From positions 1 through 55,126 of the forward strand of contig DATNBD010000007.1 of assembly GCA_035572155.1 (NCBI GenBank): a stretch of DNA of 55,126 nt, read 5' to 3'. The stretch comes from Rhodoferax sp. Lineage in GTDB: Bacteria; Pseudomonadota; Gammaproteobacteria; Burkholderiales; Burkholderiaceae_C. Positions 1 through 55,126 of this stretch are shown piece by piece. A model generated the notes under the pieces. The model was given only the letters and a program-made list of their open reading frames with translations, did not search any database and had not been told where the DNA came from. Position 1 is the stretch's first letter; each line of letters begins with the position of its first letter. A program made the position numbers and the translations under genes.

Positions 1-407
1 GGCAGCCAGACCAGTTCGCGCACCGAGGTGTCCAGCGCGGCCCCCGCGCGGGCCAGCTCGGCCAGCCCGCTGTCGGTGGCCAGCATCTGCGCGCCCGCGT
101 GGCGCAGGATGTAGGCCACTTCGTCGGCTTTGAGCATGAAGTTGATCGGCACCAGCACCGCGCCGAGTCGCGCCAGCGCAAAGCGCAGCGCGGCAAAGGC
201 GTGCGAGTTGCGCGCGAGGATGGCGACCCGATCCCCCTTGCCGACACCGTGCCCGGCCAGACCGGCCGCCACACGTTCGGTGATGCGCTCGAACTCGGCA
301 TAGCTCCAGGTGGTGCTGCCGCAGATGACGGCGGTCTTGGCGGGGGTGCGGCGCGCGCTGCGGCGCAGGATATCGGCCAGCGTCTGGCGTCGGATCATCG
401 GGCTCAT
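1..407 (-). CDS. Acyl-CoA synthetase (AMP-binding family), 5' part; runs off the window
   Basis: Not in the ORF track; read manually. AGGAG then ATG at 407 gives MSPMIRRQTLADILRRSARRTPAKTAVICGSTTWSYAEF...GVGKGDRVAILARNS...LGAVLVPINFML, a typical adenylate-forming enzyme N-terminus. Confidence 0.85.
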   Translation of the reverse strand, partial: MSPMIRRQTLADILRRSARRTPAKTAVICGSTTWSYAEFERITERVAAGLAGHGVGKGDRVAILARNSHAFAALRFALARLGAVLVPINFMLKADEVAYILRHAGAQMLATDSGLAELARAGAALDTSVRELVWL

Positions 408-498
408 GGCGCTCCTTTTGTACAGGCTGGGCGCGCAGGCCGCGCTCGCCTGACAGTTTAGCGCCTCGATTGCTGCGCGCCTGCGCCGTGAGCGCGCA

Positions 499-1839
499 TC
501 AATCCTGCAGTTCGAGCACGCGGTTGATGCGCAGGGCGACCAGCGTGCATACCACGCCCGAGAGCAGATACACGCTGACATAGGCCAGTCCGAAGTGGGC
601 GGACAGTCCGAGCGCCACCAGTGGTGCAAACGCGGCCCCGATCAGCCAGGCCAGATCGGACGTGAGCGCGGCGCCTGTGTAGCGGTATCGGGTGGAAAAG
701 TTCGCGCTCACGGCACCAGCCGCCTGCCCGTAGGACAGGCCGAGCAGCGCGAACCCGACCAGGATGAACAGGTCGTGCTGCAGCGAGCTGCCGTCCAGCA
801 GCAGGGGCGCGAACAGGCTGAAGACCCCGATGCAGGCGGCCAGCGTGCCCAGCGTGTTGCGGCGCCCGAAACGGTCCGCAATCGCTCCGGAAGCAATCAC
901 ACCGCCAATTGCGATGAAAGCCCCGACGATCTGGATCAGCAGTACATCATGTACCGGTTGCGTGGAGCGCAGCGTGATCCATGAGAGGGGGAAGATGGTG
1001 ACGAGGTGGAACAGCGCATAGCTCGCGAGGGCCGCGAACGCGCCGATGACGACATTGCTCCCACGCGCCTGCAACAGCTCGACGACCGGGGCGGGCTCCA
1101 GTTCGTACCGGTCCAGCAGCCGCTCGTACTCGTTCGTGGCCACCAGCCGCAGCCTGGCGAACAGGGCCACCACATTGATCGCGAATGCCACGTAGAACGG
1201 ATAGCGCCAGCCCCATTCGAGGAAATCCGCGGCGGACAGACTGTCATAGAGGAACAGGAACAGTCCGCTGGCAAGGATGAAGCCGATCGGCGCACCCAAC
1301 TGCGGAACCATCGCATACCAGCCGCGCCGGCGCGGCGGCGCGTTCAGGGCCAGCAGCGAGGGCAAGCCGTCCCAGGAGCCACCCAGCGCGACCCCCTGGC
1401 AAAAGCGCAGGATGGACAACAGCACGATGGCGGCGAATCCCAGCGAGTCGTAGCCGGGCAGGAAGGCAATGCCCGCGGTGGCCACGCCGAGGAAAAACAG
1501 CGCGGCCGTCAATTTGACGCTGCGCCCCCAGCGGCGCTGGATCGCCATGAAGGCGACCGTCCCGAAGGGCCGGGCGATGAAGGCGAACGAGAGGATCACG
1601 AACGCGTACAGGGTTCCCTCCAGCGGCGCCTTGAACGGAAAGAACACCGCCGGGAAAACCAGCACCGAGGCGATGCCGTACACGAAAAAGTCGAAATATT
1701 CGGACGCGCGGCCAATGATCACGCCCACCGCGATGTCGGCCGGTTTGATGGAGGCATGGTCGGCCGTACGGCGCCGGATGTCGCGCTCCAGCGCAAGCGA
1801 CGAAGGTTCGACGGAAGGGGGGCTCGCGCTGGACATCAT
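499..1839 (-). CDS. MFS transporter, metabolite:H+ symporter (MHS) family
   Basis: About 12 hydrophobic segments; EYFDFFVYG, ARPFG and WGWRYPF motifs; divergent from cyoA. Confidence 0.9.
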   Translation of the reverse strand: MMSSASPPSVEPSSLALERDIRRRTADHASIKPADIAVGVIIGRASEYFDFFVYGIASVLVFPAVFFPFKAPLEGTLYAFVILSFAFIARPFGTVAFMAIQRRWGRSVKLTAALFFLGVATAGIAFLPGYDSLGFAAIVLLSILRFCQGVALGGSWDGLPSLLALNAPPRRRGWYAMVPQLGAPIGFILASGLFLFLYDSLSAADFLEWGWRYPFYVAFAINVVALFARLRLVATNEYERLLDRYELEPAPVVELLQARGSNVVIGAFAALASYALFHLVTIFPLSWITLRSTQPVHDVLLIQIVGAFIAIGGVIASGAIADRFGRRNTLGTLAACIGVFSLFAPLLLDGSSLQHDLFILVGFALLGLSYGQAAGAVSANFSTRYRYTGAALTSDLAWLIGAAFAPLVALGLSAHFGLAYVSVYLLSGVVCTLVALRINRVLELQD

Positions 1840-1888
1840 GGTTTTGCGGGTCTTTTCGATGGGATCATGTTAGCCGACAACACAATCG

Positions 1889-1930
1889 TGTTGCACTGCA
1901 CCAAAAATGCTACCATAGGGAAAACACTGA
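1889..1930. promoter_or_regulatory. Candidate regulator sites in the MFS/cyoA divergent promoter: TGC-N3-GCA (PhaR-like, 1892-1900) and TAGGGAAAACACTGA (1916-1930)
   Basis: Motifs seen directly; regulator identity is inference. Confidence 0.3.
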
Positions 1931-1984
1931 TCAACAAGCGTAATTTCTGATTCAGCCGATCTTTTTCCGGCTCTTTTCCACGAT

Positions 1985-3070
1985 ATGTCCGTTCTCAAGA
2001 TCCTTCGCGGATGGCCCCTGATTGCTGCCACCGCCATGCTGACCGGCTGCAGCAAAATGGTGCTGCTGCACCCGTCCGGCGACATCGCCATTCAGCAGCG
2101 CGACCTGATGGTCGCCTCCACCGTCCTGCTGTCGCTGATCATCGTGCCGGTGATCGTGCTGATCCTGCTGTTTGCGTGGCGTTATCGCCACTCCGACCGC
2201 AACCAGCAGGCGCGCTACGAGCCCGACTGGGACCATTCGACGCAGCTCGAGCTGGTCATCTGGGCCGTGCCGCTGATGATCATCATCACCCTGGGTGCAT
2301 TGACCTGGGTCAGCACCCACACGCTGGATCCGTTTCGGCCGCTGCAGCGTCTGGACGCGACGCACGAGTTGACGGTGGGACAGCAGCCGCTGGTCGTGGA
2401 TGTGGTGGCGCTCGACTGGAAGTGGCTGTTCATCTATCCGGAGCAGGGTATCGCCGTCGTGAACCAGTTGGCGGCACCGGTGGATCGGCCGATTACCTTC
2501 AACATCACGTCGGCCACGGTCATGAACTCGTTCTACATTCCGGCCCTGGCGGGTCAAATCTACGCGATGGCCGGCATGCAGACCCAGCTTCATGCGGTCA
2601 TCAACAAGGCGGGCCAGTACGAGGGGTTTTCCGCCAACTACAGCGGCGCCGGGTTTTCCGACATGCGTTTCACGTTTCGCGGCATGAGTGCCGGTGATTT
2701 CGACCAATGGGTCAAGACGGCCAGGGCCAGCGGGGGCGTACTGACCCGCGATGCCTATCTGAGACTCGAGCAACCCAGTGAGCACGAGCCGGAGCGCAGC
2801 TATGCGGCGGTAGCGCCCGGACTGTATGACGCGATCCTGAACCAGTGCGTCGAGCCTAACAAGATGTGCATGAGCCAGATGGCCGCCATGGATGACAGTG
2901 GTGGTGAGGTGCCCTCCGGCGGTTCTGACAACACGGTGCTGGGGGATTCCGCGGTGCGGACGAAGTCGCGCCATTTCAACGCATCGGGGAAGCCCGCCAT
3001 GGGCACCATGAACATGGCAGGGCATGAGCCGGCTGGCGCATCGGCGGCCCGAGCGCCGCCCACTTTGTAG
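1985..3070 (+). CDS. cyoA: Cytochrome bo3 ubiquinol oxidase subunit II
   Basis: Lipobox LTGC; WDHSTQLELVIW, LDWKWLFIYP, VMNSFYIP and SANYSGAGFS motifs. Confidence 0.97.
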   Translation: MSVLKILRGWPLIAATAMLTGCSKMVLLHPSGDIAIQQRDLMVASTVLLSLIIVPVIVLILLFAWRYRHSDRNQQARYEPDWDHSTQLELVIWAVPLMIIITLGALTWVSTHTLDPFRPLQRLDATHELTVGQQPLVVDVVALDWKWLFIYPEQGIAVVNQLAAPVDRPITFNITSATVMNSFYIPALAGQIYAMAGMQTQLHAVINKAGQYEGFSANYSGAGFSDMRFTFRGMSAGDFDQWVKTARASGGVLTRDAYLRLEQPSEHEPERSYAAVAPGLYDAILNQCVEPNKMCMSQMAAMDDSGGEVPSGGSDNTVLGDSAVRTKSRHFNASGKPAMGTMNMAGHEPAGASAARAPPTL

Positions 3071-3177
3071 ACGTGCCCGAACCTGCCGCACCGCGCCGTC
3101 GATCCGGCGCCCGGGCCAACGATTTCAGGCGCATGGACGCCACCTGCCTTTCTCCAATTCTCCCTTGAGGGACAACT

Positions 3178-5181
3178 GTGTTTGACCATCTCGACATCGC
3201 GAAGCTGATTTTTGGTCGGCTCACTCTGGATTCGATCCCCTACCACGTGCCCATCCTGGTATGGACCTTCGTCGGGGTCGCCATTGGCGGCGCCATGGTG
3301 ATCGGGGCGCTGACTTACCTGCGCGCCTGGGGCTACCTGTGGCGCGAGTGGTTCACCAGCATTGATCACAAAAAAATCGGCGTCATGTATGTCGTGCTCG
3401 GACTCATCATGCTGCTGCGCGGCTTTTCAGACGCCCTCATGATGCGCAGCCAGCAGGCGATTGCCTTCGGCAGCAATGCCGGATATCTGCCGCCCGAACA
3501 TTACGACCAGATCTTCACGGCGCACGGCGTCATCATGATCTTCTTCGTCGCGATGCCCCTGGTGGTGGGGTTGATGAATTTTGTCGTGCCGCTGCAGATT
3601 GGCGCGCGCGACGTGGCCTTTCCGTTTCTGAACAACTTCAGCTTCTGGCTGACGGTGTTTGGCGCCGGCCTGACCATGGTGTCGCTGTTCGTTGGCAACT
3701 ACGCGCGCACGGGTTGGCTCGCCTACCCGCCGCTGTCGGGTCTGGCCTACAGCCCGGATGTGGGGGTGGACTACTACATCTGGTCGTTGCAGGTGGCCGG
3801 GATCGGCACGCTGCTGTCGGGCGTGAACATGATCGTGACCATCGTGAAGATGCGAGCCCCCGGCATGACGCTCATGAAGATGCCGGTGTTCACCTGGACG
3901 GCCCTTTGCACGAACGTGCTGATCGTCGCGTCCTTCCCGTTCCTGACCGCCGTGCTGGCGTTCCTGACGCTGGACCGTTACCTGGGCATGCACTTCTTCA
4001 CCAACGGATTCGGCGGCGACGCCATGATGTACATCAACCTCGTCTGGATCTGGGGCCACCCCGAGGTGTACATCCTGGTTCTGCCCGCGTTCGGGATCTA
4101 CTCCGAAGTGGTGCCCACGTTTTCCGGCAAGCGTCTGTTCGGCTACGCCTCCATGGTCTATGCAACGCTCGTGATCACCATTCTCGCGTACATCGTGTGG
4201 CTGCATCACTTCTTCACAATGGGCTCGGGCGCCAGCGTGAATTCGTTCTTCGGCATCACGACGATGATCATCTCGATCCCGACCGGTGCCAAGATATTCA
4301 ACTGGCTGTTCACGATGTACCGGGGCCGCATTCGATACGAACTGCCCATGATGTGGACGCTGGCCTTCATGGTCACCTTTGTCATCGGCGGCATGACGGG
4401 GGTCATGCTGGCGGTGCCGCCGGCCGATTTCATCTTGCACAACAGCCTTTTCCTGGTTGCGCATTTCCATAACGTGATCATCGGCGGCGTCGTGTTCGGC
4501 ATGTTTGCCGGGATCTGCTACTGGTTTCCCAAGGCGTTCGGCTTCAAGCTGGACGTGTTCTGGGGCAAATGCTCATTCTGGTTCTGGGTGGTGGGCTTCT
4601 ACTTCGCCTTCATGCCGCTGTACGTGCTGGGTTTGATGGGTGTGACCCGCCGCATGAGCCATTTCGACGACCCGTCATTGCAGATCTGGTTCGTGCTGGC
4701 CGCCTTTGGCGCGCTTTTGATCGCGCTCGGCATCGCATCCTTCATCATCCAGCTCGTGGTCAGCTACCGCAACCGGGAAGCGCTGTGCGACACCACCGGT
4801 GACCCGTGGGGCGGGCGCACGCTGGAATGGTCGACGTCGTCTCCCCCGCCCGCGTACAACTTCGCCTTCACGCCGGTCGTTCACGACAACGATGCGTGGT
4901 GGGACATGAAGCAGCACCGCTACGTGCGGCCGGTGTCCGGCTTCATTCCGATCCACATGCCCAAGAACACGGCGGCGGGCTTCGTCATTGCCGCGATCTG
5001 CGGGATATTCGGTTTCGCGATGATCTGGCACATGTGGCCGCTCGCGGTGCTGTCGTTTGCCGGCATTCTGGTCTCCACCATCGTTCACACCTTCAACTAC
5101 AACCGCGACTTCCACATTCCAGCCAGCGAAGTCGTTCATACGGAAGGTGTCCGCACGCGCCTGTTGAATGCCCATGTCTGA
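3178..5181 (+). CDS. cyoB: Cytochrome bo3 ubiquinol oxidase subunit I
   Basis: GTG start after GAGG; DHKKIG, WGHPEVY, VWLHH and AHFH heme-copper ligand motifs. Confidence 0.98.
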
Positions 5182-5815
5182 AATCACTGCATCCACCATG
5201 ACCGCCGGCACGAGTGCCGGCGCGGCCCCACGCTACTACCTCACGGGCGAGCACCGCCCGGAAAACGGCACGCTGCTCGGGTTCTGGCTGTATTTGATGA
5301 GTGACTGCTTCATCTTCTCGGCTCTGTTCGCCACCTACGGGGTGCTGGGACGGAACTACGCGGCTGGTCCTTCGGGCGCGGATCTGTTCGATCTGCCGAT
5401 GGTTGCCCTGAACACGTCGCTGCTGCTGCTGTCGTCCATCACTTATGGTTTTGCAGTGTTGGAAATGCAGCGCGACCGGGCGCGGACTATGCTCATCTGG
5501 CTGGCGGTCACGGGACTGCTGGGCGCCGGCTTTATCGGCCTGGAGTTGTCCGAGTTCGCACACATGATCCAGGACGGCGCAGGCCCACAGCGCAGTGCCT
5601 TCCTGTCCTCGTTCTTTACGCTGGTCGGCACTCATGGCCTGCACGTGACGTTCGGCATCGTCTGGCTGGTGACCCTCATGTTCCAGGTGGGCAAGCACGG
5701 TTTGAGCCAGGCCAATCGCCGGCGCGTGATGTGTCTGTCGATGTTCTGGCATTTTCTCGACGTCGTGTGGATCGGCGTGTTCACGTTCGTTTACCTGATG
5801 GGGTCAATCCGATGA
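5174..5815 (+). CDS. cyoC: Cytochrome bo3 ubiquinol oxidase subunit III
   Basis: [19 protein letters not shown] and FWHFLDVVW motifs; overlaps the cyoB stop (alternative start 5168). Confidence 0.96.
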
Positions 5816-6198
5816 ATGCGCATTCGCAAGACGCCCTGCCGCATGACGATGGACACGCAGTGCAGGCCAGCCACGCCACGCTCAGGGGCTACGCCACGGG
5901 CTTTGTCCTGTCGGTGATCCTGACGGCCATCCCATTCTGGATCGTGATGGGCAAGGTGTTCGAGCGGCCCAACACGACGGCGCTGGTCATCCTGGCCATC
6001 GGAGCGGTGCAGATTTTGGTGCACATGGTGTATTTCCTGCACATGAACACCAGGTCCGAGGGCGGCTGGTCGCTGCTGGCGCTGGTCTTCACGCTGATGC
6101 TGGTCGTGATCACACTGAGTGGCTCCGTATGGGTCCTTTACCACCTGAATCACAACATGATGCCCATGTCGGTTCAGGACATGAACAACATGCCCTGA
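5812..6198 (+). CDS. cyoD: Cytochrome bo3 ubiquinol oxidase subunit IV
   Basis: ATGA overlap with the cyoC stop; GFVLSVILTAIPF, QILVHMVYFLHM and GSVWV motifs. Confidence 0.95.
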   Translation: MNAHSQDALPHDDGHAVQASHATLRGYATGFVLSVILTAIPFWIVMGKVFERPNTTALVILAIGAVQILVHMVYFLHMNTRSEGGWSLLALVFTLMLVVITLSGSVWVLYHLNHNMMPMSVQDMNNMP

Positions 6199-6215
6199 CG
6201 CCCGCGGGCGGCGAC

Positions 6216-7019
6216 GTGGAGTGCCGTCCGCGGTCAGCCGCGGCACGCGCCGTGCTGGTCCTGTGCGCGCTGCTGGTCTTCGCGGGACTCGTTGCGCTGG
6301 GGACCTGGCAGGTCGAACGACGGGCCTGGAAACTCGATCTGATTGCCCGGGTGGACCGGCGCGTGCATGCGCCGCCGGTTCCGGCGCCGGGCCCCGATGT
6401 GTGGCCGCAAATCACTGCGGCGAACGACGAATACCGGCATGTGCGAGTGGCGGGCAGGTTCCTGAACGATCGCGAAACCCTGGTGCAGGCCAGCACCGTG
6501 CTTGGCCGCGGCTTCTGGGTGCTGACACCGCTGCGAGAGGCCGATGGCACGCTGGTGCTGGTGAATCGCGGCTTTGTTCCGCCACAGCACACCAACCCGG
6601 CGGCGCCCGGTGCGCCCGAACCCCGGGGCGAAGCGGTGGTGACCGGGCTGCTGCGCATGACCGAGCCCGGTGGCGGCTTCCTGCGGCGCAACGATCCGTC
6701 CCACAACCGCTGGTATTCGCGCGATGTCCAGGCCATTGCAGCTGCGCGCGGCCTGACCCGGGTGGCGCCTTATTTTGTGGACGCGGATGCGGCCCGGCCC
6801 GGTGACCGCTCGGCGCGCGAGCCCGACCGCTGGCCGGTGGGCGGCCTGACCGTGATCAGTTTCTACAACCACCATTTGCTCTACGCGATCACCTGGTATG
6901 GCCTGGCCCTGATGGTCGCCGGCGCTGCGTGGCGCGTGGCACGCGAGGAACAGGAACTCTCGCGGCGAGCCAGGGCGCGCGGCATGGCCGATGGCGGCAA
7001 CGATCGGGAACGCTGCTGA
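6216..7019 (+). CDS. SURF1/Shy1 family heme-copper oxidase biogenesis protein (start uncertain)
   Basis: LGTWQVERRAWK, VLVNRGFVP and HLLYAITWYGLA motifs; follows cyoD. Confidence 0.92.
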   Translation: MECRPRSAAARAVLVLCALLVFAGLVALGTWQVERRAWKLDLIARVDRRVHAPPVPAPGPDVWPQITAANDEYRHVRVAGRFLNDRETLVQASTVLGRGFWVLTPLREADGTLVLVNRGFVPPQHTNPAAPGAPEPRGEAVVTGLLRMTEPGGGFLRRNDPSHNRWYSRDVQAIAAARGLTRVAPYFVDADAARPGDRSAREPDRWPVGGLTVISFYNHHLLYAITWYGLALMVAGAAWRVAREEQELSRRARARGMADGGNDRERC

Positions 7020-7228
7020 CATCGCGACCGTGCACCGCGGGAGGGGATGTGTCTGCCCCAATGGCCGCGGTTTGAAAATGTCTTTCTCCGATACCACAAT
7101 AGGGAAGGCCGGCATTCCCGGGCCGTCAGGCACTGCGCCGGTCGTGGGCCGCGGTCCGTCGGCGCCATGGCCTGAAATTGGCCACAATGGTGCCTCCCAT
7201 GCCTGAATCAAGAACAGGAGTCTCTCTG

Positions 7229-10099
<2,871 letters not shown>

Positions 10100-10120
10100 G
10101 TCCCAATAGAATCGGCCTGC

Positions 10121-11344
10121 ATGATTCGGCAGGCATTGATTTCAGGCGGTGGTATTGGCGGGCTCGCGGCGGCGCTGGCCTGTACGCGCGCGGGCTGGGA
10201 GGTGCGTTTGTTCGAGCGCGCGCCCGTGTTCAGCGAGATCGGCGCGGGGATCCAGCTCGGGCCGAATGTGACGCGCGTGCTGCACGCCTGGGATCTGGCC
10301 GCTGCGCTGGCCCACATCGCTGTTTTTCCCGAGCGTTTGCAGGTGCGCAATGCCGTCTCCGGCCAGGAGCTCGGCGTGCTGCCGCTCGGCGCCACGACGC
10401 TGCAGCGCTATGGCGCTCCCTATGCCACGGTGCACCGCGCCGACCTGCACCGCTTGCTGCTCGCGCAGCTGCAGCAGCGCGCGGATGTCAAGCTCAAGCT
10501 CAACTATCGCCTCGCGCGTTTCACCCAGACCACCGAAGCCGTGACGGTGCAAGGGCTGCAGCCGTCCGCGCGGCAGGGTGACATCTGGAGCCCGCAAATC
10601 GAAGGGGATGCGCTGATCGGCGCGGACGGCCTGTGGAGCCCGGTGCGTGAATGGCTGCTCGGCGACGGGCCGCCACGGGTCACCGGCCATCTGGCGTATC
10701 GCGCGCTGCTGCCGCAGTCGCGCCTGCCCGAGCGGCTGCGCAGCCAGCAGGTCACCGCCTGGCTGGGGCCGCGTCTGCATCTGGTGCAGTACCCGGTGCG
10801 CGGGGGCGAATGGCTCAACGTGGTCGGCATCGTGCAGGGGCGCCTGGATGCGGCCAACGGCGCGGATCTCGAAAACTGGGATCACGCCACCAACGCCCAG
10901 GCACTGCGCGCCGCGCTGGCCGGCACCTGCGCGCCGCTGCAGGACCTGGTCCATGCGATCGAGGCCTGGCGCCTGTGGGTGCTGTGCGACCGGCCGCCCA
11001 TGCAAGGTGCGCAGCAGCAGGCGCAGGGGCGCGTGGCGCTGCTGGGCGACGCGGCGCACCCGATGCGCCCGTATCTGGCGCAGGGCGCGGGCATGGCGAT
11101 CGAGGACGCGGCGGAACTGGGCCGCGTCCTCGGGCAGGCGCTGCAGGCCGGGCTGGAAATACCCACCATGCTGGGCCGCTACGCACAAAGCCGCTGGCGG
11201 CGCAATGCACAGGTGCAGGCATGCGCGATCCGCAATGGGCAGATTTTTCACGCCGATGGACTCGTGCGCTGGGGGCGCGACATCGCGTTGCGATCGCTGG
11301 GCGAGCGGCTGCTGGACCTGCCGTGGCTCTATCGCGGCACTTAG
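10121..11344 (+). CDS. FAD-dependent monooxygenase (salicylate hydroxylase / 3-hydroxybenzoate 6-hydroxylase-like)
   Basis: GGGIGG, EIGAGIQL, LIGADG and LLGDAAHPMRPYLAQGAGMAIED motifs. Confidence 0.88.
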   Translation: MIRQALISGGGIGGLAAALACTRAGWEVRLFERAPVFSEIGAGIQLGPNVTRVLHAWDLAAALAHIAVFPERLQVRNAVSGQELGVLPLGATTLQRYGAPYATVHRADLHRLLLAQLQQRADVKLKLNYRLARFTQTTEAVTVQGLQPSARQGDIWSPQIEGDALIGADGLWSPVREWLLGDGPPRVTGHLAYRALLPQSRLPERLRSQQVTAWLGPRLHLVQYPVRGGEWLNVVGIVQGRLDAANGADLENWDHATNAQALRAALAGTCAPLQDLVHAIEAWRLWVLCDRPPMQGAQQQAQGRVALLGDAAHPMRPYLAQGAGMAIEDAAELGRVLGQALQAGLEIPTMLGRYAQSRWRRNAQVQACAIRNGQIFHADGLVRWGRDIALRSLGERLLDLPWLYRGT

Positions 11345-11357
11345 CTCATGATTGAAG

Positions 11358-11413
11358 TGCTATATGTTATGTAGCTTACTTTCAATAACAGGCAAGGGCT
11401 AAGGTCATTTTTC
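11358..11413 (+). repeat. Dispersed ~55-bp bipartite motif, copy A (intergenic, between convergent genes)
   Basis: TGCTAT-ATGTTAT-GTAGC-TTACTTTCAATAACAGGCAA-GGGCT-AAGGTCAT-TTTT. Confidence 0.75.
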
Positions 11414-12253
11414 TTATAAATCCGTGCGCAGCTTCCAGATTTCTGGGAACAGCACCACATCGAGCATCTTGCGCAGGTAGCTCACGCCGCCGGTGCCGCC
11501 GGTGCCGCGCTTGAAGCCGATGATGCGCTCCACCGTCGTGACGTGGCGGAAGCGCCAGACGCGAAAGGCGTCTTCCAGGTCGGTCAGCTTTTCGCCCAGC
11601 TGGTACAGGTCCCAATACTTGTGCGGGTCGCGGTACACGCGAAGCCAGGCGGCCTCCACGGCTTCGCTGGCGGCGTAAGGCAGGCTCCAGTCGCGCTCCA
11701 GGTGGTCAGTCGGCACCGGTAGGCCCTGGCGGGCCAGCAGGCGCAACGCCTCGTCGTACAGGGAAGGCGCACGGTATGCCGCCTCGACCTTTTCCAGCAG
11801 CTCGGGGCGGTGCGCATGGGGCTTCAGCATGGCGCCGTTCTTGTTGCCGAGCGCGAATTCGATGCAGCGGTATTGCCAGCTCTGGAACCCGCTGGAGCTG
11901 CCCAGGTACGGCCGCATCGCGGTGTATTCGGGGGGCGTCATGGTGGCCAGTACGGTCCAGGCCTGCACCAACTGCTCCATGATGCGCGAGACGCGTGCCA
12001 GCATCTTGAAGGCGCTGGGCAGGTCGCCCGCCACGATGCAGGCCGTGGCCGCGTGCAGTTCGTGCAGCATCAGTTTCATCCACAGTTCGCTGGTTTGGTG
12101 CTGGATGATGAACAGCATCTCGTCATGCGCCGGCGACAGCGGCTGTTGCGCATTCAGGACCTGGTCCAGGTGCAGATAGTCGCTGTAGCTCATGGTTTGG
12201 CTGAAGTCCAGCCGGGCCTTTTCCTCGATCACGATTTGTTCGTTGCTCATCAT
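11414..12253 (-). CDS. kynA: Tryptophan 2,3-dioxygenase
   Basis: ATGA overlap with the kynU stop; [29 protein letters not shown] and [12 protein letters not shown] motifs. Confidence 0.96.
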
Positions 12254-13548
12254 GTCACCGCCAGTTTCTGGTTGAATTCGGGCCGCTGCCATTCGCCGGT
12301 TTCCAATACCTGTCTCAGATGTTCGACCGCATTCCAGACGTCTTCGAAGCCCAGGTACAAGGGCGTCAGGCCAAAGCGCAGGATGTCCAGATACTGGCCG
12401 CCGTCGCCTGCGCGGAAGTCCCCGATCACGCTGCGCGCGATCAGCGCCTGCACGATCGCATAGGCGCCCGAGTCGCCGCCGGGCTCCTGCGGATTGGTGC
12501 GCGTGAGGCAGACCTGCGAGCCGCGCTGCGCGTGCGCGCGCGGTGTGGCCAGGCCCAGGCCATAGCCGGTGCAGCGCTGCTCGGTCAGTTCGATGAACAG
12601 GTCGGTCAGGGCCAGCGATTTGGCGCGCAGGGCCGCCATGCCGCCCAGCGGCTCGGCCGCCAGCACGGTGTCGAGCCCGCACTCCAGCGCCGCCAGGCTC
12701 AGCATGGGCTGGGTGCCGCACAGGTAGCGCGCGATGCCCTTTGCTGGCCGGTAGTCGGGCGTGAACTCGAACGGCGCGGCATGACCCCACCAGCCCGCCA
12801 GCGGCTGCCAGAAGCGGTCGGCATGTTTGGGGTTGACCCAGACGAAGGCCGGCGCGCCCGGTCCGCCATTGAGGTATTTGTAGCCGCAGCCGATGCTGAA
12901 GTCGGCCTGCGCCGCGTTCAGGTCCACCGGCACGGCGCCCGCACTGTGCGCCAGGTCCCAGACCGTGAGGGCGCCCGCCGCATGCGCCGCCGCCGTGAGC
13001 GCCGCCATGTCGTGCATGGCGCCCGTGCGGTAATTGACATGGGTCAGCATCAGCACCGCGACCTCGGGCGTGAGGGCCGCCAGTATCTCTTCCGGTTCGA
13101 CCAGTTGCAGGCGCAAGCCGCGCTCGGCGCACAGCGCCTGGGCGATGTAGAGGTCGGTCGGAAAGTTGCTGCGCTCGCTCACGACCACGTTGCGCTGCGG
13201 CGCGTCCTGCGCGGCAATGTGCAACGCGGCGCTCAGTACCTTGTACAGGTTGATCGAGGTGCTGTCGGTCGCCACCACCTCGCCCGGCGCGGCGCCGATC
13301 AGCCGCGCGATCTTGTCGCCCAGGCGCTGCGGCATCTCGAACCAGCCGGCGCTGTTCCAGGAGCGGATCAGGCCAGTGCCCCATTCCCGCGTCACGACCT
13401 CGGCGACGCGCGCTGCGGCCGTCTTGGGCAGCACGCCCAGCGAGTTGCCGTCGAGGTAGATCACGCCGGGGGGAATGGAGAATTGGTCGCGCAGCGGGCG
13501 CAGCGGGTCTTGCGCGTCGCGCTGCCGACAGTCTTGCAAGGTGGTCAT
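12250..13548 (-). CDS. kynU: Kynureninase
   Basis: [34 protein letters not shown] (PLP lysine) and RGSQV motifs. Confidence 0.96.
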
Positions 13549-13583
13549 GTCGTTCTCGGAATGAGGAATGGTGTGGCGAGATT

Positions 13584-13667
13584 TCAGGATTCACGCAGGG
13601 CCGCGCGAACCCGCGCGGGGGCGGCGTGCGTTGCATCGGGAGGCGAAATGTTCGAGGTCTTTTTCAT
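13584..13667 (-). pseudogene. Probable collapsed kynB (kynurenine formamidase) remnant
   Basis: 27-aa [30 protein letters not shown] directly upstream of kynU. It resembles the KynB N-terminus (M..LWDISPP) joined to the C-terminus (DASPVRA.LR). Confidence 0.5.
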
Positions 13668-13751
13668 CACGGCGTGAAGGTAGCACCGTGAAAAAGACCA
13701 TGGTGTCGGTTATTTCCAACAATCGGGATAAAAATCTCTCGTGCTTGCCGT

Positions 13752-16058
<2,307 letters not shown>

Positions 16059-16142
16059 GACGGTCTCCAGTGGTCGGTGGATAAGCAAGACTACTGCAAA
16101 GCCGATCGTCCTTCACACCCTGTTGGTACTTGAAGCGACTTG

Positions 16143-16172
16143 AAATAAAAAGCGCCCCGCGAGAGGGGCGCT
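16143..16172 (-). terminator. Rho-independent terminator downstream of the purine operon
   Basis: 8-bp stem AGCGCCCC/GGGGCGCT (16151-16172) followed on the minus strand by a T-rich tail. Confidence 0.8.
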
Positions 16173-16209
16173 GCTGCCGGTGCATGGTCCGAAGCTCTGA
16201 ATTCAGAAG

Positions 16210-16265
16210 AAATGGATGGCCAAGCCCATATTCAATCTATATTGTTTGCTACTTATTATGTAGTA
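16210..16265 (-). repeat. Dispersed ~55-bp bipartite motif, copy B (intergenic)
   Basis: Minus strand: TACTAC-ATAATAA-GTAGC-AAACAATATAGATTGAATAT-GGGCT-TGGCCATC-CATTT. Confidence 0.7.
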
Positions 16266-16278
16266 ATTGAATGGGCGC

Positions 16279-16499
16279 TCAATGTGCCCCGGCGGTGGCG
16301 GGGCCATGTCCCTTGCTGCCATTGAAGAACAGGTTCAGCAGCACCGCGGTGATCGAGGTCAACAGGATGCCGCTGTGCAGGATCGGGGCAGCAGGGGCGA
16401 CATCTGCTGTGGCCAGTTCAGGGCCACGAGCGGAATCAGGCCGGCGCCGCCGAGCACGAACTGCGGAATGTCGGCGATCACCGCCGCCAGCTTGGCCGC
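16279..16499 (-). pseudogene. Remnant of an NCS2 (xanthine/urate permease) 3' end
   Basis: KLAAVIADIPQFVLGGAGL joined directly to IPLVALNWPQQM, then a frameshift near 16385 into PILHSGILLTSITAVLLNLFFNG...stop. Matches the NCS2 P..VLGG and AVLLNLFFN segments. Confidence 0.75.
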
Positions 16500-16590
16500 T
16501 TCCACCTTCTGCGCCAGGACCCGGCCGGGTGGAGTCTTGAGGCTCGGGCGGCGTACACCCAGGCGCCTGAGCACCCGGGTTGCGCGCCCG

Positions 16591-17829
16591 TCACACGAGC
16601 AGGTCGCGCAGCGAGCGCGCGATCACCTTCGTCGCGCGGCGCAGGTCCTGCAGGTCGATCCGCTCGTCCGCGCGTTTCGCGTGCGATTCCAGCACGGTAC
16701 GCGGGCCGGCGCCGTAGATCACGCCCGGAATGCCGGCCTCGCCATACAGGCGCACATCGGTGTAGAGCGGCGTTCCCATCGCCGGAATGGCCTCGCCGAA
16801 CACCTCGGCGCCGTGCTTCTGGATCGCCTCGACCAGCGGCTTGTTGCCGGGCAGCGGCTTCATCGAGTTGGCCAGCAGAATGCGCCGGATGTCGACCGTG
16901 ATGCCGCCGCCCGGGGTCTTGAACTCTGCCGCGGCCTGGGTGATCACGTCGCGGATCGACGCCTCGACCTCGGCCGGGTTCTCCTCGGGGATCATGCGCC
17001 GGTCCAGCTTGAACACCACCTTGCCGGGGATCACGTTGGTGTTGGTGCCGCCTTCGATCCAGCCCACGTTCAGGTAGGGATGATCGATGCCGACCACGTT
17101 CGACTTCACGCCCCTGTACAGCGTGTTCTGCTGATACAGCGCATTGAGGATGTGCACCGCACCCTGCAGTGCATCGACGCCGGTGGCGGGCACCGCGGCA
17201 TGTGCCATCTTGCCGTGCACGGTGACTTCCATCTGCAGGCAGCCGTTGTGCGCGGTCACCACCTCGTAGCTGAAGCCCGCGGCGATCATCAGGTCGGGCC
17301 GGGTGTGCTTGTGCTTCAAGAGCCAGCCCGGGCCCAGAATGCCGCCGAACTCCTCGTCGTAGGTGAAATGCAGCTCGATGCTGCCCTTGTTCGGCTTGGC
17401 TACGGTCTCGAGCGCGCGCACCGCAAAGGTGAAGGTCGAGAAGTCGCACTTGCTGACCGCCGCCGCGCGGCCGTACAGCTTGCCGCCCTCCACCTCGCCG
17501 CCATAGGGGTCGTGGGTCCAGCCCTCGCCGGGCGGCACCACGTCGCCATGCGCGTTCAGCGCGACCGTGCGGCCGCCGTCGCCGTAGGAGCGACGCACGA
17601 TCAGGTTGGTGATCGACTCCAGACCGTAGTCGTGCACCTCCTGCGCCGGCACCGGGAACTTCTCGGCCTCGAAGCCAAAGCCCTTGAGCAGATCAGCCGT
17701 ACGCTCGGCATGCGGCGCGTTGTTGCCCGGCGGCGTGTCGGTGGGCACGCGCACCAACTCCTGCAGGAAGCGCACCTGCTCGTCGAAATGGCTGTCGATC
17801 CAGGCATCCAGTTGCTTGTAGTCGGTCAT
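16591..17829 (-). CDS. M20 family (ArgE/DapE-like) metallo-amidohydrolase
   Basis: NAHGDVVP, YGRAAAVSKCD, YDEEFGG and ESHAKRADE motifs; ATGA-coupled to the upstream gene. Confidence 0.9.
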   Translation of the reverse strand: MTDYKQLDAWIDSHFDEQVRFLQELVRVPTDTPPGNNAPHAERTADLLKGFGFEAEKFPVPAQEVHDYGLESITNLIVRRSYGDGGRTVALNAHGDVVPPGEGWTHDPYGGEVEGGKLYGRAAAVSKCDFSTFTFAVRALETVAKPNKGSIELHFTYDEEFGGILGPGWLLKHKHTRPDLMIAAGFSYEVVTAHNGCLQMEVTVHGKMAHAAVPATGVDALQGAVHILNALYQQNTLYRGVKSNVVGIDHPYLNVGWIEGGTNTNVIPGKVVFKLDRRMIPEENPAEVEASIRDVITQAAAEFKTPGGGITVDIRRILLANSMKPLPGNKPLVEAIQKHGAEVFGEAIPAMGTPLYTDVRLYGEAGIPGVIYGAGPRTVLESHAKRADERIDLQDLRRATKVIARSLRDLLV

Positions 17830-19604
17830 GTTTTTTCTGCGGCAAGGTTGTCAAGAAGAAGCTGGAACGCCTCGACCGCGAGCTGCATGTCGGCGCTGGT
17901 CGTGCTCTCCAGGGGGTTGTGGCTGATGCCGGCGTTTTCGCCGCGCACGAACAGCATGGCCTGCGGCATTACTTCGTGCAGCTTCATCGCGTCGTGGCCG
18001 GCGCCGCTGGGCATGCGGTGCACCGGCACGCCCAGGGCATCGACGGCGCGCTCCCAACGCTGCTGCCAGGCCGGCGCACTCGGCGCGGCGGCGGCGCGCA
18101 CGGTTTCCTCTAGTTTGTAATGCAGGCCGCGCCGCTCGCAGATGCGCTGGAGTTCGGCGCACACGTCGCTGACGCAGGCATCGCGTATTTCATTCGTGGT
18201 CGCACGGATGTCGAGGCTGAACTTGCAACGCCCGGGCACCACGTTCATCGAACCGTTGGGCACTTCGAGCATGCCCACGGTGGCGACCAGGTGCGGCACA
18301 GCGCCGCCGCGCTTTTCGACGTACAACACCAGTTCCGCCGCCGCCGCGGCCGCATCGCGGCGGCGGTCCATCGGCGTGGTGCCGGCGTGGCTGGCCATTC
18401 CGATGATTTCACAAACGTAGCGCACACTGCCGTTGATGGACGTCACGATACCCAGCGGCAGGTCGATTTCGTTCAGCACCGGCCCCTGCTCGATATGCAC
18501 CTCGACAAAACCGAGGTACCCGGAGGCATCGCGCTTGAGCTTCGGGATGTCGTCGATGCACAGTCCTGCGTGCTCGATGGCCGCGCGCATCGTGATGCCA
18601 TCCGCGTCCTTCTGGTCGAGCCAGCTCATGTCGAATTGACCAGTGAGTGCGCCCGAGCCCAGAAACACGGCCTTGTAGCGCTGGCCTTCCTCCTCGGCGA
18701 AGCCGACCACCTCGAAGCCGAAGGGCAAGCGGCGCTTTGCGCGGCTGAGTTCGCGCACGCAAGCCATCGGAACAAAAATGCCCAGGCGCCCGTCGTATTT
18801 GCCGCCGTTGCGCACCGTGTCGTAATGGCTGCCGGTCAGCAGGCGCTTCGCATTAGGGTCACTGCCGTGGTAGATGCCGACCACGTTGCCGACCGCGTCG
18901 ATCGCCACCTCGTCGAAGCCGCATTCCTCGCGCATCCAGTGCGAGATGCGCTGCGCACAGGCGCGGTGCGCGTCGGTCAGATAGGTCACCGTGAGTTCGC
19001 CGCGCTCGGCGTACCCCGGGTCGCTGTTCGTCGACAGCCGCTCGGCCCAGTCCCAGACCTGGTTGCCCAGTTCCGGCGGCGCGCCGAACTTGTCTTCCAG
19101 GCGGATTTCGGCGATCCGGTGGATGTTGCGGATGCACTCGGCGAGCTCGAAATCCGGATGGTTTTCCAGCCGGCGCTCGAACGCAGAAATGATTTGGGCC
19201 TTGGTGAGGCCGGTCCCGCGCGGGCCCCGCACCGCCAGCACGAACGGAAAGCCGAACTTTACGTTGTACGCGGCGTTGAGTTGCTGAATCTTCGCGAATT
19301 CCTCCGGCGTGCATTCGGCGAGGCCCGCCTTGCTCTGTTCGTTCGTCGATTCGGCGGTCAGCGTCTTCGCGACCATGGCCTTGCCGGCGAGCTCCGGGTG
19401 GGCACGGATCAGCGCGAGCTTCGCGTCGCGGCCGGCCTGCTCGAGTACCCGGGTCATCGCGTGCTTGAGCGAAGCAAGCGAGCGAAAAGGTCGCGCTGCT
19501 AGCGCGCGCTCGGCGATCCAGGGCGAATGCTCGTACAGCCCGTCGAGCATTTTTGCGGCCTCGCCTGGAGGCGCCGCATTGAGTTGTCGCAGCGTGAGGG
19601 TCAT
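17826..19604 (-). CDS. uraD: OHCU decarboxylase fused to allantoate amidohydrolase (Zn hydrolase)
   Basis: N-terminal EHSPW, AHPELAG, EQSKAGL and YNVKFGFPFV; C-terminal GSHYDTV, YDGRLG, EEEG, EVHIEQGP, SHAGTTPM, GAGHDA and GISHNPLE. Confidence 0.93.
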   Translation of the reverse strand: MTLTLRQLNAAPPGEAAKMLDGLYEHSPWIAERALAARPFRSLASLKHAMTRVLEQAGRDAKLALIRAHPELAGKAMVAKTLTAESTNEQSKAGLAECTPEEFAKIQQLNAAYNVKFGFPFVLAVRGPRGTGLTKAQIISAFERRLENHPDFELAECIRNIHRIAEIRLEDKFGAPPELGNQVWDWAERLSTNSDPGYAERGELTVTYLTDAHRACAQRISHWMREECGFDEVAIDAVGNVVGIYHGSDPNAKRLLTGSHYDTVRNGGKYDGRLGIFVPMACVRELSRAKRRLPFGFEVVGFAEEEGQRYKAVFLGSGALTGQFDMSWLDQKDADGITMRAAIEHAGLCIDDIPKLKRDASGYLGFVEVHIEQGPVLNEIDLPLGIVTSINGSVRYVCEIIGMASHAGTTPMDRRRDAAAAAAELVLYVEKRGGAVPHLVATVGMLEVPNGSMNVVPGRCKFSLDIRATTNEIRDACVSDVCAELQRICERRGLHYKLEETVRAAAAPSAPAWQQRWERAVDALGVPVHRMPSGAGHDAMKLHEVMPQAMLFVRGENAGISHNPLESTTSADMQLAVEAFQLLLDNLAAEKT

Positions 19605-19608
19605 GGGT

Positions 19609-20559
19609 TCAACCTTGATAGGGGTGGGTCTGCTTCCAGTGGCGAGCGATGTCGATGCGCCGGCAGACCCAGACGCGGTCGTGCCTCGCGATGTGGTCGA
19701 GAAAGCGCTGCAGCGCCACGATGCGCCCCGGATGGCCGAGCAGGCGGCAATGCATGCCGATGCTCATCATCTTGGGGCGGTCCAGGCCGGCGGGGTCGCC
19801 CTCGGCGTAGAGCGCGTCGAAGCTGTCGCGCATGTACTGGAAGAACGGGTCGGCGTGCGAGTAGCCCTGCGGTAGCGCGAAGCGCATGTCGTTGCAGTCC
19901 AGCGTGTAGGGCACGATCAGCTGCGGCACCACGGTGCCGTCGCTCCTTTTCACCTTCATCCAGAACGGCAGGTCGTCGCCGTAATAGTCGCTGTCGTATT
20001 CGAAGCCGCCGTAGTCGACGACGAGCCGCCGCGTGCGCGGACTGTCGCGTCCCGTGTACCAGCCGAGCGGGCGTTCGCCGGTCAGTTGCTCGATGGCCTG
20101 CATGGCCTGGCGCATGTGCTCGCGCTCGGTCGCCTCGTCGACGCTCTGGTAGTGAATCCAGCGCCAGCCATGGCAGGCGATTTCGTGCCCCAGTGCCTTG
20201 ACCGCTGTCGCGACCTCGGGGTAGCGCTGCAGCGCCTTGCCAACGCCGAACACGGTCAGCGGCAGGCCGCGCTTCTCGAACTCGCGCAGGATGCGCCAGA
20301 CACCCGCGCGCGAGCCATACTCGTAGATGCCCTCCATGCTCATGTGCCGTTCCGGGTAGCTGGCCGGATTGAACATTTCCGACAGGAACTGTTCGGAGCC
20401 GGCGTCGCCGTCGAGCACGCAGTTCTCGCTCCCTTCTTCGTAGTTCAGGACGAATTGCACGGCCACGCGCGCGCCGCCGGGCCAGCGGGCATGCGGCGGA
20501 TTGCGGCCGTAGCCGGTCAGGTCGCGGGGGTAGGGAAGGGTGCAGTCGTAGGTGTTCAT
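19609..20559 (-). CDS. puuE: Allantoinase PuuE (polysaccharide deacetylase family)
   Basis: YPRDLTGYG, VLNYEEG, YEYGSRAGVWR, HGWRW, GWYTGR and SIGMHCR motifs. Confidence 0.95.
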   Translation of the reverse strand: MNTYDCTLPYPRDLTGYGRNPPHARWPGGARVAVQFVLNYEEGSENCVLDGDAGSEQFLSEMFNPASYPERHMSMEGIYEYGSRAGVWRILREFEKRGLPLTVFGVGKALQRYPEVATAVKALGHEIACHGWRWIHYQSVDEATEREHMRQAMQAIEQLTGERPLGWYTGRDSPRTRRLVVDYGGFEYDSDYYGDDLPFWMKVKRSDGTVVPQLIVPYTLDCNDMRFALPQGYSHADPFFQYMRDSFDALYAEGDPAGLDRPKMMSIGMHCRLLGHPGRIVALQRFLDHIARHDRVWVCRRIDIARHWKQTHPYQG

Positions 20560-20573
20560 GATGAATTGGCAGG

Positions 20574-21239
20574 TCAGGACAGGGCCATGGAAATGTCGTT
20601 GGTGGGTACCTTGCGGTCGAAGGTCAGGTTCTCTTCCACATGCCGCAGGTGTTCGGTCATCAGGCGCACGGCGCCTTCTTCGTCGCGCGCCGCCAGCGCC
20701 TTGATGATTTCCACATGTTCTTCATTGGAATGCTGGGCGGCGCTCGCGCTCTGGTACATGAGGGTGATCAGTGCGCAGCGCGCGATCAGCTTGCCCAGGA
20801 TTTGCGCCAGCACCTGGTTGCCGGTGAGCTCGGCCATGCGCACATGAAAATCTCCGAGCAGTTCGGTGCGTCCCGCGACGTCTTCCCGCGTGACGGCCTG
20901 CTTTTCCTGGGCGACATGGTCTTTCAATGTCTTGATCTTGGCCGGCGTCATGGTGTGCACCAGGGCGCGGGTCATCTCGGCTTCGAGCATGCGGCGCACC
21001 GCGAACACCTGCTTCGCCTCCGTGACCGGCGGCGCGGCGACGAATGCGCCGCGCGCCGGTTCCATTCGCACCAGCCGGTTTTGGGCGAGCTGGAACAACG
21101 CCTGGCGCACCAGGGTGCGGGACACGCCGAAGTGGTCCGCCAGCTTCTGCTCGGCGAGTTTGGCGCCCGGCTGCAGCCGATGCTCCACGATGGCACGCGT
21201 CAGAGCTTCCACAATGGAACTGGTAGTCGATGATTGCAT
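20574..21239 (-). CDS. GntR (FadR/FCD) family transcriptional regulator
   Basis: LQPGAKLAEQKLADHFGVSRTLVRQAL helix-turn-helix; FCD domain (FH..., EHVEII). Start may be 21248. Confidence 0.92.
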   Translation of the reverse strand: MQSSTTSSIVEALTRAIVEHRLQPGAKLAEQKLADHFGVSRTLVRQALFQLAQNRLVRMEPARGAFVAAPPVTEAKQVFAVRRMLEAEMTRALVHTMTPAKIKTLKDHVAQEKQAVTREDVAGRTELLGDFHVRMAELTGNQVLAQILGKLIARCALITLMYQSASAAQHSNEEHVEIIKALAARDEEGAVRLMTEHLRHVEENLTFDRKVPTNDISMALS

Positions 21240-21266
21240 GAAGGTCATGATAGCGATATTTTGGAA

Positions 21267-21290
21267 AAGTGTATACACTTCTGTCGACCA
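21267..21290. promoter_or_regulatory. GntR/FadR-type operator between gntR and uraH
   Basis: Perfect 14-bp palindrome AAGTGTATACACTT (21267-21280), followed by a second half-match TGTCGAC. Confidence 0.7.
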
Positions 21291-21333
21291 ATTTTGGCGA
21301 TCTCCCATTCAACCCTGATTGATCGGAATACAC

Positions 21334-21684
21334 ATGGGCCTGAGCACACATGTACTGGATACGATGCACGGCTGCCCCGCAGCGGGCATGGCGGTGGAGT
21401 TCTACAGCACCGGCAGCGGCACGGCCACCCTGCTGCGCAGCATGCTTCTTAACAACGATGGGCGCACGGACGGTCCGCTGTTCGACGATGGCAGCCTGCG
21501 CCAGGGCACCTACCGCCTGGTGTTCGATGTCGCGGGGTACTTCAAGGCGCGCGGCGTGAAGTTGCCCGAGCCCAATTTTCTGGACAAGGTCAGCCTCGAC
21601 TTCGGGGTGGCCCAGACCGATCAGCACTATCACGTGCCGCTGCTGGTCAGCCCCTGGAGCTATTCGACCTATCGCGGCTCGTGA
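21334..21684 (+). CDS. uraH: 5-hydroxyisourate hydrolase
   Basis: LSTHVLD, DGRTD, HYHVPLL and C-terminal YRGS signature. Confidence 0.97.
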   Translation: MGLSTHVLDTMHGCPAAGMAVEFYSTGSGTATLLRSMLLNNDGRTDGPLFDDGSLRQGTYRLVFDVAGYFKARGVKLPEPNFLDKVSLDFGVAQTDQHYHVPLLVSPWSYSTYRGS

Positions 21685-21701
21685 GGCACGGCGGCCAACG
21701 G

Positions 21702-22187
21702 CTATTCGGGTTCCTCGCTCAGTTGCCCTTCGGTCAGGGTGTCCAGTTGGAACCGGCCGCTTTTGTCCCACAACCAGACATCGGTGTAGGTGACCTTGCC
21801 AAGCCGCAGCGGAACGGGAAACGGCGCTGCCCGCCGCACCGTGCGCTCGATTTCGGTCACGACCTCGGGCGCCTGGGTGGGCGCGCGCATCCAGCGCATC
21901 CCCAGCACTTGGCCGCGGCCACCGATGTCGACCTGCAACACGCCGATGGCATACAACAGGGGCGGCATCTTGCCTTGGTAGATTCTGTTGGCGTTCAGTG
22001 CGTACAGGTGACGTGCCGCATCCAGCCGGTAGGCGCGTGCGGTGGTCGCTCTGGACGGGGGTGGCGTGCGCGGCGCGCCGGGCGCAGCCGAGGGGGCCTG
22101 TTTAGGCGCCCGTTCCGGTGCGCTTTTGCAGCCGGCGATGAAGGCCGCGGCGGCGCCGGCGCCGGCCAGCAGCAGGCGCCGGTTCAT
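21702..22187 (-). CDS. Hypothetical lipoprotein (possible Tat lipoprotein, TonB-C-like domain)
   Basis: MNRRLLL signal with lipobox IAGC, a Pro/Ala linker, then RRAAPFP...DVWLWDKSGRFQLDTLTEGQ. Confidence 0.7.
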   Translation of the reverse strand: MNRRLLLAGAGAAAAFIAGCKSAPERAPKQAPSAAPGAPRTPPPSRATTARAYRLDAARHLYALNANRIYQGKMPPLLYAIGVLQVDIGGRGQVLGMRWMRAPTQAPEVVTEIERTVRRAAPFPVPLRLGKVTYTDVWLWDKSGRFQLDTLTEGQLSEEPE

Positions 22188-22348
22188 TGTGGGTGTTTGG
22201 GGCGTCGTGTCAGACCAGGCAGCGGGCAGGTGATGCATGTCGGCGATGGGCGCGAGTTGATGGCCGGAGCCTTGAAGAGCGTGGAGCATACTGTGCCCGA
22301 ATTCGGCCCGTGCGCATGCCGCAGGCTTGTGCCAAGAGGTATCGATTT

Positions 22349-23149
22349 GTGACTTCAGCAGAACTATTCCTGACCCGGCTCGCCAGCGAGCGCGCCGTGC
22401 TGGTCAGCGTGGCGTCCACCAAGGGTTCCGCCCCGCGCGAGCGCGGGGCCTGGATGGGGGTGTTCGCGCACGATGTGATCGGCACCATTGGCGGCGGCCA
22501 CCTGGAGTTTCAGGCGCTGGATGCCGCGCGCGCGCGGCTCGGCGGCGCGGCGGGTGACGAGCTATTGCGTTTCGCGTTGGGGCCCAGCCTGGGCCAATGC
22601 TGCGGCGGCGTGGTGCATTTGCAGTTGGAGCCGGTATCGATGGCCGACGTGCCGGCACTGCGTAAGCGCCTGACGCCGCAGCTGACACCGGTGGCGCTGT
22701 TTGGCGGCGGACACGTGGGCGCCGCGCTGGCTCGCGTCATCGCCACCCTGCCGTTCGCGCTCACCTGGATCGACAGCCGGGACGGCATCTTTCCGGACGA
22801 GGTTCCGGCAGACATCACCTGCGAATACTCCGATCCGGTGCAGTCGGCGGTGCGGGACCTGGCGCCGAACTCGCGCGTGCTCATCATGAGTTTCAGCCAT
22901 GCCGAAGACTTGGACATCGTGGCCGCCTGCCTGCAGCGCCAGCGCGCGCGGGGCGATCTGCCCTACATCGGACTGATCGGCAGCAAGACCAAATGGGCCA
23001 CTTTCCGGCACCGCCTCGAGGCGCGCGGTTACAGCGCCGGTGAACTGGCGCAAATCACCTGCCCGATCGGTGTGCCCGGCATCGCCGGCAAGGAGCCGGA
23101 GGTGATTGCCGTGGCGGTCGCCGCGCAGCTGCTGCAACTGATGATCTAG
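22349..23149 (+). CDS. xdhC: Xanthine dehydrogenase accessory protein
   Basis: GAGGT then GTG; GSAPRE, GTIGGGHLE, LGQCCGG, FGGGHVG, GLIGSKTK, CPIG and KEPEVIA motifs. Confidence 0.93.
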   Translation: MTSAELFLTRLASERAVLVSVASTKGSAPRERGAWMGVFAHDVIGTIGGGHLEFQALDAARARLGGAAGDELLRFALGPSLGQCCGGVVHLQLEPVSMADVPALRKRLTPQLTPVALFGGGHVGAALARVIATLPFALTWIDSRDGIFPDEVPADITCEYSDPVQSAVRDLAPNSRVLIMSFSHAEDLDIVAACLQRQRARGDLPYIGLIGSKTKWATFRHRLEARGYSAGELAQITCPIGVPGIAGKEPEVIAVAVAAQLLQLMI

Positions 23150-23196
23150 GGTTTATACCTACAAAACGTGAATGCCAGGGGCTGGCTTGCCCTGGT

Positions 23197-23222
23197 AAAA
23201 TTGTATACACTTTCTGTAAACA
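23197..23222. promoter_or_regulatory. Second GntR/FadR-type operator, upstream of puuD
   Basis: AAAATTGTATACACTTTCTGTAAACA has the same TGTATACA core and tandem second site as 21267-21290. Confidence 0.68.
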
Positions 23223-23345
23223 GGTCGCAGCGGAGCCGGGGGATGTCAGCGTTCCCTTGTGCGTGACCAAATTTCTGCTTACAGCGCCCGCCGTGGTGAG
23301 CAGGTTGGAATCATTTTGCGGCGCCTTGCCGCGAGGTTGAGAGAC

Positions 23346-24563
23346 ATGGAAAGCTACCTTCTCGACTGGGCCAACCTGCTGCTGCGCTGGGCCCATGTCA
23401 TCACCGCCATTGCCTGGGTCGGTTCCTCGTTCTACTTCGTTTTCCTGGACAGCAACCTGACGCCGCCGATCGACGAGGACCTTCAGCGCCAGGGTGTTAC
23501 GGGTGAGCTCTGGGCGCTGCATGGCGGCGGTTTCTATCACCCGGTCAAGTTCAACGTCTCGCCGCCCAGGCTGCCGGATCACCTGCACTGGTTCTACTGG
23601 GAAAGCTATGCGACCTGGCTCACGGGGTTTTCCCTGTTGGCCGTGTCCTATCTCTGGAACGCGGGCATCTTCCTGGTTGACAAATCGGTCATGGATTTGA
23701 CGCCTGCGCTCGCCGTGATCGCGGCGCTGGCGTTCCTGGTGGTGTTCTGGCTCTTGTACGACGGCATTTGCCGCCTATTCGGCCAGCGCAACAACGGCGA
23801 CGCCATCGTCGGCGCGCTCGTGTTGTTGCTGGTGTGCGTGGCGTCCTGGCTGGCCTGCCACATGTTTGCGGGGCGCGCGGCCTTCCTGTTGATAGGCGCC
23901 ATGCTGGCGACTTCCATGTCCGCCAACGTGTTTTTCTGGATCATCCCGGGCCAGCGCAAGGTCGTCGCGGCCATCAAGGCCGGCGAACCGGTGGATCCGA
24001 TTCACGGCAAGCGGGGCAAGCAGCGCAGCGTGCACAACACCTACTTCACGCTGCCGGTTGTATTCGCCATGCTGTCCAATCACTACAGTTTCGCGTACGG
24101 CGACACGCACAACTGGATCGTTCTGATTCTCATGATGTTTGCCGGCGCCGCGATTCGCCAGTTCTTCGTGATGCGCCACGGCTTCAAGCTGGGCCGCAAT
24201 GGCAACCCGCTGCCCTATGCGCTGGTGGGCGTGCTGGTGATCGCGGGTGTGATTCTCTGGATCCAGCCGAAGGCTACTAATCCAGTAGCTGTAAATGCAG
24301 CTACGGCAGAGGCTACAGCCGAAGTTTCCTTTGAACAAGTGCAAAAGATCGTGGCGCAGCGCTGCTCCATGTGCCACGGAACTACTGTACAGATGAAAGG
24401 TATTCAGTTCACCTCTCCCGCGTTGATCAAGGAGCACGCGCAGGACATGTACCAGCAGGTCGTGGTGAACCGGGTCATGCCCATGAACAACGCCACGGGC
24501 ATGACCGATCAGGAGCGCGATGAGTTTGCGCGCTGGTTCAAGGCCGGTGCGAAAACCCAGTAG
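23346..24563 (+). CDS. puuD: Membrane urate oxidase with C-terminal cytochrome c
   Basis: LLRWAHVITAIAWVGSSFYF, HGGGFY, HWFYWESY, RSVHNTY and SNHY motifs; CxxCH (CSMCH) and MPMNNATGMT. Confidence 0.93.
   Translation: MESYLLDWANLLLRWAHVITAIAWVGSSFYFVFLDSNLTPPIDEDLQRQGVTGELWALHGGGFYHPVKFNVSPPRLPDHLHWFYWESYATWLTGFSLLAVSYLWNAGIFLVDKSVMDLTPALAVIAALAFLVVFWLLYDGICRLFGQRNNGDAIVGALVLLLVCVASWLACHMFAGRAAFLLIGAMLATSMSANVFFWIIPGQRKVVAAIKAGEPVDPIHGKRGKQRSVHNTYFTLPVVFAMLSNHYSFAYGDTHNWIVLILMMFAGAAIRQFFVMRHGFKLGRNGNPLPYALVGVLVIAGVILWIQPKATNPVAVNAATAEATAEVSFEQVQKIVAQRCSMCHGTTVQMKGIQFTSPALIKEHAQDMYQQVVVNRVMPMNNATGMTDQERDEFARWFKAGAKTQ
24272..24327 (+). repeat. Dispersed ~55-bp bipartite motif, copy C (inside puuD, interdomain linker)
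   Basis: GGCTAC-TAATCCA-GTAGC-TGTAAATGCAGCTACGGCAG-AGGCT-ACAGCCGA-AGTTT; encodes ATNPVAVNAATAEATAEVS. Confidence 0.75.
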
Positions 24564-24606
24564 GGGGTCGACTGCAGAGCGGCCAGGCCGGCGCCGCCGC
24601 GCAGGC

Positions 24607-25908
24607 TCAACCCATGTGCTGCGGCAGCCACAGCGCGATGGCCGGGAACGCGATCAGGATGACGAGCCGCAGGATGTCGGTGACGATGAACGGCAGCACG
24701 CCCTTGAAGATCGTGCTGAAGCTCACTTCCTTGACGACGCTCTTGATCACGAACACGTTCATGCCCACGGGTGGGTGAATCAGGCCCAACTCCACCGTCA
24801 TCACGATGATGATGCCGAACCAGATCGGATCGAACCCCATCGCGGTGATAACCGGAAAGACGATGGGAACCGTGAGGATGATCATGGCCATCGCGTCCAT
24901 CAGGCTGCCGAGGATCAGGAACGTGACCATCATCAGCGCCAGCACGCCGTAACGGCCGATGCCCAGGCCGGTGAGGAATTCGGTGAGCTTCTGCGGCGCC
25001 TGCGTGATCGTGAGAAAGTACCCGAACAGCAGTGCGCCGATCAACACCGTGAACACCGCCGCCGTGGTGCGCGTGGCCTGCAGCAGTGCGTCGCGCGTCT
25101 TTTTGCGATCCAGCTTGCCGCGCAGCACCCCCAGCAGATAGGCGCCGCTTGCGCCCACGCCGCCCGCCTCGGTCGGTGTAAAGAAGCCGCCGTACAGGCC
25201 ACCGATGACGAAGATGAACAGGGCCAGCGGCGCCCACACGGTCTTGAGCGCCTGCGCACGTTCGGCCCAGGGCCTGAGTTCGCCCGCGGGCAGCAGATCC
25301 GGCTTGAACTTGACGATGAGATTGACCGTGATGACGTACATCGTCATGGCCAGCAGGCCGGGCAGGATGCCTGCCATGAAGAGCTTGCCGATGTCCTGCT
25401 CAGTCAGGATCGCGTAGACGACCAGCACCGTGGAGGGCGGCAGCATGGCGCCTAGCGTGCCTCCCGCGGCGATCACGCCGGCCGAAAACGACTGCGGGTA
25501 GCGAAAGCGGCGCATCTCCGGATACGCGACGACGGAGAAGGTGGCGGCGGTCGCTACCGATGAGCCGCAAATCGCCGCGAAACCGCCGCAAGCGACGATG
25601 GTGGCGATTCCCAGGCCGCCGCGCAGGTGGCCGATGAAGGCATCTGCCGCGCGGAATATCTCCTTCGACAGGCCGGAGGCGGATACGAACGCGCCCATCA
25701 GCATGAACATGGGAATCACGCCGAAGGTGTAGTCGGTCACGGTGCGCATCGATGTCAGGCTGACCAGTTTCATGGCCGGTCCGCCGCCCACGATATAGCT
25801 GTAGCCGGTCACGCCCACCAGGCCCATGGCCATGCCGACCGGCACGCGCGCCAGCATCAGCAAAAACAGCACCGCGAAGCCAACGAGGGCCACCATGTCG
25901 TTGCTCAT
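24607..25908 (-). CDS. TRAP transporter large permease (DctM)
   Basis: IPMFMLMG, GSSVATAA, AGGTLGAMLPPS, FTPTEA and ELGLIHPPVGMN motifs. Confidence 0.95.
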   Translation of the reverse strand: MSNDMVALVGFAVLFLLMLARVPVGMAMGLVGVTGYSYIVGGGPAMKLVSLTSMRTVTDYTFGVIPMFMLMGAFVSASGLSKEIFRAADAFIGHLRGGLGIATIVACGGFAAICGSSVATAATFSVVAYPEMRRFRYPQSFSAGVIAAGGTLGAMLPPSTVLVVYAILTEQDIGKLFMAGILPGLLAMTMYVITVNLIVKFKPDLLPAGELRPWAERAQALKTVWAPLALFIFVIGGLYGGFFTPTEAGGVGASGAYLLGVLRGKLDRKKTRDALLQATRTTAAVFTVLIGALLFGYFLTITQAPQKLTEFLTGLGIGRYGVLALMMVTFLILGSLMDAMAMIILTVPIVFPVITAMGFDPIWFGIIIVMTVELGLIHPPVGMNVFVIKSVVKEVSFSTIFKGVLPFIVTDILRLVILIAFPAIALWLPQHMG

Positions 25909-25944
25909 CGCATGCCTCTAAAAACAATCCGGATCGTCATGTGC

Positions 25945-26463
25945 TCATGCCCGTTCGGCTTCCCGGCCACGCTCCAGTTCGGCGAGCCGCTCCGGCCGGA
26001 AGATCAATTGCCAGGTGCGGATGGCGATCAGCAAGACGGCGGAAGCATCACCCACCCAAGCCAGTGCATACAGCGGCCACACGGGGAGATTCAGGTCGAA
26101 AGTCTGCACGTGGTCGTGGTAGGTCGCGCGCACCTTGTCAAAAATGGCGTAGGTGTGCACGGCCACGACAAAAAGCAGCACCAGTGTCGCGAAGACATCG
26201 ATGTAGCGCTTGCCGCGCGCGCTCGCGCCGCTCCACACCAGATCGACGGTAATGTGGGTGCCCCGGTAGCTGGTGGCGGCAATGCCCCAGAAGATCAGGG
26301 TGCCCAGCAGGAGTTTGCCGAAGTCGTAACTATCCGGGATCGATGTGTCGAAGAACTTGCGCAGCACCACGGACACAAAGATATCGAGCGCGACAATGCC
26401 GATGAACAGCGCCGCCAGCCACTCGATGGTGTCGATGATGCGGTCCATGAAATCGCGTTTCAT
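25945..26463 (-). CDS. TRAP transporter small permease (DctQ)
   Basis: 4 predicted TM segments, HITVDL motif; lies between dctP and dctM. Start uncertain. Confidence 0.9.
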   Translation of the reverse strand: MKRDFMDRIIDTIEWLAALFIGIVALDIFVSVVLRKFFDTSIPDSYDFGKLLLGTLIFWGIAATSYRGTHITVDLVWSGASARGKRYIDVFATLVLLFVVAVHTYAIFDKVRATYHDHVQTFDLNLPVWPLYALAWVGDASAVLLIAIRTWQLIFRPERLAELERGREAERA

Positions 26464-26532
26464 GGCCGCCGGCGCGGCGCCCTGTGGGCCGCTATCCATT
26501 CGCTGCACGCGCGGTGGGCATCGACCCGGTCA

Positions 26533-27597
26533 TTATTGTCCGGCTCCGTACTTCACCAACTCCTTCTTGAGCGAATCCATGACCACCTTGGGATCGTAGC
26601 CGTCCTTGCGCACCGTCTTGGCCCATTCGGCTTCGACCGGAGCGACCGCCTTGTGCCACGCAGCGAGCTGCTCCGGCGTCAGTTTGTAGATGTCGTGTCC
26701 CGGCTCGGCCGCGATCTTGGCCTGTCCGGCACGCTCGAAGTCCGCCCAGGGGGAGGCGACCTTCTCGGCCCACTGGGTGGTGCAGTGGTCGTCGATCACC
26801 TTCCTTTGCGCCGGCGACATGGCGTTGTACTTATCCTTGTTCATCACCCACACGAACGGCGTGGTGTACAGCGCCACGTCCATGTGGTAGTTCACCACCT
26901 TGTCGATGCCGAACAGTACGATGGAGCCCCACGGGAAGGTAATGGCGTCGGCCACGCCGCGCGCCAGCGCATCGCGCGCGGCCGGCGCCGAGGCCTGCAC
27001 ATTGGTACCACCCAGGGATGTGACGAGCTGGCCGATCGTGCTGGTGGCCGGACGGATTTTCATGTCCTTGATGTCGGTGGGCCACACGATCTTCTTGTGC
27101 GAGTGGAAGGTGCCGGGGTCGTGCACGAAGGCAAAGCAGAAATGCACGTCCTTCATTTCCTTCGCCGCATAGGGGCGGTACCAGGCGTCGATGGCGGCCG
27201 AGCCGCCCTTGGCGTTGGAGAACAGGAAGGGCAGTCCGGCGCCGGCCATGATTGGAAAACGTCCTGGCTGATAGCCCGGGTTGACGTAAGCGAAGTCCGC
27301 GATGCCGTCGCGCGCCATATCGTAGTGGTCAAAGGCCTTGCCGAGTTGTTCAGACGGGTACAGCGTTGCGGTGATGCTGCCCCCGGATTCCTTCTTGATG
27401 TCTTCGGCCCATGCGATCAGCGAAGGGTTCAGTGGATGCTGCGGCGGTACCCAAGAAGACAATTTGAGCTGCACGGGCTTGTCTTGTGCGTGCGCGGCAG
27501 TGCCGAACAGCATCAATGCGGCGGCGCCGGCGATTGCCGCGTGGCCAGCATGGCCCCAGAGTTTTGCGAGAAGGCTGGTGAGTGGGTTGTAGCGCAT
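26533..27597 (-). CDS. TRAP substrate-binding protein (DctP family)
   Basis: AGGAG 7 nt before ATG 27597; signal peptide; LYPSEQLG, DGIAD, PGRFP, KIRP and ALARGVAD motifs. Confidence 0.92.
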   Translation of the reverse strand: MRYNPLTSLLAKLWGHAGHAAIAGAAALMLFGTAAHAQDKPVQLKLSSWVPPQHPLNPSLIAWAEDIKKESGGSITATLYPSEQLGKAFDHYDMARDGIADFAYVNPGYQPGRFPIMAGAGLPFLFSNAKGGSAAIDAWYRPYAAKEMKDVHFCFAFVHDPGTFHSHKKIVWPTDIKDMKIRPATSTIGQLVTSLGGTNVQASAPAARDALARGVADAITFPWGSIVLFGIDKVVNYHMDVALYTTPFVWVMNKDKYNAMSPAQRKVIDDHCTTQWAEKVASPWADFERAGQAKIAAEPGHDIYKLTPEQLAAWHKAVAPVEAEWAKTVRKDGYDPKVVMDSLKKELVKYGAGQ

Positions 27598-27829
27598 GTC
27601 ATGTCTCCTGATGAATTTTGGATTGAGGGAGCGAGCGGTTGGAATGCTGAGGTCGAAGGAAAACGCCGCAGAAAACCCGGTCTGATCTGCCTGCGTAGGA
27701 CTAACGGGTTTGCTGGCCGATTTCACCTCAGCGGTCCTCGCCAAACAAGCGGGAAAACGCTAGGCCACCCTCGCGCGGCGATGGTTGTTGGCGTAACGAG
27801 CGACGTCATGAAAGCGTGGGGTGCGGCGG

Positions 27830-29281
27830 TCAAAATGGGTAGTGACGCGGCGTGGTTTGCACGGTGATCCAGCGCAGATCGGTGAAGGCATCGATGCCGG
27901 CCCTGCCGCCAAAGCGCCCGATGCCGCTGCCTTTGACGCCGCCAAACGGCATCTGTGGTTCATCGTGCACCGTCGGGCCATTGATGTGGCAGATGCCGGA
28001 CTCGATGCGTTGCGCAACTTGCAGGGCGCGCGCGACATCGCGGCCAAATACCGCGCTGGACAGACCGTATGTATTGTCGTTGGCACAGGCGATGGCCTCC
28101 TCCGTGCCACTGACCCGCACGATGCCTTTGACGGGCCCGAAGGACTCCTCGCTGTAAATTTTCATTGCCGGGGTCACATGATCGAGCAGGGTCGCCGGCA
28201 TCAGCGTGTTGTCGGCTTTGCCGCCGCAGACCAGCCGGGCACCCTTGGCCACGGCGTCGTCGATCAGGGCGTTGCAACGTTTGACCGTGCTCATGTCTAC
28301 CACCGAGCCCAGCACCACTGGGCCCTTGCGCGGATCGCCCAGTGGCAGGCCGGTCGCCTTGGCCGCCAGGCGCGCAACGAAATCGTCCGCGATTTTGCTG
28401 TCCACGATGATGCGCTCGGTGGACATGCAGATCTGCCCCGAGTTGGCGAAAGCGCCAAAGGCTGCGCCGTTCACGGCGGCCTCCAGGTCCGCGTCGTCCA
28501 GCACCAGCAGGGGCGCCTTGCCACCGAGCTCCAGCACCACCGGCTTGAGATACTGGGCGCAGGTGGCGGCAATGATCTTGCCGACATGGGTGGAGCCGGT
28601 GAAGTTCACGCGCTTCACGGCCGGGTGGGCAATCATGGCGTGCACCACGGCCGCGGCATCGGCCGGGGCGTTCGTGATGAAGTTGACCACGCCGGGCGGC
28701 AGACCGGCTTCTTGCAGTGCTTCGATGACCAGGCCATGCGTTGCGGGGCAAAGCTCCGAACCTTTGAGCACCACCGTGTTGCCGCAAGCCAGCGGCACGG
28801 CGACCGCGCGCACGGACAGAATCACGGGCGCGTTCCAGGGTGCCATTCCCAGCACCACGCCGGCGGCCTGGCGCACACCCATGGACAGGCTGCCGGATAC
28901 ATCGGAGGGGATGACGTCGCCGCTGATTTGTGTTGTCAGCGCCGCCGCCTCCAGCAGGATCCCGGCTGCCAAATGCACGTTGAAGCCGGCCCACAGGCCC
29001 GAGGAGCCGGTTTCATCGGCCATGGCCGACGCAAAGGCCGCGGCCTTGGCTTCCAGCGCATGCGCGGCCTTGGTCAGCAGGTCGCGGCGCTCGCCGGGGC
29101 CGGTTGCGGCCCACGCGGGAAAAGCCCGGGCGGCGGCCTCCACGGCGGCCACTGCATCGGCCGGCGTCGCGGCAGGGGCGCGTGTCGCCACGCTGCCGTC
29201 CAACGGGTTGAGCCGCTCGAACGCGGCCTGGTTGCCGGCCTGTTGTTGTTCGCCGTTGATCAAAAGGGAAATGGTGTGCAT
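27830..29281 (-). CDS. Aromatic aldehyde dehydrogenase (benzaldehyde/vanillin/salicylaldehyde type)
   Basis: APWNAP, FTGSTHVG, LELGGK, GQICMS, EESFGP and PFGGVKGSG motifs. Confidence 0.9.
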   Translation of the reverse strand: MHTISLLINGEQQQAGNQAAFERLNPLDGSVATRAPAATPADAVAAVEAAARAFPAWAATGPGERRDLLTKAAHALEAKAAAFASAMADETGSSGLWAGFNVHLAAGILLEAAALTTQISGDVIPSDVSGSLSMGVRQAAGVVLGMAPWNAPVILSVRAVAVPLACGNTVVLKGSELCPATHGLVIEALQEAGLPPGVVNFITNAPADAAAVVHAMIAHPAVKRVNFTGSTHVGKIIAATCAQYLKPVVLELGGKAPLLVLDDADLEAAVNGAAFGAFANSGQICMSTERIIVDSKIADDFVARLAAKATGLPLGDPRKGPVVLGSVVDMSTVKRCNALIDDAVAKGARLVCGGKADNTLMPATLLDHVTPAMKIYSEESFGPVKGIVRVSGTEEAIACANDNTYGLSSAVFGRDVARALQVAQRIESGICHINGPTVHDEPQMPFGGVKGSGIGRFGGRAGIDAFTDLRWITVQTTPRHYPF

Positions 29282-29340
29282 GGCAAGTCTCCTTACGGTA
29301 ATTTCAGGGTGGCCCGGGGGTTCGTTTCACGCGGCAGTGT

Positions 29341-30957
29341 TCAGCTCACATCCACTTCGACCAGGATCGGGCCGTTCGAGCGCAGCGCCTGGCGCAGGGC
29401 TTCGTGCAGCAGCGCGGCATCGCTGACGCGCACCGCATCGCAGCCGTGGCCTTTGGCCAGCGCGACGAAGTCGAGGTCCGGCAAGGCCGTGCCCTCCAGC
29501 GTGTCGTGTGGTTTGAAGCCGAACGTGGGGGCGAATTCCTGCAATGCGGCGTAACGGCGGTTTTTCAGAATCACGAAAGTGATCGGCAAATTCAGCTGCG
29601 CGGCGCTCCACAGGGCCTGGATCGAATACATGGCGGAGCCGTCGCCCATAAGGCCGATCACGCGGGTGCCGGGCTTGCCCAGCGCGACGCCTACGGCGGC
29701 GGGCAGGCCATGGCCGAGGCCGCCGCTGCACATGGTGTAGAAAGTTTCGCTGCGCAGGATCGGCAGATAGTCGTGCATGGCCGGGCGCGAACTGGGCGCC
29801 TCTTCGACCACGATGGAGGCCGGATCGCGCACCTCGGCCAGCGTTTGCAATACATAGGGCACCGACATCAACTTGGTTGGCTCGGCCCGCGGCGGGGCGG
29901 ACCGCACTGGTGGCAGGGCGCGCGGGGCGGGCGCCGGGCGCGCCAGCAAATCAAGCACACCCAGGCGGATGCTGCCAACCACCGACGTGCCCGTGGGCGC
30001 CCAGGCGGCAATGGTTGGGTCGTCGATCAACTGGTACAGCGCGGCGTCGCTGGGCGCGTGCGGGCCCGCGCCTTCCACGTGGTAGGTGAAGACGGGCGCG
30101 CCGATTGCAAAAATCACGTCGTGGCCGCCGAGCAGACGCACGATGCTCTCGCGCATCGCCGGCAGAAACCCGGCAAACAGGCGGTGGTCTTCAGGAAAGC
30201 CGCAGCGTCCCGACATGGGCGCGACCCAGACCCGCGCGTTGTGGCGCTCGGCCAGTCGAAGCACTTCCTCCCAGGCGTTGCCACGGTCCACCGCGGCGCC
30301 AATGACAAGGGCGGGTCTGGCGCTGGCGTCGAGCGCCGCGCCGATCTGCTCGAGCACCCGCGGCTCGGGCCGCGATTCGGTGCTGACCACGCGCGGTAGC
30401 ACCCGCCCGGTCGGCTTTTCCCAGTCGTCCGCGGGGACCGAGACCAGCACCGGCCCGCGCGGTTCCTGCATCGCGATGTAATAGGCCCGGGCAATGGCCA
30501 GCGGTACGTCCTCGGCGCGAGCCGGCTCGCAGCTCCATTTGACGTAGGGCTTGGGTAGTTCAGTGGCCTGGTTTGAAAACAGGAATGGATCGAACGGCAG
30601 GATGGAGCGCGACTGCTGGCCAGCCGTGATGATCATGGGCGTGCGGTTTCTGTACGCCGTGAATATGTTGCCCATGGCGTGCCCAACGCCAACGGCCGAA
30701 TGCAAATTCACGAAGGACGCGTTGTGCGTGGCCTGCGCGTAACCATCCGCCATGCCCACCACCACCGATTCCTGCAAGCCCAGAACGTAGCGGAAATCGG
30801 ACGGGAAATCGAGGAACAGCGACAGCTCGGTGGAACCCGGGTTGCCGAAGATGGAGGTGACGTTGAAGCCACGCAGCAAATCCAGCACGGCTTCGCGCAC
30901 GGTTATTTTTTCAGTTGACGCGATCGCGTCAACAGGTGTTTTGGTACCGGTAGGCAT
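29341..30957 (-). CDS. mdlC: Benzoylformate decarboxylase (ThDP-dependent)
   Basis: FGNPGSTEL, GLQES, NLHSAVGVG, TAGQQ, SGGLG and GDGSAMYSIQ...KN ThDP motif. Confidence 0.9.
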   Translation of the reverse strand: MPTGTKTPVDAIASTEKITVREAVLDLLRGFNVTSIFGNPGSTELSLFLDFPSDFRYVLGLQESVVVGMADGYAQATHNASFVNLHSAVGVGHAMGNIFTAYRNRTPMIITAGQQSRSILPFDPFLFSNQATELPKPYVKWSCEPARAEDVPLAIARAYYIAMQEPRGPVLVSVPADDWEKPTGRVLPRVVSTESRPEPRVLEQIGAALDASARPALVIGAAVDRGNAWEEVLRLAERHNARVWVAPMSGRCGFPEDHRLFAGFLPAMRESIVRLLGGHDVIFAIGAPVFTYHVEGAGPHAPSDAALYQLIDDPTIAAWAPTGTSVVGSIRLGVLDLLARPAPAPRALPPVRSAPPRAEPTKLMSVPYVLQTLAEVRDPASIVVEEAPSSRPAMHDYLPILRSETFYTMCSGGLGHGLPAAVGVALGKPGTRVIGLMGDGSAMYSIQALWSAAQLNLPITFVILKNRRYAALQEFAPTFGFKPHDTLEGTALPDLDFVALAKGHGCDAVRVSDAALLHEALRQALRSNGPILVEVDVS

Positions 30958-31023
30958 CGGTCGATCTTCGGGGCAGTGGCGGTATAAATCAATAAAATAA
31001 CAAGACTATTTGGTATTAGATAA

Positions 31024-31923
31024 ATGCATATCAAAGACATTGACCTGAACCTGCTGCGCCTGTTTGAAACCGTTTTTCGCACGCGCAATGTCAGTCGCGC
31101 CGCCGAACTGCTGGATCTCACGCAGCCGGCCGCCAGCCAGGGTCTGACCCGCCTGCGCCTGCTGCTCAAGGACCCGTTGTTCGAGCGCGCGCCGGGCGGC
31201 GTCAAGCCGACGCCGCGTGCCGAGCGGCTGGCCGCGGCGGTGCAGCTCGCACTGTCGGCCATAGAGCACGCGCTGACAGAGAACGAGCAGTTCGATCCGG
31301 CCAATTCACGGCGTCTGGTGCGGCTGCACATGAGCGATATTGGCGAGCGCGTGTTCATGCCGCCGCTGATGCGCCAGATCATGAAGCTTGCGCCCGGCTT
31401 GCGGCTCGAAATGGTGCAGCTGGAGCCGCAGCGTGTGGCGCCAGAACTCGACAGCGGGCATCTGAACTTCGCGGTCGGGTTTTTGCCCACGGTGACCGAA
31501 ACCCGGCGTGAGCGGCTGCTTGACGACCGCTATGCCTTGCTGGTGCGCGCCGGCCATCCGCTGGCGGTATCCAGTCGCGGCAAGCCGCCAACGGTTGCCG
31601 AGTTGCGGCGCGTCGAGTTGGTGGCGGTGCGCTCGCACAGCGATACGCTGCGCATTCTGAAAATGCTCAAGCTGGAGGGGCAGTTGCGCATGACGACCAC
31701 CCACTATCTGGTGCTCCCGGCGGTCGTCAAGGCTACCGATCTGGGCGTGGTGATGCCGCGCAATATCGCGCGTGAATTCAATGCCGGCGGGGAGTTTGCG
31801 ATTCTTGAGCCAAGATTCCCGCTGCGCGACTTCACCGTGTCACTGCACTGGAGCCGGCGCTTCGAAGCCGACCCAGCCAACCGCTGGCTGCGTCAGACCG
31901 TGCTCGACCTGTTTGCCGAATAA
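31024..31923 (+). CDS. LysR family regulator (NahR/DntR-like)
   Basis: DLNLL...NVSRAAELLDLTQPAASQGLTRLR HTH; MSDIGE and DPANRWLR motifs; divergent from mdlC across a 66-bp AT-rich gap. Confidence 0.95.
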   Translation: MHIKDIDLNLLRLFETVFRTRNVSRAAELLDLTQPAASQGLTRLRLLLKDPLFERAPGGVKPTPRAERLAAAVQLALSAIEHALTENEQFDPANSRRLVRLHMSDIGERVFMPPLMRQIMKLAPGLRLEMVQLEPQRVAPELDSGHLNFAVGFLPTVTETRRERLLDDRYALLVRAGHPLAVSSRGKPPTVAELRRVELVAVRSHSDTLRILKMLKLEGQLRMTTTHYLVLPAVVKATDLGVVMPRNIAREFNAGGEFAILEPRFPLRDFTVSLHWSRRFEADPANRWLRQTVLDLFAE

Positions 31924-31965
31924 GGTACAACTCGGGGCGAGTCCCTGCCCGAGAACAGACGCCCC

Positions 31966-33114
31966 ATGCCCGAACTGCAATTGGCCGTGATCGATGTGAA
32001 GCCCGGTGCCGCGCTGGAGAGCCAGTCCGGCCTGCAACTGCTGCGTCCGCGCATTTACGGCGCTTGGGCGGCACCGGCCGGTGCCAAAAAGGTGGCCGCC
32101 ATCGTGATGCACCCCGCGAGCAACTTCATGGGGCACTACCTCACGCTGCCGCTGGCGCAGCGCGGCATCTGCTGCCTGGGTCTGAACTCGCGCTACGCGG
32201 GCAACGATACGCTGCTGCTGATGGAGCGCGTGATCCAGGACCTGGGCGCGGGTGTCCAGTGGTTGCGCGCACAGGGCTACGAGAAAGTGGTGCTGATCGG
32301 TAATTCGGGCGGGGCTTCGCTGGCGAGCTTCTACCAGGCGCAGGCCGAGCGGCTGACGATTGACACGCTGATCGACGGCGATCCGGCCGGACTCGTATCG
32401 TCCGATCTGCCGCCCGTGGACGGCCTGGCGCTGTGCGCCGCGCACGAAGGCCGCTCCACGCTCATGCGCCGCTGGATCGACCCTTCGGTCACCGACGAGC
32501 AGGATCCCCTGGCCACCGACCCGGCGTTCGATCTCTACGGTACGGCCAACGCGCCGCCTTACACCACGGAGTTCCTGGCGCGCTTTCAGGCCGCGCAGCG
32601 CGCGCGCCTGGCGCGTATCGAGGATTGGGTCTGGACGCGCCTGTGCCAGCTTCGCGACGGGGAAGGACGCCGCGTGCCCGGCAGCCCAAGAGACCAGACT
32701 TTCATTATTTACCGCACCCACGCCGATCCGCGCTTCCTCGATCTCGGTCTCGATCCGAACGACCGGCAGGTCGGCAGCGTCTGGGGCAACGGCTTTGCCG
32801 GCGCGCGTGCCGTCAACTACGCGGCCAGCCAGATGGGGCGCCTGACCTCGCTCACCGGTTTTTTGTCGCAATGGTCATCGCGCAGCCGTGCGGACGGCCC
32901 GGACAACCTCGCGAAAACCAGCGTACCGGTGCTGCTGTGCACCTACACGGCGGACCAGTCCACGTTCCCGAGCACGCGCGCGACCTGGTTGGCGGCCGGC
33001 GCTTCGCGCATCCGCAATGTGGATATTCCCGGGGGCAACCATTATCTCGCGGGTCAGCCGAACCTGGTTATTCGCGTGGCCGACGAGATGGCGGCCTGGA
33101 TACATGGGCTTTAG
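31966..33114 (+). CDS. Alpha/beta hydrolase of unknown substrate
   Basis: Nucleophile elbow LIGNSGGAS; candidate Asp (TADQ) and His (GGNHY). Confidence 0.85.
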   Translation: MPELQLAVIDVKPGAALESQSGLQLLRPRIYGAWAAPAGAKKVAAIVMHPASNFMGHYLTLPLAQRGICCLGLNSRYAGNDTLLLMERVIQDLGAGVQWLRAQGYEKVVLIGNSGGASLASFYQAQAERLTIDTLIDGDPAGLVSSDLPPVDGLALCAAHEGRSTLMRRWIDPSVTDEQDPLATDPAFDLYGTANAPPYTTEFLARFQAAQRARLARIEDWVWTRLCQLRDGEGRRVPGSPRDQTFIIYRTHADPRFLDLGLDPNDRQVGSVWGNGFAGARAVNYAASQMGRLTSLTGFLSQWSSRSRADGPDNLAKTSVPVLLCTYTADQSTFPSTRATWLAAGASRIRNVDIPGGNHYLAGQPNLVIRVADEMAAWIHGL

Positions 33115-33155
33115 ATAAGCCCCGCAAATGGCTTACGGCGCCGGGGTGCGCCGTT

Positions 33156-34937
33156 TCAGCTCAAAAACTGCAGTGCGGCAAGCTTGGCGTAGGTGCCGCC
33201 CAGCGCCACCAGTGTCTCGTGCGTGCCCTGTTCCACGATGCGGCCGTGGTCCATCACCACGATGCGGCCGGCCTGCTGCACGGTGGCCAGGCGGTGCGCA
33301 ATGACCAGCGTGGTGCGGCCTTGCATGGCCGACTCCAGCGCAGCCTGCACCATGCGCTCACTCTCGGCGTCCAGCGCGCTGGTGGCCTCGTCCAGCAGCA
33401 GCAGCGGCGGGTTCTTGAGCATGGCGCGCGCGATCGCGATGCGCTGGCGCTGGCCACCCGAGAGGCGCACGCCGCGCTCGCCCAGGAAGGTGTCGTAGCC
33501 CTCGGGCAGCGCCGTGATGAATTCGTGCGCAAAGGCGGCCAGCGCGGCGGCCCGTACCTGCTCGTCGCTGGCGTCGGGCTTGCCGTAGCGGATGTTCTCC
33601 AGCGCGCTGGTCGAGAAGATCACGGCATCCTGCGGCACGATGCCGATGCGCTGACGCAGGTCGTGCAGCGTCATCTCGCGCGTGGCCACGCCATCGAGCC
33701 GGATTGTGCCCGTGCCGGGGTCGTAGTAACGCAGCAGCAGCTGGAACACCGTGCTCTTGCCGGCGCCGCTGGGACCCACCAGCGCCACGGTTTCGCCGGG
33801 CGCCACGCTCAGGTTGAAGTCGGTCAGGGCCGCCTGCGTCGGGCGCGAGGGATAGTGAAATGTGATTTCTTCCAGATTAATAGCACTACCGATAGTTGTA
33901 GCGGGGACTGTCGCCGCTTTTGAGGGTGAAAAAATCGGCGAGCGAGATTCCAGCAATTCCATCAACCGCTCGGTCGCGCCGGCCGCGCGCAGCAAGTCGC
34001 CGTAGACCTCGCCGAGCACTGCGAACGCACTCGCCAGGATGATCACGTACAGCACCGTCTCACCCAGATGGCCGGCCGACATCTGCCCCGCCATCACCGC
34101 CTGCGTGCCCTGGTACAGCCCCCATAGCAGCGCAGCACTGGTGGCAATGATGATGAAGGCGACCAGCACCGAGCGCGCCTTCGAACGGTGCACCGCGGTC
34201 AGGAAGGCATTCTGGGTGGATGCGCCAAAGCGCGCCGCCTCGCGCCCTTCGGCGGTGTAGCTTTGCACCACGGGAATCGCGTTGAGCACTTCGGCGGCGA
34301 TCGCGCTGGCGTCGGCGATGCGGTCCTGGCTGGCGCGCGAGAGCCGGCGCACGCGCCGGCCAAACCAGAGGCTGGGCAGCACGATCAGCACCAGGATCAC
34401 GAGCACCGTGAACATCACATACGGATTGGTCCAGATCAGGATGGCCAACGCGCCCACGCCCATCACGGTGTTGCGCAACCCCATGCTCAGCGACGAGCCC
34501 ACAACCGTTTGCACCAGCGTGGTGTCGCCCGTCAGGCGCGAGAGCACCTCGCCGGTCTGGGTGGTTTCGAAAAACTCCGGGCTCTGGCGCAGCACATGAG
34601 CATAGACCGCGTTGCGGATGTCGGCAGTGACGCGCTCGCCGAGCCAGCTGACCATGTAGAAGCGTCCCGCCGAAAACAGCCCCAGCGCCACGGCTACGGC
34701 GAACAGCGCGAAGAAGTGCTCGCGCAGCGCCATCACCTGAGCTCCCTTGTCTGCCTTGATAAGGCCGCCGTCGATCAGGCCGCGCAGCGCCAGCGGAAAG
34801 AGCAGTGTGGCCGTCGCCGCCAGAACCAGGAACAGCAGCGCCAGCGCGATCCGGCCGCGGTAGGGCCGCAGAAACGGCAGCAGGCCGGACAGGGAGCGCG
34901 GAGAGCCCTTGCGGGCGTCGGTGGGGGAAGTAGCCAT
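33156..34937 (-). CDS. ABC exporter, fused permease/ATPase (MsbA-like)
   Basis: 6 predicted TM segments; GPSGAGKST, LSGGQRQR, LLLDEATSALD and IAHR motifs. Confidence 0.95.
   Translation of the reverse strand: MATSPTDARKGSPRSLSGLLPFLRPYRGRIALALLFLVLAATATLLFPLALRGLIDGGLIKADKGAQVMALREHFFALFAVAVALGLFSAGRFYMVSWLGERVTADIRNAVYAHVLRQSPEFFETTQTGEVLSRLTGDTTLVQTVVGSSLSMGLRNTVMGVGALAILIWTNPYVMFTVLVILVLIVLPSLWFGRRVRRLSRASQDRIADASAIAAEVLNAIPVVQSYTAEGREAARFGASTQNAFLTAVHRSKARSVLVAFIIIATSAALLWGLYQGTQAVMAGQMSAGHLGETVLYVIILASAFAVLGEVYGDLLRAAGATERLMELLESRSPIFSPSKAATVPATTIGSAINLEEITFHYPSRPTQAALTDFNLSVAPGETVALVGPSGAGKSTVFQLLLRYYDPGTGTIRLDGVATREMTLHDLRQRIGIVPQDAVIFSTSALENIRYGKPDASDEQVRAAALAAFAHEFITALPEGYDTFLGERGVRLSGGQRQRIAIARAMLKNPPLLLLDEATSALDAESERMVQAALESAMQGRTTLVIAHRLATVQQAGRIVVMDHGRIVEQGTHETLVALGGTYAKLAALQFLS
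33867..33922 (+). repeat. Dispersed ~55-bp bipartite motif, copy D (inside ABC exporter, TMD-NBD junction; degenerate left arm)
   Basis: TTCTTC-CAGATTA-ATAGC-ACTACCGATAGTTGTAGCGG-GGACT-GTCGCCGC-TTTTG. Confidence 0.55.
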
Positions 34938-34978
34938 GAGGACAGTGTAGCGAACAACTTGCCTTTGCAGAAATAGCC

Positions 34979-35007
34979 TTGACAATGATTGCTTAGTCAA
35001 TTATAAT
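34979..35007 (+). promoter_or_regulatory. Perfect sigma70 promoter with an overlapping MarR-type operator
   Basis: TTGACA (34979-84), 17-bp spacer, TATAAT (35002-07). Inverted repeat ATGATTG-N6-CAATTAT (34985-35004) covers the spacer and -10. Confidence 0.85.
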
Positions 35008-35014
35008 TTTTGAC

Positions 35015-35563
35015 ATGAATGCAAAGGATATGAGCAGCGCGGGCGACACCAAAGAGGTGCCACCGGTGATCGAGTTCTATCACGCGGACAATTACTTCAC
35101 GGAGACCAGCGTCGGTCATCTGATGAAGAAGACCGTGGCCTTTTTCGCGCATGCGGTCGAGCGCGAGATGGAGCCTCATGGGCTGACGAACGCGCAGTGG
35201 GTTCCGTTGGTCAAGCTGTTTGTGGGCGATGCCGACACCGCAGCCGGGTTGGCGCGCGAATGCGGGCTGGACGCCGGCGCCATGACGCGGCTGCTGGACC
35301 GGGTCGAGGCCAAGGGCCTGTGCAGCCGCCAGCGCTCGTCGCACGACCGCCGCGTGGTCAAGCTGCAACTGACCGATGAAGGGCGCGAGGCGGCGCTGAA
35401 GATTCCGGTGGTGCTGGCCCGCATCCAGAACGCCTGCCTGGCAGGTTTCACCCACGAGGAATGGGAAACGCTCAAAGGTTATATGCGCCGCATCCTGGAC
35501 AACGCCCAGGCTCTTTCGGCGACTGGAGAATCGAATGAAAAACAACAAGGCCCGCAGGACTGA
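35015..35563 (+). CDS. MarR family repressor (EmrR-like)
   Basis: LTNAQW, DAGAMTRLLDRVEAKGL and DRRVVKLQLTDEG motifs. Confidence 0.93.
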   Translation: MNAKDMSSAGDTKEVPPVIEFYHADNYFTETSVGHLMKKTVAFFAHAVEREMEPHGLTNAQWVPLVKLFVGDADTAAGLARECGLDAGAMTRLLDRVEAKGLCSRQRSSHDRRVVKLQLTDEGREAALKIPVVLARIQNACLAGFTHEEWETLKGYMRRILDNAQALSATGESNEKQQGPQD

Positions 35564-37037
35564 ATCCCTGCGCCCGCTCAAGCTGGGCGCTCTCGTACTA
35601 GCGCTGGGCCTCGGCGCTTGCGCCGACATGTCCGGAGTTGCGCCGGCACAATCGAAAATGCGCGATCCGGCCTCGCTCGGCCTGGCCGCCGACACCGCGC
35701 AGGCGCCCGCCGTGTCCGCCGATTGGTGGCGCGAGTTCGGCGATGCAGAGCTTGATCGGCTGATTGCACAGGCGCTGACCAGCAGCCCGAGCCTGGGGCT
35801 GGCCCAAGCCCGGCTGGCCCGCGCCCAAGCCATGGCCGGCATGGCCAAGGCTGCGACGCTGCCGCAAGTCGGCGGTGAACTCGAACTGAACCGGCAGAAG
35901 TTCCCGGGCAACTTCATCTACCCGCCGCCCTTGGGTGGCAGCGTCAACAACATCGGCACCGCGCAGTTGAACGCCAGTTGGGAACTCGATTTCTTCGGCA
36001 AGAATCGCGCCGCGCTGGACGCCGCGATCGGCTCGGCCAGGGCGGCCGAGGCCGACGCCCAAGCCGCGCGCGTGCTGCTGGCCACCCAGGTGGCACGCAG
36101 TTATTTCCAGTTGGCGCGCTTGAACGACCAGCTTACCGTGGCGCAGCGCACGCTGGCCCAGCGCCAGGAAACACTGGACATCGTGCGTGATCGTTTCAGC
36201 GCTGGGCTCGACACCAAGCTGGAGTTGCGCGAGAGCGAAGGCAGCCTGCCGGATGCGCGTCAGCAGATCGAGGCGCTGCGCGAGCAGATCGTGTTGACGC
36301 GGAATGCGCTGGGCGCGCTGGTTGGAGAGCCAAATGCGGCTCAAACCGTTGCCCTGCCATCGCTTGAAGTTATTAAAAAAGTAGCAATGAGCCAGACGAT
36401 ACCGGCCGACCTGTTGGGCCGCCGTGCCGACATTGCCGCCGCCCGCTGGCGCGTGGAAGCCTCCTTGCGCGACGTGGACAGTGCCAAGGCCCGGTTTTAT
36501 CCGAACATCAACCTGGCCGCGTTTGCTGGCTTCAACAGCCTTGGGTTCGGCAAGCTGTTCCAAAGTGGCAGCGAGCAGTGGAATGTCGGCCCCGCGCTGA
36601 CGCTGCCGATCTTCGAGGGAGGCCGCTTGCGCGCCAACCTGCGCGGTAAAACCGCCGATGAAGATGCCGCGGTGGAGAGTTACAACGCCGCGGTGATCAA
36701 CGCGGTGCGCGACGTGGCGGACGATGTCGCTTCATCAAAGTCCATCGTTGTGCAGCGAGGCGAGCAGCATGCCGCGCAGGCCGCCGCGGAAAGCGCTTAC
36801 CAGATTGCCCTGGAGCGCTACAAGGCAGGCTTGGGTAACTACCTGAACGTACTGACCGCCGAAACCAGTGTGCTCAAGCAGCGCCGCCTTGCGGTGGACC
36901 TGGACGCGCGCGCGCTGGACACCCAGGTGGCACTGATCGGCGCGCTGGGCGGCGGCTATCAGGCGCCCGCCCAGGCCCGCGCAAGCAGCGCCACGGCCGC
37001 GGGCGCCGTGGCATTCGCGGGTAACGAAAAAAAGTAA
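35535..37037 (+). CDS. Efflux outer-membrane lipoprotein (NodT/OMF)
   Basis: Lipobox LGAC; WWREFGD, SWELDFFG, LLGRRADI, LPIFEGG and ALGGG motifs. Confidence 0.94.
   Translation: MKNNKARRTESLRPLKLGALVLALGLGACADMSGVAPAQSKMRDPASLGLAADTAQAPAVSADWWREFGDAELDRLIAQALTSSPSLGLAQARLARAQAMAGMAKAATLPQVGGELELNRQKFPGNFIYPPPLGGSVNNIGTAQLNASWELDFFGKNRAALDAAIGSARAAEADAQAARVLLATQVARSYFQLARLNDQLTVAQRTLAQRQETLDIVRDRFSAGLDTKLELRESEGSLPDARQQIEALREQIVLTRNALGALVGEPNAAQTVALPSLEVIKKVAMSQTIPADLLGRRADIAAARWRVEASLRDVDSAKARFYPNINLAAFAGFNSLGFGKLFQSGSEQWNVGPALTLPIFEGGRLRANLRGKTADEDAAVESYNAAVINAVRDVADDVASSKSIVVQRGEQHAAQAAAESAYQIALERYKAGLGNYLNVLTAETSVLKQRRLAVDLDARALDTQVALIGALGGGYQAPAQARASSATAAGAVAFAGNEKK
36330..36386 (-). repeat. 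Dispersed ~55-bp bipartite motif, copy E (inside OMF gene)
   Basis: Minus strand: TGCTAC-TTTTTTA-ATAAC-TTCAAGCGATGGCAGGGCAA-CGGTT-TGAGCCGC-ATTTG. Confidence 0.65.
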
Positions 37038-37068
37038 TTCATCCCGATTTATCCGGAAACACCGCATC

Positions 37069-38331
37069 ATGAACGACGCAACTCAAACCCCTGACACCGA
37101 AACCATCGTTGATGGCAACCCGAAGCGCAAGAAGGCGCTGACGACGCTGGCGATCGTGGTCGTGCTGGCCGCCCTGGGCTGGGCCGGCTATGAATGGCTG
37201 GTTGCCAGCCACTACGAGGACACCGACAACGCCTATGTGGAAGGCAACGTGATTCAGGTCACGCCCCAGATCAGCGGCACGGTGATCGCCATCACGGCCG
37301 ACAACACCGACTTCGTGCGCGCCGGCCAACCCCTGGTCAAATTCGATCCGACCGACGCCAAGGTGGCACTGCAGCAGGCTGAAGCCAACCTGGCGCAAAT
37401 GGTGCGCCAGGTGCGCACGCTGTATGCCAACAACGGCACGCTGCAGGCGCAGATCAAGTTGCGCGAAGCCGATGTGGTGAAGGCCCAAAGCGACGTCAGC
37501 CGCGCCAAGGACGACCTGAACCGGCGCCAGCTGCTGGCGGGCAATGGGGCGGTTTCCAAGGAGGAGATCGAACATGCGCGCACCCAGTTGGCCGTTGCCC
37601 AGAGCGCCGTGGCCGCTGCCCAGGCGAGCGTCGTGGCGGCGCGCGAGCAACTGGCCAGCAATCAATCCATGACCGCGGGTACCACCATCGAGCAGCACCC
37701 GCTGGTTCAGGAAGCCGCGGCCAAGGTGCGCGAGGCTTACCTGGCCACGCAGCGTGCCACCATGCCGGCGCCGGTGGACGGCTACGTGGCGCGGCGTACG
37801 GTGCAGCTCGGCCAGCGCGTGGCCGCCGGCACCCCGCTGATGTCCATCGTGCCGCTCAGTCAGGTCTGGGTGGATGCCAACTTCAAGGAAGTGCAGTTGC
37901 GCAATATCCGCATTGGTCAGCCGGTCACGCTGACGGCGGATCTGTATGGCAGCAAGGTTGACTACAAGGGGCATGTGATGGGTCTGGGCGCTGGAACCGG
38001 TTCCGCCTTTGCGCTGCTGCCGGCGCAAAACGCCACCGGCAACTGGATCAAGGTCGTGCAGCGCGTGCCGGTGCGCATTGCGCTGGACCCGCAGCAACTC
38101 AAGGCGCATCCGCTGCGCGTGGGTCTGTCCATGGAAGCGACCGTGGATGTCACGCACAAGGATGGAAAGACCCTGGCGGATGTGCCCGCCACGACCGCGC
38201 CCGCGCAGACCCAAGTCTATTCGGCGCTGGACGAAGGCGCCAATGCCGATGTGCGCCGCGTGATTGCCGAGAACATCGGCAACAGCAAGGACGCGGGCAT
38301 GGGCGCGGGGACCGCGATGGCGATGAAGTGA
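37069..38331 (+). CDS. emrA: EmrA-type membrane fusion protein
   Basis: TDNAYV, APVDGYV, WVDANFKE and LLPAQNATGNWIKVVQRVPV motifs. Confidence 0.93.
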   Translation: MNDATQTPDTETIVDGNPKRKKALTTLAIVVVLAALGWAGYEWLVASHYEDTDNAYVEGNVIQVTPQISGTVIAITADNTDFVRAGQPLVKFDPTDAKVALQQAEANLAQMVRQVRTLYANNGTLQAQIKLREADVVKAQSDVSRAKDDLNRRQLLAGNGAVSKEEIEHARTQLAVAQSAVAAAQASVVAAREQLASNQSMTAGTTIEQHPLVQEAAAKVREAYLATQRATMPAPVDGYVARRTVQLGQRVAAGTPLMSIVPLSQVWVDANFKEVQLRNIRIGQPVTLTADLYGSKVDYKGHVMGLGAGTGSAFALLPAQNATGNWIKVVQRVPVRIALDPQQLKAHPLRVGLSMEATVDVTHKDGKTLADVPATTAPAQTQVYSALDEGANADVRRVIAENIGNSKDAGMGAGTAMAMK

Positions 38332-38354
38332 ACGGGTAGATTGCCCAGTCGCAG

Positions 38355-38378
38355 CGGTGCGGGAGGCGTCCCGCACCG
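38355..38378. other. Perfect 10-bp intercistronic hairpin between emrA and emrB
   Basis: CGGTGCGGGA-GGCG-TCCCGCACCG, with no U-tract. Confidence 0.6.
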
Positions 38379-38431
38379 GCCCCGGCGCGGCATATTTTCC
38401 CACGCGTGTTTCCATTCAAGGCACTTTCGTC

Positions 38432-39991
38432 ATGGCCACAACTCCAACTTTTGTCGAGCAGCCGCCGCTGGAAGGCTCGCTGCGCATGTGGGGCACGCTC
38501 GTCGTCTCGGCCGCCACGTTCATGAACGTGCTCGATTCATCGATCGCCAATGTCTCACTGCCCGCGATCGCGGGCGACCTCGGCGTGAGCGCGAACCAGG
38601 GCACCTGGGTGATCACGAGTTTCGCGGTCGCCAACGCCGTCTCCGTCCCGTTGACGGGCTGGCTGTCCCAGCGCTTCGGGCAGGTGCGGCTTTTCATCGG
38701 CAGCGTCCTGCTGTTCGTGCTGAGCTCGTGGATGTGCGGGCTGGCACCCAACATGACGACCTTGATCGGCTTTCGCGCGTTGCAGGGCTTCGTCGCGGGG
38801 CCGATGATTCCGTTGTCGCAGACGCTGCTGCTCGCCAGCTATCCGAAGGCCCTGGCCGGGCTGGCGATGGCCATGTGGTCCATGACGGTGCTGATCGCGC
38901 CCGTGGTGGGGCCGTTGCTGGGCGGCTGGATCACCGACAACATCACCTGGCCCTGGATCTTCTTCATCAACATTCCGGTCGGCCTTCTGGCGGCGGCCGG
39001 CATCTGGGGCATCTTCCGCAAGCGCGAGAACCAGACCCACAAACTGCCGATCGACGTCGTCGGGCTCAGTGCGCTGGTGGTCTGGGTCGGCTCCCTGCAG
39101 ATCATGCTCGACAAGGGCAAGGAACTGGACTGGTTTCATTCGAACACCATCATCGCGTTGGCCGTGACGGCCGTGCTCGGCTTTGTCTTTTTCCTGATCT
39201 GGGAGCTCACCGAGGAGCACCCGGTCGTGGATCTTTCGCTGTTCAAGGTCCGCAATTTCTGGGCGGGAACGGTGTCGATTTCCATTGCCTACGGCGTATT
39301 TTTCGGCACCGTGGTGCTGTTGCCGCTGTGGCTGCAGGAGTTCATGGGCTACACCGCGACCGATGCCGGCATGGTGCTCGCACCGGTGGGGATATTCGCG
39401 ATGATCCTGTCTCCCTTCGTCGGCAAGGGCCTGGGCCGGTTCGATGCGCGGCCTTTCGCGACCTTTTCGTTCCTGGTCTTCGCGCTGGTCATGTGGATGC
39501 GCTCGCTCTTCAACACCCAGGCGGACTTCGACACCATCATGATTCCGACCATCATCCAGGGCGTAGCGATGGCGTTCTTCTTCATTCCGCTCACGACCGT
39601 GACCCTGTCGGGGCTGCCGCAGCAGCGCATTCCCGCGGCGTCGGGGTTGACCAATTTTGTCCGCATCATGGCGGGCGGCTTCGGCACCTCGATCATGACG
39701 ACGCTGTGGGAAAACCGCGCTACGCTGCACCATGCCAATCTGGCCGAGACTGTGCACAATGGGAGCCAGGCCGCCCACGGCACGCTCGCGGGCCTGGAGG
39801 CGGCCGGCATGAGCCCGCAGCAAGCCCTCGCAATGATCAACCGGCTCGCGGACCAGCAGGCGTACATGCTGTCGTTCAACGACCTGTTCTACATCTCCGC
39901 CGTGATTTTCGTGCTGCTCATTCCACTGGTCTGGCTGACACGCCCGCATCACGGCGCTGGCGGTGCCCGCGTGGCGGCCGGCGCGCACTGA
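38432..39991 (+). CDS. emrB: DHA2 MFS efflux permease
   Basis: FMNVLDSSIANVSLP, WVITSF, GPMIPLSQ, GPLLGGWITD, WPWIFFINIP and LDKGKELDWF motifs. Confidence 0.94.
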   Translation: MATTPTFVEQPPLEGSLRMWGTLVVSAATFMNVLDSSIANVSLPAIAGDLGVSANQGTWVITSFAVANAVSVPLTGWLSQRFGQVRLFIGSVLLFVLSSWMCGLAPNMTTLIGFRALQGFVAGPMIPLSQTLLLASYPKALAGLAMAMWSMTVLIAPVVGPLLGGWITDNITWPWIFFINIPVGLLAAAGIWGIFRKRENQTHKLPIDVVGLSALVVWVGSLQIMLDKGKELDWFHSNTIIALAVTAVLGFVFFLIWELTEEHPVVDLSLFKVRNFWAGTVSISIAYGVFFGTVVLLPLWLQEFMGYTATDAGMVLAPVGIFAMILSPFVGKGLGRFDARPFATFSFLVFALVMWMRSLFNTQADFDTIMIPTIIQGVAMAFFFIPLTTVTLSGLPQQRIPAASGLTNFVRIMAGGFGTSIMTTLWENRATLHHANLAETVHNGSQAAHGTLAGLEAAGMSPQQALAMINRLADQQAYMLSFNDLFYISAVIFVLLIPLVWLTRPHHGAGGARVAAGAH

Positions 39992-39996
39992 CGGAT

Positions 39997-40977
39997 CTAC
40001 TGCGCCGGCGGAGCATCTGTCCCGAGGCGGCGCCGGCGCTCGAAGTAGGCCAGCACTTCGCCCACGATGCCGCGCCGGAATGCCAGCACGCACAGCACGA
40101 AGATCACGCCGATGATCACGGTCACCCAGGCGCCCACCTTGTCGGCCAGTTGATTTTGCAGTGCCACCACGATGCCCGAGCCCAGCACCGGGCCGAAGAA
40201 GGTGCCGACGCCGCCGACCAGTGTCATGAGGATCACTTCGCCCGAGGTAGCCCAGTGCGCACCCTCCAGCGAGGCAAAGCCCATCACCAGCGTCTTGAGC
40301 GATCCGGCCAGACCGGACAGCGCGGCCGACAGCACGAACGCAAGCAGTTTGTAGCGGTCCACCTGATAGCCGAGCGAGATGGCCCGTGGCTCGTTCTCGC
40401 GGATCATTTTGAGCACCTGGCCATAGGGCGAATGAACGATTCGCGAGATAAGCAGAAATGACAGCACAAACACCACGGCCACGAAGTAATACATCACTGT
40501 GTCCGGGCGCAGCGGCAGCAAGCCGAACAGTGTGCCGCGTTGCACACCCTGCAAACCGTCTTCGCCACCCGTGAACGGCGCCTGCAGGCAGACGAAATAC
40601 ACCATCTGGGCCAGCGCCAGCGTGATCATGGCAAAGTAGATGCCTTGGCGCCGGATGGCCAGCAGCCCCATCAACAGGCCCAGCAGTGCCGCGACCGCAA
40701 CGCCCGCAAGAATGGCCAGCTCGGGCGGCCAATGTTCGGCCACCACGAACCAGCCGCAGATGTAGGCGGCGCCACCAAAAAAAGCCGCGTGGCCAAACGA
40801 GAGCAGGCCGGTAAAGCCGAGCAGCAGGTTGAAGGCGCAGGCAAACAGGGCGAAGCACAGCAACTGCATCAGGAACACAGGGTACAGGCCCAGCAGCGGC
40901 GCCACGAGGAGCAATACGAGCGCACCCAGGTAGCCGATGCGCGTCAGTTTGGCGCGGGTGATAGAAGTCGGGGTCAT
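39997..40977 (-). CDS. Branched-chain amino acid-type ABC permease (LivM-like)
   Basis: FNLLLGFTGLLSFGHAAFFG, YFAMITLA, TGGEDG and IRENE motifs. Confidence 0.93.
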   Translation of the reverse strand: MTPTSITRAKLTRIGYLGALVLLLVAPLLGLYPVFLMQLLCFALFACAFNLLLGFTGLLSFGHAAFFGGAAYICGWFVVAEHWPPELAILAGVAVAALLGLLMGLLAIRRQGIYFAMITLALAQMVYFVCLQAPFTGGEDGLQGVQRGTLFGLLPLRPDTVMYYFVAVVFVLSFLLISRIVHSPYGQVLKMIRENEPRAISLGYQVDRYKLLAFVLSAALSGLAGSLKTLVMGFASLEGAHWATSGEVILMTLVGGVGTFFGPVLGSGIVVALQNQLADKVGAWVTVIIGVIFVLCVLAFRRGIVGEVLAYFERRRRLGTDAPPAQ

Positions 40978-40980
40978 GAC

Positions 40981-41865
40981 TCAGGCCTCCTTGCCAAACA
41001 GGCCGGCCGGCCGCACCAGCAGCACAATCACCATGACGACGAAGATGACGACGTTGGAACCTTGTGGATAGAACACCCGGGTAAAGCCCTCCACCACGCC
41101 CAACAGCAGACCGCTCACGGCGGAACCCAGGATGGAGCCCATGCCGCCAATCACCACCACGGCAAACAACACGATGATCAGATTCGAGCCCATCAGCGGG
41201 GTCACCTGGATGATGGGCGCTGCCAGCACGCCGGCCAGCCCGGCCAGCGCGGCGCCGCCGCCAAAAGTCAACATCACCATCATCGGTACATTCACGCCGA
41301 ACGCCTGCACCAGCGGCGCGTTTTCCGTGCCCGCGCGCAGATAAGCGCCGAGCCGGGTGCGTTCAATGAGGAACCAGGTGCTCAGGCAAACGACCAGCGA
41401 CGCGAGCACCACCCAGGCGCGATAGTTGGGCAGCACCATGAAACCGAGGTTGGTGGCGCCGGCCAGGGCATCGGGGACTGGATAAGACTCGCCGGACACG
41501 CCGTACTGGCGCCGGAAAAGTCCTTCCATGATCTGCGCCAGCCCGAAGGTCATCAGCAGGCCGTACAACGGATCGAGCTTGTACAGGTGCCGCAGGAAAA
41601 GTCGCTCGATCACGACGCCAAGAATTCCGACCACCAGCGGCGCGAGCACCAGTGCAAACCAGTAATTGATGCCGAACGAGGTGAGCATGATCCAGCCCGC
41701 GAAGGCGCCCACCATGTAGAGCGCACCCTGCGCGAAGTTGATGATGCCCAGCATGCCGAAGATGACTGCCAGCCCCAGACTGAGCATGGCGTAGAACGCG
41801 CCATTGACCAAGCCCAGCAGCAATTGGCCGAGGAAGGCTTGCAGCGGGATGCCAAAAATATCCAT
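40981..41865 (-). CDS. Branched-chain amino acid-type ABC permease (LivH-like)
   Basis: GLVNGAFYAMLSLGL, INFAQG, VIGGMGS and RPAGLFG motifs. Confidence 0.93.
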   Translation of the reverse strand: MDIFGIPLQAFLGQLLLGLVNGAFYAMLSLGLAVIFGMLGIINFAQGALYMVGAFAGWIMLTSFGINYWFALVLAPLVVGILGVVIERLFLRHLYKLDPLYGLLMTFGLAQIMEGLFRRQYGVSGESYPVPDALAGATNLGFMVLPNYRAWVVLASLVVCLSTWFLIERTRLGAYLRAGTENAPLVQAFGVNVPMMVMLTFGGGAALAGLAGVLAAPIIQVTPLMGSNLIIVLFAVVVIGGMGSILGSAVSGLLLGVVEGFTRVFYPQGSNVVIFVVMVIVLLVRPAGLFGKEA

Positions 41866-41889
41866 GAATATCCGTTAGATGAGCGTGAG

Positions 41890-41936
41890 CCCGGCCACGC
41901 GCAGGCCATCCAATCGATGACCCGTACGTGGCCGGG
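41890..41936 (-). other. Stem-loop downstream of the substrate-binding protein gene (probable mRNA stabiliser)
   Basis: CCCGGCCACG (41890-99) pairs with CGTGGCCGGG (41927-36). Confidence 0.5.
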
Positions 41937-41950
41937 TGTTGGCTTGCGTT

Positions 41951-43153
41951 TTACTTCTTCATCAACGGGCAGGTGGAGTCCGCTGCGGATGTGTACGCCT
42001 GGTCGCCCGGAATGGTGGCGACCAGCTTGTAGTAGTCCCAGGGTTTGGTGGATTCCTGCGGGGTCTTGACCTGGTACAGATGCATGTCGTTGATCAACAG
42101 ACCATCCGCGCGGATATACCCCTTGGCGAACATGTCGTTGATCTTCATTTTCTTGAGCTCGGCCATCACCTTGGTACCGTCGAGGGTGCCGGCCTTCTTG
42201 GCGGCTTCCAGCCAGGTCATCGTCGCGGAATAGTCACCGGCCTGGATGAAGCTGGGCATGCGGTGGTACTTGTCAAAGAAACGATCGGCGAACTTGCGCG
42301 ACGCCGCGTTCTGATCCCAGTACCAGGGGGCGGCCAGTTGCAGCCCCTCGGTCGCTTTCAAGCCCAAGGCGTTCACGTCGTTGATGAATACCAGCAAGCC
42401 CGCAACCTTCATGGTCTTGGTGATGCCGAACTCCTGCGCTGCCTTCATGGCGTTGTCGAAGTCGCCGCCGGCGTTCGCCATGGCCAGGATCTGCGCCTTG
42501 GAAGACTGCGCCTGCAACAGGAAGGACGAAAAATCGGACGTGCCCAGTGGCGCCAGCGACGAGCCCACCACCGTGCCGCCCGCGGCATCGACCACCTTGG
42601 TTGCATCGGACTGAAGCGACTTGCCAAAGGCGTAGTCAGCCGTCAGGAAGTACCATTTCTTGTAACCCTGCTTGATCAGTGCTTTAGCCGCCACCTTGGC
42701 CAGCGCCACCGTGTCATAGCCGTAATGGACGGTGTAGGCATTGCAGTCCTGGTTGGTCAGGCGCGCCGAACCGGGGCCGACGCCCAACATGGGAACTTCT
42801 TCCTGCGCAGCCACCTTGGACATGGCCAGGTTCACGCCCGAATTCGTGCCACCGATCAACATCGCCAGATGGTCCTCTGCCATCCATTTGCGCGCGACGG
42901 AACTGCCGATATCCGGCTTGTTCTGGTGATCCGCGGACAGCACTTCGATCGGGCGGCCCATCAGCTTGCCGCCGAAATCATGCACGGCCCATTTCACCAT
43001 CTCGACCCCCGCCGGGCCGTCGATGTCGGCATAGACGCCGGACAGGTCGGTGACGATGCCGATGTTGATCGGCCCGCTGCCGGTGTCTTTCGCTTGCGCG
43101 CCAATACAGCCGAGCCCAATGACGAGAGCGGCGACGAGAGGTTTAAGTTTCAT
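41951..43153 (-). CDS. ABC substrate-binding protein (LivJ/K-like)
   Basis: Signal peptide; DLSGVYAD, ADHQNKPD, TADYAFG, DFSSFLLQ and PWDYY motifs. Confidence 0.93.
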   Translation of the reverse strand: MKLKPLVAALVIGLGCIGAQAKDTGSGPINIGIVTDLSGVYADIDGPAGVEMVKWAVHDFGGKLMGRPIEVLSADHQNKPDIGSSVARKWMAEDHLAMLIGGTNSGVNLAMSKVAAQEEVPMLGVGPGSARLTNQDCNAYTVHYGYDTVALAKVAAKALIKQGYKKWYFLTADYAFGKSLQSDATKVVDAAGGTVVGSSLAPLGTSDFSSFLLQAQSSKAQILAMANAGGDFDNAMKAAQEFGITKTMKVAGLLVFINDVNALGLKATEGLQLAAPWYWDQNAASRKFADRFFDKYHRMPSFIQAGDYSATMTWLEAAKKAGTLDGTKVMAELKKMKINDMFAKGYIRADGLLINDMHLYQVKTPQESTKPWDYYKLVATIPGDQAYTSAADSTCPLMKK

Positions 43154-43208
43154 AGTTGACTCCTGGTTGACGTGAAAAAAAACGATGCTCGGAAGGGCTG
43201 GATGCTGG

Positions 43209-43913
43209 CTAGACCCCGAGATATTCCTGCAGCATGCCCATGTTCTGTTCGAGTTCGGATTGCCGGAACTGGCGCACGATGCGGCCGTGCTCCATCACAT
43301 AAAAGCGGTCCGCCAGCGGCGCCGCGAAGCGGAAGTTCTGCTCCACCAGCACGATGGTGTAGCCCCGGGCCTTGAGCGTCAAAATCATCTCGGCGAGCTT
43401 TTGCACGATCACCGGTGCCAGGCCTTCCGAGATTTCATCGAGCAGAAGCAATTGCGCTCCGGTTCGCAAGATGCGCGCCACCGCGAGCATCTGCTGCTCA
43501 CCGCCCGACAAACGGGTGCCCGGGCTGCCCGCGCGCTCCTTCAGATTCGGAAACATTGCGTAGATTTCTTCCACGCTCATGCCGTTTTGGGCGACCACGG
43601 GCGGCAACATCAGGTTTTCTTCGGCAGAGAGGCTCGCGAAGATGCCGCGCTCTTCCGGGCAGTAGCCAACGCCGAGCCGCGCGATGTGGTGCGGCGCCAG
43701 CTTGATGGTTTCCTGGCCGGCTACCTGGATGGAGCCGGTTCGCGATCCCGTCAGGCCGACGATGGCACGCATGGTCGTGGTGCGCCCCGCGCCGTTGCGC
43801 CCGAGCAGTGTTACGACTTCGCCCCGGCTCACGCTGAGGTCGACCCCGTGCAGGATGTGCGATTCGCCGTACCAGGCGTTCAGGCCCGCAATGCGCAGCA
43901 GTTCGGTGGTCAT
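43209..43913 (-). CDS. ABC ATP-binding protein (LivF-like)
   Basis: GRNGAGRTT, LSGGEQQM, LLLDE and VEQN motifs; start placed at MTTELL (alternative 43982). Confidence 0.92.
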   Translation of the reverse strand: MTTELLRIAGLNAWYGESHILHGVDLSVSRGEVVTLLGRNGAGRTTTMRAIVGLTGSRTGSIQVAGQETIKLAPHHIARLGVGYCPEERGIFASLSAEENLMLPPVVAQNGMSVEEIYAMFPNLKERAGSPGTRLSGGEQQMLAVARILRTGAQLLLLDEISEGLAPVIVQKLAEMILTLKARGYTIVLVEQNFRFAAPLADRFYVMEHGRIVRQFRQSELEQNMGMLQEYLGV

Positions 43914-43978
43914 TGGAGTACCTTCGTGCTGCGCACCGCGGTACGAGCTTGCTTGGGGCGGCACAGCGCGGCGCTCAT
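43910..43978 (-). mobile_element. Small element bounded by ATGA/ATGA; forms a 22-codon bridging ORF between livG and livF
   Basis: ATGAGCGCCGCGCTGTGCCGCCCCAAG...GCACGAAGGTACTCCAATGA. The first ATGA overlaps the livG stop and the last overlaps the livF start. Encodes MSAALCRPKQARTAVRSTKVLQ. Confidence 0.6.
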
Positions 43979-44751
43979 GCATGCGCCCCTTGCAAGGCCG
44001 CGTGGGTGGTTCCCATGTACGCCTCGATCACCTGGGGATTTTTCGATACCTCGGCATAGGGGCCGTCCGCGATGATGGCCCCGCGCTGCAATACGGTGAT
44101 GCGGTTCGCAATCGACGACACCACGTTCATGTTGTGCTCGACCATCAGGATGGTGCGGCCCGCGGACACTTTCTTGATCAGCTGCGTCACCCGGTCCACG
44201 TCCTCGTGGCCCATGCCCTGCGTCGGCTCGTCCAGCAGCATGAGTTCGGGTTCCAGCGCCAGCGTGGTGGCCAGTTCCAGCGCGCGCTTGCGTCCATAGG
44301 GGAGCTCCACCGTCATGGTGTCGGCGAAGCTCTCGAGGTCGACCTCGGCCAGCAGCTGGCGCGCGCGCTCATGCAGCGGGAAAAGGGTTTTCTCTGCCCT
44401 CCAGAAATGGAATGAGGTGCCCAGGCTGCGCTGCAGAGCAGCACGCACATTCTCCAGCACCGTCATGTGGGGAAACACCGCTGAGATCTGGAACGAGCGC
44501 ACGATGCCACGACGCGCCGTTTGCGCGGGCTGCTCGGCGGTGATGTCGATGTCGTTGAAGACGATGCGGCCCGCAGTGGGATGCAGAAACTTGGTCAGCA
44601 GGTTGAAGAAAGTGGTCTTGCCCGCGCCGTTCGGGCCGATCAGCGCGTGGATATGGCCACGCTGCACCTTGAGATCAACATCGCTGACCGCAACAAACCC
44701 CTTGAATTCCTTGGTCAACCGCTGCGTCTCAAGAATGAACTCTGCTGACAA
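43975..44751 (-). CDS. ABC ATP-binding protein (LivG-like)
   Basis: TTG start after AGGAG; GPNGAGKTT, RSFQ, LPYGRKR, LLDEP and VEHN motifs. Confidence 0.93.
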   Translation of the reverse strand: MSAEFILETQRLTKEFKGFVAVSDVDLKVQRGHIHALIGPNGAGKTTFFNLLTKFLHPTAGRIVFNDIDITAEQPAQTARRGIVRSFQISAVFPHMTVLENVRAALQRSLGTSFHFWRAEKTLFPLHERARQLLAEVDLESFADTMTVELPYGRKRALELATTLALEPELMLLDEPTQGMGHEDVDRVTQLIKKVSAGRTILMVEHNMNVVSSIANRITVLQRGAIIADGPYAEVSKNPQVIEAYMGTTHAALQGAHA

Positions 44752-44880
44752 ATAAATCTCCTGCTATGACGCGGTCGAAAGAAAGCAGCGCCTGTGCCTG
44801 TGCTGCCTTGGAAGTGCGGGCGATGGTACTGCAATGAACTGCGATGCCGGGATAGGGGAAACGATAGGTCGTGAGTGAAT

Positions 44881-45996
44881 TCAAAACCGCAGCGGCCGGG
44901 TGTACCCTGTCATCTCGAGATAACCGCGGCCGACATGTCGGCCGTGATTGCCCGTCAGATCACTCAGACCTTCCCAGTAAACCGCGCCTGTGGAGGCGCG
45001 GCTGTCGAGCTCCTGGTTGGTTATGACCGCGCTGACAACATAGGTTCCCGCGGGTGTGCTGACGCGCCACTGTACCGGGTACACGGTTTGAGTCGCGGGG
45101 CTTTTCCAGCGGCGCAGCGCACTGAAAACGACCTCGCCGCGGTGGAAGGTTTTCAGATCACCCGAGGCAGAGCGGAACGAGCCACCGTCCCAAAGCGCGT
45201 CGCCAGCGCTGTCGCGTATGCGGAAGGCGGTGAGGGCGCTGCCGTCGTCCAGGTTCATGCCGATCCAGTCCCATCCAACCGCCTGGGGGTCGAGCAGGTC
45301 GTTGCTCCACTCATGGTCGAGCCACGCGCGGCCCGAGGTGATGTCGAGCGATTGTGACCCCAGGCGCAGCGTTCCCCGCACGGCCAGTTGCGGCTGGCTG
45401 TAGTAATGGCTGATTTCGGCGGGCAAAGGCCCCTTGCGGGACAAGCCGTGATCGCCCTGCAACAGCACCGGCTGGGTTTCGTCGCAGTGCAGGTCCAGGC
45501 CAAAGCCCTGCGCGGGCAGGCGCGCCGCATAGCTGCGTTCCTTGTGAACCAGGGACCAGTCGCGCAGTGTGATGTCGGTATCCTGCTCGCTCGCCGAAGC
45601 GAGGTCGAACCCGGCGTGCCCTGACGATCTGGCGATGCGCTGGTCGTGCAGCATTTTTTTGCTGCGCACGTCGGTGAGCGCGGCATGGGCGAAGATCAAC
45701 TGCCTGGCCGCGAAGGCCGATGTCAGCGCCTGTGTCGCCGCCACGCGCGAGCGAAAGAACGTGAGCTGGAAACCGAATTCACGCGGGCCGGACGAGTCGG
45801 CGGCAGTCGCATAGCCGGTGATGTACCACCACTCGGTGCGAAAGTCCGGGTGGGTTGCGTAGTCGCGCGGAAAGACCATGGGCCGGCGCAGACTGCTCAC
45901 GGGCGCCGCACCAGCCCACAGCGCCAATCCCGCCAACCCGGTTCCCAGCAGGCGGCGGCGTAGCGGTTGGAAGAGTGGCCTCGCGCGGGAATTCAT
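44881..45996 (-). CDS. AttH / lipocalin-like (carotenoid 1,2-hydratase family) exported protein
   Basis: Twin-Arg-like RRRLLG signal; FPRD..HP.FRTEWWY, FGFQLTFFR, YYSQP, WLDHEWS, GWDW, YWEG and GYLEMTGY motifs. Confidence 0.88.
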   Translation of the reverse strand: MNSRARPLFQPLRRRLLGTGLAGLALWAGAAPVSSLRRPMVFPRDYATHPDFRTEWWYITGYATAADSSGPREFGFQLTFFRSRVAATQALTSAFAARQLIFAHAALTDVRSKKMLHDQRIARSSGHAGFDLASASEQDTDITLRDWSLVHKERSYAARLPAQGFGLDLHCDETQPVLLQGDHGLSRKGPLPAEISHYYSQPQLAVRGTLRLGSQSLDITSGRAWLDHEWSNDLLDPQAVGWDWIGMNLDDGSALTAFRIRDSAGDALWDGGSFRSASGDLKTFHRGEVVFSALRRWKSPATQTVYPVQWRVSTPAGTYVVSAVITNQELDSRASTGAVYWEGLSDLTGNHGRHVGRGYLEMTGYTRPLRF

Positions 45997-46016
45997 GCCA
46001 GGCGCCTGTCGGGCGA

Positions 46017-46130
46017 TCAATTCAGCCGGGCTTCGGTGCAGTCGCCGATCGTGCGATCGACCCATTGGGCGTCGTGGTAGTTCGACAGGTAGCGCTCGCC
46101 GGAGTCGCACAACAGCGACAGGATGGAGAC
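46017..46130 (-). pseudogene. 3' remnant of a PLP-dependent cysteine synthase family gene
   Basis: SILSLLCDSGERYLSNYHDAQWVDRTIGDC matches the cysteine synthase-family C-terminal (C/P)DxGERY motif; the rest of the gene is absent. Confidence 0.65.
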
Positions 46131-46238
46131 GCTGGCATATGAGGGCGTGGTCATTCCCCGATTTTCGCAGGATGTGTCCGCTTTGCGAGCCCTTCCTACA
46201 ATGAGATATTTCGCGGCCGCAAGCCACAGGAGCAGCAC

Positions 46239-47030
46239 ATGATCGTCGAACGCATCTGGACCGGCAACGCCTGGCGCAACTTCAACTATCTGATCGCCTG
46301 CCCCGAAACCGGCGAGGCACTCGCGATCGACCCGCTCGATCATGAAAAGACACTGGCCACCGCCAGGGTGCGGGGCTGGCAGATCACGCAGGTCCTGAAC
46401 ACCCATGAACACCACGACCACACCGGCGGCAACGCGGCCGTGATCGCCGCCACCGGCGCGAAACTGATCGCGCACCACAAGGCCGGCGCGCGCATTGCCG
46501 GCGTGGACCGGGGCGTGCAGGCGGGCGATGTGATCAAGGTCGGCAAGACCGTCGAGCTCGAATGCCTGGACACGCCCGGCCACACGATGTGCCACATCTG
46601 CCTGCGTTCGCACACCGACCAGCCCGCGCTGTTCTCGGGCGATACGTTGTTCAACGCGGGCGCCGGCAATGTGCACAACGGGGGCGACGTCGGCGCTTTG
46701 TATGCGACCTTCGTGGAGCAACTGGCGCGGCTGCCTGACAACACACAGATCTACCCCGGGCACGACTACATCGAGAACAACCTGAAATTCACGCTCGCGC
46801 GCGAGCCGGAGAACACCGCCGCCAAGGACTTGTTGCCGGTGGTGACCGGCCATGACCCGGCTCGCTCCGCCGTGACAACGCTCCACGAGGAGAAGCAGTT
46901 CAACACTTTCATGCGCCTGCGCAGTCCCGGACTGATTGCCCGGCTGCGCGAGAGCTTCCCCGACTTGCCGGAACAGCCCGATGCCAAAACGGTGTTCATG
47001 AAGCTGCGCGAACTGCGCAACAGCTGGTAG
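46239..47030 (+). CDS. Hydroxyacylglutathione hydrolase-like metallo-beta-lactamase
   Basis: THEHHDHTGG, TPGHT, FSGDTLF and YPGHDY motifs; AGGAG ribosome-binding site. Confidence 0.9.
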   Translation: MIVERIWTGNAWRNFNYLIACPETGEALAIDPLDHEKTLATARVRGWQITQVLNTHEHHDHTGGNAAVIAATGAKLIAHHKAGARIAGVDRGVQAGDVIKVGKTVELECLDTPGHTMCHICLRSHTDQPALFSGDTLFNAGAGNVHNGGDVGALYATFVEQLARLPDNTQIYPGHDYIENNLKFTLAREPENTAAKDLLPVVTGHDPARSAVTTLHEEKQFNTFMRLRSPGLIARLRESFPDLPEQPDAKTVFMKLRELRNSW

Positions 47031-47088
47031 CGGGCGCCGGCGCGCCTATTATTGGCGTAGCGCCCATCGCCGTTTGAATGGAGATTCC

Positions 47089-48549
47089 ATGGAAACCGCC
47101 GCCAACCCCATGCCACAGACTATGCACCCGCCGCCGGCCCCGCGCCGGCTCGCCGATTTGCCTGGCCCGGCGCGTCTGCCGCTGTTGGGCAACCTGCTGC
47201 AGATCAAGCCCGCCAACATGCACCGTCAGCTGGAGGCGTGGGCACAGGCGTATGGGCCTCTTTTTCGTATCCAGTTGGGCCGTCGCAAGTTGCTCGTCGT
47301 GGCCGACCATGGGCTGTTCGGCGCGGCGCTGCGCGATCGGCCCGAGCGCTTCAGCCGGCCGCTGCTGGGCGGGCGCATCAGCCGCGAAATGGGTTTCGAT
47401 CAGGGCTTGTTCTTCGCCAATGACGAGGTCTGGCGGCGCCAGCGCCGCATGGTCATGGCAGGCCTGGATCCGGGACACATCAAGGCGTATTTCCCGTCGT
47501 TGCTGAAGGTGACCCGGCGCCTGCAGGCGCGCTGGCAGGCCGCCGCCGGGGCGGGCGCAAGCATTGACCTGCAGGCGGACCTGATGCGTTTCACGGTCGA
47601 TGCCATTGCCGGCCTGGCGTTCGGTGCCGACGTCAACACCCTGTCGAGCGACGAGGACGTGATCCAGCAGCATCTGAACAAGATCTTTCCCGCGATGTCC
47701 CGGCGCATTTTTGCGCTGGTGCCTTACTGGCGCTATATCCGGCTGCCGGCGGATCGTGCGCTGGACCGCAGCGTGGCCGAAGTGCAGGTGGCCGTGCGGG
47801 GCTTCATTGCCGAGGCGCGCCGCCGGCTGCAGGCCGACCCGACGCTGCGCGAGCGTCCGAGCAATCTGCTGGAGGCCATGATCGTCGCCGCCGACCAGGG
47901 CGACAGCGGAATGGATGACCACGACGTGGCGGGCAATGTGGTGACGATGTTGCTTGCCGGCGAAGACACCACGGCCAACACGCTGGCCTGGATGATCTAT
48001 CTGCTCTGGCGCAACCCGCAGGCGCTGGCGCGCGCGCGCGAGGAAGTGCGGCGAGTGGCCGGCGACCCCGCGCAGTTCACGCCCGAGCGCATGGCGGGGC
48101 TGGACTATCTGGAAGCCTGCGCGCACGAAACCATGCGGCTCAAGCCAGTGGCGCCGCTGCTGGCAGTGCAGACGGTTCAGGGCACCACGCTGGCGGATGT
48201 CGAACTGCCCGCGGGCACCGTCGTGATGGGCTTGATGCGGCACGACAGCCTGCAGGACAGTCACTTCCCCGACGCGGCGGCCTTCTTGCCCGAGCGCTGG
48301 CTGGGGGACGGCGGGCCGGCCCAGGCCGTGAGTTCGGCCAAGCGCGTGTCCATGCCGTTCGGCGCGGGGCCGCGCGTTTGCCCCGGGCGCTATCTGGCGC
48401 TGCTGGAGATCAAGATGGCCGCGGCGGCGCTGCTCTCGAGTTTCGAGATCGGCAGCGTGGGCCCGTCTGCGGGCACCGACGTGCCCGAGCATTTGGCCTT
48501 CAGTATGGGCCCGCGAGGACTGCGCATGCGGCTGCGCGAGCGCGCTTAG
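47089..48549 (+). CDS. Cytochrome P450
   Basis: LPGP..LPLLGN, I-helix AGEDTT, ExxR (ETMR), PERW and heme motif FGAGPRVCPG. Confidence 0.95.
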   Translation: METAANPMPQTMHPPPAPRRLADLPGPARLPLLGNLLQIKPANMHRQLEAWAQAYGPLFRIQLGRRKLLVVADHGLFGAALRDRPERFSRPLLGGRISREMGFDQGLFFANDEVWRRQRRMVMAGLDPGHIKAYFPSLLKVTRRLQARWQAAAGAGASIDLQADLMRFTVDAIAGLAFGADVNTLSSDEDVIQQHLNKIFPAMSRRIFALVPYWRYIRLPADRALDRSVAEVQVAVRGFIAEARRRLQADPTLRERPSNLLEAMIVAADQGDSGMDDHDVAGNVVTMLLAGEDTTANTLAWMIYLLWRNPQALARAREEVRRVAGDPAQFTPERMAGLDYLEACAHETMRLKPVAPLLAVQTVQGTTLADVELPAGTVVMGLMRHDSLQDSHFPDAAAFLPERWLGDGGPAQAVSSAKRVSMPFGAGPRVCPGRYLALLEIKMAAAALLSSFEIGSVGPSAGTDVPEHLAFSMGPRGLRMRLRERA

Positions 48550-48560
48550 GCAGCCGCCCG

Positions 48561-51206
48561 CTACCAGTCGTCCTTCACCGCCAGCACCGCATCGCGGCCG
48601 GCGGCGGCACGCCCCGCCAGCCAGGCCGTGGCCGTGCCGGCCAGAACGACCGCCGCGCACAGCGTGAGCAGGCGCAGCCACGGCACCTGCAGGTCCATGG
48701 TCCAGTGAAAGCTTTGCGGATTTACCACGCGCACCAGCACCACCGAAACGGCCAGGCCCAGCGCGAGCCCGGCGATGGCGCCGATCACCGTCCAGGCCGC
48801 GCCTTCGCCGGCCACCACCGCCAGAATCTGCCGGCGCGTGAGTCCCAGGTGCGCGAGCAGACCGAACTCGCGCCGGCGCGCCAGCACCTGGGCGCCGAAG
48901 GACGCCGCCACGCCAAACAGCCCGATCGCGATCGCCACGGCCTGCAGCCACCAGGTCACGGCAAAGCTGCGGTCGAAGATTCGCAGCGAGCTCGCCCGAA
49001 TCTGGCCGGCCGAGGCGAAGTCGATCAGCGCGCCCGCGCCGGACTGCTGCTCGGCCACGTCGCGGATGGCCTGCTGCAGGCGCGCCGGGTCGGTGCCGGG
49101 CTGCAGCCACAGGGCCAGGTCGTTCACACGCGCATCGCCCGTGAGCCGCTCGAAGTCGCGCCGGTCCAGCGCGATCGCGCCAAACTGGCGTGCATAGTCG
49201 CGCCACACGCCTGCTACAAAGAACGTAGCTGACTTTGTTTTGTCATCAAGGGATACAGCGCCAAAAGATGCTGATAGCGGAGCGAATACGGCGCCGGGCC
49301 GCGCACGGTACAGGTCCACCACCGCCTCGCTGACGTAAATCGCCACGTCGCCGGGCGGCACCGGCAGCGCGGGCGCCAGCAGCGGCAGGTTGTGCGCCCC
49401 CTCGTCGATGTCGCGTGCGATCAGCGTCACGGCCGGTTCGCGGGGTGCCAGTTGCAAGCGGCTGCTGCGCAGCGCGCTCACGCGCCGCACGCCGGGCAGG
49501 CGCATTACCGCCTGCACGAACTGCGGCGGAAGGTAGACCGCATCGTCACCACTGCCGGCCGTGGCGCTGCGCACATACAGGTCGGCCGGCAGCACCACGT
49601 CCAGCCATTGCATGACCGAGCCGCGAAAGCTCCCCACCATCACCGTCAGCGCGACGGCCAAGCTGAGCGCCGCGACCACGCCGCTGATGGCCACCGCGGC
49701 GCTCTCGCGCACGCGGCGTGCGCGCTCGACCGCCAGGAGCGGAAGCAGGCGGTGCGCCACCCGCGGAGCGAGCCGGTCGTACAGCAGCGCCACCAGCCAG
49801 GGCAGGGCGGTGATGCCGCCCACCAGCAGCAGCGCGACGGACAGGTAGGCCGCCAATGGAATGCCAAATACGGGTGGAGCCCATGCCAGCAGGGTACCAA
49901 TAGCTATCAAAATGATACTCAGCCAATGCGTGCGCGTGCCGCCCGGTACCGCGCTCAGGCCCTTCAGGGTTTGCGCCGGCGGCAGTTTCTGCGCGGCCCG
50001 GGCCGGCCACCAGGCGCCAGCCAGCGCGGCCAGCACACCGAGCGCGCCATAGGTCAGAGCGGCGGCGCCGCCCCACTGCAAGGCGGGCGCCTCGCCCACA
50101 AAATAGCCGCCGCCCAGATCGCCGCCCAGCAGGTGCAACGCGAGCGCGGCCAGGCCGGTGCCGAGCGCGATGCCGGCGCTGCTGCCCAGCAGCCCGAGCA
50201 CACCGGATTCGATCAATACCAGCCGCAGGCGCTCGCGTCCGGTGAGCCCGAGCACGCTCAGCAAGGCGAACTGCTGGGCGCGCTTGGCCACGCTGAGCGA
50301 CAGCACCGAATACACCAGAAACGCGCCGGTGAAAAGGGCCACCAGCGCCAGCACCGTCAGGTTCACGCGGTAGGCGCGCGAGAGCACATCCGTGCGCTGG
50401 CCGGCATCGCTAGGTGCGCTGGCGCTGACGCCTGGGGGCAGTTGCAGCGCACGCAGGAACGCCGCACGATCCGCGCCGGCGCGCAGCCGCACGTCGATGC
50501 GCGTGAGCCGGCCGAGCTGGCCGAACAGTTCCTGAGCGGCCGCGATGTCCATCACCGCCAGCGGCGCGCCACCGGCGCTCACCGTGCCCGCGACGCGCAC
50601 CGTGTGCAGCGCCAGCCCGCTTTGCAGTTGCAGCGAGGCCGTGGACTTGCCCGAGGCTGTTTCCAGCGCACGGCGCGCCGCCGGATTCAAAAACACCGTG
50701 GCCGGCGCCAGCACCGACAGCCGGTCCGCGCCGGCCCGCGGCATCGGCAGCAAGGCCGGCGCCACCGACGCGACCACGAGCGCATCGATGCCCAGCACGC
50801 GCAGCGGCACGCGTGTACCGTCCGTAGTAATGTCGCCCCCACGCACGCCCACTGCGTATGGCTCGCTGCCCCCCGAGGGGGCCCTCGCGCCTTCGGGCGG
50901 TCGGGCGGCGCTCAGCGCGTAGGTCGCCAGTTCCAGCACCGGGCTGGCCACGGCCACCTGCGGCAGATGCGCGACACGCGCGAACAGTGTGTCGTCGAAG
51001 CTGCCCTGGGCCGCATGCAGCGTCAGGTCGGGCTGGCCGTCCACCGAGCGCACGGCGCTGGAGAATTCGCCCAGCGCCGAGGCGTTGATGAGCTGGACCG
51101 AGAACGCCAGCGCCACGCCCAGCATCACCGCCACCACGGCCGCGGCGTTGCGCCAGGGGTGGTGTCGTAATTCCTGCCAGGAGAAAGTGCAAAGCAGGGC
51201 GCGCAT
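48561..51206 (-). CDS. FtsX/MacB-like ABC permease (AttF/G-like)
   Basis: Two TM clusters with R..(Q/E)F.LL..LG motifs; MDIAAAQ, SFRGSV..WLD and VNPQSFHW motifs. Confidence 0.9.
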   Translation of the reverse strand: MRALLCTFSWQELRHHPWRNAAAVVAVMLGVALAFSVQLINASALGEFSSAVRSVDGQPDLTLHAAQGSFDDTLFARVAHLPQVAVASPVLELATYALSAARPPEGARAPSGGSEPYAVGVRGGDITTDGTRVPLRVLGIDALVVASVAPALLPMPRAGADRLSVLAPATVFLNPAARRALETASGKSTASLQLQSGLALHTVRVAGTVSAGGAPLAVMDIAAAQELFGQLGRLTRIDVRLRAGADRAAFLRALQLPPGVSASAPSDAGQRTDVLSRAYRVNLTVLALVALFTGAFLVYSVLSLSVAKRAQQFALLSVLGLTGRERLRLVLIESGVLGLLGSSAGIALGTGLAALALHLLGGDLGGGYFVGEAPALQWGGAAALTYGALGVLAALAGAWWPARAAQKLPPAQTLKGLSAVPGGTRTHWLSIILIAIGTLLAWAPPVFGIPLAAYLSVALLLVGGITALPWLVALLYDRLAPRVAHRLLPLLAVERARRVRESAAVAISGVVAALSLAVALTVMVGSFRGSVMQWLDVVLPADLYVRSATAGSGDDAVYLPPQFVQAVMRLPGVRRVSALRSSRLQLAPREPAVTLIARDIDEGAHNLPLLAPALPVPPGDVAIYVSEAVVDLYRARPGAVFAPLSASFGAVSLDDKTKSATFFVAGVWRDYARQFGAIALDRRDFERLTGDARVNDLALWLQPGTDPARLQQAIRDVAEQQSGAGALIDFASAGQIRASSLRIFDRSFAVTWWLQAVAIAIGLFGVAASFGAQVLARRREFGLLAHLGLTRRQILAVVAGEGAAWTVIGAIAGLALGLAVSVVLVRVVNPQSFHWTMDLQVPWLRLLTLCAAVVLAGTATAWLAGRAAAGRDAVLAVKDDW
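49212..49267 (+). repeat. Dispersed ~55-bp bipartite motif, copy F (inside ABC permease)
   Basis: TGCTAC-AAAGAAC-GTAGC-TGACTTTGTTTTGTCATCAA-GGGAT-ACAGCGCC-AAAAG. Confidence 0.75.
49864..49920 (-). repeat. Dispersed ~55-bp bipartite motif, copy G (inside a predicted TM helix of the ABC permease)
   Basis: Minus strand: GAGTAT-CATTTTG-ATAGC-TATTGGTACCCTGCTGGCAT-GGGCT-CCACCCGT-ATTTG; encodes SIILIAIGTLLAWAPPVFG. Confidence 0.7.
50828..50915 (-). mobile_element. REP/RPE-like GC-rich palindromic element, apparently inserted in frame in the ABC permease
   Basis: CTGAGCGCCGCCCGACCGCCCGAAG...GCCCCC-TCG-GGGGGC...GGGGGCGACATTA; encodes SAARPPEGARAPSGGSEPYAVGVRGGDI. Shares its 5' end with the 43910-43978 element. 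Confidence 0.6.
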
Positions 51207-51280
51207 GAACCGGCATTGTGCCGCCCGCCATGATGCGCCGCCCGGTCTTACACTGATCACCCAAAGAGAAAGGTGGATGC

Positions 51281-51661
51281 ATGGCACTCGGTTGGCTCAC
51301 GGCCTTGAAAACCATTCCGTGGACGGACGTCATCAGCACGGCGCCCGTGGTGGTGGACGGCGCGAAGAAGCTGTGGCACTCCGTGGGCAAGAAGCCAGCG
51401 CATCCGGTGCCATTGCCGCCTTCCGCTGCCGCGGCAGAGGCGCCAAGCATCGGCGCGCTGCAGGCCCGCATCGCCGCGCTGGAGGCCGAGGCGGCTGACT
51501 TGCACGGCCAGATGGTCAGCTCGTCCGAACTGATCAAGGCACTGGCCGAGCAGAACACGCAGCTCATCCGCCGCATCGAAGCCAGCCGGGTGCGCCTGCT
51601 CTGGCTGGCGGTTGCTACCGCGATCACGGCCATCGTCGCGATTGTGGCCGTGGTGCGATAG
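51281..51661 (+). CDS. Hypothetical coiled-coil protein with C-terminal TM anchor
   Basis: Purine-rich RBS (AAAGGTGGA); WLTALKTIPWTDVI, heptad region and hydrophobic C-terminus. Confidence 0.75.
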   Translation: MALGWLTALKTIPWTDVISTAPVVVDGAKKLWHSVGKKPAHPVPLPPSAAAAEAPSIGALQARIAALEAEAADLHGQMVSSSELIKALAEQNTQLIRRIEASRVRLLWLAVATAITAIVAIVAVVR

Positions 51662-51690
51662 CTCGAAAAAATCACCAGGAAGGATCGGAT

Positions 51691-52302
51691 ATGACTGGCC
51701 CCACCACACAATTCTGGCAAGAGCGCTTCGAGAACCATCAGACCGATTGGGATCGCGGCGCCCCCAATCCCCAGTTGCTGGCGTGGCTGGACAGCGGCGT
51801 CTTGCAACCCTGCCGCATTGCCGTGCCGGGCTGTGGCGGCGGCTGGGAGGTGGCCGAACTGGCGCGGCGCGGCTTCGACGTCACCGCGCTCGACTACACG
51901 CCGGCCGCCATCGCAAAAACGCAGGCGCTACTGGACGCCCAGGGTCTGGCGGCGCAAGTCATCCAGGCCGACGTGCTGCGCTATCAGTCGGCGACGGCGT
52001 TCGATGCCATTTACGAGCAAACCTGCCTGTGCGCGATCCACCCGGATCAATGGCAGGAATACGCCAGCCAGTTGCACCGCTGGCTGCGTCCTGGCGCGAG
52101 CCTGTGGGCGCTGTTCATGCAGGCGATTCGCCCCGGCGCTACCGAAGAAGGCCTGATCCAGGGGCCGCCGTACCACTGCGATATCAATGCGATGCGGGCG
52201 CTGTTTGCGCCGCCGAGCTGGGTCTGGCCCAGGCCGCCTTATGCCAAGGTGCCGCATCCGCGCCTGGTGCATGAACTGGCGCTGCGACTGACGCGTGTGT
52301 GA
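51691..52302 (+). CDS. Thiopurine S-methyltransferase family SAM-dependent methyltransferase
   Basis: FWQERF...WDRG, VPGCG.G, YEQTCLCAI and GPPY motifs. Confidence 0.9.
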   Translation: MTGPTTQFWQERFENHQTDWDRGAPNPQLLAWLDSGVLQPCRIAVPGCGGGWEVAELARRGFDVTALDYTPAAIAKTQALLDAQGLAAQVIQADVLRYQSATAFDAIYEQTCLCAIHPDQWQEYASQLHRWLRPGASLWALFMQAIRPGATEEGLIQGPPYHCDINAMRALFAPPSWVWPRPPYAKVPHPRLVHELALRLTRV

Positions 52303-52336
52303 CGGTTGCTCCCGCCGCAAAGCACAGAGGCCCGTT

Positions 52337-52828
52337 GTGCCGCAGGAGCCCCGACTGACACGCGAGTTGCGCGCGTTGTTGTGTGCGCAGCGCACCGCGG
52401 CGCTGGGCACCACGGCCGATGACGGCGCTGCCTTCGTCTCCATGGTGCCGTTCGCGCTGGAACCCACCTCGGGTTGCGTGGTGATTCATGTCAGCGCGCT
52501 GGCCGCGCATACGCGTCACCTCGTGGACCGGCCCCGCGTATCGCTGCTGGTGATGCAGCCGGAAGTGCCGGGTCAACCGGTTCACGCGCTGCCTCGCGTC
52601 ACGCTCGAAGGCGAAGCCACTGTGCTGGCGCCCGACAGCCCGCCATGGCTCGCGTGCCGCGCCGCGTACCTGGCCCGGTTCCCCGAGGCCGCGTTCATGA
52701 CGCAGTTGGGCGACTTCCGGTTTGTCGCGGTTCAGGTCACGCGCGCCCGCCATGTGGCGGGGTTTGGCGCGGCGCGCGATGTGGATCGTGATGAAGTCCA
52801 GCGCGTGATGGGGCTGGAAAATCCCTAG
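52337..52828 (+). CDS. Pyridoxamine 5'-phosphate oxidase-like / HugZ family protein
   Basis: AALGT, HVSALAAHTRHL, RVTLEG, YLARFP, LGDF and VAGFGAA motifs; GTG start after GAGG (uncertain). Confidence 0.85.
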   Translation: MPQEPRLTRELRALLCAQRTAALGTTADDGAAFVSMVPFALEPTSGCVVIHVSALAAHTRHLVDRPRVSLLVMQPEVPGQPVHALPRVTLEGEATVLAPDSPPWLACRAAYLARFPEAAFMTQLGDFRFVAVQVTRARHVAGFGAARDVDRDEVQRVMGLENP

Positions 52829-53286
52829 TGCGGTTGCGCTGCCGGGGGCGCCGCCGGCACCAGTCCGTGGCGCTGCATGGTCGCCATCAGCTTGGCGCGA
52901 TCGGGCGGCCCACCCGCATTCACGATGGCCGCCACTTCGCGGAAATACTGCGGCCCGATGTCCGGCGTGTTGAACACGAGCGCCCTGGCCGCCACCGCGT
53001 GGGGGTTGCTGAAGGCGTGAACTTCGCCGCGCGGCGTGGACATGAATTCGCCGGGCTGCAGGTCGCGCGTCTCGGGGCCCACTGTATAGCGCAAGGTTCC
53101 TTCGAGGACGTACACCAGCTCCTCGTTGTTGGAATGGCTGTGCGGTGGCGGCGCCATGGAGGCCGGCGGCACGCGCATCTCGAACATCCCGATCTCGGTG
53201 CCGTTGCCGGCCGTCTGCAGATACCGGATTTCCAGCGCGCCCACATGGATAAGTTCCGCGGCGGCTGGTGTATTCGCTTCCTTCAT
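52825..53286 (-). CDS. Cupin domain protein
   Basis: PPHSH...EELVYVLEG and PRGEVHAFSN cupin motifs; AGGAG ribosome-binding site. Confidence 0.9.
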   Translation of the reverse strand: MKEANTPAAAELIHVGALEIRYLQTAGNGTEIGMFEMRVPPASMAPPPHSHSNNEELVYVLEGTLRYTVGPETRDLQPGEFMSTPRGEVHAFSNPHAVAARALVFNTPDIGPQYFREVAAIVNAGGPPDRAKLMATMQRHGLVPAAPPAAQPH

Positions 53287-53300
53287 GGCAAACTCCTGGT

Positions 53301-53336
53301 GTAAAAAAACTGTACTTAAATGTACAAATACTTTAC
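53301..53336. promoter_or_regulatory. Tandem MarR-type operator in the cupin/MarR divergent gap
   Basis: GTAAAAAAACTGTAC (53301-15) and GTACAAATACTTTAC (53322-36), two GTA-N9-TAC imperfect palindromes. Confidence 0.55.
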
Positions 53337-53340
53337 GAAA

Positions 53341-53811
53341 ATGTCAAACAAAAAAATCGTCACTGCCAAAGCACTGGAGCGACCGGTGCCCACCCCGATG
53401 ATCGGCTCGCTGCTGCGCCTGCCGCACGAGGTCGTCACGGCGCGCATCCTTGCGACGCTCCAGAGCCATGGCTTCGACATCACGCCCACCGAACTGGGCG
53501 TATGTCTGTATCCGGGCCCCGAGGGGCGCCGGCCCGCCGAGCTGGCGCGGCAGTGCAACATGACGCGCCAGGCCATGAATTACGTGCTGGCCGGGCTGGA
53601 GCGCCGCGGCTATATCGAGCGGCAAGCCGTCCCCGGTTCTGCCGGGCGGGTGGTGCGCGCCACCGCCAAGGGCTGGAGCATGGTTGCACCGATCAGAAAT
53701 TGCATCGCCGAGATCGAGCAGGAATGGGCCGCCCATCTGGGTGCGCAGCGGTTCCGGGACTTGCACGAGACGCTGCACGATCTGGCGCGGTGGCTCGGCA
53801 AGCTCGATTGA
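53341..53811 (+). CDS. MarR family regulator
   Basis: RPAELARQCNMTRQAMNYVLAGLERRGYIER winged HTH and TAKG motif. Confidence 0.9.
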   Translation: MSNKKIVTAKALERPVPTPMIGSLLRLPHEVVTARILATLQSHGFDITPTELGVCLYPGPEGRRPAELARQCNMTRQAMNYVLAGLERRGYIERQAVPGSAGRVVRATAKGWSMVAPIRNCIAEIEQEWAAHLGAQRFRDLHETLHDLARWLGKLD

Positions 53812-54040
53812 CGCTGTGCATGGTTCGACGCCAGACGAGCGTCCCTGTCGGCGAATGGCCTTGCGGCGCCCCGATCACGCACTTCTGGGTCAAGGCTTTC
53901 TGGACTGCAACTGGACTTGCCGGTTGCTTGCGTCTATCCTTGTTTCACCTCCTTGGCTGCCGGCGGCGCCGACGAGGTGTTCCGCACCCATTGACGATGG
54001 CTACCGCCCGGCAAGGACTAACCCAACAGGAGAAAACCAA

Positions 54041-54496
54041 ATGTCACGATCCCTCTCGAAGCGCGTTTTCATGGTATTCAGTGGCCTGGCCTTGACGGGG
54101 GCGCTGACCTTGGCGCAAGCGGCGCCCGTCTCGTTCGATGTGCCGTTGACGGGTGCCCAACAGGTCCCGCCGGTGCAGACTGCAGGCAGCGGCAGCGCAG
54201 CCCTCACGTACGATCCCGGCACGCGGGTCGTCACCTGGAACATCAGCTTCAGCGGATTGTCGAGCCCGGCCACAATGGCGCATTTCCACGGGCCCGCCGC
54301 GACCGGCAAAAACGCCAATCCGAAGGTCTGGATCTCCCAGAAAGGCAGTGACCCGACGAGTCCGATGACCGGTCAGGCCACGCTATCCCCGGACGAAGCC
54401 AAGATGTTCGAAGCCGGTGACATGTACATCAACGTTCACTCCAAGGACCATCCAAGCGGCGAGATCCGCGGCCAGGTCGTGCCGCCCAAGAGCTGA
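54041..54496 (+). CDS. Secreted CHRD domain protein
   Basis: AGGAG; signal peptide; LTGAQQVPP, AHFHGP and YINVHSKDHPSGEIRGQ motifs. Confidence 0.92.
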   Translation: MSRSLSKRVFMVFSGLALTGALTLAQAAPVSFDVPLTGAQQVPPVQTAGSGSAALTYDPGTRVVTWNISFSGLSSPATMAHFHGPAATGKNANPKVWISQKGSDPTSPMTGQATLSPDEAKMFEAGDMYINVHSKDHPSGEIRGQVVPPKS

Positions 54497-54542
54497 TTCA
54501 ACCGCCCAAGCGGCGCGTTGAGGTCAGGCTCGCCGGCCAAGC

Positions 54543-55126
54543 TCAGAGATAGGCCGCGAGCAGGATTGCTACGGCAACCCCGACACCGAGCGCCAGCAGC
54601 GCCCGCAGCACCGGCGCTTGCAGCGGCGCGTCGATGGACCAGGGCAACAGCTTGTAGCCCGTGAGCATCGGGCGCAACAAATTGTGTCTCTTCGCTACCG
54701 CGTACAGAGCGATCGCGAGCACGTGCAGCGCCACCGCGGCGAGGAGCACATCCCAGACCAGCCCGTGCAGTGCCGAGATCGCATTGGCAAGCCACGCGGG
54801 CACCAATTGGCTCAACGGTCCTTCGTTGGCGATGTCGTTGTTGACGTAGAGCCCGCTCAGCGTCTCGGCCAGCAGCAACGCGAGCAGCAGCAGCACCATC
54901 CAGCCGCCGGCGGCGTTGTGGCCTACCTGCAGATCCGGCTCGCGGCGAAACAGTCCACGCAAATGACGCACCGCCGCCGCGGGCGACGCGACGAAACGGC
55001 GAAAGCGCGCGGTCTCGCTGCCAAAGCAACCCCATAGCAGCCGGAAAATGACCAACGCGAGCAGCGCCTCGCCAATCCAGACGTGCCAGTCGATCCAGTT
55101 CAGCTCCAAGGTGACGTAGGCGGCCG
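54543..55126 (-). CDS. Cytochrome b (b561 / Ni-Fe hydrogenase b-type) protein, 5' truncated by the window edge
   Basis: WHVWIG, FRLLWG..GS..ARF, GHNAAGG and LH...LHV heme histidines; frame open to 55126. Confidence 0.88.
   Translation of the reverse strand, partial: AAYVTLELNWIDWHVWIGEALLALVIFRLLWGCFGSETARFRRFVASPAAAVRHLRGLFRREPDLQVGHNAAGGWMVLLLLALLLAETLSGLYVNNDIANEGPLSQLVPAWLANAISALHGLVWDVLLAAVALHVLAIALYAVAKRHNLLRPMLTGYKLLPWSIDAPLQAPVLRALLALGVGVAVAILLAAYL

What the first reader, a model, noticed from the sequence alone, without database searches (positions are those of the whole stretch)
11358..49920. Fixed-architecture ~55-bp chromosomal motif repeated 7 times, in both orientations, mostly inside genes
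Seen: seven relatively AT-rich patches in GC-rich DNA align without gaps (11358+, 16265-, 24272+, 33867+, 36386-, 49212+, 49920-). The pattern is GCTAY-N7-RTAGC, then exactly 20 nt, then a GGGCT-like pentamer (GGGCT, GGGCT, AGGCT, GGACT, CGGTT, GGGAT, GGGCT), then about 8 nt, then an A/T tract. Spacers diverge in sequence but not in length. Density is about one per 8 kb; two copies sit at gene 3' ends, five in CDS, none in obvious promoters. Inference: constant spacing with degenerate sequence fits a multi-part protein footprint (a palindrome for a dimer plus an asymmetric, directional arm) better than a decaying transposon. Candidate roles are a genome-wide nucleoid or chromosome-organisation site, a DNA-uptake-like signal, or a recombinase site. 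I recall similar sequences in Comamonadaceae genomes but know no name or cognate protein. This is my best candidate for an undescribed system.
Basis: partly seen in the sequence, partly recalled or inferred. Interest (0 to 1): 0.85.

Follow-up and report, generated by a model that had tools for sequence, protein, structure and literature searches.

The report
Three-palindrome self-DNA tag of Comamonadaceae
A 64-base DNA motif with fixed spacing occurs about 360 times in this bacterium, is written over protein-coding genes, changes its spelling genome-wide between genera and has been lost in several lineages, so it is likely a protein-read "self" tag that would favour uptake and recombination of DNA from kin.

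Summary
Confirmed and larger than reported. All 7 window copies are recovered; the genome holds 362 sites (1 in a reversed-sequence control), about one per 6.8 kb, evenly spaced, in both orientations. A closed chromosome of a relative shows no replichore polarity. The motif is about 64 bp with three dyads (centres 9, 32, ~58), 35-46 bits against 14 needed, and no pairing covariation. 166 of 362 lie inside genes, mostly overlaying codons (51 of 90 without length change; GC3 0.41 vs 0.85). Sites are shared across Polaromonas, Rhodoferax and Acidovorax, switch dialect genome-wide (GGGCT vs GCGCT, 1:354), and have decayed in nested lineages (Polaromonas CF318). Best reading (0.45): an uptake-signal-like tag spread by biased DNA transfer; the related Verminephrobacter takes up DNA selectively with no known signal. 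Close rival (0.33): a site for a chromosome-organising protein. No partner protein was found: RAYT, ComEC, pilins, T2SS and HslV do not track it, and one genome lacking comEC keeps many sites. Ten literature searches found no description; this scan noted it before on other Comamonadaceae DNA.

The parts
11359..11422 (+). Motif copy, 58 bits; fills the gap between the FAD monooxygenase stop (14 bp before) and the convergent kynA 3' end (9 bp overlap). A site lies at the same place in Polaromonas, Rhodoferax, Acidovorax and two 'Ramlibacter' MAG loci.
16201..16264 (-). Motif copy, 58 bits; intergenic, 326 bp after the M20 peptidase stop and 142 bp before the malic enzyme start
24273..24336 (+). 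Motif copy, 42 bits; inside the urate-oxidase-family gene, just after the Pfam domain, read in the sense frame
33868..33931 (+). Motif copy, 29 bits; inside an ABC transporter gene, antisense. Kept in Polaromonas C04 (31) and Rhodoferax (32); same length but decayed (-34) in Polaromonas CF318.
36322..36385 (-). Motif copy, 45 bits; inside the outer-membrane efflux protein gene, antisense
49213..49276 (+). Motif copy, 40 bits; inside the FtsX-like permease gene, antisense. Present at or near this position in 4 of 5 orthologous loci (25-55 bits); the fifth reading frame ended at this point.
49856..49919 (-). Motif copy, 34 bits; inside the FtsX-like permease gene, sense frame, over a predicted membrane segment. 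Orthologs score 31, 23, 19, 12 and -38.

Best explanation
The motif is a 64-bp, three-dyad double-stranded DNA signal kept at fixed places across core Comamonadaceae, and it likely acts as a 'self' tag that an unidentified protein complex reads so that tagged fragments are preferentially taken up or recombined into the chromosome. Shown: copy number, fixed geometry, even spacing, no polarity, overlay on codons, shared positions across genera, genome-wide dialects, repeated loss, scarcity in foreign DNA. Inferred: a trans-acting reader exists (all copies change or decay together); it reads the duplex by half-sites and DNA shape.
For: Excess information: 35-38 bits on a uniform background and 46 on the genome background, against 13.7 needed. 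Even spacing: 5 gaps under 500 bp vs 25 expected, 54 vs 84 under 2 kb. No polarity or regional bias in a closed chromosome (26 sites, KS p 0.50; best polarity 16 of 26, reached by 909 of 1000 shuffles). 137 of 166 in-gene sites use two of six frames and lie in poorly conserved stretches (42% vs 75% identity). Scarce in foreign DNA: 8.9 per 100 kb in the lowest-GC contigs vs 19.2 in the highest; 0 in 120 kb of three named phages (17.7 expected) and 0 in 50 kb of a Polaromonas plasmid (7.4 expected). These traits match those given for USS/DUS in PMC2817400. Dialects: GCGCT:GGGCT is 354:1 and 372:1 in two Acidovorax, 9:307 in Polaromonas P2-4. At least four nested losses. PMC4212676 reports pilus-dependent, selective uptake in Verminephrobacter eiseniae (1500-fold salmon DNA cut transformation only about 10-fold) and transformability of Acidovorax temperans; A. 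temperans DSM 7270 has 279 exact sites. comEC is found in 53 of 56 and 51 of 52 genomes.
Against: No receptor found: pilins share at most 49% identity among motif-rich genomes and none is specific to them (partial sets). G073 (100% complete, 40 contigs) has no comEC match yet holds 120 GGGCT-type sites in 3.8 Mb. The low density in comEC-broken genomes is weak (p 0.14 for three near-complete ones, 0.03 with two MAGs). Three of four nested-loss genomes keep comEC, and G222 keeps pilT, pilQ and comEA. Known uptake signals are short and non-palindromic, pair up as terminators and favour preferred codons; this one is 64 bp, dyad-symmetric, unpaired and forces rare codons (GC3 0.41 vs 0.83 expected). 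Dyad symmetry suits a cytoplasmic homodimer. I could not check V. eiseniae for the motif, and the hosts of the three phages were not checked.
Confidence: 0.45

Rival explanations
1. The motif is the high-affinity site of a cytoplasmic, multimeric nucleoid protein (three dimers, or a LysR-like tetramer plus a bending protein) that wraps about 65 bp every 5-7 kb and structures the chromosome, for example as topological barriers; each site is kept by ordinary selection.
For: Three dyads read independently. The two most conserved bases form T-N11-A, the LysR-type box format (recalled). Flexible YR steps are avoided at three places (15 vs 55, 15 vs 32, 6 vs 56) and the A-tract can lie on either strand; A-tract phasing index 6.7 vs 4.4. 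Even spacing. Persistence without comEC in G073.
Against: Known chromosome-organising sites (matS, parS, SBS, NBS, KOPS, Ter; recalled) are short and regionally or directionally biased; this is not. Repeated loss in large free-living genomes. Nearly half the sites sit in genes at a codon cost although most intergenic gaps are free. No preference for convergent over tandem gaps (about 5-fold each). No DNA-binding gene tracked it in the part of G222 examined.
Confidence: 0.33
2. The motif is an old REP- or MITE-like element once spread by a transposase (RAYT type) and now domesticated or decaying.
For: Non-coding copies abut stop codons. Gaps are longer where the site is present (76-96 bp vs 13-38 bp at FAD-kynA). 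The acnA linker is longer in carriers. 39 of 90 in-gene sites differ in length from G222. Near-consensus copies lie at phage gene junctions.
Against: No subfamilies, no hairpin covariation, no terminal inverted repeats. 51 of 90 in-gene sites have no length change. Orthologous old sites switched dialect in place (acnA, FtsX-like). The single-copy Y1_Tnp gene is in 40 of 44 genomes, motif-rich and motif-poor alike, and only 1 of 9 such loci has a copy on both sides.
Confidence: 0.08
3. The motif is a site-specific recombination or integration site (7-bp spacers as in tyrosine recombinase cores) used to capture genes.
For: Two dyads have 7-bp spacers. Direct copies flank inserts at the FAD-kynA locus in 3 loci. 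Six same-strand copies lie between accessory genes in a Rhodoferax antarcticus record, and three in a Mu-like phage.
Against: Close pairs are not biased to direct orientation (26 direct vs 28 inverted under 2 kb). Sites are not enriched at synteny breaks (odds ratio 0.82-0.99). The R. antarcticus array also fits tandem accretion of duplicated gene 3' ends. Spacers are diverse, and sites persist in core enzymes.
Confidence: 0.06
4. The motif is an ordinary transcription-factor operator of a very large regulon.
For: T-N11-A dyad; some copies lie upstream of starts, including two LysR genes.
Against: Divergent gaps, where promoters lie, are not enriched (10 vs 8 expected) while convergent and tandem gaps are about 5-fold enriched; no fixed distance or orientation to starts; far more information than an operator needs.
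Confidence: 0.04

Closest known systems
Uptake signal sequences: USS of Pasteurellaceae and DUS of Neisseriaceae (PMC2817400, PMC3458573)
   Same: Hundreds of copies, both orientations, under-represented in but written into genes, preferred frames, poorly conserved positions, scarce in foreign genes, A/T tracts at fixed distances; lineage dialects (DUS dialects recalled; the paper was seen only in a reference list)
   Different: 64 bp with three dyads vs a non-palindromic 9-12 bp core; no inverted terminator pairs; forces rare codons and amino-acid change; no uptake test and no receptor
Chromosome-organising sites matS/MatP, parS/ParB, SBS/SlmA, NBS/Noc, KOPS/FtsK (recalled)
   Same: Dyad sites read by dimers, often inside genes, not regulatory
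   Different: Four times longer, hundreds rather than tens, no ori/ter bias or polarity, frequently lost
REP/BIME with RAYT; Rickettsia palindromic elements; MITEs (recalled; PMC3733652 searched by terms)
   Same: Dispersed, near 3' ends, sometimes in frame in variable loops
   Different: No hairpin covariation, no subfamilies, mostly length-neutral in genes, no tracking transposase; the paper's main text names none of six Comamonadaceae-related taxa searched
LysR-type operators and the nod box (recalled)
   Same: T-N11-A dyad, a second weaker dyad about two turns away, 50-65 bp footprint
   Different: Not tied to promoters; second dyad is not T-N11-A; 362 copies

Membership tests
DUS/USS uptake signals | Enhances DNA uptake by competent cells | not testable with these tools
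   Needs an assay; selective uptake is reported for V. eiseniae without a signal
DUS/USS uptake signals | Hundreds of copies, both orientations, no replichore polarity, even spacing | tested here: met
DUS/USS uptake signals | Overlaid on genes in preferred frames at variable positions | tested here: met
DUS/USS uptake signals | Scarce in foreign DNA | tested here: met
   three phages and part of one plasmid, hosts not checked
DUS/USS uptake signals | Short non-palindromic core; inverted pairs forming terminators | tested here: not met
   Three dyads over 64 bp; smallest gap 343 bp in this genome
DUS/USS uptake signals | Depends on competence genes and a specific receptor | tested here: inconclusive
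   comEC nearly universal; absent in G073, which keeps sites; no tracking pilin
matS/parS/SBS/KOPS-type sites | Regional bias or polarity along the ori-ter axis | tested here: not met
matS/parS/SBS/KOPS-type sites | Cognate protein co-occurring with the site | tested here: inconclusive
   Only 2.71 of 3.55 Mb of one motif-poor genome compared; no candidate
REP/RAYT | Hairpin with compensatory changes | tested here: not met
   Complementary pairs at expectation in all three dyads
REP/RAYT | RAYT gene co-occurring and flanked by the repeat | tested here: not met
MITE / RPE | Full-length insertion relative to orthologs; young subfamilies | tested here: not met
   51 of 90 without length change; no subfamilies; some linker and intergenic length gain
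Tyrosine-recombinase att/attC sites | Direct arrays around cassettes; located at breakpoints | tested here: not met
   local exceptions
LysR-type operator | T-N11-A dyad | tested here: met
   T3 95%, A15 98%
LysR-type operator | Located at regulated promoters | tested here: not met
Rfam RNA families | Match at gathering score | tested here: not met
   0 matches in the window

The most novel reading that the evidence does not exclude
A third, independently evolved self-DNA recognition system in bacteria: a 64-bp three-palindrome tag with genus-level dialects, read by an unknown symmetric receptor, that gates gene flow in Comamonadaceae, explains the selective uptake seen in Verminephrobacter, and has rewritten hundreds of proteins per genome.
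Probability: 0.4. Interest if true: 0.9.

Novelty: new variant of a known kind. Interest (0 to 1): 0.76.

Why it matters
Genome-wide uptake signals are known from only two families, Pasteurellaceae and Neisseriaceae (as stated in the papers read; completeness of that list is recalled). A third system in abundant freshwater, soil and wastewater bacteria would make self-DNA preference and molecular drive directly testable, with natural controls: dialect pairs and sister genomes that lost the motif. It would supply a candidate for the unexplained selective uptake of V. eiseniae and could improve transformation of these bacteria. If it is a chromosome-organising site instead, it is a new kind: long, unpolarised and present every 5-7 kb. 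Either way it is a strong DNA-level constraint on about 7% of this organism's proteins (166 sites in 2406 called genes) that distorts codon and loop evolution.

Tried and rejected
Partner candidates that do not track the motif: Y1_Tnp/RAYT-like gene (40 of 44 genomes); ComEC; DprA (5 of 5); HslV (33 of 50; missing in rich and poor Polaromonas alike); the conserved T2SS GspG (146 of 161 and 35 of 50); type IV pilins (30 of 65 hits came as loci). Subtraction against G222 (2.71 of 3.55 Mb read): 106 cleanly missing genes plus 161 edge cases, none convincing; 12 were run through Pfam; genus-level differences dominate. No replacement dyad motif in G222 (9 sites even with position 39 masked). Hairpin or RNA structure rejected. 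Cassette or att-site idea raised by L439 and L214, rejected genome-wide. A recalled dif pattern found nothing in 5 genomes and had no control, so it is uninformative. BLAST of one copy against plasmids and phages gave 4 weak hits. My first aconitase display picked the wrong column and was redone. About half of the 120 viral pattern hits score low and are likely chance. No structure or complex prediction was run because no candidate reader was found.
Full report
Observation. The exact palindrome GCTAY-N7-RTAGC occurs 3 times in the window against 0.09 expected. In the 2.46-Mb, 88%-complete genome it occurs 83 times at spacer 7, against 0-5 at the other 20 spacers. An iterated profile converges on 355 sites and finds 362 at 20 bits or more, 1 in the reversed genome, and only 43 between 10 and 20 bits. 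The profile was trained on this genome, so the independent controls are the reversed sequence and the relative G222, with 7 sites in 2.71 Mb. The window's aconitase is 96% identical to that of Polaromonas sp. C04, family Comamonadaceae. Gene positions come from my own simple caller and Pfam.

Anatomy. The motif is about 64 bp. Dyad 1 is RCTAY-N7-RTAGC (centre 9), with T3 and A15 the most conserved bases. Dyad 2 spans 22-42 (centre 32); it is degenerate here (right arm AAGGGCT) but often perfect in Acidovorax, AGCGCTT-N7-AAGCGCT. Dyad 3 is WTTT-N6-AAAW (centre about 58). The right arm lies at the same distance in 141 of 142 cases; a shifted-arm scan gave 40, 21 and 12 hits at -1, +1 and +3 against 309 at 0, which I did not resolve. 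No dyad shows pairing covariation. Flexible YR steps are avoided at three positions, and the tract at 52-54 can be TTT (199) or AAA (40). I infer recognition of the duplex by half-sites and shape. Information is 46 bits on the genome background and 35-38 on a uniform one, against 13.7 needed. Copies are as unlike each other as random draws from the profile.

Placement. 166 of 362 sites are inside genes (297 expected), 137 of them in two of six frames. Convergent and tandem gaps are about 5-fold enriched, divergent gaps not (10 vs 8). Gaps under 500 bp number 5 against 25 expected, with a minimum of 343; neighbours show no orientation rule. In the closed chromosome of Polaromonas P2-4, 26 strict sites are uniform and unpolarised; two other single-contig genomes look the same by eye. 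Density rises with contig GC from 8.9 to 19.2 per 100 kb. Three named phages of Rhodoferax, Curvibacter and Acidovorax (120 kb) and 50 of 360 kb of a Polaromonas plasmid hold none; their hosts were not checked. Some uncultured phages and proviruses, found by the pattern itself, carry near-consensus copies at gene junctions.

Overlay and age. Of 166 in-gene sites, 90 could be aligned to G222 orthologs; 51 have no length change, against 772 of at most 900 control windows. Amino-acid identity is 42% against 75%. GC3 inside sites is 0.41 against 0.85 in the flanks and 0.83 expected from the amino acids (partly circular, since sites were chosen by DNA score). Sites are old: window copies 11359, 33868, 49213 and 49856 recur in other genera. 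An acnA linker site is shared by 19 loci of four groups and is lost elsewhere by in-frame deletion or GC decay. Some length gain does go with the motif: in that linker, and in the FAD-kynA gap (76-96 bp with the site, 13-38 bp in three genomes without).

Distribution, loss and dialects. Of 161 family genomes, 51 have 24 or more exact matches, 4 have 10-23 and 106 have 9 or fewer. The 16 genomes of other families sampled have 0-17 of the looser palindrome. Among 50 named records, most Polaromonas, Acidovorax and Rhodoferax are rich (up to 529), while Variovorax, Hydrogenophaga, Pseudorhodoferax, Caenimonas, most Ramlibacter, Rubrivivax and Caldimonas have 0-15. Losses are nested: CF318 has 23 in 5.0 Mb, yet on a quick single-gene tree it groups (support 99) with two loci holding 3 and 2 strong sites; L245, L254 and L222 are further cases. 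Prompted by earlier notes of this scan, I tested dialects. Position 39 is G in 347 of 359 sites here and C in 34 of 34 Acidovorax sites. Genome-wide, GCGCT:GGGCT is 354:1, 372:1 and 204:4 in three Acidovorax and 9:307 in P2-4; G041 is mixed (62:61); five rich genomes (G167, G051, G094, G148, G170) have few of either, which points to further dialects. Concerted change and concerted decay at old, unlinked positions imply a trans-acting reader.

None was found. A RAYT-like gene, ComEC, DprA, HslV, a T2SS pseudopilin and type IV pilins do not track the motif. Subtraction against 76% of G222 gave no convincing DNA-binding candidate; the rest of G222 was not read, and the pair is too distant. comEC is absent in G073 and split in G014 and G158, all with low exact-palindrome density (p 0.14; 0.03 if two MAGs are added). 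Against that, G073 holds 120 GGGCT-type sites in 3.8 Mb, so it is not visibly decayed.

Recombination idea. Direct copies flank inserts in three FAD-kynA loci, and six same-strand copies lie in an island of R. antarcticus. That island also holds repeated gene 3' ends (Fic by annotation; glnS by my recall of the sequence), as in tandem accretion. Genome-wide there is no direct-pair bias and no link to synteny breaks, so I reject it as the general function.

Mechanism. I commit, at 0.45, to a self-DNA tag amplified by biased transfer. The genomic behaviour matches what PMC2817400 (abstract and passages) and PMC3458573 (passages) describe for USS/DUS. PMC4212676 (abstract, passages, section 21) reports pilus-dependent selective uptake in V. 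eiseniae and transformation of A. temperans ATCC 49665; the passages I read name no signal sequence. A. temperans DSM 7270 has 279 exact sites (that the two numbers are the same type strain is recalled). Uptake itself is untested, and V. eiseniae could not be scanned. The dyad symmetry, the length, the codon cost and G073 keep a cytoplasmic chromosome-organising protein close behind (0.33). A cytoplasmic factor that favours recombination of tagged incoming DNA would join the two readings. The motif works like an uptake signal in its evolution, but it is not a member of the DUS or USS families by structure.

Novelty. Ten library searches (listings only, except the four papers named) found no description. 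PMC3733652 names none of six relevant taxa in its main text, and Rfam has no match. I read no supplements; repeat catalogues such as those of PMC3733652 or PMC12306157 (listing only) may list it there, and subscription papers were not searched. Statements on matS, parS, SBS, NBS, KOPS, REP/RAYT, RPE, LysR boxes and DUS dialects are recalled. This scan noted the same motif in nine earlier reports on other genomes; these are not independent support.

Noticed in passing
window 50829-50915: A second, unrelated GC-rich hairpin repeat of about 85 bp lies in frame inside the FtsX-like gene; 24 BLAST hits in this genome and 44 in the read part of G222, dozens in five relatives, some in tandem 87 bp apart. 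REP-like; it does not track the main motif and was not found beside 9 RAYT-like genes.
   Followed up: partly
L439 (NZ_CP019241.1) 13800-31911: A record labelled plasmid that looks chromosomal, with an island of toxin-antitoxin, Fic and nuclease genes, three repeated 3' ends that I read as glnS (recall), a duplicated Fic 3' end and six same-strand motif copies.
   Followed up: partly
L194, L195, L196, L214, L227: gap between the FAD monooxygenase and kynA: Other non-coding repeats (a roughly 500-bp element with AAAGAAAG-type arms and shorter REP-like pieces) sit at this gap, in two cases between two motif copies.
   Followed up: partly
L182 7400-8340; L155 10001-10370; L121, L145, L167, L172, L174: Phage copies score up to 70 bits and lie at gene junctions; in a Mu-like phage three direct copies each contain the start of a small ORF.
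   Followed up: partly
G000:C117:1430-1756 and orthologs: A single-copy Y1_Tnp (RAYT-like) gene is conserved across the family (40 of 44 genomes have a match), including Rubrivivax: possibly domesticated.
   Followed up: no
G000:C46:7186-9087: hslV is not found in the seven Polaromonas sensu stricto genomes searched besides the C04 group, rich or poor in the motif.
   Followed up: no
G000:C40, C61, C64: Three different minor type IV pilin clusters in one small genome.
   Followed up: no
G015, G014, G167, G094, G068: A recalled canonical dif pattern is not found with 2 mismatches, although this genome has XerC- and XerD-like genes; no control was run.
   Followed up: no
G158:C1:3227819-3248429; G219:C15:397546-405285; G014:C1:1836740-1837544: comEC is split by about 20 kb and 7 kb in two genomes and lies in three frames in a third.
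   Followed up: no
G000 contig ends (C133/C198, C195/C60, C219/C241): Three contig overlaps of 141 bp cover a motif copy, and sites are mildly enriched 100-300 bp from contig ends (25 vs 15): possibly strain variation at sites.
   Followed up: no
window 31020: An AT-rich stretch at the start of the LysR gene scores 10 bits; not counted as a copy.
   Followed up: no
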